From Girardia tigrina (taxonomy: Eukaryota): a DNA stretch of 64,000 nt. The stretch lies in contig MQRK01198362.1 of the NCBI GenBank assembly GCA_001938485.1, positions 1-64,000 of the forward strand. Direction: 5' to 3'. The position numbers and the translations under genes were made by a program. Every line of letters begins with the position of its first letter. Position 1 is the first letter of the stretch. The notes under the pieces were generated by a model, which saw nothing but the letters and a program-made list of their open reading frames with translations, was not told where the DNA came from and searched no databases. Below are positions 1 through 64,000 of this stretch, piece by piece.

Positions 1-354
1 TCTAAAATATCAATTTTCCATCTGTGTGGGAGAAACACATTTCCAAATACTAAACTCAACATACAAAATTCAACAAACCAATTTCAACATACCAAATTTA
101 AAATATTCCTCACAATACCTATTTTACTGAAGTGAGCAATTTGACTCATACAACAAACGATCTCATAGCCGTAGAAATATGTAAACCACATTCAAATATG
201 CAAAATGAGTGAATTTATAGAGTGGAGTAACCTATATTTCATTTCGTAAATAAAATCCATCATATGTATTTAAAATAATAATATTTCATTTATATATATA
301 TATANNNNNNNNNNNNNNNNNNNNNNNNNNNNNNNNNNNNNNNNNNNNNNNNNN

Positions 355-395
<41 letters not shown>

Positions 396-1062
396 CAATA
401 TAATTTTAAATGAGTCAAATTGGTTCAATCCGTAAATCTAGTGTTAATACTATTTCATAGTATGATTTTGCAAAAAAATGCATAGAAAAACGTTTTAAAG
501 TAGCTTTTGCGGGATTCTTCCCAATATTTTAATGAGATAAACGTAATGTTTGTCATCAATTAGAAAAAAAATCAACATTCATTGGTTCATTTGATATCTT
601 TTGATGTGTAATAAAAATAATTTTATGTTTTAGTATCATTTTATATAATTCAGTTTTTAAATTAATTTATAAAACTTTTACTCTTATTGAGTCTATAAAA
701 TCAAATTACCAAATCTTTTATGAATCTCGAACATTTCTCATTTCTGAATATTTTTCAAGTTCTGTATTTTCATATCACAGTTAATTTTTAGTTGATGAAC
801 TACATTTCCATAAAACTGTAACTAAATATCAATCATTTAAAATATTTTTTCTCTCATTAACTAACAGTAGGGGACAGATTTTTATGAAAACTTGCAAAAG
901 TAGAGCTTTTTGAAGGCATTGGTGTGACATTTTGTGTGATGACTCATTATTTTTTTTGCAACAGCCTACCTTAGGTTGCACACATAATTGCCTGTAAATA
1001 TGTAATATAAGTGGTGTGTGTCTATGTGTGTTTTGCATTTGGAGCGGTTCGTTCAGGAATAT

Positions 1063-1401
1063 TTCTGTCTATAGATCCAACCAGTTATCATTCACTGACT
1101 CAATTGACTCGAACGACTTATCGGTTTTGCAATAAAATCGTCTTGATGAATGGCCGCGTTAAGGTACACCGTGTAAGTAATTGCGTAACGGGGAGTCACG
1201 TCCAAATACATCTCATCATTTCATTCCGGAATGTTGTTTTCAGTTTTATTTAAATTCTTTCCTACGATTTTCTCGTCGATTTCAATGATGACATATGGAT
1301 CGGGATTCTCGTGAAGCTAAGTAAAGGGTCACACACTCTGTCTCTTTCAAATCATTTAGTTCAATGATCTTAACGGTCACAGAACCGCTAAACTATTTCA
1401 T
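1063..1401 (-). pseudogene. Decayed N-terminal C2 domain of a novel-class protein kinase C (PKC epsilon/eta-like)
   Basis: Minus strand from ATG 1401: MK*FSGSVTVKIIELNDLKETEC / PDPYVIIEIDEKIVGKNLNKTENNIPE*NDEMYLDV...VYLNAAIHQDDFIA / SFESIESVNDNWLDL*. Colinear with PKC-epsilon MVVFNGLLKIKICEA..DPY..PAWHDEF..DDFVAN..WIDLE. Contains 3 stops and 2 frameshifts. Confidence 0.82.
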
Positions 1402-2889
1402 TTTGAAACGATGTTTATCAATAGAAATTACGATTAAACAAATTAAGTCATTCAAAGCATATTTTTAAATATCATTCAATTAAATAAATCGCTCAATTAC
1501 AAAAAAATAACAAAAATTAATTTTATCATTGTTATTTTCGATTTCAATAATCAGTAATCAATTATTGATTTTTACTTGCTGAGATTTCAGATCGATATTT
1601 TGTGAAGTATTTGGATAGCCGCATGAACTTTTTGTTATAAATAAGAATATGTGATTTTAATATACAAGTATATTTTTTCAATATAGATATAATTTAATTT
1701 TTTGGTCACCACAGTGTATATTTGACGTTGTATTTTTGGGTTTCCCCTTGTGTCAAACTACATACCTTACTGTGCAGTTAAGCGCACTGCTTCTACTAAC
1801 TGAATTTATCAGTGTATTAGTCTACTGTCAACTACTCGTATATTATTTTTTATGTTTTTATGTAAACACTTTGTTATTTTTTGCTTAATGACTGATATTT
1901 TTTTATTGTTTTGGCTTTCTTGTAGTTCTTACTATTTTGGTGTGATGCTTTATGTATTGTTTGTGTATTTTTTATATTTTTTTCATCATATTTTTATTTT
2001 TTTATTTACAAGTAGTAAAAAAACAATATATCCATAATTGAGGTGCAACTAACAATTTGAAAAAGAAATATGAGAGCAATAATAATGATTATGTTGAAAT
2101 ATAGATGGGAAATTAAACGTAGGAAAAGAATTGCGGTGTAAATAAAATACATTTAATTTTATTCACGGAAAGAGAATTAAAAAAATACTCCAATAAATAT
2201 CAATCTTCCAGTCAGCAACCTCAATTCGGTTGAAACCCCCATATGTTTTGAGATACTATGCTCTGTGATGATATATGTTAAACGTTGGATGGTTGCCGAT
2301 ACGTATAAATCGTTTAGTGAGCAAATCAAGTGCGACTGATAATTGTGGTGGCATAATTACAATATTATTTCATAATAATATTGTTGCCACAATTTGCATT
2401 TGGATTTAAAAATTCAAATGCAAATAAATAAATCAATCACAAATAAAAGATTTAATGAAAATTTTATTTAAATACGAAGCTATTTGTTGACTCTAAATCA
2501 CTGACGATATATCTGCATCATAATACAATTGACTATATTTTATAATTTCTACCGCTAAGGGGACTTTAATTGAAGTTTTTTTGTTGATAATATATATAGG
2601 TTGAGTTAATTGTTCACTCATCATCATTTATCTTTTACATCTTTGTAATACAAACTAATCTTATCAAACGGTAAAAGGTTATACCAAGTTTGGTCAATTT
2701 AGTCATACCATCGTCACAAACGATTACATTTTTAATTAAATTGTTTTAGAAATACTGATTTCAATTACCTCTTGTATTGACCTGGTCAGGAATTGAAGTC
2801 AATATTTCTACAATCAGCATCCGTGTGTAAACGAAATTGATTGATGTGCTATGACACTAATTATTGGGTGTTTTGTTCAGAAAAAAAAC

Positions 2890-4207
2890 ATCATGGGAAG
2901 AAAAGTAGATTTCTCCTCATAAAAAGGAACAAATTACTATCTTGATGGAATAAGAACAAAGTAATCGTATCTTCCAATCATCCTATGAAATCAGCACAGG
3001 TACTGTGCAGAATTTGTGTAGCAACTTGGATGTCGGGTTTCATTATCATCAAAGCGAAAAAAAAGAAGACATCAGCATAAGAAAACAGAATATTACAAAG
3101 AAATCTATGGCTAGAGCCTTTGGCCACTGTCAAAAAACTGAAGACGAAATGTGAAGATCACGGTGTTATTATTCATATCAGAATTGCCGTCACCAGTTTA
3201 ATCAAATAGACTGCAGATCGGTGGAGCCTCGACGTGTTTCAACATTGAAAGCCAAGATAAAGCAAAGACACCTAAAATTTTCTAAAGATCATCAGTAAAT
3301 GACAGTGGATGATAGTTAAAACGTTTTGTTTATTCTATTATTTTTGTCAATTTTACAGCCTAAACCGTTTTAGAACTACAGGGATTTTTTAATCCTAAAA
3401 GATTTCAACACAATACTGAATATTTTAAATGCGTTTACCAGGGGATTTATTCAGCCCATTCTATCTTTTACTATCTTAATCACGCTTTGATCATTCTGCC
3501 GTCACACTACATACATCCTGTCGCATATGTTATCAACAGATTGTTCCTCCATTCAGGGACTTATTATTCCACTTTCTGATGTTTGTAGAAAAAAGTTGTC
3601 TTGAAACGGTTAAAGAGTGAATTATTCTCATTTTTCAAATTCAGCAAGTGGCTTTCAGGGATGAGTTAACGTTTGAGTGCAGTCTGGTATCAGCCAAATT
3701 TATGGTAGCGGTCCAACTAGCCTCATACTGTCACTCAACGTGTTAAGTCCATTCAGAAAATGAGGGTTACAGGAATTTTCAGTTATCACGACTTCAATTG
3801 CAGAAAGGAATATGATTGTACCCAGTATTTGGATATTATGAGCAGAAGAATAATGCTGCAGCTGCAGGAATGATTTAGAACAACGATGATGTTTTCATGC
3901 AGGATAGAGCGTCTTGTTACACTGTAAAGGTAATCACCGCATGGTTCAGAGAGAGGTACTGTTCTGCCTTACTATGGCCGGGCTATAAAACCCCAGAGAA
4001 CTCTTTGAGCATTATCAAGAGGCTTATTTTTACGGAGTCAGTGTCAAACAAGTAGCAATATATATTTTAAACTTCTTTTTGATATGACCTTCTTTGCAAA
4101 CAAAAATATCTGGATTTTTTATTGTGATGGCAATTTCTGTATTTGCAAATAAAACATTTAATTTCTTCATTTGAAATGGCGCAAAATTTTGTATTTTGTT
4201 TCTACTG
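2890..4207 (+). mobile_element. Decayed Tc1-like transposon
   Basis: MGRKVD start, FMQD..SCYT and WPG remnants, many stops; the end ...tactg looks like a TIR. Boundaries approximate. Confidence 0.6.
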
Positions 4208-4950
4208 GAAGACCTTGCGTAAAAATATTCTGAAAGTTTTTTCTTAATCTTAGTGAAAAATAGTCTTTTTCAAATTGATTTTAACCATTATGTTGCCATC
4301 AAGAAAATATTTAATTTTCATTAAAACACGTTTGATGTCCTAAATTTGCGTGACATCTTGCATATTGAATTCCTCTGTTTTAATATTGTTTACACATTAA
4401 TCATAACTAGGAAGATAATTTCTCTTTAATTAATTTATGAGACAACAGTGTGCTCACTATTTTATGCATTTTCTTTATGCATTTTTATGCAACTGAGTCC
4501 ATTCTTTTGCTTGTAGTTTTACAACTTCATAAGTTGTGAATTAATGAAGATTCTTTTTCTAAAGTCATTTTCAAACATTTGTCATATTTAGTGATATATG
4601 GATCTACTGTATCATACTGATATCAACTTCTTTACCAAAAAGCCTTTCATTAACACATTTTTAACATTTCAGTACTTCGAAAAATCTGTTACAATCGGTA
4701 ATTAATTCATTAAAATCTTGTTGTCTATTGAATGTCTAAGGAAATATTAGTAGGTTTCCAAGTTAAAAGACATAGTTAAACACTAAAATATACAAAATGA
4801 CCAGCTACTTAAATCCAAAAAAGTACTTAATATATAGTTTTAGCCTGTTTCGTTAATGGTACAAATTTATTTATTCCTGAATTTATATATTATTAAGTAA
4901 CTTAATTAGTAATTCTGTTGAGGTCTTATGTATAAAAATTATATATATAT

Positions 4951-5619
4951 NNNNNNNNNNNNNNNNNNNNNNNNNNNNNNNNNNNNNNNNNNNNNNNNNN
5001 NNNNNNNNNNNNNNNNNNNNNNNNNNNNNNNNNNNNNNNNNNNNNNNNNNNNNNNNNNNNNNNNNNNNNNNNNNNNNNNNNNNNNNNNNNNNNNNNNNNN
5101 NNNNNNNNNNNNNNNNNNNNNNNNNNNNNNNNNNNNNNNNNNNNNNNNNNNNNNNNNNNNNNNNNNNNNNNNNNNNNNNNNNNNNNNNNNNNNNNNNNNN
5201 NNNNNNNNNNNNNNNNNNNNNNNNNNNNNNNNNNNNNNNNNNNNNNNNNNNNNNNNNNNNNNNNNNNNNNNNNNNNNNNNNNNNNNNNNNNNNNNNNNNN
5301 NNNNNNNNNNNNNNNNNNNNNNNNNNNNNNNNNNNNNNNNNNNNNNNNNNNNNNNNNNNNNNNNNNNNNNNNNNNNNNNNNNNNNNNNNNNNNNNNNNNN
5401 NNNNNNNNNNNNNNNNNNNNNNNNNNNNNNNNNNNNNNNNNNNNNNNAAGGAGCACCATCATGCATGAATATTTTTGTTCCTCGAATATTCATCATGGGT
5501 TGTAGCCTTTCTTTCAACACATTTAAATAATTTTCACTTCTCATGGTGGTGTTTGGAGGCAAGAATGTGCACTTAATGTGTAGAAAATGTGAAAGTCAAC
5601 AGACTTTTGTCCACAGCTG
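4951..5619 (-). mobile_element. Internally deleted Tc1 element inside a (TA)n tract, mostly in a gap
   Basis: TIR-like CAGCTGTGGACAAAAGT next to TA; minus-strand MRSENYLNVLKERL...IFMHDGAP (DD34E second Asp region). Left boundary lies in the gap. Confidence 0.7.
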
Positions 5620-6239
5620 TATATATATATATATAATTATTTATTCAATTTTCAAATATTTTCAATATTTCAAATAATGTACCATACGGTAATTAGCTTT
5701 ATATAATAAAAAACAATTTTTTTGAAGCTTGAGGCTCCTCTTTCGGTCATTCCTGGGAATGAGGAACTATTTCGCCTCATTCCCCGGAATGGCTCCGAAT
5801 TTTGGGAGCCTATGGTTTTAGAAAAAAATATAACAAAATATATAAATAAAATTAAACACAAAAAAATAACTCACCAGTATTTTTTTAAAAATGAAAATTT
5901 GGGGAAATATTTCCCTTTTTGTTAAATCGGTCTATCAGCCGACTAATGGAAATTGGCATTAGGCAATTGGTCAGTAGGCCCATTAAGAAATTGAATGCAT
6001 TAATGGTATAATTTGATTGCGACCTTAATGGCCTTTTGATTTATGGAATATTTTAAAAAATTTTAATTAAAGAATTTTTTTAATTAAAATATTTTATATA
6101 TATTAAGCTCTAGTATAAATAGAGCAATATTGTTATATATAAAAAAGGAGAAAAGAAAACAAAAAAGCCTAAAAGCAACAGAAATAGAAACATAATAAAC
6201 TGAACTATTCCTGTATAATTGTAAATACGCTGCATTACA

Positions 6240-6445
6240 TAAAAGAGCTGGACGACCATCCACAGATTCAAAGCCATTCAGACTGATATATCGGCATTTT
6301 ACAGCGAAAATTGAATTACAAACTCTAGGTGGTCGGATTTCAAGAAGTGTTGTATCTTCTGTCAAGAATAAACAAACAGTGATTGAATATTTATGCAAAG
6401 ATTGTGACTCCCAATTTTGTATTGTTTAATTTATTACACTCAATT
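6240..6445 (+). mobile_element. piggyBac-like transposase C-terminal Cys-rich remnant
   Basis: GRPS..RL..RHF...EYLCKDCDSQFC resembles the piggyBac terminal zinc-binding domain. Confidence 0.5.
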
Positions 6446-6657
6446 GAATTATTAGTAATATCTTTTACTTTTTTTCTGTAATAAAACTATAAATTTTCCA
6501 AAATTCCAAAAATTGTGAAAACTTTTTTCACTTTGAAGTACTGGTTTCCGGATCGAGCTGTGGAGACCAGCACTTTTTCAATGTGCGGGAAATTTTCGCT
6601 CGGAGGGACGAATCAACTGGTCTAGTGCCGACCAGAATTTGATTGGACCCAGCCGGT

Positions 6658-8376
6658 GGGCCTCCCATCTCTTTCAATGGTATTGAGCCTAAGGCTCTTT
6701 AGAGGGTCCACCCAAACTAAAGTCCTTAAGGGCCCCCCGATAGGCCTCCTACGGGGTCAGAGTCCTTCTGCCTGCGAGCGATCGGTTTTCCAGTTGCAAA
6801 AGACCAGCCATGGAATTTGGTGCCATGGCCATACATACCTTTGGTGGTTACGGTGGACGCGTAACATCCTCTGAATGGGCGGAAATGTCCTTTTGCTTTT
6901 GCATAATTGGCTGGCAATCGGTATTGTCGGTGCGGCGATTCTTCACGAGTGTATGTAGTGTTGTCTTCTGTCTGGATCCTCGGCGTGCCCATAGTTGCTN
7001 NNNNNNNNNNNNNNNNNNNNNNNNNNNNNNNNNNNNNNNNNNNNNNNNNNNNNNNNNNNNNNNNNNNNNNNNNNNNNNNNNNNNNNNNNNNNNNNNNNNN
7101 NNNNNNNNNNNNNNNNNNNNNNNNNNNNNNNNNNNNNNNNNNNNNNNNNNNNNNNNNNNNNNNNNNNNNNNNNNNNNNNNNNNNNNNNNNNNNNNNNNNN
7201 NNNNNNNNNNNNNNNNNNNNNNNNNNNNNNNNNNNNNNNNNNNNNNNNNNNNNNNNNNNNNNNNNNNNNNNNNNNNNNNNNNNNNNNNNNNNNNNNNNNN
7301 NNNNNNNNNNNNNNNNNNNNNNNNNNNNNNNNNNNNNNNNNNNNNNNNNNNNNNNNNNNNNNNNNNNNNNNNNNNNNNNNNNNNNNNNNNNNNNNNNNNN
7401 NNNNNNNNNNNNNNNNNNNNNNNNNNNNNNNNNNNNNNNNNNNNNNNNNNNNNNNNNNNNNNNNNNNNNNNNNNNNNNNNNNNNNNNNNNNNNNNNNNNN
7501 NNNNNNNNNNNNNNNNNNNNNNNNNNNNNNNNNNNNNNNNNNNNNNNNNNNNNNNNNNNNNNNNNNNNNNNNNNNNNNNNNNNNNNNNNNNNNNNNNNNN
7601 NNNNNNNNNNNNNNNNNNNNNNNNNNNNNNNNNNNNNNNNNNNNNNNNNNNNNNNNNNNNNNNNNNNNNNNNNNNNNNNNNNNNNNNNNNNNNNNNNNNN
7701 NNNNNNNNNNNNNNNNNNNNNNNNNNNNNNNNNNNNNNNNNNNNNNNNNNNNNNNNNNNNNNNNNNNNNNNNNNNNNNNNNNNNNNNNNNNNNNNNNNNN
7801 NNNNNNNNNNNNNNNNNNNNNNNNNNNNNNNNNNNNNNNNNNNNNNNNNNNNNNNNNNNNNNNNNNNNNNNNNNNNNNNNNNNNNNNNNNNNNNNNNNNN
7901 NNNNNNNNNNNNNNNNNNNNNNNNNNNNNNNNNNNNNNNNNNNNNNNNNNNNNNNNNNNNNNNNNNNNNNNNNNNNNNNNNNNNNNNNNNNNNNNNNNTT
8001 GTTGTTCTTCAGCACTGGTCTAATCGTTCTCAGCTTGATTGTTCCTTTCTTGATCCTGGTTTTGATATCTGTACCTGAGCCACCTCTGCTCTCGATTATT
8101 GAGACCAGGTAGCAGAAGTCGTCCATCCACTCGATCCCGGCATTCAGCTCATCTCTTGCCGTGATATATCTGGCTCCATTGAGATTGAGTATCTTCGTCT
8201 TCCCAGTGTTTATTTTGAGTCCCATTCTTTTAAACGCAGTGTTCAGACATGTTAAGTTCTTCTCGATGTTCCCGTAGTCTTCGTCCAGCAGGCACAAGTC
8301 ATCTGCATACGCCAATCTATTCACAAGTAGTTCTACTCCATTGTGAAGCACTTTCACTCCTCCTGATAGCCCATCC
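6658..8376 (-). mobile_element. 5'-truncated RTE-clade LINE with 15-bp TSD
   Basis: RT motif LAYADD, GLKINTGKTK, FCYL.SII...DIKTRIKK. TSD TTGGACCCAGCCGGT at 6643-6657 and 8377-8391. 3' end shared with the copy at 61262. Confidence 0.92.
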
Positions 8377-9643
8377 TTGGACCCAGCCGGTACCGGTCGG
8401 AATACCGTTAAATAACGGTCTCTCGTCCAAATCACCTCGGCTTCCCGAACCGCGTTCCCGTCTCTGTGAACGCCGATATCGCTCTGTTCTTCGACACGCG
8501 GCCCAAGTGTGTGGTCAGTGAGGTTGTGGGGATTCGCTAAAATTGTGTGAGGCGATGACGCATGTGATCTGACCGACTGAGGCCGCTTCCGCACAGTGTG
8601 GTTCGAATAGTTTATTCATTATAACTTCAAAAAGACAAAAAATAACGATTTAAAACATATTTCACCGAAAACTACGATTTGAATTTTTAACATATTTTTT
8701 TAATTAGTTCGATAAAACGTATTGTTTTTATAATTTTCACGAGCCCCACAAATTTTTTATAATTACTATTTTTTACTGTTCAAGCATAAATTATCAAATA
8801 ATCAATGTTAAATAAACATATTTGAGCAGAAACAAATTAGGGACTCAACAGGTTACCAAATTTTTACTTTAGTTTTCGTAATCTTTTAAATACGCATATC
8901 GTCCATTCGACGATAAAATGCAAATTTCTTGATTAGCAGTGTGATAAGTGATTAGCAATAAGTGATTTTACTAGATTCTGTATCATGGTAGTCGCTTATA
9001 AACGACTCACTTGGCTTATTTATCAATTATATTTTAGTGTTTTATACCCATTGCTATTTATTTTATTTACAAGTCTGTAAATGAAAAAAAAGTATTTCGT
9101 AGTTAAAGGGTTATAGGATGAGAAAATTGAAGTCTTGATAAAAATGATGAATTGTTCAAATGAACAAAGAACATTTAAATTCAAATGATTCTATTTTTTG
9201 TTTAATTATTTTTCTTTAAATTTTTATTTAATTATTTTAATTTTTTTAATCCTTTTTATTTAATTTTTTTAATCTATTTTCTTATTTATTAATTATAACA
9301 TATCCATTTTATATAAAAAAAGCGAAGCAACCGGCTAAATAAACTTTTCAGAGATTTTCATTCTAAAGATCTTCGATTTAATGTCGATTTAAAATTTGTC
9401 TTGAGAGGAGGATTGGTAAGGAATATAAATAATGATAATACAAATATAATAATTATTTTAATTAAAATCTACTAATTCTGAAAATCCCGAATGTATGAGT
9501 TACATTCAGTTTGAGAATTTTTTGCTCTGGTAGATAACGGTTAAACCTTCGAGATTAATTAACAAAAAAATAATTGGCTCTATAGTTTATTATTATTATT
9601 ATTATTTATATGGAAATTAATTCTAAGTAATGACTGGTAATAG

Positions 9644-9856
9644 TTTAGAGTAAAAATGAATGAGTATTCATCCCATTATATTCCCCTCATTGCTCATTTT
9701 CATGAATGGTTAACAGGAGCAGGTCTTATTTTTTGTCGAACTCGAGAAATTGATGTCGCAACCGCATTTTCTACTCATGCTACCCTTTTGGGACGATATT
9801 TGTCCGCAAGTTCTGTGGATTTATATAATAATTTGACGAAATTTGAAATCGATAAG
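9644..9856 (+). CDS. GYS: Glycogen synthase (GT3 family), first coding exon visible in window (internal exon; upstream exons not seen)
   Basis: Acceptor tag at 9641-9643, donor gt at 9857. Encodes [71 protein letters not shown] with the GYS motifs AHFHEW and [10 protein letters not shown]. Confidence 0.95.
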
Positions 9857-10049
9857 GTTAGACAATTTTTCTTAATTTACTTTTTGATTATTTTAAGGTT
9901 TTATAATTTTCTTTATTATTTACTTAAATAAATGAACAATGAAATTTATTTGTTCTTAAAATCCAATAAAAGATAAATTCATTATTTTAATAATTGCGTC
10001 ATTGATAATTTTTAAAATAAAAACTTCATTAGTTTCTATGTTGTAACTA

Positions 10050-10860
10050 TATTTGAAACGTTGCATAACCGTGACAGAAGAAGAACAATACTAACGCCAG
10101 ATATTATAAACGCTATTGAAAATATAGTTACATTTTACCCTCAATTTACACTAAATGAAATCCAAAGAGCTCTTATAAATAAAACTCAAAATAGGTAAGT
10201 TGTTGCAATATCAACTAAAAACAGGTACCTATATGAACTTAAAATCACGATGAAATATACGCCTCCTGAACTAGAACGAGTTAATATGACATGCAAAATT
10301 AAATTAAGCAAAGAGTATTCATTATGGTTCAAGAACTATTTTGGAAATAATCTTTCGAAAGACGTTTATATTGATGGGATCGGTTTTAATTCATCTCAAA
10401 AGATCAAATGGAAGGTCTCGACAAGGAATAAGGGCAATAGAAAGAATGCCAGTTGTTATAGTCCGCTCAGTATCTTTAATAGCTGGTCTTACATTTGATT
10501 GAATGGGAGTCCCATTATGGGACATAGTAACAAAAACTACTCATTCCATAGTAAATGGTAATATATTGATGAGCTTTGTAAGTATTTAGGAAATGTGAGC
10601 AATGTTGAAAAATACTTGCTTAATTTATGATAATACACATATTCACAAGCGAAATGATATTCATAGAATAAACATCGCAATATGGTTTTGAATTTATATT
10701 TTTTTCTCCTCATTTTTATATGCTAAACCCTATTGAAAATTCATTTTCTACAATACAAGATGGCATTCGATCTAAACTAAGGCAAGGAGCAACTGGTATA
10801 TTGTCTGAACTAATTATGGAAGAAACAGCAAGCATTACTTCTAATGATTCTTGAGACTAT
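10050..10860 (+). mobile_element. Decayed IS630/Tc1-like DDE transposase
   Basis: YIDGIGFN, DNTHIHK and FYMLNPIENSFS remnants, with stops and frameshifts. Confidence 0.65.
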
Positions 10861-11310
10861 TTCTTTCCTTTTGGATTTTGGTACACAATTTTAATATTTT
10901 ACTGTCCGATTTTGTTTCATGACTTCTGTGTTCCTCATTTGGTGTTCTTCGTGACAGGAAGTTGAAAGAATTTGGACGAGGATAAACATTAACTTAATAA
11001 TTAATAAACATCAGAAATAATAGTTGTTTAAATACAGTTGCACAAAATGTGTTTTTTTAAATAACTAAATTTAATTACTTTTGACATTTTTAATAATTTT
11101 CAATTTTGTTATAATTCTTTATGCTTCAAATTAAATCATGCCTGAAGATTTGCAAGATGAGGAAATACGTGAGGTGCCCAAAATGTATGTGCAAAATGTA
11201 TGAAGAAAGTATTATTTTGTCACGAAATTGAATTTTTATTGTAGTTATTTTATTTTAGGTGTGATTTGTATAGTTTGTTTAAAAATATAGTTATAGTTTA
11301 TATTCACATT

Positions 11311-12414
11311 TACGAGGTTTTGAAATTTGGAACAAGTATTGAATGATCTAGTGGAATGTCACTGCATTATGAAGTTTCTGGTATTAAATAATGTTCCCAA
11401 TGACAAAATGTTTTTTCAGATAGAAGCAGATATATGGAAAGAACACCACATCAAATAAAGCAAGGTACAATGGTATAGCACTGTTTAAACATGGAAGTTT
11501 TTGATGACCAAAGAACTGGATGTCTATGAGAAATTTCAGACAAAATTAAAGAATTTACTACAAGATAACTGTCGAATTCTAAATTAGACACTTTGTGAGG
11601 CAGTGAATGTGAGCTAGGAACCATACAAGAAATATTGCATGAATTGGGGGTAAGTAAGCTATTGTACAGATTTGTACTCCGATTTTGTTCAACAATTATG
11701 TGTGTGAACCGAGTGGAGTGTTCTCAGGGAAACTTCCTTTTTTATCAAGAACCTGGTGAGGGCTTCCTATTTAATATAATTACACAAGATAAAGCTCCTT
11801 TCAGTATGTATCCTACAGAGTCCAAAAGCGAGTAAAGTGAGCAAAATTTCCAGCAAAATCAAGTTCCAAGAAGAGGAGATGTGGAAACTCCCACAGAAAA
11901 TGTGTGATGCTAAATATTTTTTGGGATTCTTGGGGTGATTTTCTTATCGATATGGCTGTAAAAAGCATCAGGCTCAACTTTGCATCATCCACTGTGTGTA
12001 AATTCCGATATGTTCGACGAAAAGAACAGGATATTCCCATATACTTTCACTAGTTCTTAGGAAACGTAGATTTAATCTAGTGAACCCTGTTTTCAATCTA
12101 GTTCTTGCCCCAGTAATTATAATTTCTTCAAGTATATGAAAAGATATATGTAAGTATATATAGCAATAAGCAATTTTAGAAGATTCTCTTTTGAATCAAT
12201 ATTTCTCACAAATTAATTTTATTTACATCGATGTTCCTGAGTTAAACGATAAAAGACGTTAGACTGAGGATTTAAATTATTTTTATGTAATTACATTTTC
12301 CCTTCTTATTACTATAAATGTCAAGCGTTCGTCTAATACTAATTTATAAAGGTAGTTTTAAATGTAAAGGCCATTTTGTGGTGAAAGTCAAAGAACTTTT
12401 CGAAAACCATGTAA
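11311..12414 (+). mobile_element. Highly decayed mariner element
   Basis: Degenerate TIRs (tacgaggtttt / aaaaccatgta); ILHELGVSK..FV, IITQDK and MLNIFWDS remnants. Confidence 0.6.
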
Positions 12415-13215
12415 TTTAACTAGCATTTTAGGAGCATTTTAAACTATTTTAGTTGTAAAAGTCATTTTCCATTAAAGCCATATACCCTTAATCCATTTAG
12501 GTCTTTACATTGTAAAAATTAGAAGCGTCTCAGCTGTCGCCCTAAAAATTTTTTTATAAATTTCCATGCCTCGCTCCGTACAACTCTAAGTCGCTAGGAA
12601 TGAGTGACAATATTTTTCGATAAATTTTATTTAAATTTAAGTTTGGGAATTTTTTGATCGGTTTTTTCAAAATATTTTTTAAGATTTTCTTAATTTTCTA
12701 TTAATTTTTTTATCGAAAAGATTTTCTTTCTTTAAAAAATATATAAAGCGAACATTTTTGACTTTAAAACTTTTGGATTTGACTTTTACATTCTCTCAAT
12801 TGAATTATTCGAATGCTTTATAAAAATTTTTTTGGTCGATTTTTGCATGGAAATGCCATGAGATGTTAATGCGAATATTTATTTTTCAATTCCAAAATCA
12901 TAAATTTTCCAGAAATAATTTTAAAGTGTAGTGAATTGCAATTACAAAACCTTAATTCAAAATCGAATCTACTATTAGAAATAACTAGTTTAGTAAAGCA
13001 AAAATAGAATCAGCAACTGAAATTTAAAAATACTCAAGATAATCATAAATTTAATGTCGGATTTCGATTTTGAATTACAAATGCTAAAATGAATTATAAT
13101 TTACGAATTAAAAAGAAACTGTGATAAAATTCATTAATTGCAAAAATTTAACAATAATTAATTAAAATCGAAAAGAATTAAAAATATAACTTTGTTTAAA
13201 AAAGAAGAATTTTAA

Positions 13216-13392
13216 CACATTGAATGCTGAGTACGAGATATCTCGTACTTCAATATTCATTAGTTAGACGCTAAGTACGAGATATCTCGTACGCGCATGA
13301 GATATGCCTGCCGCGCGGCAGTAAACTTTTTTGTCCCACGCGTAGCGCGCGTAGCAGACGTTCGGTGCATGATGTCAACAGCAGTCAATGTG
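13216..13392. mobile_element. piggyBac-type MITE (TTAA TSD)
   Basis: TTAA at 13212-13215 and 13393-13396; TIR CACATTGA(A/C)TGCTG; internal palindromes. Confidence 0.8.
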
Positions 13393-14208
13393 TTAAAGTT
13401 TGGTTTATTAAATGGCAATTGATGAAAGACTAAAAGCGTGGTTTTGCAATGATTATGAAATTGTCAATCCGATTCTCTGTGTTAAAAATGAAACTTCTCA
13501 TCGATTTATTTGAATCTATACTTTCGAAATTGATATGTCAGTAAATTTTGTTGGATTAAAAGTCACTTAAGGGATTTTTGGGCAAGATGGTCGCCCGTTG
13601 TGTTTTCGTCGAGAGCCATCTCAATCCAGTAAGCTTTTATGCGACAGTTATAGCTCTTGTCTCCATTCTCGACAGGACCGATCGATTGAAAAGCGTACGG
13701 ATCATCCCGCTCACGTGTTCCAATACCTGCAGCAGCTGCGCGATTCTTTAGTCTCTAAGAGCCTCCACATACCTATCACTTAATCAGGATCCCTTATACT
13801 CACTAAAATAAATTGTCAACTGTTGATTAAAACGGCGTCTTTAGAGCATATTAAACTGGTAACCCTCCCGGTTACCAAATAAGCTTCCAATTTGAACGAA
13901 TAATTTTTGATTTACCTATGTCGATTAACTGAAATTGTGTTCAAATGGCTTTTTATCTTCAAAGATACCAACAATTTTTAGGAATAGTTGAGGACAGGTT
14001 TCACAATGCTAAAATCCGATCTAATAAAAAATCATTTAACAAATTTTCAAGTTTAGAAGGTCTAATTACTGCCAAACGAAAATGCGATAAAACAGAATCT
14101 AATAGTCTTTTTATAATTTTTAGATATTGTACGTTTATACTCATGAATTGTTTTAAATATTTTATACAGTTTTCTTTATGTAGTTCTTACCAAAGAAACA
14201 TTTTGTAG

Positions 14209-14456
14209 GAAGCAGGAGAAAGACAAATATATCATAGATATTGTCTCGAGAGAGCTGCGACCCATTGTTGCCACTCATTTACATGTGTTAGTAAAGTAAC
14301 TGGAATCGAAGCTCAGTACTTGCTGCATAGAAAACCAGACGTAATTACTCCAAATGGTCTAAACTTACATAAAGCTGCAGCAATTCATGAATTTCAAAAT
14401 CAGCATGGTTTAGCAAAATTAAAAATTAATAGATTTATTCAGAATCACTTTTATGG
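14209..14456 (+). CDS. GYS: Glycogen synthase exon
   Basis: ttttgtag acceptor; [20 protein letters not shown]...TPNGLN...HEFQNQH...NHFY-G; followed by a 47-nt GT-AG intron (14457-14503). Confidence 0.95.
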
Positions 14457-14503
14457 GTTTGATATAATTTGCATCAAAACGAAAGAAACTGGATTGATTT
14501 TAG

Positions 14504-14624
14504 ATACTTGGATTTCGATCTTGAAAAAACAATTTATCTTTTCACTGCTGGTCGTTATGAATTTCAGAATAAAGGAGCTGACATGTTTATTGAATCCTTG
14601 GCCAGACTCAATTACAGAATGAAG
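14504..14624 (+). CDS. GYS: Glycogen synthase exon
   Basis: [40 protein letters not shown]; gtgaga donor; phase matches the previous exon. Confidence 0.95.
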
Positions 14625-17262
14625 GTGAGACGTTTTATTCTGTTGTTATACTGATGTAACAGTTTAAATTGTTTTTGAGATCATTAAATTCTAAAAAAAG
14701 TAAATATACCATATAGGTTGTTGTAAAACATAATAAAACTTATGGACAATCAAATAATATAATAAATACTCTCTACAGCAGTTGTTTCCACGAAAATGTC
14801 AATATGCTCAAATTTTTTGTCTATACACTTTACGTACCCAATTTAAATTTCGTATTCGACAAAATATTTGCAATATTTATGTTAAATTTTGAAACTTTAC
14901 TTTTATTAATAAAGAAATTTATTCACTGTATTTTTCTGTTATCTTTCTCCACATAAAATGATTTATCAAAAGCTTACTTTTTTAGAAACATTGACTACAA
15001 TGTTACCTATGCTTATCTACTTTAGTGTCGTAGAAAAATGAGATAAAAAATATAATTTAAAATATATTCATTAAAAGTAATTCATTGTTATCTCATGAAC
15101 CAAAAAAATATATTTCTGTGGCAAAACAGGAATAAAATAATAGGATTCCTGATTATTTAATAATTCAAAATCACCAAGAAATTTTTCGCTTATTAAAACA
15201 ACTACAATTTATTATCATAACTCCATAATTTCCATTTCCAATGACAAACCAATGTGAAACTGAAATTTTCAACTGTTGCGGATGGGAAAACAAATTGGTG
15301 TATTATGCTCGCAGTCGAAAACAATTTACCTGTTTATCTCTTGACAACGGATTCAAATTTTAATGATTTATATAAAATTTATTTAAGAATAAGGAGTATA
15401 ATGTGTTTGAGAATGAAATCCCGAAGATATTGAAAAAATACAAGGCAATTGCAATACCTGATTGTTGGATTTTGTAGAAGAGCTACGAAAATATTAGTAC
15501 AGTCATGAGCTTCAAATAGAATGAGTTTATGTCGCAGGAAGAAGTGCCCGTCTTGACAACTATAGAACTTTAAGGTCATTTAAAGTTATGAGCCTTCTCG
15601 AATAAACCTGGACCAAGGCCCGCTTCATATTCACGAATCGTCCAAGTGATAACGATAGAGTGATAGATACATATGTTGGGGTTTCAAAATATAAATTTAA
15701 ATGTTTAATCAAAAAGTTTTGTAAAAAAAATTAATTAAAAATAATTCTCTGTTAAAAAATCAATAATTTTCGATTTACATTATTTTAATAAAATTTGTAT
15801 AATATTTGTAAATATTTTTAGATTTATTTTAGCAAACTAATTTTCAAGGTTAGAAAAAACTAGTATATAAACAATTATTATTTTGTATTATTCACACAAA
15901 ATTTCGGACAAAAATTATACTTGCAGACCCTACTAAAGTTTTTAAATTTCATCATGTATTACGGTAAATTCTTTTTATTTAATTTTTGTTAACTAAACTA
16001 GTATCTTGTAAAGGAGAAAGATTGAAGTTTGACTTTCAGGTATCGCTCGCTCTAAATTGATATTGATTTGTGTTGATTGAGTGTGCTTCAAACTATTGAT
16101 TTAGCGATAAAGTTTCGATTTCAGTTTTGTGCTCAAGTTGTCATTTTCAAATAAAGTTTATTAAAAAGATTTGTGTTCATTCTTCATATATTATTGTTGG
16201 AAAAAACCTTTTGGTCGATTTGGAGTCAGATTAGTAGTTTAATATAAACAAAAATAAAAACGAAATTTAATTGTAATACCCAACACATAAACGTTGCGGC
16301 AGCAAGAAGTTCAAATGCTAAACATGATAATCAGGATGAAATTTGTATTAAGCCGATGTAAATGCTTATTTGCATAACATGGTGGAAGTGCGGAACCTTC
16401 ATTGGAATAAAATTGCCGTGATTGACGAAATACCATATCATATCAGCCATCTGCTGCCTGAATCTTTATCAATGGTCTAATCTGGACTAGGACAGGTGAA
16501 TAGCTAAGTTACCGAAGTAAAACTATCATTGAGTGTCGACAGAATTCAATTTCAAGTATTAGAGTCCAAGGGAACAGATGAGGCAACATTGGGATGTCTT
16601 AGAGAACATTTTTCAACCCCGCACGTTGAGAAGATTTCAATGGCGCGAGCAGTACGGAGCAAAATGGTCACAGTGTTCCGCCTAATCACTCGGTATATGT
16701 TTATGTGCTAGATGTCTGAGATTTTGTGAGGCCTTTCTTGAATTTTGAGAAATATAACGTGAACTTTGAGTCATTTATTTTGAAAGTGATTTGAAAGTTC
16801 ATTTATATTTAAATTGAGAGATTTTACGGTTTATGTTTTAATGTAATTAAAAATATGCGTATTCTGAAAACTTGTCCAAAATTATCGTATCTACTCGGAA
16901 TATTAGTCACCTAAATTGATAATTAATTTGAAGTTTTACATGTACCAACTTGCAACCGGGAATAATTGATAAATGGACTAAGGTCACTTTTCAAATAAAC
17001 GGTTCATTTATTTTTTCCCAAATACAAATTGTTTCTATTTTTTTACTCAAGTCTGGTATTCATTAAAGGATCAAGTAAGCATTATATACTTTAAAATTAA
17101 ATTGTAGGTTTGAAAATAAAATATATATCCTCACTCATAATATAGGCAACCAAAGTAATTATATAATATCTAATAATAACTCTAATTACAAGTTAAACTG
17201 TACTTTTTTAATTAATATTATATTAATTAAATTCACTTATAAGACTTCAATCCTATATTAAG

Positions 17263-17622
17263 GTTGCAAACAGTGATGTGACAGTCGTAGCTTTTTTAAT
17301 ATTTCCTACACAAACAAACAATTTTAATATTGAAACCTTCCGATCCCAAGCAATAGTAAAGCAGATCAGAGATACCGTAAATGAGATTCAGCATTCTGTT
17401 GGTCAAAAGTTGGTAGAAAGTTGTCTTAGAGGAACATTACCATCAACAAATGCGATGTTCGATCCCGATGATGTTATGAAATTGAAAAGGTGCGTTTTCG
17501 CTGCTCAAAGATACTCACTTCCACCGATATGTACCCACAATGTCATTCAAGATAACATCGACCCTATCCTCTGTAATTTAAGAAGATGTAATTTATTCAA
17601 CAACAGATCGGACAGAGTGAAA
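17263..17622 (+). CDS. GYS: Glycogen synthase exon
   Basis: VANSDVTVVAFLIFPTQTNNFNIETFRSQA...LPPICTHN...LFNNRSDRVK; AG/GT bounded. Confidence 0.95.
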
Positions 17623-18039
17623 GTACTTTTATAGTGTTTTTTATTTCATAAATATGATAATTAATTGAAAATAAAATATTATTTTATAATTTGTCTATTT
17701 GAATATATAAAAAATTGCGGGTGACATTTTTTTCGTATTCCTAAACTATTCCAAAGATACTCTTAATTATCCAGATAAGAATCTTTCTAATGCCCTAAAA
17801 AAGTTTTTTTTCTTATTATTTTGAAATAATCTATTATTTGTTTCGCTCAAAGTTTTATCAAATAGCATTTCTTGTTCTTTTAATGTAAATTCTTTGGAAC
17901 ATTATTATATTTTATTTAGGATTTTATTTGAATAACATAGCTCTCTCAAAAATCCGACCACCAGGTATTATCAAATCACAGTTACTGCAATAAACAATAG
18001 TATACAGAATATAAGTTTTAGGACACTTTTTTCAGATTG

Positions 18040-18265
18040 CCACCGTAAAACATAATGTAGGGTCGGTGTTTCCTTGCTTTACCCGAGATTCAATTGGAGC
18101 GCTGCTTTTGTGTCCCGAACGAGTCAATAACCAGGAATATGTCAAACTTTTGGTGAATGGTCTCTATTCCCTTTGGCTGGATTTAAGTGCAACGACATTT
18201 CAACAAGATAGTGTGACTTGTCACCACTGCCAGATTAACCAGGATAAAAATTAAAAATGCTGTAT
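18040..18265 (+). mobile_element. Tc1 transposase remnant, 5' piece (apparently split by the Gypsy insertion)
   Basis: TVKH..GSV, NNQEYVKLL and FQQDSVTCH motifs. Confidence 0.65.
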
Positions 18266-18276
18266 TACATTACGTC

Positions 18277-20860
18277 TCACCCATTGTAATATGCTATGCC
18301 AAAAGGCATCCGTTTAAAACAAAACTGTCCTGTCTTGGTGGAGAACGCCGTTTTTTCCTGTGATTCTTTATCCAATTCTACTTGATAGTATGCATTCCAT
18401 AAGTCTATTGTAATAAAATATTTGGTACCGTGTAATCTGTCCATCATTTCAGCTATATTCGGCATGGAGAAAGCTTGGCGCTTAGTGATTCAATTTAACT
18501 GTCTAAAATCCAGACACAATCTGATTTCGCCCTTGTCCTTTTTCCACACGCATACTATTGTGTGTTCCATTCAGAATTACATGGTTTTATTATTCTGTTT
18601 TTCTTCAAATTTTTTATAGCTTCTTCTAGTTTGTCTTCCAGATGTACCGGCTGTCTTCTCGGTTTTATGTTTATGGGTACCCCTGTTGTCTCTATTCGGT
18701 GTTGAAGCAAGTTTGTACGACCTATATCCCAATCGTTTGCCATAAATACTGCTCCGTATTCGTGAATTATTTTCTCTAGAGTTTTATCGTTCTTTGTATC
18801 TATCACTTTTAATGCCTCTTGAACGCGATTCTCGTTGGTGATTGCTTTTCCAAATTTAGCTTCGATTTCATATATGTTGGTTCTCTTTGTTTCCTGATAA
18901 TTCTGCTCTTTCCATTGTAATTCTATTCCGAACACTTTCATCAATGGTATTCCTCCGATCATCTCTGGTCTCAAATTTTTCACTATTACAAATCTTATTT
19001 TTTCGGCTTTATTTCCAATCTTTACTATCGTTTCTATTTCTCCTCCGACATCCATTTGTAGTCCATTTGCTGCGGTCAATCTCTGATTTGTCTGTTCCAT
19101 CCTTATGTTATTTAAGTTTTTTAATATTCCTTCCATCGTAACGTTCAAAGCTGCACCCGTATCCAGTAAACATTCGATTTTATGTTTTCTATTCTAACTT
19201 TTACACTCGGTCGACCCTGTAATTTATCGTATGTAATTGGAAAATTTTCACAATTATTAATTATTAGCAATTCTCTATCACCAAATGATTCTTTTTTTAT
19301 AAATTTCATGACTTTCTGACTTACTTCTGGTTCCTGGTGGGGTTTTGGTTCACTTTGATCTTTTTGATTATTTTTCTTAATTTTAGCATTTATATTATTG
19401 ATATCAACTTTATTATTTATTTTATTTATATAATTTATATTACTACTACTATATATATATAATTTATATGATCTGGTTCATACACATGAAAACTTACTCC
19501 AGTGCCAAGATCGGTTCTTCGTCGTCTCGGCACGATTCGTTTTTTTCTATATGTTCTCGCTCTCCTCCGTATTCTTCATTCTCCATCATCGCGATCTGTC
19601 TTCCGCTTTCGAACACTCTTTTTTAGTCGTCTGAGTTCCGGTTTCCTGAGCTTTTCGTTTGTGCATCTGAGAATTGTCGGCTATATCCTTGGGTTCTCTT
19701 TTGATAATCAGTTCTTCCTTGATATCGTTTATTCAAATTCGTGTAACATTCCTCAGCTCTATGTCCTGGATTATTACATCTTCCGCATCTTACCTTCCTG
19801 CATTCCCGTCGGACATGACCTTCCTTCCAAGCTTCCAAGAACACCTACAACAAACGACATGATCAAAATTTCTTTACCTGGATATTTTTTTCATAGTCCG
19901 GTATGAGATTAGCATATTTTATCTGATTCTGACCAAGTCTTAGGCTGAGACTGTTGTTGGAGTCAAAGGGGCATTTGACTTCCAAGAAAATGACTTGTTC
20001 AGGTAGTTGAAGGATGAAGTCCGGTCTGAGTCTACTACAGATGACCTTTTTATCCACAAATTCTCGCTCCATTCTGTAAATGTGACATGTGATTTTCCTT
20101 TCTCTTTTACATTCGCTCCGTCTATGCCTTGTTTCATTGCAGTTCCAGCATGATATATAGTTTTGCCCTGGATGTCGTCTAACAAAAGTATCTCCTTTCT
20201 TCGTTATGCTTCCTGTCGCTGATCCTCTTTTTACCACGTCCTTGTATGACGCTCTCATTGCATGTACTGGCCTTTCCATTTCCCGGACTTCATCCATTTT
20301 TTGGTGACATTTTTTACTTCTTTTATTTCTTTTACCTCTCTAAACTTGATCTCCTTCTTCACATCGCTGTACTTCTACCCATGAATTAGAAGATTCTTTT
20401 CAATTTCTTCTTCCAACCAATTATGTTTTGCTAATTTTGCTGCAAGTTTCTTTGCTTTCGCAAAGTATTCTTCCGCTGATTCATTCGTTCTTTTGAAATT
20501 TACAGCCTCCATCAGAGAGCTTTTATTTTGAAAAGCTTCTCGTAACCGAGCTTCATATCCTTTTGTCTCGACCGATACATTCTCGTAGACAGATACAAGT
20601 TCATGAGAAAGCAATCCAATTATCAAAATCTCTTGTATGCTTTCTGGTGTTTTAGCCACCTTAAAATACCTTGAGCATGCTGCTATAAATGTTTCAATAT
20701 TGTCTTCTTTCCATTAATTTTCCGGAAGAAGTCTCGCAATCAACTGATCCGAGTTGCTGGCTATGGTCGACATATTAGGTTCGTGATTAAAATTGGAAGT
20801 CATAATTTTGTAAACTTTATTTCAACTACAATTTTCATTATTGAAACAAATTTGTGAGGA
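18277..20860 (-). mobile_element. Truncated Ty3/Gypsy LTR retrotransposon (gag with CCHC knuckles, protease, partial RT)
   Basis: Gag CWNCNETRHRRSEC and CGRCNNPGHRAEEC; protease LLDTGA; RT RLCLDFRQLN, IDLWNAYYQV, RMPFGI. Truncated before YxDD. Confidence 0.9.
19827..20070 (-). mobile_element. Internal fragment of an RLE-type (R2/NeSL-like) non-LTR retrotransposon endonuclease inserted into gag
   Basis: RPDFILQ..QVIFLEVKCPFD...QIKY..L...FVVGVLGS is a PD-(D/E)xK restriction-like endonuclease signature; it splits ITCHI..|..KEGHVRREC. Confidence 0.8.
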
Positions 20861-21859
20861 ACAATATTTTAATTATATAATCCATATCTCAAAATTCTAA
20901 ATATAAATAATAATATCGATAAATATATAAATATGTTATTTTATTCAATTTTGTATAAATTTAGATCTTTAAAAATATTTTAAAAATTCAAGTCCTAAAT
21001 ATTTTTCTTTGGTTTTAAATCATTCGATTATAAATTATTTCTTTTTAATAAAAACCTTTTATTTGCTTTTAATAAAAATTGCAAAAATAACTTACAAATT
21101 TAAAATACAATTCACAAATTTGAAATACAAAAATATTTAGCAATATTTAAATTTATTATTATTTAATAGAGATTCATTAATTATAAAATTTTTAATATAT
21201 ATATATATATNNNNNNNNNNNNNNNNNNNNNNNNNNNNNNNNNNNNNNNNNNNNNNNNNNATTTAAAATACAATTCACAAATTTGAAATACAAAAATATT
21301 TAGCAATATTTAAATTTATTATTATTTAATAGAGATTCATTAATTATAAAATTTTTAATATATATATATATATATATATCTTTATTTTATCAATTATTTA
21401 GCGAATTTTAATTTGCAGAATTTCCAACTGCCTTTTAACTTTAAATTATCATTTTTTATTACATCTCTGACAACAAAAATTTCAACAAAAAATTCTTTCG
21501 AATAACTCTAAAATAAATGCAAAACAATTAAAATTCAAGTATTTATGAAATTAACTTTTTATAATTAATTAAGATATTTTTTTACTTATAACTGTTTAAA
21601 AACTTTTGATTTTAAATATTTTCTTATTTTAGAGATTAATTATTTTCAAAAATTTAAAGAATGAGCCTGTTCTTTTTTTAAAGAATTTAAAAAGATTTTT
21701 ATTTTAAAGAATTATTTCATTTTAATTAATCGAACATTATTTTTAATTTATTTAAAATATAAATATGATTTTTAAAAATATCAAAAATTTAAAGTTCATG
21801 AAAAGGAACCCCAACAGTGGTGATGAGCTTATTTGAGATAACAGGAATTCTTGTAATAT

Positions 21860-22225
21860 CATGAATACCTCAAAACCCCGATCTCAACCAAATAACAAAG
21901 ATAAAAGGGACAAGTTAGAGAAGCAAGTAAGGAGTAGAATGCCTCTCCCTAAGATGCTCGTTGCTCTGAGTTATTATTTAAAGGAAGAGGATCTCGATCT
22001 CAATGAAATTTATAAACAATCTTGCAAATATTCTTGAGAAAGTTTCTGAAATTATAAAGTCTCGCGGATATTCAACAAAACACTGATCTGCAGTGCTCTT
22101 ATTATCGAATTCATGAAAATAAATTCTTATTCCGTTGTTCTACTTTCTTTTGCTTCATAGAAAAGTTATTCAACGTCAGTACTCAAAAAAGGGTGGTCAA
22201 ATACTTTTGCTAGGGCGATGCATTT
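21860..22225 (+). mobile_element. Tc1 remnant, 3' piece
   Basis: PQNPDLN (cf. SPDLNPIE), EIIKSRGYSTKH*, and a terminal ggtcaaatacttttg that looks like a TIR. Confidence 0.6.
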
Positions 22226-22431
22226 CTGATTTTCCTTGAAGAAAAAGAAATTTAAAATGAATTTATATCGTCAAGATTTTTGTGAATTGATTTTCATAAT
22301 TATTTAGAATCCCTAAAATTGTTATTAATTATTTTTAACTCATTATTAAAAATAACGAGTTTTCAAATATATTTAAACTGAAGCTGTAAAAGTTTTTAAA
22401 TAAAATTATAATTATTTGTATTAATTTTTAG

Positions 22432-22558
22432 GTTATCTTTCATCCGGAGTTTTTGACATCTACAAATCCATTAATAGCCATGGACTATGAGGAATTCGCT
22501 CGAGGTTGTCATTTGGGAGTTTTCCCTTCATATTATGAACCATGGGGATATACTCCAG
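22432..22558 (+). CDS. GYS: Glycogen synthase exon (start of catalytic EX7E motif)
   Basis: [42 protein letters not shown]; not in the ORF track, read directly from sequence. Confidence 0.96.
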
Positions 22559-24149
22559 GTTAAATATTTGTTGCTTCTACATGTCCTTGGAAATAAACAA
22601 ATAATAAGATTTCTTTTTGATATAATTATAACATTTAAATTTTAAATGACATTTAATTGTGTATAATATTTTATGTTAATATTCTTTGTTTTTATTTAAA
22701 CTTTCCTTGTTTATGAAATAATATTTTATATTATTTATTAAATGAAAGATTTACGAAATAAAAGTTGAAGTCCAGACTCACAAGAACATTTTATTTGAAG
22801 AAAATGATTTTGAAGAAAAATATTATAAAATATATTAACAAATTTGTCAGTCTTTTTCATAAAGAAATTCTATGTAAGAAATTAATAAATATTATTATTA
22901 TCATTATAATTAATTTTCTTATGTATCTGTGTGAATTTTAAGAGGATTTAGAAGAGTTTAATTTTACTTTTTTTAATTGTTTAATGATCAATTTAAATGT
23001 TAATTATCCACAACTTTGTTGAGATTCAAGGGAGTTGATTAAAATAATTACGTATTGAACCCCGCTTTTGAAATCAACAAAGGAAGATTCAATTTAAAAT
23101 TAAATTTGATCTTCTAACCGCTTTATAAATATTAAGTTTGTATTTAATAAAATTTGATGTGTATTTGATATTTGAGCAACCGAATGTATAATTAATATTT
23201 CAATTTATCAATTTAAATCAATGAATAACAACGCAATTCTTTTTTAAATAAATATATTTAGATATCCACAAAATTACAATATATTTTTTCTTTTTTAAGA
23301 AAAATTGATATAAAAAATAGCCTACGTGTGTAAAGTAGAGAATTAGAATGGTCGCAAAACTTCGTTTGCAGACCACCGATGATTTTTCGAAGATAGATAA
23401 ATATTATTATTTTATTATAAAAGAAAATTATTACTGATAATAAGATTTTAAAATATTTGATTTTAAAATACAATAAATTTATGAATACTATAAATTTAAG
23501 CAATGAGAATTATGGTTATCAAAACTTCGAAAACACAATAGCAAGGATAATTTTATAACAGCGGAAGAACCTCTTCTTCCAACAATAAATCGATTCTTCT
23601 TTTCAGTAAAATAAACAATGAATAAATTTTAGGAATAACAATAACTGGAACGGATAAACTTCGGACAATTTAACTGATAGTAATTTTCCGAATAATTCTG
23701 AATCAGTAGCTTGAATTATCAAAAGATTTTTATTGCGCTGGTTCTTTTATATGAAGTAAAGAAAAATAGAAATGCGTAGCAAATGAAGTTATAACAATAG
23801 TAAAAATGCGTATGGTACGGACGCGTATAGCAAAATAAAATGCGTAGAAAAAAATAAGAATAGGACTAACTAAACGCGCGTAAGAACAAAAATGCGCCGA
23901 ACTTTAATAATGCGCTGAACCTTAAAATTAAACCTTAACTTATACATACAAATATTTAATTTAAATAATATACATAATATCTTTTTAAATAAATATATAA
24001 TAATATACATTGTAAATAATAACATCGTATTATTTAAATTTATACAAAATACACAAAAATAAAAAATATAAAAGATAAACAATAAAAATAACCATTTTTA
24101 TATTTACAACCCCAACAACTTTATGATTGTAACGATTTAAAAATTTGTT

Positions 24150-24990
24150 CAGTTTGTCCTTATGAACCTCCAGGCATTTTTCGGTCAGTGTGATACTTTT
24201 TGTTGTCTTTTATCTACCAATTAATGATTATTATTATTTTCGAGAGCCTTCCATCCTGGGCTTGTATTACTCAGTTATACTTGTATTTTTTCCGAGATGC
24301 ACCTTTTGTCTCACTGATTCATTTGTATACATTTTGCAAAATTCTTTGTTTTCAGTTTCCGTCTCAGGTAAAATATTGACCCTTCTGGAGTACAATATCA
24401 CACAGTCATTATCCCATCAACATTTATTTTGAGATTCGTAATGAATATCTCATACTTTCCTGATGACCTTTTTCTCTTCTAGAAAGAAGTCTAGTAGCTT
24501 ACGTTTACCAGTCGCTTGGTAGGCCCAAATGTTAATTTTATTTAACGAATGTTTTAAAATTCTACGGGATACAAGGGGAGTTAATGTGCCTTGGATAACT
24601 TCTTCTTATTCCACATCAAACCGTTCTCCAAGATAATTCTGTGCTGATTATCCAATTTCGAAGAGCATCACATCATGATTTTTTATAGTTGGCAAATTCG
24701 TGTTAACAGCTCTTAAAATGAGTCTCTGTTTCCTGGGGCTGTAGTTTCTTTTCATCTCCGCCAGGATAGGGGGTCTATATGCTTATTATATGCATATTAT
24801 GCTTCAAAGCAGTAATTACTATTTTCTACTTACCGTTTTACATTCACTTTTCTGTGCTTGTACCATTTCATAGTATTGTGAGAAGTGCTGGTAGTGGATT
24901 TTTCTGTTGCGAAGGAGCCAAGGTGTGTATTTGTGATTGAGTATTCTGCTATAACAGAGAAGTTTAAATCTTCTGTTTTGCAAAAACATC
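24150..24990 (-). mobile_element. Heavily decayed non-LTR retrotransposon fragment
   Basis: Minus-strand remnants YLG, WNKKKLS, FKTFVK..LTFG resemble the RT C-terminal region of LINEs. Confidence 0.35.
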
Positions 24991-25465
24991 AGGTTATGAT
25001 CACAAAAAATATAAAGGTAGTTTTAAAAATCGATTTAAAATAAATTGCTCCCCAATCCACACTTTTGCCTTGGACTGGGGGGAATTTTCAGTCACTAGGG
25101 GCAGCAAATGCCCTCCCCTTAATCAATATGTTAAAAAAGGCCCTGTCGTGAACAAAATGTAAATTTCAGTCTTTCGTAAATTTAAGGAATTATATCAAAG
25201 GTGGAATACCACTTCAGAAACTGTGGGTCTCTATTTTGAAGAACATTCGTATTTATCTGTTTGAATGTTAATGATATTATTCTTAATCATGTACTCGAAA
25301 TTGTTTTTGGAAATTTCGATACTGAAACCTGAATTTATATAAGTAATGGTTATATATTTACTTGTTTTCAATCATTATGTATAGTAAATTTTATATTTTT
25401 TGATATTATATTATTATTATTTTTGAAAATAATTTTTTAATATGCTCTCTTCTATTTTTATACAG

Positions 25466-25623
25466 CTGAATGCACAGTAATGGGTATTCCATCAGTGACA
25501 ACCAATTTATCGGGATTCGGTTGTTTTATGGAGGAACATCTTGAGGATCCAAAATCTTATGGCATATATGTAATTGATAGGCGCTTCAAAAGTGGTGAAG
25601 AGTCTATCCTTCAGCTTACTGAC
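25466..25623 (+). CDS. GYS: Glycogen synthase exon
   Basis: (A)[52 protein letters not shown]; tacag acceptor, gtaag donor. Confidence 0.96.
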
Positions 25624-25772
25624 GTAAGCATAGATTTTTTATAAGGTGCCAATTAAAGTTTAATTTAATACATTTTAATATAATTCTATTAAGATTATCA
25701 TATGTTCTCTTCATGAGAATTTACTAATTAGGTATAATGTATAATCTTTTAATATTGTCAAAAACTATTTAA

Positions 25773-27960
25773 CAGTAACGGATCCATGGGGTGCCTAAGG
25801 GGGCGGTAACCCCCTCTTGTTTCTTGTTAGAAAAAAATTGGGTTAACCTTTTTGAATCATAAATAAACGAGTAAAAAAGGAATGTAGTGAAGTGTGCTAA
25901 GCAATTCGTTTTATTGTTTACAGAAATATTGCTTCAAGACAAGAAATAAACATAAACTTCCCTATGGAATCATAAAACAAAACCAATTATGCTAAGCGTG
26001 TGATGCCAGTATTATCACAATGGTCGCTTTTACTAATAGGCAAACCTAAGCAACTGTCTAAGGACGCCAACCAAAAAAGATTGCTTAATTTTCTTTGGAA
26101 AATTTTATTACATATAAGTAACTGCTCTTCGGAACGCAGTTTTTCATTTATGAAAAGATTAAAAACATATTTATGATCAACTATGAAAGAACAATGCTTA
26201 AAGGCATTATTTATTTTATCATTAGAAACAGATTTTATGTTTAATTTAGATTATTCCGATATAATTAATGACTTTGCAGAAACAAAATCAAGACGAAAAT
26301 TTTAGTAAATTAACAAACACAACCAACAAATAATTAGTTTTTCCATTCTTTTTATAAGCTTACTTTCTATATAAGTATGTATATACTGCCCTATACACCA
26401 GCCCTATACAAGACTATACAAAACAAGATCTTAAACATTACTCTAAATCTCATTCGTAACTATTTTCATAAGTGTCTAAAGGCTTGTCCATATTTTTCAA
26501 TAATAGTAGATGAGACAAACTCACATGACCGAGAATTTATTTCAGTCTGTATTCGTCTACTTGACATATCTCAAGAAAAGCCTAAAAAGATGGAAGTAGT
26601 AATGCGATTGGTAGAGACCGAGAGAATCACAGGACAGTCTATTGCACTGGCTATCAGAAATGCACTGGAAGAAGAAAGAATTAACATCAAGCATTGTAAA
26701 GGACAAGCATATGATACAATGCCATCTATGAGTTCAGAAAGAAAAGGGGTTCAGACTTTCTTTAAAAAATCGGCACCCTTGGCGGACTACCAAGGATGTG
26801 TCCTTCACTCTCAAAACCTAACGATTTGCCATGGATGTGATATTTCGTCTATTAGAAATATGATGGATTCTTGCCAACAACTGTTTTCTTTTTTCGATAA
26901 ATCTCCAAAGCGCCAACACTTTCTCCAACTGGTTATTTCTGCTCAAGCACCTGAGTTAAATAAGACAAAGTTGAAGAACCTTTGCAAAACACGATATCGT
27001 GAGCGTCACAGGACATTTAATATCATTGAAGAACTTTAAATTAACATTGTTCGCGCTCTTGATGAAATCATAACACATTCTGATGTTCACGATCTGTATG
27101 ATAATATTAAAACATAAGCATGGAATTGGGATTTTCAAACTATTTCTAAAGCCAATGGATTACTACATACATTTACTAACTACGACGATATTCTCAATTT
27201 TGTAGTGTCAAAAGAAGGTTTCGATCCAATGCAACAAATTGTATCATGTCTTCAGGATGAGTTAGTGGAGGCATATCTGGCCTTTCAAAGCGTTTCACAA
27301 TTTTTTTCTTTTTATTCCACATTCCTGCAAATACTGACGACTGGTTTTCCAAGATTTATCGCAAAGCCAAAGAAATTGCGCGCTTTGTAAATTCTACTCA
27401 AAAAGCTTCAAGGTTTTTAATCGTCAAATTCATGGTTTAAAAGCACCTGCTATCTCTCCTATTGAGTACTACAAGCGGAATGTAACCATTCCATTCATCG
27501 GCAAGGTTTCATTTGCATTAGCATCACGTTTTACAGAAGATACAAGAGCACATTATGAGCTAGATACTTTTATTCCAGAAATTATTTTCACCAAAGACAA
27601 TGATTAATTGGAAATATTATCAAAACAACAAGTGGCTAATTGGTATGATATTCTTCCAAACCCGTCTACCCTTAATAATGAGTTGCATGGATGGAAACAT
27701 TCGTTTGTGGAGAACAAAATTTCTGGAATGGCAATCACTCAACTTCTTCAACAATACGTGGACTCCCAAATATTCGTGAGCTATTCTTCATTCTTGCAGT
27801 TTTTTCAATTTGGAGTTGTGATGCATACTAATGTAGGTCACATTCACTCATTTCTATGAACAACGATGAAAACTGACAGATAGTCAGATTTGTGTGTCAT
27901 TGGAATGTACTATAATATTTCATCAACTTGTGTCTCAACGGAACAAATTGCAGATATGTT
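25773..27960 (+). mobile_element. hAT-superfamily transposon remnant (ZMYM/THAP12-like transposase)
   Basis: CAGTAACGGATCCA terminus; ORF 26377-27039 with FSIIVDET, ITGQSIA, GQAYD, C..HS.NL, SPKR, LCKTR; decayed continuation downstream. Confidence 0.85.
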
Positions 27961-29883
27961 CATTGCGTAACATTTACCGATTGCCGATAATGGTGACATA
28001 CTTTGTTACTGGAAAAATCAAGCACTTAATTATCCGAAACTTACTCGCTTCGCAAGACTATTGGCGATTCCAGCACCTTACTCCAGCTCTGAACGAGTGT
28101 TTTCCACAGCTGGAAATATATGTGGTGAGAGAAGAACAAATTTGTCAGCATCCAAAGTTGCCTAACTTGTTTATATATAAAAAAGAGAAATATAAAAGAG
28201 AACTTAAGACAGATGAAGAAAATGAATAATGTGCTTTTTATAGATTGATTCAATTTTCCAAACATAAATTTGAAATTTTCTTGTTTTCTTTTTTGTAAAT
28301 TTTCTTTGCCATTATTTTAGCACAATAGCAATTATCAATGAGCAAATAAAAATTTAGATTTTAATTTAGCTGCTTTATATTAGGGTGAGTCATAAGTTGT
28401 GGGGCACTCTTTCCAAAGTAATTATCTTTAATTACAACATGAATTGTCGAATCGATATTAATTGAATTTGTATATCGTAATAAAGCTCATANNNNNNNNN
28501 NNNNNNNNNNNNNNNNNNNNNNNNNNNNNNNNNNNNNNNNNNNNNNNNNNNNNNNNNNNNNNNNNNNNNNNNNNNNNNNNNNNNNNNNNNNNNNNNNNNN
28601 NNNNNNNNNNNNNNNNNNNNNNNNNNNNNNNNNNNNNNNNNNNNNNNNNNNNNNNNNNNNNNNNNNNNNNNNNNNNNNNNNNNNNNNNNNNNNNNNNNNN
28701 NNNNNNNNNNNNNNNNNNNNNNNNNNNNNNNNNNNNNNNNNNNNNNNNNNNNNNNNNNNNNNNNNNNNNNNNNNNNNNNNNNNNNNNNNNNNNNNNNNNN
28801 NNNNNNNNNNNNNNNNNNNNNNNNNNNNNNNNNNNNNNNNNNNNNNNNNNNNNNNNNNNNNNNNNNNNNNNNNNNNNNNNNNNNNNNNNNNNNNNNNNNN
28901 NNNNNNNNNNNNNNNNNNNNNNNNNNNNNNNNNNNNNNNNNNNNNNNNNNNNNNNNNNNNNNNNNNNNNNNNNNNNNNNNNNNNNNNNNNNNNNNNNNNN
29001 NNNNNNNNNNNNNNNNNNNNNNNNNNNNNNNNNNNNNNNNNNNNNNNNNNNNNNNNNNNNNNNNNNNNNNNNNNNNNNNNNNNNNNNNNNNNNNNNNNNN
29101 NNNNNNNNNNNNNNNNNNNNNNNNNNNNNNNNNNNNNNNNNNNNNNNNNNNNNNNNNNNNNNNNNNNNNNNNNNNNNNNNNNNNNNNNNNNNNNNNNNNN
29201 NNNNNNNNNNNNNNNNNNNNNNNNNNNNNNNNNNNNNNNNNNNNNNNNNNNNNNNNNNNNNNNNNNNNNNNNNNNNNNNNNNNNNNNNNNNNNNNNNNNN
29301 NNNNNNNNNNNNNNNNNNNNNNNNNNNNNNNNNNNNNNNNNNNNNNNNNNNNNNNNNNNNNNNNNNNNNNNNNNNNNNNNNNNNNNNNNNNNNNNNNNNN
29401 NNNNNNNNNNNNNNNNNNNNNNNNNNNNNNNNNNNNNNNNNNNNNNNNNNNNNNNNNNNNNNNNNNNNNTCCACATCCTGCCTACAGTCCTGATTTAGCG
29501 CCTTCGGATTTTCATCTTTTCCGAGCTATGTCGCATTTTTTGAAGGGAAGGAGCTTTTCCGATATCGACGACGTCGATAATGGGTGTCTAGAATTTTTTG
29601 CATCTAAAGACAAAACATGGTATCGACGCGGAATAGAACAACTTGCAGAACGTTGGGTACAATGTATTGAAAATAATTGACTTTATTTCGAATCATAATC
29701 TTTATTGTGCGTTGTTTTATGAACATTTTAATTTTTAATAAAAAGTGCCCCACAACTTATGACTCACCCTAATATTTAAATGTTATTTTTCGATGCCTTG
29801 TTTAACGATGCAGGCGTTTGATGCATCGTTTAACGATGAAGGTTTTACGATGCATCGTTAAACGATACATCGTCGCTCCCTAG
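27960..29883 (+). mobile_element. Second hAT element 3' end (dimerization domain plus subterminal repeats), interrupted by a mariner
   Basis: YWKNQ..YPKL...LAIPA..SSSERVFSTAG motif at about 28000-28110; repeated ACGATG/CATCGT units ending ...CGCTCCCTA at 29790-29883. Confidence 0.7.
28380..29772 (+). mobile_element. Mariner transposon with perfect TIRs (interior mostly gap)
   Basis: TIR TTAGGGTGAGTCATAAGTTGTGGGGCACT at both ends with TA TSD; PHPAYSPDLAPSDFHLF (D34D) C-terminus. Confidence 0.93.
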
Positions 29884-29907
29884 TAATAATTAAAATAAAT
29901 AAAATTC

Positions 29908-30112
29908 TTAAGTTAAAAACTTTAGATTAATTAAGACCGATATATTTTTAAAAAGAAAATTTTTAATAAAAATTTTAAAATAAGACATAAGGGAGTTAAA
30001 CTGATTTAAAAATAACTATAATTCGGGTTAAATTTATGTAGAACGAAATTCCTTTGAAAGAAATTAAATTTAAAGTTAAGATAAATTTTTTTAACAAAAG
30101 TAGTAAATTTCT
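29908..30112 (+). repeat. AT-rich dispersed duplicate, second copy at about 47350-47552
   Basis: Shared taagttaaaaa..tttagattaattaa...aacaaaagtagtaaatttc. Confidence 0.7.
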
Positions 30113-30899
30113 TGTCAAGACAACTTCGGAAATTTCATTCATATTATAACTACTTTTATTTGGTTACAACTTTTTTGTATTTGGTTATAACCAATTGTTA
30201 AAAGTTTATAAAAACTAATAGAAAAATGTGTATAAAAATATGCAAGAGAGTCACAAATCTAAACAGCATACAAACAACAAACTTACAACATTCCAAATTA
30301 TCCCTCACAATGGTGGCAAAGTCAAACATCAAACCAGAAACACAATTTTCACTCAAAACACTATCGGTAGCATAGAATCAAATAACTAAGGTATTCCAAA
30401 CGCAAAGTGTACATTTTGCTATGCCTTATTGTACAATCTTTGGTTGCATATATGAAAAGATTTGAAATTCATAATTTTCTTGATGACCTAACGATGATGA
30501 TTAACACATCAATAAAAAGACCTTGACAATTTCCTGTATCTTAATAACATCTCGTTTTCTGGTTTCATTATTCCGGTTATTGAATCACTCAACTCGATAT
30601 TGACTTCATCTGCTAATACACCAAAATTAAAGATATTTAATTAGAACAAAAACATTACCTTACCTCGTTTAAGAAAAAGACCTAATTTACACTGTTATTA
30701 ATCTTTCTTCTATGAATCTCATGAGGCTATACAAATCAAACTAAGGAACCCTTTATGGAGCCATCCCACATTCCTTATTATAACTGATATAACCGCATTA
30801 TATCAATCAGTAGAACTGAATTATAAGTACTAAATACATTCCACTTGTATTGATTCCCATCGCAATTTGCTAATTAATGTGTACATGTTTTGTAATACA

Positions 30900-31720
30900 A
30901 TTCAATTTTTTTTCAATACAAAATTATATAGAATTTCAAATATTGACAAAAGAAGATTGTTTCAGGCGATGGAGAATGATGATTTTAGGCCTTCAGATGG
31001 GAATTGGTGGTTCGGCTTTAAAAGAAATTATTTTCCTGTTTAAAAAAGATTGTTATTTGTCAGTTGGAAAAATCAGCGGACACAGAAGAAACTTATAAAT
31101 GAAAATGGCGAGCAGTTGTTAAATTTCTTGGAACAGTTTGCAGAAGCAACATTCTCGGAAATGCAGACATTTCTGTCGAACACATGTGGAATTGCAGTTT
31201 TAATATTAACCATTGATAGATATTTTAATGGAAATTTATATCTGTCAAGAAAATCTGACCTTGTTTACAGGAACGCAATCGTGATAGAATAAAAGATATC
31301 CGGAGAATGTATGTTCAACGGTTACTTATGGAAGATTGGCATTCCAAAAAATGCATTTATATAGATGAAGTAGGATTTGATCTTTGGACGCAAAGGCAGA
31401 AAGGTAGATCACAGAAGGGATGGAGAATTTACGACAATTCCTACAAGTCGGGGAAGAAATATGACTCCGTCTATGGTCATCGGTAAAAATTGGCAGGTAC
31501 ATTTCCAGGTGATCTCTGGCATCATAAACAAAGAGAAATATGAACAATTCATAACTGAATTGTCAGAAAAACTTCCAGAATCAAGACATTACTTTAATTA
31601 TGGTAATGCTTCAATTCACAAAAGGATAGCGTTTGAAAGTGGAACATCTTCCCCTGTATTCACCTTTTTTAAAATCTGATTGAGGCTGTTTTCAGCAAAT
31701 TCAAGTCCGCCATCGATCTA
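30900..31720 (+). mobile_element. Decayed IS630/Tc1-like DDE transposase
   Basis: YIDEVGFD, GNASIHK and YSPFL..IEAVFSK remnants; same type as 10050-10860. Confidence 0.7.
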
Positions 31721-31784
31721 AACTGACAAAAACTGAGTGTTGTTTTTTGCTGACTGCATATTGAAAAATATTATTTTTGATTAA

Positions 31785-31850
31785 CCTTCATCCGTCCCTC
31801 AAATCCACTGTACACTACGGGTCGAAAAAGACCTGAGGGACGGATGAAGG
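31785..31850. mobile_element. 66-bp piggyBac-type micro-MITE
   Basis: Perfect 17-bp TIR CCTTCATCCGTCCCTCA, TTAA on both sides. Confidence 0.8.
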
Positions 31851-33085
31851 TTAATAAATATATTATTTTTGTGTTATTTATTAAAAATTATTATTTTAAA
31901 AGATCATTTTTAAAAGTATAATAATTACAATAAAAAATGATAATAATATTAGTATTAAACTTGCAAAAAGATCCAAAAACAAAGCATAGATATATTAAGC
32001 ATGTATATTAAATCAGTGGCGTCGCTAGGATTGATGTCACCCAGTGCAGTAAAAGTCACGGTGTCACCCCAATATAATTCAAAAAATTAAAATTAGAAAA
32101 TTAGTAAAATTGTACAAATTTCAAATAAAATTGTAAAAATAATAAAAATATTTACAAAAAAAATTTTAATGTTTAAATTGACTAACTTGTTAACAAAGTG
32201 ATTACTAATTTATAATTTGGTAAAATATTTTTTAGTCTGTTAAAGTAGTTTTCAAATTTTTAAATGATTATGTTTGGATAACATGTGATTATTTTGACCT
32301 TCTTTTATTTTCATTTAATTTATGATTAATTTCTTAATTTAACAATCACAATAAATTATTATTATGTTAACTTGTCATAATACTTAACGTATCTATTTAA
32401 TTTACAAATTGCTGGCTTACAGTAGATTTGATGTGTATTGCATTTTATTTTTGAGAAATAAATGATTTTGTATCATAGTAAATTATTGTGGTAAATTATA
32501 TATACGTTTGTTATCGACAAAAATGTTGTTTTCTAGGTTGGATTTTATAGAAGTCAACACCATGTGTTTCTACAACATCGACCTCATTTTCGACTCGGGT
32601 TCTTTTTAATAAACTCAAGTAAGGCATTCCTTATCGGTTTCTTATTAGTACTTGTAGGTACTGATGAAGTCATAACCACTGTTACCATCAGTATGTTTCT
32701 TTCTTTTTCTGTTCCCATAATAATAAAATTGCTATATTCAAAGTTTTATTTTTAATTTACTGAATATTTTCCAATCTTGTAACATTTGTTGTGATAAATT
32801 TCCTATGACAAAATTATCGAAACTATGACAAGGATTTTTTAAATCATTTATATCAAAATCATCAGTTTTGATTGCAAATTTTATATATTCTGTTATCAAG
32901 AATGAAGTGCAAATGAAGCAATGAAAACTAGACAATTTATAAATCTACAATAAAATTGGTATAAATCTTCAGACTTACTTTCTTAAATGTTGGCATAAAG
33001 GTTGGCTTTAAAAAATGTTATTTAAATTTATTTAAAAAATGACGATAATGAATTTTTAAAAGTCAAAAAATTTTCGTCAGCATAT

Positions 33086-33137
33086 ATTGTGATTAATTTC
33101 GACGGATCAACCGTCATCATCAGACTGAATTAACAAT
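33086..33137 (-). ncRNA. Minimal type I hammerhead ribozyme
   Basis: gt-CTGATGA-t-GACGG-ttgat-CCGTC-GAAA-TTAA-TC|ac. Confidence 0.85.
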
Positions 33138-33380
33138 GATATATTCGCGTTTATATATCAAAGCAATGTTTATGTAATCATTATGTCATTTAAATCATGA
33201 AAATACTTTCTTTGATAATTACTGGGAGGGGTGATGTGTGAAGCATTGTTGATCAAATCTTTTGATACTAAAATCAATGTCCACACACCATCCTCTTCGA
33301 CTTTATTGAAAGTATTTTCATGATTTAAATGACATAACGATTACATGAACATTGCTTTGATACATAAACGAGAGTATATC

Positions 33381-33432
33381 ATTGTTAATTCAGTCTGATG
33401 ATGCCGGTCGATCCGTCGAAATTAATCACAAT
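33381..33432 (+). ncRNA. Minimal type I hammerhead ribozyme (one stem II mismatch)
   Basis: gt-CTGATGA-t-GCCGG-tcgat-CCGTC-GAAA-TTAA-TC|ac; predicted cleavage after 33427. Confidence 0.8.
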
Positions 33433-33815
33433 ACATTCTGACGAAATTTTTTTGACTTTTAAATTTATTTATTTAGAATAAAATCACAACAATTTAAAAT
33501 TAAATTTTAAACTTAATAAACAATTTTAATATAACCAAAATGTAAAAATAAAATCATCAACTATCAGGACGAAAGAGGCACCTCTCTAAAACAAAATATA
33601 ATATACATAACATAAAAACATTTTAATTAAAATTATTCTTCACCGAGAAAGAAAGTATTCTTCGAATTTCATATACTCAATTTCATTATTTTTAGATTTT
33701 TTCAAAAATTATCTTGAATAATGAAACAATAATTTTATAAATTCTTATCATGTTATCCTTCATCATGTAAAAGATAACATCATTTTCTACAAAGCAATTT
33801 TATTTATTTATTTAG

Positions 33816-33917
33816 TATTTATTCGAATTCGTTCATTATTCAAGAAGGCAGCGAGTTGTTTTACGAAATCGAACAGAGAGACTGAGTGAACTCCTCGACT
33901 GGAGCAACTTGTCATTC
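33816..33917 (+). CDS. GYS: Glycogen synthase exon (Arg-rich G6P/phosphoregulatory helix)
   Basis: YLFEFVHYSRRQRVVLRNRTERLSELLDWSNLSF; followed by a 44-nt intron (33918-33961). Confidence 0.95.
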
Positions 33918-33961
33918 GTTAGTTAAAATTTTATATAATAATATTCACTACTTTTAGTTAG

Positions 33962-34339
33962 TATTACAAAAAAGCTAGACTGATTGCCATGGCACGACAT
34001 CTACCTCATTTATTTCAAGAAAAGAAACCAGAAACTTCAACTGAAGAGAAATCGAAATTTGTCTCAGAATCTGATATATTTTCAGAACGAAGTTGGCATA
34101 TTAGTAGGCCTTACTCAGCACCTAACTCTCCGTCACTTTCCGAAACCTCAGAACATGAATTCATTGAATACGAAAATGATGCAGAAATAAATCTTGAGGC
34201 AGATGTTGTGGATGATATCAGAGAGCGTGTTGAGTTAGGTCTAGCTCCAAGTCCAGACGGTTTGACAGACACTAATGAATTAGATTATTTGCAAAAGTTT
34301 ACGCATTCTTCCCTTTTTCACAGAAATAGTCATAAATAA
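33962..34339 (+). CDS. GYS: Glycogen synthase last coding exon (C-terminal phosphoregulatory tail)
   Basis: YYKKARLIAMARHLP...RPYSAPNSPSLS...HRNSHK*; carries the GSK3-type SxxxSxxxS cluster. Confidence 0.92.
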   Translation, partial: YYKKARLIAMARHLPHLFQEKKPETSTEEKSKFVSESDIFSERSWHISRPYSAPNSPSLSETSEHEFIEYENDAEINLEADVVDDIRERVELGLAPSPDGLTDTNELDYLQKFTHSSLFHRNSHK

Positions 34340-34664
34340 ATAATAGGTTATACTGAGAAATAAGGAAATGGTGGAGTAAAAAAATTGTGAATTGTTATAT
34401 TCAGGAAATTTATCTAACGATTTATGTAAAATATTTTACAATAAAATGTAGTGAAATCCATTATTTTTGGTTGTAAATCAATTGAATCTCTTAAGAGATA
34501 TAATTCTAAATAAATGTTTCACTAGAAATGAAATACTATCCTTTCTGAGGAATATTTGGAATGTTTGATGTTTTGTGTTTGATTGTTGATTTGTGTAAAA
34601 TTAACAGATGCAACTGACTTGATAGACTGTAAATGGGTTATTCCATTCTTTTTATTAACTCACT

Positions 34665-34704
<40 letters not shown>

Positions 34705-34708
<4 letters not shown>

Positions 34709-34915
34709 ATCCATGGAATTTAGAAACATCTTTTTGAAAGCCTTCTACTCAATCGATTTTCTTCAAACTTTGTACACTTACTCATTCTCTATGACAATAA
34801 ATGATTATGTAAAAATTTGATCGAAAAAAACTTTTTAAGATTCCAAAATGGGAAACAAACGGAAAATTCGAAGTTCCCGAAAAATATTAATTGCAAGATA
34901 TATATTTATAAATTA
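34705..34915 (+). repeat. Dispersed repeat, second copy at about 40368-40580
   Basis: Both copies start GTGTATCCAT(G/A)GAATTTAGAAAC after a TA/TG microsatellite and are colinear for about 210 bp. Confidence 0.75.
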
Positions 34916-34964
34916 TAAGTAGTTTATATTGATTTTACCAAAAAAATTTTTCTATATGATCTGG

Positions 34965-35520
34965 CGACATGACCATATTTTTTACATTTTTCACACTGTA
35001 TCTGACCTTCACTGTTAAGTTTGGCTCTCTGTAAAGAAGGAGTTAAAGATCTATTTCTAGTCATATCTGTTCTACATACATTGGCTAGATGACCTCTTTT
35101 TCCACATTTATAGCATGTTTTAACAGGTGAATTTCGATTATTAGTTGTATTATTTTTGAACCAACATTGACTACTGACATGACCAATTTTGTTACAGTTA
35201 TAACATTGAGGTTTTCTTGTATAATTATTTGACTCTCTATTGTCGTTAAATCTCGTTGATCTTGAAAAATTCGGACTTCTCGAATAATTTGAGTTTTGAT
35301 TATTGTTATTTCTACTACTAAAATATTGATTTTATCTTGGATTTTCATTTTGTGGTCTGTATCTTTGCATTTTTGGAGATGCATAACTTTGAAAATCTTC
35401 GTCAGTATCACTGTTGTTTGAATATGACTTTTGTTTATGTCTTTCTATCGGTTTTAATTCAGTTACACATACTGGTCGAATAGGAGCTGCAGTAGTATTT
35501 TTTGATTTACTAGTTCAATT
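34965..35520 (-). mobile_element. Retrotransposon gag fragment with three CCHC-type zinc knuckles
   Basis: CYNCNKIGHVSSQC, CYKCGKRGHLANVC, CEKCKKYGHVARSY (third knuckle degenerate). Confidence 0.8.
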
Positions 35521-35966
35521 TGAAGTATAAAATTCGGTTTTCTAAATAAGTCAATTTGTGTCTATAGAGATTTTTTTCTTTACGAAAATTAAGGCAATTT
35601 AAATATTTCGAATTTAAATATCAAATTCTTATTTATTATAATCTTACATCTGTTACTATAATTTTTAATATGCACTGATATTACATTTTTTTAATTTGTG
35701 GATTACTAAAATTTTAATGGATCATTAAACAATTGAAAAGGTAAAAAAAAATTTTTCTCTTTTTATAAATAAAATACATTAAATATTTTTAAAAGAATGT
35801 CGGACAAATCTTATTAAAAAGAAATCTATAATTGAACGTGTGTTTTAATACATTAACGTTAATCAAATGACTCAGAGAATTTCAATTTCGTGAACATATC
35901 TTAATTTTTATTTGTTCAATTCATCTAAAATTAGAAATCCAAATTACAGTTTTTATCCAAATCTGA

Positions 35967-36092
35967 ATGGAATTAGCACAGAGTTTAATTTTAAATGAGA
36001 GTGCATTGGTGAAATTACCAAACGATAAACGGCCAGTTTTTATCTATGAATGGTTGAGATTTTTGGACAAAGTATTACACGTTGTCAACAAA
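35967..36092 (+). CDS. HEATR5B: HEAT repeat-containing protein 5B, coding exon 1
   Basis: [42 protein letters not shown] matches the conserved HEATR5 N-terminus (MELAHSLLLNEEAL...[16 protein letters not shown]); gtaag donor. Confidence 0.94.
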
Positions 36093-36580
36093 GTAAGCTT
36101 TAAATAATTAGTAAATTCTTCCGTATCGCTCTTCGTCCGAAAGATAATTTAATTTTTCGATTTCCTTCTCGACATAATCGTATTTTAAAGGAAGTTCAAA
36201 TATTTTTCCAACAGAAAAAATGAAAAAAAATAATTTTAAAATAGAAAAATTTTGGGTGTAATTGATTAATTGAAAAATTTAACTTAAATCGAGTGTTAAA
36301 CATTCATTTTTGTATATTATCTTCATTTAAGTCGTATAAATGTCTCTTTCGATTTTATTAGAAATTTAATTCTTCTATCTTTTTAAAAAAATTTAAAATA
36401 CTGAATAAAAATTATTTAATTCATTTCTAATTTTCATTTTTAGTAAATATTTTCCTAAAAAAATATTTGTTTAAATTTTTTGATTTTTTGTAGAAATTTA
36501 TTTCTAATATTTTACTTTGATAATTTTTAAATTTTTATTAATTTATTGTTAAAAATATTCTTTTATTTTACAATAAATTA

Positions 36581-37005
36581 ACGGATAACATGAAATAGTA
36601 GGACACCTACTATTTTAATAGTAGTTGGAAAAAAAATTGAAAAGGCGCCCAATATTGGTTTACACCTACTATTTGGTGCTTTTGTTTTGAACTTGTCNNN
36701 NNNNNNNNNNNNNNNNNNNNNNNNNNNNNNNNNNNNNNNNNNNNNNNNNNNNNNNNNNNNNNNNNNNNNNNNNNNNNNNNNNNNNNNNNNNNNNNNNNNN
36801 NNNNNNNNNNNNNNNNNNNNNNNNNNNNNNNNNNNNNNNNNNNNNNNNNNNNNNNNNNNNNNNNNNNNNNNNNNNNNNNNNNNNNNNNNNNNNCGATACA
36901 CCTACTATTTGATTCCACCTACTATTTTAATAGTAGGTGGAAAATTTTTTGAAAACTTCATTACACCTACTATTTCATGTCCACCTACTATTTGATGTTA
37001 TCCGT
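36581..37005. mobile_element. MITE with 24-bp TIRs and CACCTACTATT subterminal repeats
   Basis: TAACGGATAACAT(G/C)AAATAGTAGG inverted at both ends; the outer TA is probably the TSD. Confidence 0.8.
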
Positions 37006-38453
37006 TATTTCCTAAACTTGCAAAATCGAAAAATAAGTGGATAAAATTAATTTGTGTTATTTTTTGAAAAATAATTTTAATATTTTTTAAAAATAATTTT
37101 TTAAAAATAATCAAATATAAAAATTGAACTATTAAAAATATAGTTAATAAAAATAAAAAAATGTTTGAAATTAAATTAAAATAATTTTTTAATATTTAAA
37201 AAGTTATTTGCGTATTTTTTCGAAAAATTATTTTAAACTTATCAAAAAATTACTAAAAAAATAAACAAATTTATTACAAAAAGTGGTTTTAGAATTAAAT
37301 TTAAATAAAATTTTAAATATTTTAAAAATAAAAACAAAATTAATCCAATAAAACTTTATATTTCAAGATAATATATTAAAAAGTATAAAAAGTGTAAATA
37401 AATAGAAGTAAATCAATTTAAATCGAATATTAAACATTTTTTTCAATTTAAGTTGTTTTAATGTCTTTTTTGTTTCAATTTTATTAAAAATTTGATTCTA
37501 CTAGTTTTTTAATAATTTCAAAAATATTTAATAAATTATTTTAATTTCTCAAAACATTCTTTTATTTTACAATAAAAGTATCAATTTTTCTAAATTTTCA
37601 AAATCCAATAAATGAGAAATTAAAAAAAAAGTTATAAAGTTGAGATTGATTTTCAGTTTATTTTGAAAATTATTGTAAAATTATGAAATAATAACTGAAA
37701 AAATAAAAAAATGTTTTAGAATTCAACTAAAATATTTTATTAAATACAAAATTAAAAATATTAAAACTGGTCTCAAAGGTATTCTATTTTTATGAACATT
37801 TGAAGTATATATAATTTATAATTATATATAAGTATATAATTATATTAATTCAAAATTTTGAAATTATATTATATCATAAATAATATTTTTAAAATAATTT
37901 AAATTATTTTGCAATCGAATTGTAAATTAAGTTTTAATTTAAATTTGTTTAAATGATAAGACGTTTAGAAATATAAATACAAATGTATCAATCAAGAATG
38001 ATGACTAGTTACAAAAGTTTTGTGGAGACCTAGTCCTAGTGGCAATTCAAATTGTGATATCAAAAATGTATTGAAAATCCAATTAGTGTTCTTAATAATT
38101 TAAACAATTTAAATAAAATATTTTTTTAGGAAAATATTTTTAAATTATCAAATATTAAATAGAAAAAATCAAATGTTTTAGAATTAAATTAAAATTATTA
38201 AAAAAATTGTAGAAACAAATTTCTTATAAAACCGTAACAAAAGAGACTTTTAAACTACTTAAATGACAATCATGTACCAAAAAATGTCAAACATGCGGTT
38301 TAAGTTAAATTTTGTCCGTTTATTTATACTCATAAACTGGTTGGAACCAATAACTAATCTAAATGGAAACCAAAATTGAAAACAATCTTTATTTGTGGAA
38401 GCAATACGGAAGAGTTTCAAAGAAAAAGTGTCGGTTTAAAATGAATTTTTAAG

Positions 38454-38768
38454 GCTGATATAAAAGAAAAGCAAGAACATATTCTAAAGATATTGTTAAA
38501 TCAACTCGAAAAGTCTCCCGGACCGACCACGAGAACATTAATCGCCAGGAATCTCGGCACTCTGTTCAGCGTAGGCGATACGTACTCTTTGCATCTTGCC
38601 ATCAATACTTGCAATGATTATGTCAAGTCAAAGGACGACAGTCCGAGTTATCTCCCTACGAGATTGGCTGCAATCGCATCTCTCGGAGAGATCTATCACA
38701 AACTCGGTCGCATGGTCGGTCGATCGTATGAGGAGACGATTTCCGTTTTGATTAAATCTCTCAAACAG
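38454..38768 (+). CDS. HEATR5B: HEATR5B exon 2
   Basis: ADIKEKQ...SPGPTTRTLIARNL...KDDSPSYLPTRLAA...GRSYEET...KSLKQ; AG/GT bounded. Confidence 0.94.
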
Positions 38769-39922
38769 GTGTTTTTGATTTGCAATTAACGAGCAAAATG
38801 TTTAATTTATTTTTATTTATTTATCGCTTTGTATAATTTACTACAACTAATTGCATCACTAATAGTTATAGGCTTTTATTTTGGGTAATTTTGGTCTCAT
38901 TTGGTCAATCATTAGCTTCAGCAGTCCAGTTGTTGACAATAAAATTCATACTTTAGTGTCTGGTTCTATGGAAGTAGTCCACGAAGTTCCCATGAACTAA
39001 AAATAAGACATGTAATTATATTTCTACGACATTTAGATTCACGGAAACTGTTTGGGGTTATATAAAAACAAATATAAAATTCAGTCCTATAAAAACCGTT
39101 TTATCGTTCAATTATAAGAAATCAAGAAATGATAATTTGTAATCATTATCGGTCTCCATAGTAAACTTTATATTTAAATCTAATGAATTCATATAATTAA
39201 AAACTGAGTCAAAAGTTGCCATATAAATCGTGTTTATACATGAAATGTTTCTGAGCGATAAATAAATCGATTTTATCTTCGAAGCTCGAAAGAAATATTG
39301 ATGCTATCATTAACGTCAATGGTGATTCCATATATCAGGGATCATCTGTGCGGCCAGTGGGCATACTTCTACGTAGTATCCCTGAGAAACTAGAAGAAGG
39401 GTTTGATTCCGTCTCTAGGCTAAAGTGCCCGAAAGCTAGCCTTTCATTGCGGAAACAGCCGGCAATGTATNNNNNNNNNNNNNNNNNNNNNNNNNNNNNN
39501 NNNNNNNNNNNNNNNNNNNNNNNNNNNNNNNNNNNNNNNNNNNNNNNNNNNNNNNNNNNNNNNNNNNNNNNNNNNNNNNNNNNNNNNNNNNNNNNNNNNN
39601 NNNNNNNNNNNNNNNNNNNNNNNNNNNNNNNNNNNNNNNNNNNNNNNNACAGGCGGAACTAAAGCATGCTCGACCCCAACATTGGGTTAGTGCTTGTTGA
39701 GAACCATCAGCGTCCCAGGCCTCCTATAAAGCCTCAGGCTTAATACTCGACAGGAGTTGAGGTGCACTTCATCAACTTGTGTATACCAGATGTTGCTGAA
39801 CACCTGACATGAGAAAACTTAATAATTTACGGATAAACAGTACTATAATTAGTGTTAATTCTGCAAAGGTTGCGGCACAAATCTATAGCCACTTTTAATG
39901 GGACGTTTGGGAACAAACTGAC

Positions 39923-40008
39923 TGTGAGGGATGATTTGGAATGTTGTAAGTTTGTTGTTTGTATGCTGTTTAGATTTGTGACTCTCCTACTCAGATGGGA
40001 TTGATATG
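39923..40008 (-). repeat. Short interspersed element ending CCTCACA (family also at 4-114, 30246-30309, 40994-41079, 44645-44740, 60817-61086)
   Basis: Conserved boxes CATCTG(A/T/G)GT(A/G)GGAGA and terminal CCTCACA, with a variable C/A-rich middle. Confidence 0.75.
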
Positions 40009-40589
40009 CAAATTAGAAAAATAATAATTTTATCGAATAATTTTCGCTTTAGAGCTATAATTTAAACACAATAAAATATTTTATAATAGCGTAACATTAG
40101 ATCCCTATGCAAAGGTTATTAAAACGTTTTATTAAAAATTAATTATTAATTATTTATAATATATAATATTAATTATTTATAATCATAATATATTTTAATT
40201 ACAAATTCATTAAAAAATATATGTTAAATAAAAAGATAATAATAATAATAATTAACTATGATTTTAAATTATTTAAATTAAGGTTTTTCAACAAAATTGT
40301 CTCTTTTTTATATTCAAATAAAATAAATTTATAGACAAAATGAAATGAATGTAAATGTATATATGTGTGTGTATCCATAGAATTTAGAAACCTATTTTTG
40401 AAGGCTTTTTACTCAATCAATTTTCTCCCATCTTAGCACACTTACTCATTCTCGAAGACAATAAATGATTATGTAAAAATTTGATCGAAAAATTTTTTTA
40501 AGGTCTCAGAATTGGGAAAAAACGGTCTAACCGGAGTTCCTGAATAATATTAATTGAAAAAGATCTACTTATAAATTATATTAAAAACT

Positions 40590-40993
40590 GAACGCCATTT
40601 TTCAAAATTTATTTTTGTAATTAATTTCGACGGATTACCCGCCATCTTCAGACTAAATTAACACTAAAATTTTGCAGCTTATATGAGAGAAAGGTGATTA
40701 TGCAATCAATCATGTAATAAAGGCTCTATTTAAAAATGTTTAACAGAGAAGTTGAGTGTGAAGCTTGAATATTAATTTTTGGATCCATGGATCTTATTAA
40801 TAAGGCCTCACACGTTACTCTCTCCCAGTAATTTTTAAATCGATTACACAGAATTTGAAAATAATTTTCTGCGGTTTTCTTTTTACAATTTAAATTATGT
40901 TCGGCAATATTGCTCCCATTATCCAACCGATTATGCTTTTTGATCCGTTTGCAGAGGTGACAAGATGTCTCTCCAATTAAGTGGCGTTACACC
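40590..40993 (-). mobile_element. Penelope-like element 3' fragment (GIY-YIG endonuclease plus hammerhead)
   Basis: CNAT..IGETSCHLCKRIKKH...SNIAEH...WERVTCEALLIRSMDPKINIQ. Confidence 0.85.
40617..40653 (-). ncRNA. Minimal type I hammerhead ribozyme
   Basis: gt-CTGAAGA-t-GGCGG-gtaat-CCGTC-GAAA-TTAA-TT|ac, about 70 nt 3' of the GIY-YIG stop codon. Confidence 0.82.
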
Positions 40994-41482
40994 TGTGAGG
41001 GATAATTGTGAATGTTGTAAGTTTGTTGTTTGTATGCTGTTTAGATTTGTGACTCTCCTACTCAGATGGGATTGATATGTTATTTGATTAATTATTTGAA
41101 TCTAATGAAATTAATTTAATGATATTAAATTAAAGTACTAATTAATTAAAGTTTGATAATTATGAATTTTAATAATATTTTCAGTAAACGATTTTAACTT
41201 ATTAAATTTAATATATTTTAAAAATTAATGCTTATTTAAAAAATTGCATAATATCTTTTTATCCAATAAAATTAAGAGAAATTAAAATGTAATATTAAAA
41301 TTTCCCATTCATTGATTTTTTTTCATATTTGAATACGTAATCAAAAACTATATCAATCAAAGAAAGATGACCTCTGAAAATTGTTGTGAAGAATCTGTTT
41401 GTGTTGTAAATAAATATTTGCATTCAAATTGTGATGCTGTTAATACTCGTTTGCGAAAAAAATGATAATTCTATTAGATAAC

Positions 41483-41611
41483 CGTGAAATGCGTGCTGAG
41501 CGTCCGCTGGAGCCAGAACGCGTCGATGTCGTTCGGGTTGAGTTCGTCGCTGTTCGTGACCGCCTTCTGGTAAAACCCGGATGACGGGAGAACGGTGCTC
41601 GTTCCGGGAAC
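41483..41611 (-). pseudogene. SNRNP200: Isolated intact exon of SNRNP200/Brr2 (U5 snRNP helicase, start of PWI-like region), antisense in HEATR5B intron 2
   Basis: cttttcaag acceptor, 43 codons VPGTSTVLPSSGFYQKAVTNSDELNPNDIDAFWLQRTLSTHFT, gttatc donor. Matches Brr2 LHPRDIDAFWLQRQLS. About 60% GC. Confidence 0.78.
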
Positions 41612-44600
41612 CTTGAAAAGATGTCATTATTTCATAGTGTAAAACAGCCTGTTTATCAATACCAAGCGAGTGATAAACACGTTGTTTTAACACCAAATTA
41701 TAAATATACTAAATTAACCGAATCTCCGAATTAGGTGAATTTAGTATCTAATTTATAACACAACGTTTAATCAACAATCTATATATTTTTTTACTCAAAC
41801 AATAAATAATAAAAATTAATCAATATTGTCAAAACTTTAACCAGAAAAATGGGAACTATCGGATCAACTAATCTGAATCCTCAAATATTCACTGATTAAC
41901 CAAAATTGTATACAGAGGCTCTGGTTCGGATTTTTTTAAATAAAATCTTCTATATGTATTTGGTATTGTTGACGATAAATAATAATATAATAGCACCGCT
42001 AACTGTCGAAAAAAATGATAATTCTGGTAGATAACGTAAAAATAATGATTCAGTCGGATAAGGTAGAGCACAATAAAATTCATAGCATAAATTAGTGCTT
42101 TTTAATGATTAATTTTTTAATTCAAATCTAAATATCATATTTCTATAGTATACAATTTTGTAATTAAATTTCAGTTGTTGATTAAAATAAATTTCGTGAT
42201 TGAAAGAAACTTCTCCAGATTTACAGATCGAAATCTTTTGAAGAATGTCTTAGATGAGTTCCTTTTTTCTCATAAATCGTTTTGCAATTTCTTTTTTTCT
42301 CTAAAATATCATAAATTACAATGAGTGTTTTTGTAAAAAAACAATTTTCGAACTCAATAAGAATTATACATTTGTTTCTTTTTTTACTTTGAAATTATTT
42401 TTTGACCTGACGTAAATGAATTGATTTACTTACAAAAAATGACTATTATTAAATAATAATTAAATCTTTTATACATAAAAATTATGCATAAAATGCTGGC
42501 AATAAAAATAATAAGAATAATAAAAATAACAAAAAGCAGTACGAGCAAAGAAAAATATCACATACGAAGGCGGATAATAGAGATAAAATAAATAAATAAA
42601 TACATGCTACCTCAGCAATCATAAGCACTCAAAAATCACATATGGCCGAGCATTCACAAACGAAAAACGATCGCATCATAATATTAACTAAAGTTGATAT
42701 ATTACACATAGGTATTCTTAACATCAAATTTTGATATAAAATCAATACATTCAAAACTATTCAGAAATGAATAACTTTTTTGAAATTAAAGGTTTCAACA
42801 TGGTAACTAGATATTTTGCAACCAGATCTTTACGTTCTAATCCTCACAGTAATAAATATTACTCCTTCGAATTACTCCAATGTAAACCATATGAATTTAT
42901 TTTTTTTTATAAGATTTTATTTTTTTGTTGAAACATCTGAATCTCTCTCGTTTGCATTAAACTCTAAACTCCAAAGTATGGTGATGTGAAAATTGTTTAT
43001 TCTACTGATTGATATTCACGAAACTTTGTAGCGTGCGACTCTATTATAATTATTTATTTCTATGTTTTTGGTAAAGGAGAGGAAAGAATGTGCTTAAATT
43101 GTACTACGCATATTTTAAAATTGTATGCATTTAAATTAATTAATAATTTAGTAAATAACAAATAGTTACTTTTGTAAATTTTTGCTCTCTGTATAAACCT
43201 ATTCTTTGCCGAACGTATTTAGCAAAGGAAAAATTTTAAATAGACAAAAACACAAAGTCTAACTAAATTACAAAACGTAAAAATTTCCCAAATAATAATT
43301 ATTTAAAATAATATTTATTGATAAAAATGTATTTCAATAGTTTTACCATTATTACCAGACCACTTTTTTCTGCTCATTTATAAAACTAGTAATACAATTT
43401 TTTTTCTATATCCATTCTTTATGCGGGCAGAACTCAACTTGGCGAACAGAATTTCTTGTTATCTTTTTGTTCAAGGGAAAATTACTTTTACATTTTTAAT
43501 CAATTTATTATGTTATTAGTAACTATTAAAATCTTTTGTAGAAGCGAAAATTTCATACTAAAAATAGTTTTCTATATATAGAAAAAAAATTTGTATCACT
43601 AGTTTTAAAAATGTTAAAAATGTTAAGATCAGATTCATTAATTCAAGAAAAACTTATAACTGACTCCCATGTTTACTTGTTTCATCTTTCATTAGAGCAT
43701 TTACCTGATTACCTTGTAAAATTAAGGATCTTAAACTATCTATACTTTCAACTGACGGACACACGTCCTCACATAAAATCTCAAACGTTTAGGAAACCAA
43801 ACATTTTCTATATAAAATTTAGTTCATGAAAATCCTACCTGTAAAAGGAAATTTTGTATGACCTCCGAAATTCTTCGGATTCTGAAAAGGTCAAATTACT
43901 TATAAGACATTGATGTCGGTACTTGATTATTCCTATTGAATAACAATATGTTGAGAGTAGCAATTTACTGATTGATCATAGGTGGTTGATGTAAATATTA
44001 CAGAAATTAGTAGAAAAATGGAAAATGACAGAAATTGTATATGAGAATCGAACATTTCATTCTCATTTTTTAGTAGGAATATTGAGAAAAATTTCCATTG
44101 ATTTTTTATTTTATCATTTTTAATAACTCTATAACACAGAGTTATCAGAAAAGACATAATAATCCGAGCAAGTCAATTGAAAATATCAAAGAAGCGCATC
44201 TTGATTTGGTTTCGTATCTTTTATAGAAATCTAAATCTAGTTTTCAATTTGTATTATTTAGAGAAATTTCAATTTATGATTTCTCTGCCGGGAATAAAAA
44301 ATATTATTATTCTGAAAAATAGAAACTAATTTAAATTTTTGTGGAATTGATATTCAGATAGCCGGTTTTCTGGAGCCGGAGAGAAAACCGGTACATCCCT
44401 AGTTATGATCAAAATAAATGTATAAGTAAAGGTGAAAATAATTAGGAATGTAAAAATGTAAAAAAAGCAAATTACAAAATCGAAGTTAGTAGAAATACGG
44501 TTGAAGTAGAAAAAATCAACAAAATTGAAATAATAATCTAATTTTAGTTTCTATTTATTCTCTGGAATAACATTTCTTGACCAAATAACTAGATTCGCTT

Positions 44601-45446
44601 TGATTATTTACATATATTATTTATATCTCTTATGTATAAAACTTTGTGAGGAATATTTTGAATTGTGTGTTGATATTGTACATGTTACATGTTGATTCGG
44701 ATTGAGCCTCTCCTACACAGATGAATGATTTGTATTTTCTTTGATTCTTACTAATTAAAAATAATTTAATTTAATTTTAAAGTAAAAAAGATTTAAAATA
44801 ATTTTTGAATGTATTATTTATTTTTTAATGTAATTTAAAATTTTAATATATTAATTTAATATGTTCTTTTTTAAAAAAATGTTTAGATTTAATTTTAACC
44901 AATTAGACTCTTTATAATTAATAATTTTTATTAACAGATTTTCATTTATTGAAAATAATTAGTATGAACTCAGAAATATATTGATCAAGAGAGATGTCAA
45001 ATAGTGAATGCGCTTGTGATATTAATAAATGTTGTAAAACTCATATTGATGTTGTTAATAGTATTGTTTATTTTAAATATCACTGTTTTTAAGAGACTTC
45101 ATTGTTCTTGTCATATAATTATTCTTTTTAATTATGAATATTTTGTTTAATATTAAATAAGGTGATCTTTTAATCCGTTTATGAAAATACATTACCTAGA
45201 AAAATATAAATAAATTATCGTACAGAAGGATATGTATGAATAATTAAATTTAAATCCAATTTCAAAGATTATTTTACAATAAATTGAACTATTTAAATTT
45301 TTATTAAATTTGTCTCTTTATTCGCATTTTCTTATTTCCAACAATCTAATCTTCTTTTATCCACGAAAAATTTATTTTTATTCAATTTACTAAATATAAA
45401 CTGAAACGCATAATATTTATATTAAGGAATGTAAGAATAAAATAAG

Positions 45447-46125
45447 AAATAATATCTAAACAATTTTATAAAAAAAATTTTAAAAACAAATTAAATTTTA
45501 GTAGTCAAATTTAATATAAAAAGTTACTATATCAGAAAAGATTTTTTTAAATAATGGTAAATTATAGACGTATTTTGCTGGAAAAGCTTGATATGCCAAA
45601 AATATGGTAAATTTCGGAGGGTGGTAAATAAAGAGGTTTGACTGTATGATGTCAAATTTGAAACTATAGATAAAAGGTATTTTCAGTGGCATAAAATAGT
45701 TTCAGTTTTCAGTGACATAAAACTATAGTTTCGAAGAGGAAACTTTTGATGGTAAAAATGAGGATAAAAGAATACGAAACACTTATTTGTATATAAGCAT
45801 TTTTTTGAAATTATTTTTGTAAAATTATCAAAATTGATTCTTGGAAAAATATTTATTTTCTTTAAAAATGTTGTAATGACTATTATTACCTATATTATTA
45901 ATAATGCCAAGAACATTAATCAAATAATGGTAGAGGAAAGCTAAATTTCAAGAAATAAAACAGTAAAAGACAAATGAAAAATTAATAATAATAAAATAAA
46001 TGTTAAAATTAACAACGAAAATGTTATATATAAAAATATTAAAAATATACTGTGCTAGAAAACATTTATCATAAAAAATAGAAATTTGTCATAATTAAAT
46101 GAAATAGAACAAGTTCTAAATAATA
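45447..46125 (-). repeat. Inverted, highly similar copy of 58170-58814 (start of HEATR5B intron 6)
   Basis: Direct comparison; the ORF-track peptides at 45498-45692(-) and 58514-58741(+) are nearly identical. Confidence 0.9.
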
Positions 46126-46159
46126 TATTTCTTAATATATTTAATATATTTCTTATATT

Positions 46160-46538
46160 AACTTCAAGTGGACGACCATGGCGTTTTTCATCTTTGAGTG
46201 AAAAATCACCATAACGAAATTTTGCGAAACAATTTTGGCACTGCCGTTCTTTTAAGGCTTCGTCACCATAAACAGCACATAACTTTCTATGAACTTGCGA
46301 TGCATTTTGCCCTTTGCGGAAATAAAAAAGCAAAATATGACGACTATGTTCCTTTTGATTTTCCATTTTTCAACGAAGGACAAACGAAAACTACGCAACC
46401 GATAAATTTTTTTTTACTTATTGCTAACTATCAAATAACAAAATGTGTTTTACATTTGTACTACGTCTACAAATCGAAAAATTAAACTGAAGCCATCTAT
46501 GAGTGAAATCCGCAATTACTTAGTTGCTAACCCCAATA
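46160..46538 (-). mobile_element. Mariner 5' fragment (TIR plus HTH)
   Basis: MENQKEHSRHILLFYFRKGQNASQ...GRP; TIR ttggggttagcaactaagtaattgcggatt. Confidence 0.85.
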
Positions 46539-48222
46539 TATCCAATAAATGATACTTCTTATAATCGTTTTCTTTTATTTTAGTATTTTTTTCTTTTGAA
46601 TTAAAATATAAAAGATAAAAATAATAAAATGACTAACATGAATTCCATGTCGAATTATTTTATGATATAAGATATTAAGCAAAGTTTTTGAAGTAGTTAA
46701 TTATGCATATTTAAAATAGTTGTCGTGATAATAATATTACCATGACAGAATGCTACAAAAATCGACTAAATCTTTGATATTATTAACTAAACACCTTACT
46801 TAATAATGCAAAACTTCTCAGAAATTCTTATTCATTACACGTTACAGCGGCGTTGCACAACACTAACATGAATTCCTTTTTTAATGAAATAATATTAAGC
46901 GAAGTGATTAATTAATTAATTAAAATACGAAGTTTATTGTTTGACAAAAGAAACGTATTTTCATTCGATTCACTTAATAAGCAATACGTACGAAATCGGA
47001 TTTTTTAACTTAACTTCTGATATGTCACTACTACACCACATGGATCATATTCAGCTTATTTTCTTCTTTCACATAGTCTTTATTTGAAGTTAATTAAAAT
47101 TATAAATTCGCAAAATAGAAATTTTTTAATTTCAAATTTTAACAAAAATTAAATAATCATGTAAAACATAAAAAATACATAATTTATGAAACCAGAAGAA
47201 AGTAAAAAATGATAAAAAAATTAGAAAAAAACAAAAAAGTAAAGAATTATGTAAAACAAAAGTACATAAAGTTTAAAAATCTAAAAAGTAGAAAAAGATT
47301 TTTTAAAAACTAAAAAAAACTATATAATAATTAAAACAAACAAAAATCGTAAGTTAAAAAAAGTTTAGATTAATTAAAACCCATATATTTTTAAAAAGAA
47401 AATATTTATTAAAAAAATTCAAATAAGATATAAAGAAGTTAAACTGATTTAAAATAACAATAATTCGAGTAAAATTTATAAAGTAGAACGAAATTATTTT
47501 GAAAGAAATTAAAATTAAGATAAATATTTTTTAACAAAAGTAGTAAATTTCCAAGATAAATTTTAATAGTGAAAGTTTAATAAATTTATACAAAATTAGA
47601 AATTTGATTTTAAAGAAAATCTAATCAATGGATTTTGACGAAATGATTAAATTAGATTAACGAGGAGAAATGTGTTTAAATTGTGTGTAATTTTCATTAA
47701 TAAATTTGTGTGTGAAATTATGATTTATAATCCTGAATCAAACATCATGAAAGATAATATTAATGCAACTAACACTCTTATTTTCAAACTATAATCATAC
47801 GTTTTGTTTTTTATCAACGTTTTTGAATATGATGTCATTCATTATTTTTTTCTTGTGACTGTTAGAGATTTGTTTCCGAAAAGTAAGTCCAAATAGAAGT
47901 AAATTAGTTTTTATAATGTTTGACAAATGATAAATATTGTCAACGAAATCGGCCCCATGTGGAAAAATATGTTTTACTAGACAAAATCCCTTTAACTTAT
48001 ATTTATCTATTCAGATGAATATAATGATAGATGTTTTCTATAATTAGAATAATTAATATTTATTAATTTCGATGTATATTAGCGAATTTAATTATCTTTA
48101 TTTTTTTCAAACTATACAGTCAAATAAATTACATTTTTTCTTTTTATATAAAAAAAGAAATAATTTTTTTATATTCAGATATTATTAATAAGATTTAATT
48201 TTTAATTTTATTGACATTTTAG

Positions 48223-48378
48223 GCAGAATCGCAAACCAGATGTCAAACGATGTTGACTCTACAGCATGTGGTGATTGGGCTTGGATCAGCAGGGATCAGT
48301 TGTCACAAAGAAATACTGAAAGTAACAAAATTGTGTTTACTCGATAGATCAATGACTGTCAGAAGCTCGGCTTGTAAA
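48223..48378 (+). CDS. HEATR5B: HEATR5B exon 3
   Basis: AESQTRCQTMLTLQHVVIGLGSAGISCHKEILKVTKLCLLDRSMTVRSSACK; AG/GT bounded. Confidence 0.93.
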
Positions 48379-48604
48379 GTAATACTATCAATTTCAACAA
48401 TATTATTTTTTTATTAAGCATATTATTTTAGAGAAAAAGACATTAATGTATTTAGTTATAAATACAGAATATCGCATTATCGTTTTTAACTTTCTGATAT
48501 TGAATAGGAGATTAAAATTTCAATAACCAGGGAAGGAGCAAATTTTAAAGATACAGTCGGTCAAATCATGTTATCTAAATAAAAGAACGATTAGGAAGAA
48601 TATT

Positions 48605-49002
48605 GATAAAACGAAGCCCGGATGAAAATCTTCTTTTAATAACAAAAGTCATCCATTTAAAAATATATTTTACGACAATATATTTCGACGGATCTACCGT
48701 CATCTTCAGGTCACTAANNNNNNNNNNNNNNNNNNNNNNNNNNNNNNNNNNNNNNNNNNNNNNNNNNNNNNNNNNNNNNNNNNNNNNNNNNNTTCTCAAT
48801 AAGCTGGTTGAGACTGCCGATTGAACATTGATTTTAGGGCAACGTGACCTAATTAACAATGCTTCACACGACACTCTCTCCCAATAACTGTCAAAATGCT
48901 TACACAGAATTGATTAGCATGATTTCATGCAACCGATTACATAATCATCATTTTTGTATTTATATACAGGTGAATTGATTATTAATTAGTGACCTGAAGA
49001 TG
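48605..49002 (-). mobile_element. Penelope-like element fragment with inverted partial terminal repeat and 18-bp flanking duplication
   Basis: FDSYWERVSCEALLIRSRCPKINVQ; hammerhead at 48672; inverted truncated hammerhead at 48989-49005; ACGATTAGGAAGAATATT at 48587-48604 and 49003-49020. Confidence 0.8.
48672..48714 (-). ncRNA. Minimal type I hammerhead ribozyme
   Basis: gtgac-CTGAAGA-t-GACGG-tagat-CCGTC-GAAA-TATA-TT|gtcgt. Confidence 0.85.
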
Positions 49003-50019
49003 ACGATTAGGAAGAATATTTATCTAATTATAGTTAACAATTAGATGCTTGATATTTCATATTTTAAATAATTAATTTAATATACACATTCAATCTGTAA
49101 GCCTTCGGATTCGGTCAATGTACCATTCCTTCAGTTTTGAATGAAAAAAAATCTTGATAGTCTTCTTCACATTCATCAAATGACTCAAATCGCCAACATT
49201 TCATAAAGTAATGCATTGATTGAAAAAGACCATTGGACTAGAGAATCTTCAGCAGCAAAATCTTCACAATTCCTCGATCTTGTTACCAGTTTTTTTTCTG
49301 TGGGTACATGGGTTTTTATTGTTTTATTGGACGAACACGTCTTGCGTTCTTTTTCATCAGTGCATTTTTGCAATAAAGTTCGGCATTGATTGCGTCACAT
49401 TAGTATAAAATTCAGGAATCCTTTTGAATGAATATGCGCTATTTGAAAGACAAACTTCGTCTTTAATCTTATTAAAAAGCATATTGAAACTGTCTTCAAA
49501 AATCGGGGTTATGACAAACGACTATTGTTAGTTTGTATAGAAGAATACTTTACATTAAAAGGTTTATGTTGTTTCTAACTTTACCCATATTCGACTAAGT
49601 TTTCAAGAAAAACTTAAAAAGAACAAATACCATTGGTGTAAACTATAAATATTACACATAATTTACAACTATACGGTTGATAAAGTATAATTCCTTTCAA
49701 GTATTTTATAAGTATTCTTAAATTAGAATAATCCGGAATAAATATCAACATTAACAGTGATATATTTCAATGCGATCAAATAAAAAATTGTATTTATATA
49801 AGATTTGTGAAAATTGACTTATTTATTTTTTTATATTATTAATCAGATGTTGAGTGATTTGTTGACATTTTGAACATTTTGGTCACAAATTATATTTTAA
49901 ACCGAATATTATATTTTAAAATTGTAAACCATTATTGATCACTTGAAAGACAGCTTACAAGATTCCTTTTCTACAGATGTGGATTGCTTCAAAACTAAAT
50001 AAATTATAAGTAAGAAATA

Positions 50020-51119
50020 TTAGGTTGGTCGAAAAATAATGGCGGTTTTTGAGCTTTATACTTTGTTTATATACTTTGATATGTATATAAGTTTAAATGC
50101 ATTAGTGTTAGATATTATTTGAAATATTATGCCCAGCTGTATATTCCTATAGCCATTATTAACATATTGCTGTTATTTTTTAGAATATTTACGGTGCTAA
50201 ATTAATAATGGAAAAAATTAAAATTCGAGCACTTTTCTTGTACGAATTTAAACTGGGTCGTAAAGCAGCAGAAACGGCTCGCAATATCAATAAAGCGTTT
50301 GGCAAGGGAACAGCTTCTGAGCGCACAGTGCAACGATGGTTCCGAAAATTTTCTGATGGAGATGAAAACCTTGAAGATGAAGAAGATCGTGGTCGTCCAG
50401 TTACTGTCTACAACGACAATTTGAGGACAATGGTGGAAACAGATCCCCGTACAACAATCAGAGAACTTGCAGATGGGTTGGCATTATTCATTCAACAGTC
50501 CTGGATCATTTAAAACAACTTGGAAAAATCAAGAAACTTGATAAATGGGTTCCACGTGATTTGAATGAAAATCAAAAGAACCGACGCTATGAAATTTGTT
50601 CTGTCANNNNNNNNNNNNNNNNNNNNNNNNNNNNNNNNNNNNNNNNNNNNNNNNNNNNNNNNNNNNNNNNNNNNNNNNNNNNNNNNNNNNNNNNNNNNNN
50701 NNNNNNNNNNNNNNNNNNNNNNNNNNNNNNNNNNNNNNNNNNNNNNNNNNNNNNNNNNNNNNNNNNNNNNNNNNNNNNNNNNNNNNNNNNNNNNNNNNNN
50801 NNNNNNNNNNNNNNNNNNNNNNNNNNNNNNNNNNNNNNNNNNNNNNNNNNNNNNNNNNNNNNNNNNNNNNNNNNNNNNNNNNNNNNNNNNNNNNNNNNNN
50901 NNNNNNNNNNNNNNNNNNNNNNNNNNNNNNNNNNNNNNNNNNNNNNNNNNNNNNNNNNNNNNNNNNNNNNNNNNNNNNNNNNNNNNNNNNNNNNNNNNNN
51001 NNNCAAAAATGTATTGATGCCAACGGTTCATACTTTGATTAATAAACTTTTGTTTCTGTGAATTTGCACGTCTTTGAAGTTTGTGTCCCAAAACCGCCAT
51101 TATTTTTCGACCAATCTAA
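50020..51119 (+). mobile_element. Mariner transposon with TIRs, frameshifted ORF, part in gap
   Basis: TIR TTAG(G/A)TTGGTCGAAAAATAATGGCGGTTTT with TA TSD; MEKIKIRALFLYEFKLG..., WVPRDL motif. Confidence 0.93.
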
Positions 51120-51600
51120 TACATATCAAAAAATAATCAGATAATAACATTTAATTTTAATAAATCAAAGTATTAAAATTACAAAAGTTGGTATTATGTA
51201 TATAATCAGAAATGAAGGTAATTCCACTAAATGTTGAATAAAGTCAAGAAAATGGTTTGAGAAGTTTATTTCCAATTTATACTTTCAATTTGTATAATAA
51301 GGACAAAAGATTGAATAAAATAAATTAATACAACAAAGGTGAGTTATAATTAAATATATATATATATATATATATATGAGTCATATATTCGAAAGAGATT
51401 GTTTTCCTTTCATTTTTTGATTAAAGTCAATTTTTCCTTTATGAATATAAAAAAATAATATTAAAGTAGAAAATATGTTTGTGATTAATAAAAATATGAA
51501 TTTTATTTGTACTATATACAATGTGATAACCAAATTGAACTGAGTTAAGAACATTAATTAGATATTGGTAAACACATTTAATTCTATTTCAAACCTTTAG

Positions 51601-51763
51601 TGCTTGTTCTCGTTGGTGGAAAACTCTCCAACTCTCCATATTGAGATCGATAATATCATGTCCATGTGCTTCAAAGCTCTTGAAGATTCAAACTATGATG
51701 TGCGTTGTGAAATGGCCAAAGTTCTCGGATATCTGTTTTCAAAATCTTTAACAAATACATCAA
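51601..51763 (+). CDS. HEATR5B: HEATR5B exon 4
   Basis: CLFSLVENSP...CFKALEDSNYDVRCEMAKVLG...; the phase-1 donor at 51764 fits the next exon. Confidence 0.9.
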
Positions 51764-52702
51764 GTAAAAAAGTTTTAATTTTTGTCAGAAATAATCTGCT
51801 CATTTTATAATTTTAATGAACCTTTATAATATTTATTTATATTATAATATAGTCTCAGTTCATTGTCTGTATATATCATTGCACGACACAACCACATCGA
51901 AATTTTTACAAAAAGCAACAATACAAATTTTTTACACTTACATGATCAATAATAATTTTTTTAAGAACCTAAAACAATTCAGTTATGACACAAATATCAG
52001 GAATAGTACCCATCGGAATTAATAATTTTCTGCCATGTCTTCGACAAACTGGATCCCATTCCTGAATAGTGGTTCTAATTTTTCTTTGACCTATTTGTTT
52101 AACCAAGTCGAAAATGATTTGTTTTCAAGAAATTGAAGAAGGTTGAAGAACAACTGAAAGTTGGTCAGGGCAATGTCAGGTGAAATGCATAGTTGTGGCG
52201 CAGTAGCATCTTACCACCTAAGAAGACAAGCAATTTATTAATGTGTCTGATGAATAATTGTAATCAGATTTATATGAAGCAAGGTTTTATTAACTTAGTT
52301 CTTGACAAAAAAGATATTGAAAACTAAGATCAGAATACGAATGTGGAGGAAATAGACTCACGAATTTCTCCTTAGTGAAGGAGTTGTCTGTTATAAATTT
52401 AGTTCGATCACAAGTGATTAATTATTATTAATTTTTATAGACTGTCATCCAAGTGAAAGGTGTGTTTAGCTGTCTTATTTCACGTACGAAGTGTTGATAC
52501 GACAAATGGGTAAAATATCGCGGAACGCACATTCAAAATGGGTCTTTCATATGTAGTTAACTAAAACTTTCAAGGGCGTTGATGTCCCGCAACTGACATC
52601 CAAGACTGTAAATAGTTATAAAGAAGTTATTTTAAAATTGGAGGCCCATTAATTTGTAATTATTAGCGAGTTTATCATATATTAAATGTGAAAAGTATAA
52701 TA

Positions 52703-53368
52703 TTGGGCTGTGCGGAAAGATCTTTCCGATTTTTAATAAAAAAACAGTCGTTGCTTATCACCCGTTACTATTTATTTCAAGAAAAGTATGCTTTCATGGC
52801 TTTTGTAAAGCGAATTATAAATTGATATGCATTCAATCATACTTTTTTTCTCAGATTATGTGGAACCTATACATCACTAAAAGCTCATTGATGGGGGATT
52901 TCAGTATATTCAATATTTCTACTAGTTCATGAATCGCGTAGTGATGATTGGTCTAGATCAGGGTTTTGAGTGTTGGAGGGTCTACGAGTGCGTCCTTGGT
53001 CTTTGAAGTTAATATCACCAGTTCTGAACTTAGAAAAAAACTCGTGAACTGTTCAGTTAGCTAAAGCATGTTTTCTGTAAACAGCACATTATCACATGAG
53101 TAGCATTCTTGCCTATCTTGAAATAGAGAAGTGTCAAGTGTTAAAAACTTTTCAAGTTCACTTTTTTTTCAAGTGTTTACTTCTATTTTCAAATTACCGT
53201 GTATCATGTACAATTCAACTTAGATAAACAATATTTTTCCAAATATGCGTCAGACTATCACTTTTCATCATATATAAACCATTCAAACGTTTTTAATGCC
53301 TTTGACGTATTGTGACACATACCAGTGTCATATTTATACAATCGGCACGAATTTTCCAGACAGCCCAA
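52703..53368 (-). mobile_element. Internally deleted, decayed mariner
   Basis: TIRs TTGGGCTGT.. with TA TSD; minus-strand FSKFRTGDINFKDQGRTRRP. Confidence 0.75.
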
Positions 53369-55139
53369 TACATAATGATAAATTTAAAATATATTATACA
53401 AACAATGTAAACCAATTGTAAAAATTTATTTGTAAAAACAAATTTAATTTTATTAAATATTTAAATTCTTTTCTTTTCATCTATTGCGAGTATTTAAAAG
53501 GAAATATATCCACACCATCTTTCTTTTCAGTTACCCCGGACAAATAACCACGGGAAATCATTTCAGGAAGTCAATATGATTCAATAAATGCGCAATTTAA
53601 GGGTTGAAAAATATAAATATTCAAATAGATAACCACTATTGTTACTTTTGAATTATTTTATTAAATAATAAAATTCAAAATATTCTATTTCGATATATTG
53701 TTCGTAAACAATCAAATTAGGAAATTAACTCTCAGATAAAAGGGGATAATAATATGCCAAATAAAATAAATATTTTTAATCTTTAAAATTGTTTTTTTCT
53801 AATTTTTAGAATTTATTTCTAATTGATGAAAATTTTTTATCTTTTCCATTTGTTTCAAAAATATTACAAGCAATAAATAAAATGTTTTAGATAAAAATGA
53901 ATTATTAATATTATTAAATAACATTAAATAAATATATGAATGTGATATTTTTATGGTACAATTATGATCCAAGCTTGATGAAACAGTAGTTTTATGTTAA
54001 TGTAACTGTAAATGTTTATATAACAGTCATTTTAGTTCATTTTTAGTGGATTTTGAATGATATTTGGTTTTTTAATTTCTATATAATACTCAGGCCATCT
54101 GGGATAAATTTGTGTCTTTACTTTTAAATGATGAGAAATTTTAGAATGATGGATTCAATATGAATTGCCCATTAGCACTGATTTATTTAGCACTATTTTT
54201 ATTAAATTTGTTGAAAACCATATGTATAAATACCCTTTTGAAAGATTTATATTCGATGTATTAAAATACTGACATATTATTATCAAAACAATTATTTTTT
54301 AAATGGTCTTTATAATGAAATGAGATTTTATGAAGAATTGAAAGTTAATAATGACTTTTTTTCTTGACATTCCTGACAACAGGACAAATGCGTGATATAA
54401 AACTGAATTATGTAGAAAAGTCAATGATACTGATCTCTAAATAACACCGGAGACTTTCTATGAAGAAAAATACTAAAAGGGTGAAATGCAAGACTTAGTT
54501 CACAGTCTGGAATTTGGCAGCTGATTTTGAAATCGCACATCATGATTCTTAAAAACACTTGAGAAACAATACGTACAAAAATAAACAAATGAAGTACAAC
54601 ATTAAGGCATGGGCGCCCACAGGGGAAGGCAATGAAGGGCACTTACCCCTTTGGACAAATAATGTTTTAAAAAAATTGAAAAAAAATATTTCACTAAGAA
54701 ATTGGAAAATTATGATCGGAAGCTAGAACGATATTGGCTACTAAAATCTAAAAAATCTAAAGTGAATACACGAATTAGAAAGAATTAAATAGACACTTGA
54801 GATGAATGTATTTGGTCACCACACAACCCATAAGAAGAGGCGGCTCATTTATATGTCTAATAAATGACTTTGATTTAAAAACAAAACGAATGGATAACTC
54901 AAAAGCGTTGGGCGGAAAGGCAGATCGACCAGAAAAATAACTGGAGATATTGATTAAATACTACGAATAAGGAGCTCTTAGTTGTGGCTGAATAGGATGA
55001 AAGATCTGAAGAAATATTGGATGAAGTTGAAGCTTTCCTTCTGACATACATGAAAGCGAAGGTTGTATTTAATGTACTTTCTCCCATTGTATGAAAAGTG
55101 TCGGTTAGTTAAAAGAATTGTAAAACCATGACTATAGAG

Positions 55140-55575
55140 GTCACAACTGTCTTTTATATGTGGTAGGCCAAAATGAATCAGACCTCTTAGAGTTCACAGA
55201 TCTGCGTCAGTTGATCGGGTGGAAATACCATAGGATACTCTGTATCTGATTAAAAGATTTTACATGATACAGAGCATATACGAGTCAATGCTGCTTCTCA
55301 GTGAGCCGCATATTCAGGAAGTCCATATATTGGAGAGACAAATCTTCATCTTAAAACTCTGATTAGTAATCATTCCAAATCGAGTCAAACTAGTAAGGTT
55401 CTTGACCACTAGTTGTGTTGTAAGATTAGAATATCATCCACTTCAAAGGATGAGTTTTCTGTTCGACAAAAGAGGTTTGATTTGCATTATGAGATCATGT
55501 TCTGTGAATCTATATTTATAAAACACTAAAACCTATTAATTAACATTCAAAATGAACTACCTCAATACTTTTTTA
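55140..55575 (+). mobile_element. Decayed Penelope GIY-YIG remnant
   Basis: PYIGETNLHLKTLISNH and ...KPIINIQ remnants. Confidence 0.55.
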
Positions 55576-55643
55576 AATTTGTCATCTTAAATTTTAATAA
55601 ATATTTATTTTCATAAAACAATGTCATCAATTTTGTTTTCTAG

Positions 55644-55810
55644 TTCAATCTTCAAATAAACCATTGAAACAGTTAACTGTTGATGATGTCTTTAACATGC
55701 TAAGTCAAGGGTTTATGAGAAGTTCCAGTAGTTTGTTCAAACCAACCATAAATGATGCATCAAAAAATGGAAACTCTTTAAACAGTGAAATTAGAGTTGG
55801 TACTACTCAT
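55644..55810 (+). CDS. HEATR5B: HEATR5B exon 5
   Basis: (I)QSSNKPLKQLTVDDVFNMLSQGFMRSSS...NSEIRVGTTH; gtaag donor; not in the ORF track. Confidence 0.9.
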
Positions 55811-56599
55811 GTAAGGAGTTATATATTATGATATTTATATGCATGTTCTCAGTTTTATATAATGTATTTTAGTATCTATTTTTATATTAAAATATCATCT
55901 TTAGCATTTTTTTTATAATACTTGCAATCAAGAAATTAAATGTTTTAGTAAGAATTTTTATCAAACTACAATTAGTAATTATCCATGTAACTATTTTGAT
56001 GTTTTATCCCGTATAAATATGATATAATTATTATAAATCATTAAGTAAACTATTCTAGTATGTATAAAGATATTTCACAATCCACGAATAATTTTTATTT
56101 ATAATTAATAAAATTAGAGGTATTTAGTTTATGCATAACATTTAATGATGAATATTCAAGTAATATCTTATAAATTCTTCGTAAATATTTATCAAACATT
56201 ATTTTACATAGATTTTGTGTATTTTTGAGTTATTTTATTATTTTATTATTACATTACCTTCCATACATTTTGTTTTTAAATGCATCAGATATTGATATTT
56301 TATATGGTAGCGATTCCTGAATTATTTATTTTACTCAGAAGACTACCTAACTTATCTTGGGATCAGAGGTTTTGAGTATTTGCGTTTGTTTCTAAACTAT
56401 ATTTTATTTTTATTGAAATCGATATAAGTTTTTATACACTTTTTTTCATACTTATTTTTACTACTATTATAAATGAATAAATTTAAAAAAAATTAAAAAA
56501 TTAAATATCTGTTATTTTCACATTAACTTATGCAATTAATTTTTTAATTTTTTTCATAAGAATAATACTCTTTTTTAATTACTGTAAAAATGTATTAAA

Positions 56600-57541
56600 A
56601 TCATATTCACAAAAAAATTATAGGCCGTATTATTATGCTGCAACACTTCCAGAAAAATTGGAGTGTAAAAAGTTCAAATCGAGCAGCGAAAATCTCGTAA
56701 GTGAAGAAGGAAGAGGTCGACCATCCAATTTCGACGATCAAACACTTGTTATAGCTGTAAGAAAGAACGAAAGCTTATCAATGAGTATATTGGACAAACA
56801 CTTCAATGGGACGAATAAACTATCGTTTATCGTCGGAAAAAGCTCGGTTAAGTCTGATAACAAAAAAACCAAATGTATGCGAAGTTTTCTGATCACAATC
56901 TCGACACTCATGAATCCTAATTTCTCTTCAAAAATCGTCAAAAGAAAGAAGTGTTGTATTTTGTAAAGTTTTTCACAAAAATAAATACCGGAAGGAAATT
57001 TAGTCTGTTTAGTGGACAAAAGGGGAATCATGAACGGTGAAACTGTCTAAAAAGGGATTTGTTACTGCAGATATGACGACGAAAAGCCTCAAAAATTTAC
57101 TGATTACACCCAAAAATGGCAAGTAGCAATCAAATATCAAAAGTGCCGCCTGTCTGACTTAACTTGATCACAATCATATTGCAATCAACTTTAAGATCGC
57201 TCAAAAAACATTTCGTCTTCTATTATATCAAGATAATGTAATGATGCTTACGTTGAGTGTCATGTCGTAAAATTTCTTGCCAATAATAACTCCGAGCTGA
57301 TTCTTTCACTGTCATTTCCAACAAAAGCGCCTAAGACGACTTAGTATGACGTTAGGAGGACTTGGTGACCGTCATCCAAGATTTGATTGTCTTTAAGAAC
57401 AACAAATACTTTGTCTGTAGAATCGACCAATTGGTGCAAGTAATGCATATTCTGGAACTATCATTTGAATATGTTTTTTTAAAATTTTTTAATTATTTTT
57501 TAAAATAAAAAAAGGTGTAATAATTTTGCGCCAACCTAATA
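56600..57541 (+). mobile_element. Decayed mariner
   Basis: EEGRGRPSNFDD remnant; 3' TIR-like ttttgcgccaacctaata. Confidence 0.65.
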
Positions 57542-57756
57542 GAAAATGACGTTTAAATAATCAAAAAGTTTCTTAATAATTAAGACTGTTGCTAATGAAA
57601 TTAACGTTTATCATTCTTTTATTCTGTAAAATAATAAGCGATACTTTCGTAATTCATATAGTGTGAATTTTCACCGTCACAATATATTTGAAAAGTTAAT
57701 ATAAGCAGAAATAAAAAAATATTTTTTTATGGTGTATTGAACTTATTATTTTTTAG

Positions 57757-58159
57757 GCAATCGTAGAATTTGGTAAATGTATGGGAACGGCTTGGCTGGA
57801 AAGAAATTTATCAGTTTTTATAAATAAAGTGCTGGGTTTAGTTGCCAATAGTAAAACTACGCCTTCACACGTTGAAGCAGTCTATGCAAGAAAATGTGTC
57901 AATTTTATTTTAAGATCAGTTATAAGCTTTCTATTATCTGATGGTGGCCAAATGCTTGCCGGGAAAGAATTATGCGATATCATCCGACATACGATGTCCA
58001 CAACTAAATTGAACCAAAAATCGAGTTATGCAGCCGACGCATTAAGCGAAGATGGGAACAAAATTTATATTAATCCCACTGGGGATAATAGCCATCACGT
58101 TTTAGTTTGTGCTTTACAGGAACTAAGTTGTCTTGTTCAAGGTCTCAACACTGCTGCTG
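57757..58159 (+). CDS. HEATR5B: HEATR5B exon 6
   Basis: AIVEFGKCMGTAWLERNL...HVEAVYARKCVNFILRS...HVLVCALQELSCLVQGLNTAA. Confidence 0.94.
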
Positions 58160-59527
58160 GTAATTTTTATATTTATTTAGAACTTGTTCTATTTTATTTA
58201 ATTATGTCAAATTTCTATTTTTTATGATAAATGTTTTCTAGCACAAAATATTTTTAATATTTTTATATATTAAATTTTCGTTGTTAATTTTAACATTTAT
58301 TTTATTATTATTAGTTTTTCATTTGTCTTTTACTGTTATATTTCTTGAAATTTAGCTGTCCTCTATCATTATTTGATTAATGGTCTTGGCATTATTAATA
58401 ATGTAGGTAATAATAGTCATTACAACATTTTAAAAGAAAATAAATATTTTTCCAAGAATCAATTTTGATAATTTTACAAAAATAATTTCAAAAAAATGCT
58501 TATATACAAATAAGTGTTTCGTATTTTTTACCCTCATTTTTACCATCAAAAGTTTCCTCTTCGAAACTATAGGTTTATGTCACTGAAAATACCTTTCATC
58601 TATAGTTTCAAATTTGACATCATACAGTCAAACCTCTTTATTTACCACCCTCCGAAATTTACCATATTTTTGCATATCAAGCTTTTCCAGCAAAATACCT
58701 CTATAATTTACCATTATTTAATAAAATCTTTTCTGATATAGTAACTTTTTATATTAAATTTGATTACTAAAATTTAATTTGTTTTTTTTATCAAATTGTT
58801 TAGATATTATTTCTAAAGGTTTCCACAAAAAAGAAGTTCAATTTATCTTAATTTATCAACAATTTATATTAATTTTAGAATACAAAAAATATTGAAACGT
58901 TTTTATTTGGCGAACAAATGTCCCAAAAATTTCAAAAAATAACTGATTATTTTAAGTAAAACTTATTTGGATTTTTCCTTTTTTTGTACTCTTATAATAT
59001 ATTATTAAGTTAAAAATAAAGATGATATTAATTTTTGATAATTGTCATTTCACAAACTGGCATATACACCAAAATATATTGAAATTATACTTTTACCAAA
59101 CAATTCTATCTATATTGCATAACCAATTATACCTCTATCATTTACCACCCTCCCAAACTTACCATTTTTTTCTAATCCCGGAAATTGGCAAATTACAGAG
59201 AGTTGACTGTATGTAGAATTAAGAATTATCTTTCAGAATTTACACGTTAGAAATTTTCATATCCGTTTGTCATCAATTATTATCAAATGGACAAAATCTC
59301 TTTTCGAACATTCGAAACTACAGTCATTATCTATTATCCCTCGACTTTGTATTAACTCAATTTACTTGAGTCATTTAATATTTGTACTTCGGCTGAATCA
59401 TATTTAATGAAACAAAATTAGAAGAATCATTGATTTAAAATAATAGAAAAGGAAATTGTTTTAATTGGATTTTCATTTTCTTATCATTTTTACAGATTTT
59501 CAATTTAATTAATTAAATTTTTTTCAG

Positions 59528-59802
59528 CAATACTACTTGACTCCCCATCCAATATCGTTGATTGTATAATGCCCGTGTTACTCCACCCGAGTAATAGTGC
59601 GCAGTTGTCGGCAGCATTCTGTCTTCGTTGTTTGGTAGAAGCCATTCCTTCCCAGATGATACCGATTCTCGACAAATGCTTTAATAAACTCGACGCCTAC
59701 AAATCTAGCCCTGAAGCTCTCGTTGGATATAGCTATGCAATTGCAGCAGTATTTGCCAGTGTTGGTCGTATAAATCAACCTATATACGATAAAGGCCAAC
59801 AA
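59528..59802 (+). CDS. HEATR5B: HEATR5B exon 7
   Basis: VLLHPSNSAQLSAAFCLRC...KSSPEALVGYSYAIAA...KGQQ; gtgagt donor. Confidence 0.94.
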
Positions 59803-61261
59803 GTGAGTGAAAACAAATATAGTATGTTCAATGCCAATTTGTAACCCGAATATTACGTTTTGAAATATTAAAGCCAGATTTATATTATAAATCATGTTGT
59901 CTGTAATTAATAATTCCGAGATTATTTTCCTTTTCTCCTGATGTGTGGAATCTGTGGGAACTGTTGTTGATAAACATTGCCATTAACAGATGATCTGCTA
60001 CCATTTTGATCAAATATTTTTTCTGATGATTCCTGTTTTGTTTTGCATTATATTCATTTCTTTACTTTTTTATTTGAGATTTAACGAGAGAGAAGGACAT
60101 AAGAATATTTGTTATACATATTTGACTTCATATTTTGGTTTAATAATTGCAATTATACTCTCGGAAATGAGAGATACTCTTATACCACAGATACATTTTT
60201 CTAAGTACAACATCTGTTTAGGGTTGTTACTAACTTTCTGTCACATTTTTCCAGCTATTTCTATCTCCTATGTAATATAAGTCTGAATTGTCTTCATCTC
60301 TTAAGCAAAAGATTAATAGTTTATAAAACTAATAATATAAAATAGACATTTTACAGTTTTCTTTCAAACTATGTTTTGAAAACTTTTTTTGCTTTGATAA
60401 TACCTTGTATTAAGAACACCAACATGGCTTTTCAAACTTTTATTTTCATTACAATCAGAATTGTCTTTTGGACAACTCTCAGCAAAACTCTCGTCATTCG
60501 ACATCGTTCTAAATTGATAATTTTTTATTAATGTTTGTTAATAAACAATTATTCGAACAAATTTTTCATTATTTTCTGATTTTATTTTTAAAGTTCAAAT
60601 TTTGTAGTTTTATTATTAATTTTTATTTACATATTAATTTTATTTAAAAATTATTTTATGTAAAGAAAGAACATTTAATCAATTCAAAACTTAGTTAAAC
60701 TATTTATTTTATTTAAATTTTAATATGAAGATTTTATATTTTTAATGTTTTTAAATATCTTATGTTATACTTTAAAATATAAATTATACTCGAATAATTA
60801 TCTATCTTGAACATCCAAAATATCAATTTTCCATCGGGCAGCTGTGTTCTTTTAAACGAGGTAACACCAGTCTCAGTGTTTTCTTTATTTTATTTATTTA
60901 TTTATTTTATCTCTATTATCCGCCTTCGTATGTGATATTTTTCTTTTGCTCGTACTGCTTTTTGTTATTTTTATTATTCTTTGAATTTTCCATCTGGGTG
61001 GGAGAAACACATTTCCAAATACTAAACTCAACATACAAAATTCAACAAACCAATTTCAACATACCAAATTTAAAATATTCCTCACACCTTGTAAATCTTA
61101 TATTTTATATTTTGAGACATCAAATCCAAAATCAGCACATTTAATTCTCTCATAATTTTAAACTCGCATTTATCAATCTAAAACACCTTGGTACGAATGC
61201 TCCAAAGATGTAATGTTGGTTGAATATACTTGGGATATCTTTATCAATCCTAAAAATTCAC

Positions 61262-62690
61262 TGTGAGCCTCCCATCTCTTTCAATGGTATTGAGCCTAAG
61301 GCTCTTTAGAGGGTCCACCCAAACTAAAGTCCTTAATGGCCCCCCGATAGGCCTCCTAGGGGGTCAGTGGCCTTCCACCTCTGAGCAGTCGGTTTGCCAG
61401 TTATAAACGACCAGCCATGGAACTTGGTACCATGGCCATATATACCTCTGGCTGTTACGGTGGACGCGTAACAGCCGCGAAATGGTCACTTGAACTCTCC
61501 TCTTGCTGTCGAGTAGTCGGCTGGCAGTCCGTATTGTAGGTGCGGATCTTCTTCGGTATCGTCATTTGTCTGTATCCTCGGCATACTCACAGTTGCGTCC
61601 GGTAACTGAGAGTTGGATTGATTTGATTACGGCTCTTCCTCGTTCTCTCTTTCCAAGTTCTCTTCTCTCTGGACGTTGGATGTTGGTGGTTCTTGGTGAT
61701 TCTTCTGAATGTGAATCCTTAGGAATCCAGCAGTTTGGTATTCCTTCGGGCAATGTTGGCATTGGTAGTTTCCTTTCTTCTGACGTGGCTGGGCTTTCTT
61801 CTCTCTTTGTTTTCGCGGGATTGGGCCTGCTCCATCGTGATCTCTTCTGAGATGCCTGTTCAATTCCTTCACTTCTGCATACTGTCTATGACAGGCATCC
61901 ATCGGGCAGCTGTGTTCTTTTAAACGAGGTAACACCAGTCTCAGTGTTTTCTTTATTTTATTTATTTATTTATTTATTTATTTTATCTCTATTATCCGCC
62001 TTCGTATGTGATATTTTTCTTTTGCTCGTACTGCTTTTTGTTATTTTTATTATTCTTTGAATTCTTCTCAGTCGGAATATCTTCTCGATCTTTCCATCCA
62101 TCTTCAGTAGATTCTCCTGCAAAATGTCTCTCTTAAATTCCCCGAAGCTGTACTCGGCTCCAAAGAGCCAGTGAGTGTCCACTCTGAGACATTCTACCAG
62201 ATGTTGCTTTCTCCGACCGCTAATCTTCTTCCCTCCGATGAGTTCGCATCCACTGATCTGTTTGACGTTCTCCGGGCAGTCTCCTAAATCGATTTTCACA
62301 TTGTGGATGATTTTTCTCCGCGCAATGATATCCATTGGGCTTTGTAGTCCAATAGATATCTCATCCATCCTGATTCTTTCAGCTTTTGATATCCCCAGAG
62401 TTCGCCGAGTGCACAGATTGTGAAATGCTTTCAGCTTTTTCACGTGTGCTTCGTTTGTTCGTCAGTTTTCACAGCTGTAGTAAACCACCGGGAATACACA
62501 GCTGTTAATTACGTTCTTATTGTTCCGGAGAGACAGCTTGTTGTTCTTCAACACTGGTCTGATCGTTCGTAGTTTCGCTGTTCCTTTCTGAATCCTGGCC
62601 TTGATGTCCGTACCTGATTTCCCCCTGCACTCAATTATCGATCCCAGGTAGCAGAATTCGTCCACCCATTCAATTCCTGCATTCAACTCA
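61262..62690 (-). mobile_element. 5'-truncated RTE-clade LINE with C-terminal C2H2 zinc fingers
   Basis: FCYLGSII...DIKARIQKG; AFHNLCTRRTLGISKAERI; CPMDACHRQY...LNRHLRRDH and CQHCPKEY...LRIHIQKNH. Same family as 6658-8376. Confidence 0.92.
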
Positions 62691-62856
62691 TTGTAAATTT
62701 TGTTTGACATTTTAATTCAAGTCTTGATGTTTTGAAAATCTTTTTTAAAAAGTTCAGTTAGAAAAATTTCAAAATCAATATTTCCTTAATTTTTCAATGG
62801 AAACATTATAAAATATTAATTAATTAAGCGTTGCGTCAATTATATTATATAATTAG

Positions 62857-63084
62857 ATTATGGTGAAAGCAGAAGAGATATTACGTACAAATCAACAAAA
62901 TTCGCGTCTGGCTCTCGCTGGAACACAAGCGGCCTGGTTTCTTATTGGAGCCTGTTCCAATTTGGGGAGTGGTTTCATTAAGACTCAGTTGAAGAAGTTA
63001 TTACTTTTGTGGCGTAACGCATTTCCGAAAACCAACCAAGAAATGGACACTGAGAGACAAAGGGGCGATGCATTTACATGGCAG
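62857..63084 (+). CDS. HEATR5B: HEATR5B exon 8
   Basis: IMVKAEEILRTNQQNSRLALAGTQAAWFLIGA...LLLLWRNAFP...RGDAFTWQ. Confidence 0.95.
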
Positions 63085-63653
63085 GTAGGCTGTAATGTTT
63101 ACTTAAGTAAATTTATATGAATATTCATTTTTTTAAGTTTTCTATTCGTAGCTAAAAGCATTGTGTCATAAAATCTAGAGTTTTGAAAAAAATAATAAAT
63201 TTAATACAATCTGAAACTGCTTAATTAAATTCAAGAGGAATAAGATTGCTCCATTAAGAACTAGCACTCTGGAATTTCACTTCTTTAAATTTTTTAATTT
63301 GTAATATTGGTCATATAGAGTTAGCCAGAATTAAAATCTAATTAAAAATTATTTAATGAGGTCGGAAGTTGTTGTTCATAAGAATAAGGACTTTTCTGTT
63401 GATCGATGTTATGCGATGAGATTTCAATTTCTGATTTATTTGTTAAATTTTTATCCGTTCATATTTACTGTTTTGGTTTCACCAGGCTTTAGAAAGTTGA
63501 AGTGCATCAATCCTTTTGTTGACGTATAAAATCCCTTTTTCATCATTAAAATATATGGTTAAAAAGGATAATCATAAAATACCATAATTTTTTACACAAC
63601 TTAATAAAATTATAATTAATAATAAGATAATGATGTAATTTTGTAATTTATAG

Positions 63654-63900
63654 ATAACGCTAGAATCAAGGAGTGGGACATTGTGTTCCATTCAAAACTT
63701 TGTGGAAAAGTGTGGTCATGAATTGCTGACCGAGGATATATTGTCCAGGATTCTACCGATTATCGACAGTGCTCTTCTAATCATGTCCCATATTCCTGGA
63801 ATATGTCGATCTTTTGGATCCCATTTGAAAGCTCCATCCGCAATGTTTAGATTGAGACTTTATAACCTCTTATTGGTTTTACCAACGCAAGCTTATTCCA
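63654..63900 (+). CDS. HEATR5B: HEATR5B exon 9 (gene continues beyond window)
   Basis: ITLESRSGTLCSIQNFV...HLKAPSAMFRLRLYNLL; gt donor at 63901. Confidence 0.93.
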
Positions 63901-64000
63901 GTAATATTTATTTATATTTTTTATGTAACATTTTATCTAAATTACTGTTAATTTAATCAAACGTATACATAAAAACGATTTTAAAAGAATTTCGATAACA

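Follow-up and report, generated by a model that had tools for sequence, protein, structure and literature searches.

Repair-mediated duplications have already been described in vertebrates (Pace, Sen, Batzer, Feschotte 2009; PMC2671141). In the cases set out there, as at the locus considered here, copies of a repeat are broken by 50-620 bp of nearby DNA, acceptors are chimeric, and junctions carry microhomology, deletions of 1-15 nt, filler and an occasional target duplication (TSD). The density given in that study, 0.08-0.65 per Mb of TE DNA, is not like-for-like with the counts presented below. The single-copy Pack-TIRs that Tan et al. (2021; PMC8277862) describe as products of gap-filling share with the present inserts filler inside transposons, a cis bias, short microhomology and independence of transposition, but the filler in the present case sits in a LINE, in a gypsy gag and in solo-LTR-like units rather than in TIR elements.

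A different route to inserted gene sequence passes through RNA. LTR-mediated retrocopies (Tan et al. 2016; PMC5131818) consist, like one insert of this study, of partial spliced mRNA fused to a retroelement by template switching and later amplified as a non-autonomous element, but the mRNA in the examples described there replaces the internal ORF between two LTRs, whereas here it lies inside one TSD-bounded unit. Plant gene-capturing TRIMs (Gao et al. 2016; PMC4717578), as characterized in that report, are similarly small, non-coding and multi-copy, with intron-less exon cargo and a 5-bp TSD; their cargo, however, sits between two LTRs, and no two-LTR copy was found here.

Inserted patches in a Girardia tigrina contig

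The DNA analysed, hereafter the window, is a 64-kb stretch of Girardia tigrina (contig MQRK01198362.1, positions 1 to 64,000), a short-read scaffold with nine N runs from a fragmented assembly of 255,254 contigs. The original prediction attributed five patches to recurrent capture of copied DNA: a PKC first exon, an RLE fragment in gag, a Brr2 exon, an inverted intron copy and a LINE-internal segment. All five were found in the assembly at or near their predicted positions, each at least 677 bp from the nearest assembly gap. Their hosts are introns of glycogen synthase (GYS) and HEATR5, whose exons were mapped by tblastn; the PKC patch is only probably intronic, because the first GYS exons fall beyond the contig. 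Separately, a false duplication (21098-21210 / 21261-21373) flanks a gap. The features of the window are as follows.

1031-1713, minus strand: solo-LTR-like shell (TGT start, AAAA end, 5-bp TSD) with the spliced 5' end of a novel-PKC mRNA
6531-8615, minus strand: RTE-like LINE fragment spanning a 999-N gap, not a filler patch
12927-13879, plus strand: multi-copy solo-LTR-like element enclosing the GC island 13570-13790
about 13207-13399: small TIR element nested within 12927-13879
19827-20082, minus strand: 256 bp from the interior of an R2-type retrotransposon (endonuclease region), in gypsy gag
40994-41445, plus strand: high-copy solo-LTR-like element missing its right 5-bp TSD, the left wall of the Brr2 site
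41447-41481, plus strand: 35 bp of filler; 27 nt of it are similar to part of element B lying about 0.5 kb downstream
41482-41617, minus strand: 136 bp of coding sequence from within Brr2 (PWI region)
41635-42706, plus strand: low-copy repeat, element B, in which 42514-42605 is the likely donor of 61953-62055
45445-46127, minus strand: inverted copy of 58168-58814 (unique intron and part of a repeat), donor 12 kb off
58168-58814, plus strand: donor of 45445-46127, the start of HEATR5 intron 6, without exon sequence
60836-60983, plus strand: 148-bp copy of a LINE/element-B composite 1.07 kb downstream, inside a high-copy repeat
61953-62055, minus strand: inverted copy, about 103 bp, of 42514-42605, from which it lies 19.4 kb away; it takes the place of 10-11 bp in a young RTE-like LINE

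Two GC-rich islands that had been left without a name belong to repeats: 6531-8615 is of the same RTE-like LINE family as 61263-62691, and 13570-13790 is the interior of the multi-copy element around it. The original interpretation, capture of copied DNA, is partly supported: the listed patches are of mixed origins and not the product of a single process.

Copies of nearby DNA and pieces from elsewhere

The inverted intron copy was confirmed, 45445-46127 aligning to 58168-58814 with 20 mismatches and 5 gaps in 684 columns, and its unique part was covered by the local donor only among 40 scored candidates. Its right end consists of AT-rich slippage filler beside a 5'-only mariner relic; its interpretation as gap-repair filler inside one mariner was rejected, no mariner 3' end lying on the far side within the window. 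The LINE-internal segment was likewise borne out, microhomology at both junctions included: 60836-60983 copies 61905-62059, with 6 nt and 4 nt of microhomology (rough chance probabilities 0.003 and 0.03) and a flanking 11-bp target duplication, and its site is empty in 13 of 14 sister loci, with 18 supporting copies in a separate Pace-like screen. The insert at 61953-62055, absent from the original list, is bounded by a 10-11 bp deletion, TTTA filler and a 3-nt overlap; it is missing from all 39 other scored LINE contigs, the Pace-like screen adding 14 supporting copies, and the window's own element B ranks best of 20 candidate donors (98%, against 91-94% for the next). A one-base insertion that is not in the element-B donor is common to 61953-62055 and 60836-60983; 61953-62055 is therefore the older, and 60836-60983 was copied across its junction.

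Comparison with the vertebrate duplications of Pace et al. (PMC2671141) is close in several respects. Both 60836-60983 and 61953-62055 are inserts of at least 50 bp in a repeat that is continuous elsewhere, and the junctions of the local copies lack poly(A) and show 6 and 4 nt of microhomology with an 11-bp TSD, a 10-11 bp deletion with TTTA, or slippage filler, the first two matching classes in Table 1 of that study, namely microhomology with TSD and deletion with filler. The donor of 60836-60983 lies in cis within 5 kb, whereas the other two cis donors, at 12 and 19.4 kb, exceed that study's 5-kb cut-off; the present host, unlike those described there, is an invertebrate, and one insert copies across an earlier one. 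Because of the empty sister sites, the short deletion or duplication and the microhomology, 60836-60983 and 61953-62055 fit repair-mediated duplication. All three local copies, judged from their sequence, are likely to be nearby DNA pasted in during break repair.

Two further pieces have no donor nearby. The RLE fragment proved to be an internal R2 piece that replaces 10 bp of gypsy gag without a TSD, at a site empty in 5/5 other gypsy copies; no close donor occurs among all 36 assembly candidates, of which the best full-length match reaches 80%, and no cis donor was found. The Brr2 piece matches six other places at 91-96%, again with no cis donor found and with no microhomology between its ends and the best donor. 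It had been described as an exon with both splice sites, retained from a DNA rather than an mRNA donor. The piece is in fact mid-ORF: the apparent splice signals are absent from the best donor, which has no intron there, the frame is open through both patch ends in three matching loci (L026, with 790 codons, L028 and L031), and the ends do not fall at donor exon borders. The PKC copies, for their part, are spliced at two junctions, so that the argument for a DNA donor fails on both counts. None of the three local copies contains a host exon. Brr2 5' pieces are widely scattered: scoring 40 of 128 candidates gave 55 matches. Both the R2 piece and the Brr2 piece may plausibly be break-repair filler from a distant donor.

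The counts do not show that breaks are patched unusually often in this lineage. Private within-contig pairs less than 5 kb apart number 16 in 872 kb against 0.95 expected, and this excess was rejected as a rate of repair copying: of 18 pairs inspected outside the window, 12 belong to transposons (LTR, TIR or other). Of the three candidates tested there, from five, two are unique local copies; C213949:7991-8655, considered as a local repair copy, proved to be a transposon. The Pace-like screen returned no unique local donor in 171 kb of repeat-covered DNA outside the window's contig.

A repeat carrying the front of a PKC mRNA

The PKC first exon had been presented as an orphan patch, and membership of each patch in a larger multi-copy transposon had been named as evidence against the whole proposal; 1031-1713 is indeed one copy of a dispersed fixed-end family with a 5-bp TSD. 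The family comprises dozens of old copies of about 700 bp derived from spliced mRNA, and the cargo of 1031-1713 consists of the 5' UTR and exon 1 of a novel PKC, followed by some 20 nt of its exon 2. Among 27 loci, the 5'-UTR join is present in 20 and the exon 1-exon 2 join in 14, and either intron probe in none. An 87-nt GT..AG stretch of the 5' UTR is missing from the copies, the introns being precisely removed, and in the family the UTR is spliced from a donor site that lies 30 nt farther downstream than the one in two transcript contigs. Exon 2 was taken from transcript contigs because it was not found in contig C234170, where an 856-N gap follows exon 1; exon 1 is joined to a match of the family's next 20 nt or so in transcript contigs of 4/4 runs.

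The PKC sequence is the cargo of a solo-LTR-like shell, because the same head and tail also bracket at least four other interiors. The shell unit measures 385-850 bp, is TSD-bounded and differs between its two ends; in the two cases in which a cargo was traced to its parent gene, it is a 5' end. A TSD of at least 4/5 is found in 7 of 12 PKC copies, a result reached in 0 of 100,000 permutations with ends hand-placed after the flanks had been viewed; 4 of the 12 score 2/5 or less or are ambiguous. In shell copies with other cargos, also with hand-placed ends, the TSD is 4/5 in two of seven, 3/5 in four and absent in one. The parent of a second cargo (L267) gave no homologue, Pfam or convincing Atlas match, and Pfam searches of seven cargo peptides returned nothing for five and a weak, sub-threshold match for one. 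The head was considered as PKC upstream DNA and rejected, scoring no better than shuffles in 4/4 copies; head-only matches, considered as a cargo-free parent LTR, are truncated copies or carry other cargos.

The shell ends in ACAAAA, neither CA nor AATA. Three two-LTR elements of this genome have a TGT start and 5-bp TSDs, and one of them ends in AATA; the absence of CA lowers the LTR claim without excluding it, because one of three proven LTR pairs also departs from CA. Among the loci fetched, no shell copy has PBS, cargo and PPT set between two direct LTRs. PBS-like and PPT-like tracts come after one unit (L266), in place of a TSD and without a clear second LTR, and this PBS/PPT-like tract is unique in the genome. 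Capture by a Helitron or Pack-TIR was rejected for the shell, given its TGT...AAAA ends, 5-bp TSD, spliced cargo and lack of a visible TIR. On these sequence features the PKC repeat likely spread as an LTR-type retrotransposon.

Origins and meaning of the patches

Assembly error is a very unlikely source of the local copies. The scaffold is built from short reads around nine N runs, false duplications beside gaps occur in it, and 60836-60983 shows zero substitutions against its donor; yet all local copies lie 2.6-11 kb from a gap, their junction overlaps of 3-6 nt would be too short to mislead an assembler, and copies diverge from donors by 20 substitutions and a 26-bp insertion, as in 45445-46127, or by microsatellite length. 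It is also distinctly unlikely that LINE machinery, through target-primed reverse transcription on internal RNA, inserted 60836-60983 and the R2 piece in place of DNA repair. The former does have an 11-bp target duplication and a young LINE copy as its source, and the latter may stem from the RNA of a copy that the assembly lacks, but neither insert has a 3' tail, 60836-60983 was templated by a single locus at a distance of 1.07 kb, a deletion and no TSD mark the R2 site, and microhomology with a TSD is listed among the proximal repair copies tabulated by Pace et al. (PMC2671141).

It is somewhat unlikely that the PKC shell is a SINE-like or LINE-mobilised chimera, in which a short mobile tail is fused to an mRNA 5' end, or that it is a DNA element that acquired cDNA. 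The A-rich 3' end, the lack of a two-LTR copy among those found and the joining of cargo to tail at more than one position suit a chimera; the constant TGT 5' head, common to different cargos and not of PKC gene origin, does not, nor do a TSD length that fits 5 bp and the PBS-like and PPT-like tract that in one copy stands in place of a TSD, and a DNA element would be at odds with the lack of a visible terminal inverted repeat at the shell ends. A single DNA-templated process that explains every patch, and scatters host exons and splice sites at an unusually high rate, is very unlikely. Three local copies within 64 kb, the excess of private pairs, the two unique copies outside the window and the scattered Brr2 5' pieces speak for it; against it stand the spliced, multi-copy PKC sequence, a Brr2 piece without donor splice sites, the transposon identity of 12 of 18 outside pairs and of one more, and the empty 171-kb screen.

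The patches thus probably arose in two ways or more: three were copied from DNA 1-19 kb off through double-strand-break repair, and one is a spliced PKC mRNA within a multi-copy LTR-type repeat. The idea that breaks are patched with copied DNA survives as the best reading of two listed local copies and of 61953-62055, and as a plausible one for the R2 and Brr2 pieces, but not for the PKC patch, which is spliced multi-copy cargo. In the repair route, a resected 3' end would pair with DNA close by over a few matching bases, prime there, copy 100-650 nt and then return, so that a short deletion, some filler or a target duplication stays at the site. For the R2 and Brr2 pieces this route is likely as well, with distant DNA or cDNA as template. 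Family-A polymerase exons are present in the genome, the one tested being nearer pol nu than theta, as are Ku domains; an XRCC4 search gave no match, and its control query likewise matched nowhere. In the retrotransposon route, reverse transcriptase would switch from the LTR end onto a host mRNA, run to near the mRNA 5' end and switch back, placing the cargo inside an LTR unit that would then be amplified and left behind as solo units. Tentatively, the PKC patch may belong to a non-autonomous element of LTR type whose LTR itself holds a slot for cargo. Reverse transcriptase would have jumped repeatedly onto the 5' ends of different host mRNAs, so that one shell spread the fronts of several genes, all with the same tail, in copies numbering from tens to hundreds. 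Such a natural 5'-end trap has no counterpart in the portions of the literature on retrocopies, TRIMs, Pack-TIRs and repair duplications that were compared.

With the repair copies, a process known from vertebrates is extended to a flatworm, and datable junctions become available, among them that of a copy that runs across a previous one. A comparative paper on planarians asks, without settling the matter, whether retrotransposons serve as templates in repair (PMC11410931); the R2 piece within gag would be one candidate. The PKC-type shell matters more than the repair copies. If cargo enters the LTR itself, the shell would be a repeated route by which the 5' ends of mRNAs, start codons included, are scattered, and intron-less gene fronts annotated in this genome may be mobile cargo.

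Local copies in the window

The original prediction attributed the short foreign inserts of the window to a single process in which DNA breaks are patched with sequence from elsewhere, a reading that is partly supported: local copies fit break repair, while the protein kinase C (PKC) unit is spliced and multi-copy, and the splice sites predicted for the Brr2 piece fail. The assembly comprises 1.43 Gb in 255,254 contigs, and the window itself has a GC content of about 28% and nine runs of N. Among named sequences, those closest to one glycogen-synthase exon come from flatworms, which makes a flatworm host probable. All listed patches fall between exons. The relevant features are as follows (gene exons by tblastn).

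1031-1713: 683-bp unit including the PKC patch, 1063-1401
6531-8615: LINE fragment with reverse-transcriptase sequence, sharing about 80% identity with 61263-62691
9659-34267, + strand: glycogen-synthase exons
12927-13879: multi-copy element (43 matches in 40 scored candidates) including 13570-13790
19827-20082: reverse-transcriptase piece in gypsy gag
35967 onward, + strand: HEATR5 exons
41482-41617: Brr2 piece
41635-42706: element B, a low-copy repeat containing 42514-42605
45445-46127: copied in inverted orientation from 58168-58814, where HEATR5 intron 6 begins
60836-60983: insert splitting the high-copy repeat 60408-61086
61263-62691: young RTE-like LINE, with insert 61953-62055

The GC-rich islands 6531-8615 and 13570-13790, previously listed as unidentified patches, are thus ordinary repeats. 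Identical 113-bp copies (21098-21210 and 21261-21373) flank a 50-N gap and are probably a scaffolding artefact.

For 60836-60983, the predicted insert with microhomology at both ends stands, and its donor is now found at 61905-62059. The site is empty at 13 of 14 sister loci, and an 11-bp word flanks the insert on both sides in the window. Insert and donor, 1.07 kb apart, show no substitutions and differ solely by a shorter TTTA run in the insert; the left end overlaps the donor by 6 nt (rough chance 0.003) and the right end by 4 nt (0.03), and the whole segment is absent from every other scored place (40 of 915 candidates). The donor region is itself a composite of the young LINE and 61953-62055, an insert missing from the original list that takes the place of 10-11 bp of the LINE; the LINE's right flank is matched by all 39 other scored contigs, none of which runs through the insert. 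Its top source among all 20 candidates is the window's own 42514-42605, inverted, 19.4 kb away and 98% identical, as against 91-94% for the remaining copies of that repeat. Because a one-base insertion is shared by 61953-62055 and 60836-60983 and absent from 42514-42605, the order of the two events is fixed.

The predicted inverted intron-6 copy was likewise borne out, with 20 mismatches and five gaps over 684 columns relative to its template. It combines unique intron sequence with a portion of a repeat and contains no exon; among 40 scored candidates its unique part is covered by the local donor only. On its left lies unique DNA; on its right are AT filler suggestive of slippage and a mariner relic that retains only the 5' end. 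Judged from sequence, these local copies are likely repair-mediated duplications of the type described, in the portion of the paper available, by Pace et al. (PMC2671141), a process already known; they also match Tan-type gap-filling as outlined in the accessible part of PMC8277862.

Ten long contigs totalling 872 kb, a non-random choice made from earlier matches, contained 29 private within-contig pairs versus 9.5 expected; after subtraction of three gap-flanking and two tandem rows, 16 pairs lay less than 5 kb apart versus 0.95 expected. Of 18 pairs checked outside the window, 12 belonged to transposons (LTR, TIR or other), and six rows at five loci resembled repair copies; of three such loci searched genome-wide, two held and one was a transposon, leaving 2-4 candidates in ~808 kb. 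Of the 54 interruption rows from a screen nearer to that of Pace et al., only the window's two had a unique local donor; across 171 kb of repeat-covered sequence on other contigs there was none. The vertebrate rate, from the portion of PMC2671141 available, is 0.08-0.65 per Mb of TE DNA. Because methods differ from those of Pace et al. and the sample is small, a raised rate of local copies is possible. Ku domains are present in the genome; POLQ was not identified in a genome search.

The two loci that held are as follows. A 134-bp pair on contig C230866 (64777-64910 and 66203-66336), 100% identical and unique in a genome search, reflects either recent repair copying or misassembly. C240151:5072-5381 is a chimeric local copy whose donors are 6189-6364 and 3236-3379; another inverted copy lies at 5385-5477. 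The chimeric copy resembles the chimeric repair duplications in the accessible text of Pace et al.

The Brr2 and gag pieces

The Brr2 piece had been described as an exon with both splice sites. Six further places match it at 91-96% (all seven candidates scored), and in the top match, locus L026, it sits within an open frame of 790 codons encoding Brr2 plug, PWI and DEAD domains. The splice-site claim fails because L026 has no intron there and neither of its flanks matches the window. The right TSD (target site duplication) of a solo-LTR-like unit to the left is missing, element B begins 17 bp to the right, and an adjacent 35-bp filler includes 27 nt similar to DNA 0.5 kb away; these features give the site the look of a lesion that was repaired. 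Because sequences from the 5' part of Brr2 occur in many places (55 matches among the 40 candidates scored, out of 128), L026 is only a candidate donor. Brr2 N-terminal fragments are also repeated inside single contigs (C227163, C219840), many with a common edge near query position 868, and the pattern suggests a separate amplified family with Brr2 5' sequence.

The gag piece replaces 10 bp of gypsy gag without a TSD, by comparison with five of five other gag copies. Its relatives are long reverse-transcriptase elements, which we take to be of R2 type, one of them ending at what is presumably a 28S-like target, and the piece is internal to them at both ends. The window's gag shares 92-94% identity with those other copies, yet the top full-length R2 match (all 36 candidates) reaches only 80%. 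The donor is absent from the assembly or was extrachromosomal, so the template may have been DNA or cDNA. R2-type elements (L061, L066-L070) have many dispersed copies, with a clear 28S-like target end only in L069 among those read.

A repeat unit with messenger RNA cargo

Rather than an orphan insert, the PKC patch belongs to a multi-copy unit with fixed ends. Two unit searches gave 49 matches (40 scored of 325 candidates) and 50 matches (40 of 306), some contigs being duplicates; copies are 69-77% identical to one another and their flanks unrelated. An 87-nt GT..AG stretch in the 5' UTR of the intact gene, on contig C234170, is missing from the copies, in which exon 1 is followed directly by about 20 nt matching exon 2 (putative transcript contigs, 4/4 runs). 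Across 27 PKC loci, the UTR join occurs in 20, the exon 1-exon 2 join in 14 and an intron probe in none. The UTR intron's donor site lies 30 nt further upstream in two putative transcript contigs, and the family's UTR join is present in one contig of a related organism.

The surrounding shell starts with TGT and ends with AAAA; with ends placed by hand, 5-bp TSDs matching at four or more positions flank 7 of 12 copies, versus 3% of mismatched pairs. Three proven two-LTR elements of this genome also start with TGT and have perfect 5-bp TSDs. Repeats of the form TGT...AATA occur at 40994-41445, 44645-45060 and 60408-61086 and at C202454:61144-65862. Some of them have 5-bp TSDs, and in one full two-LTR element an AATA end precedes the PBS; LTR ends other than CA seem common in this genome.

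A search with the shell tail also found non-PKC interiors: seven units with both ends (385-847 bp, four interior classes) and another both-ended copy containing a bromodomain fragment. One cargo class is 80% identical to the front of its parent (5' UTR plus the initial ~50 codons), a frame on contig C202384 (L267) that stays open for at least 175 codons, for which sequence and Pfam searches returned no homologue or domain match. In several classes (L258, L260, L257, L288 and PKC copies) the tail reads as a short HERT..NTK-like peptide that shares the reading frame of the final open segment of the cargo.

A template switch by reverse transcriptase in an LTR-type cycle is inferred to have captured the host mRNA cargo. 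One unit is followed by a PBS-like and a PPT-like tract in place of a TSD, the tract being unique in the genome; no two-LTR shell copy was present among the loci examined. A LINE-driven or DNA-level route is a less likely alternative. On the LTR-type reading, the shell works like LTR-mediated retrocopies (PMC5131818) and gene-capturing TRIMs (PMC4717578), as far as the accessible parts of those papers describe them, but the two-LTR test failed here. A literature search, largely of abstracts and without supplements, returned no description of multiple mRNA 5' ends captured within one LTR-like unit, and it is the shell that constitutes the main source of interest among the patches of the window.
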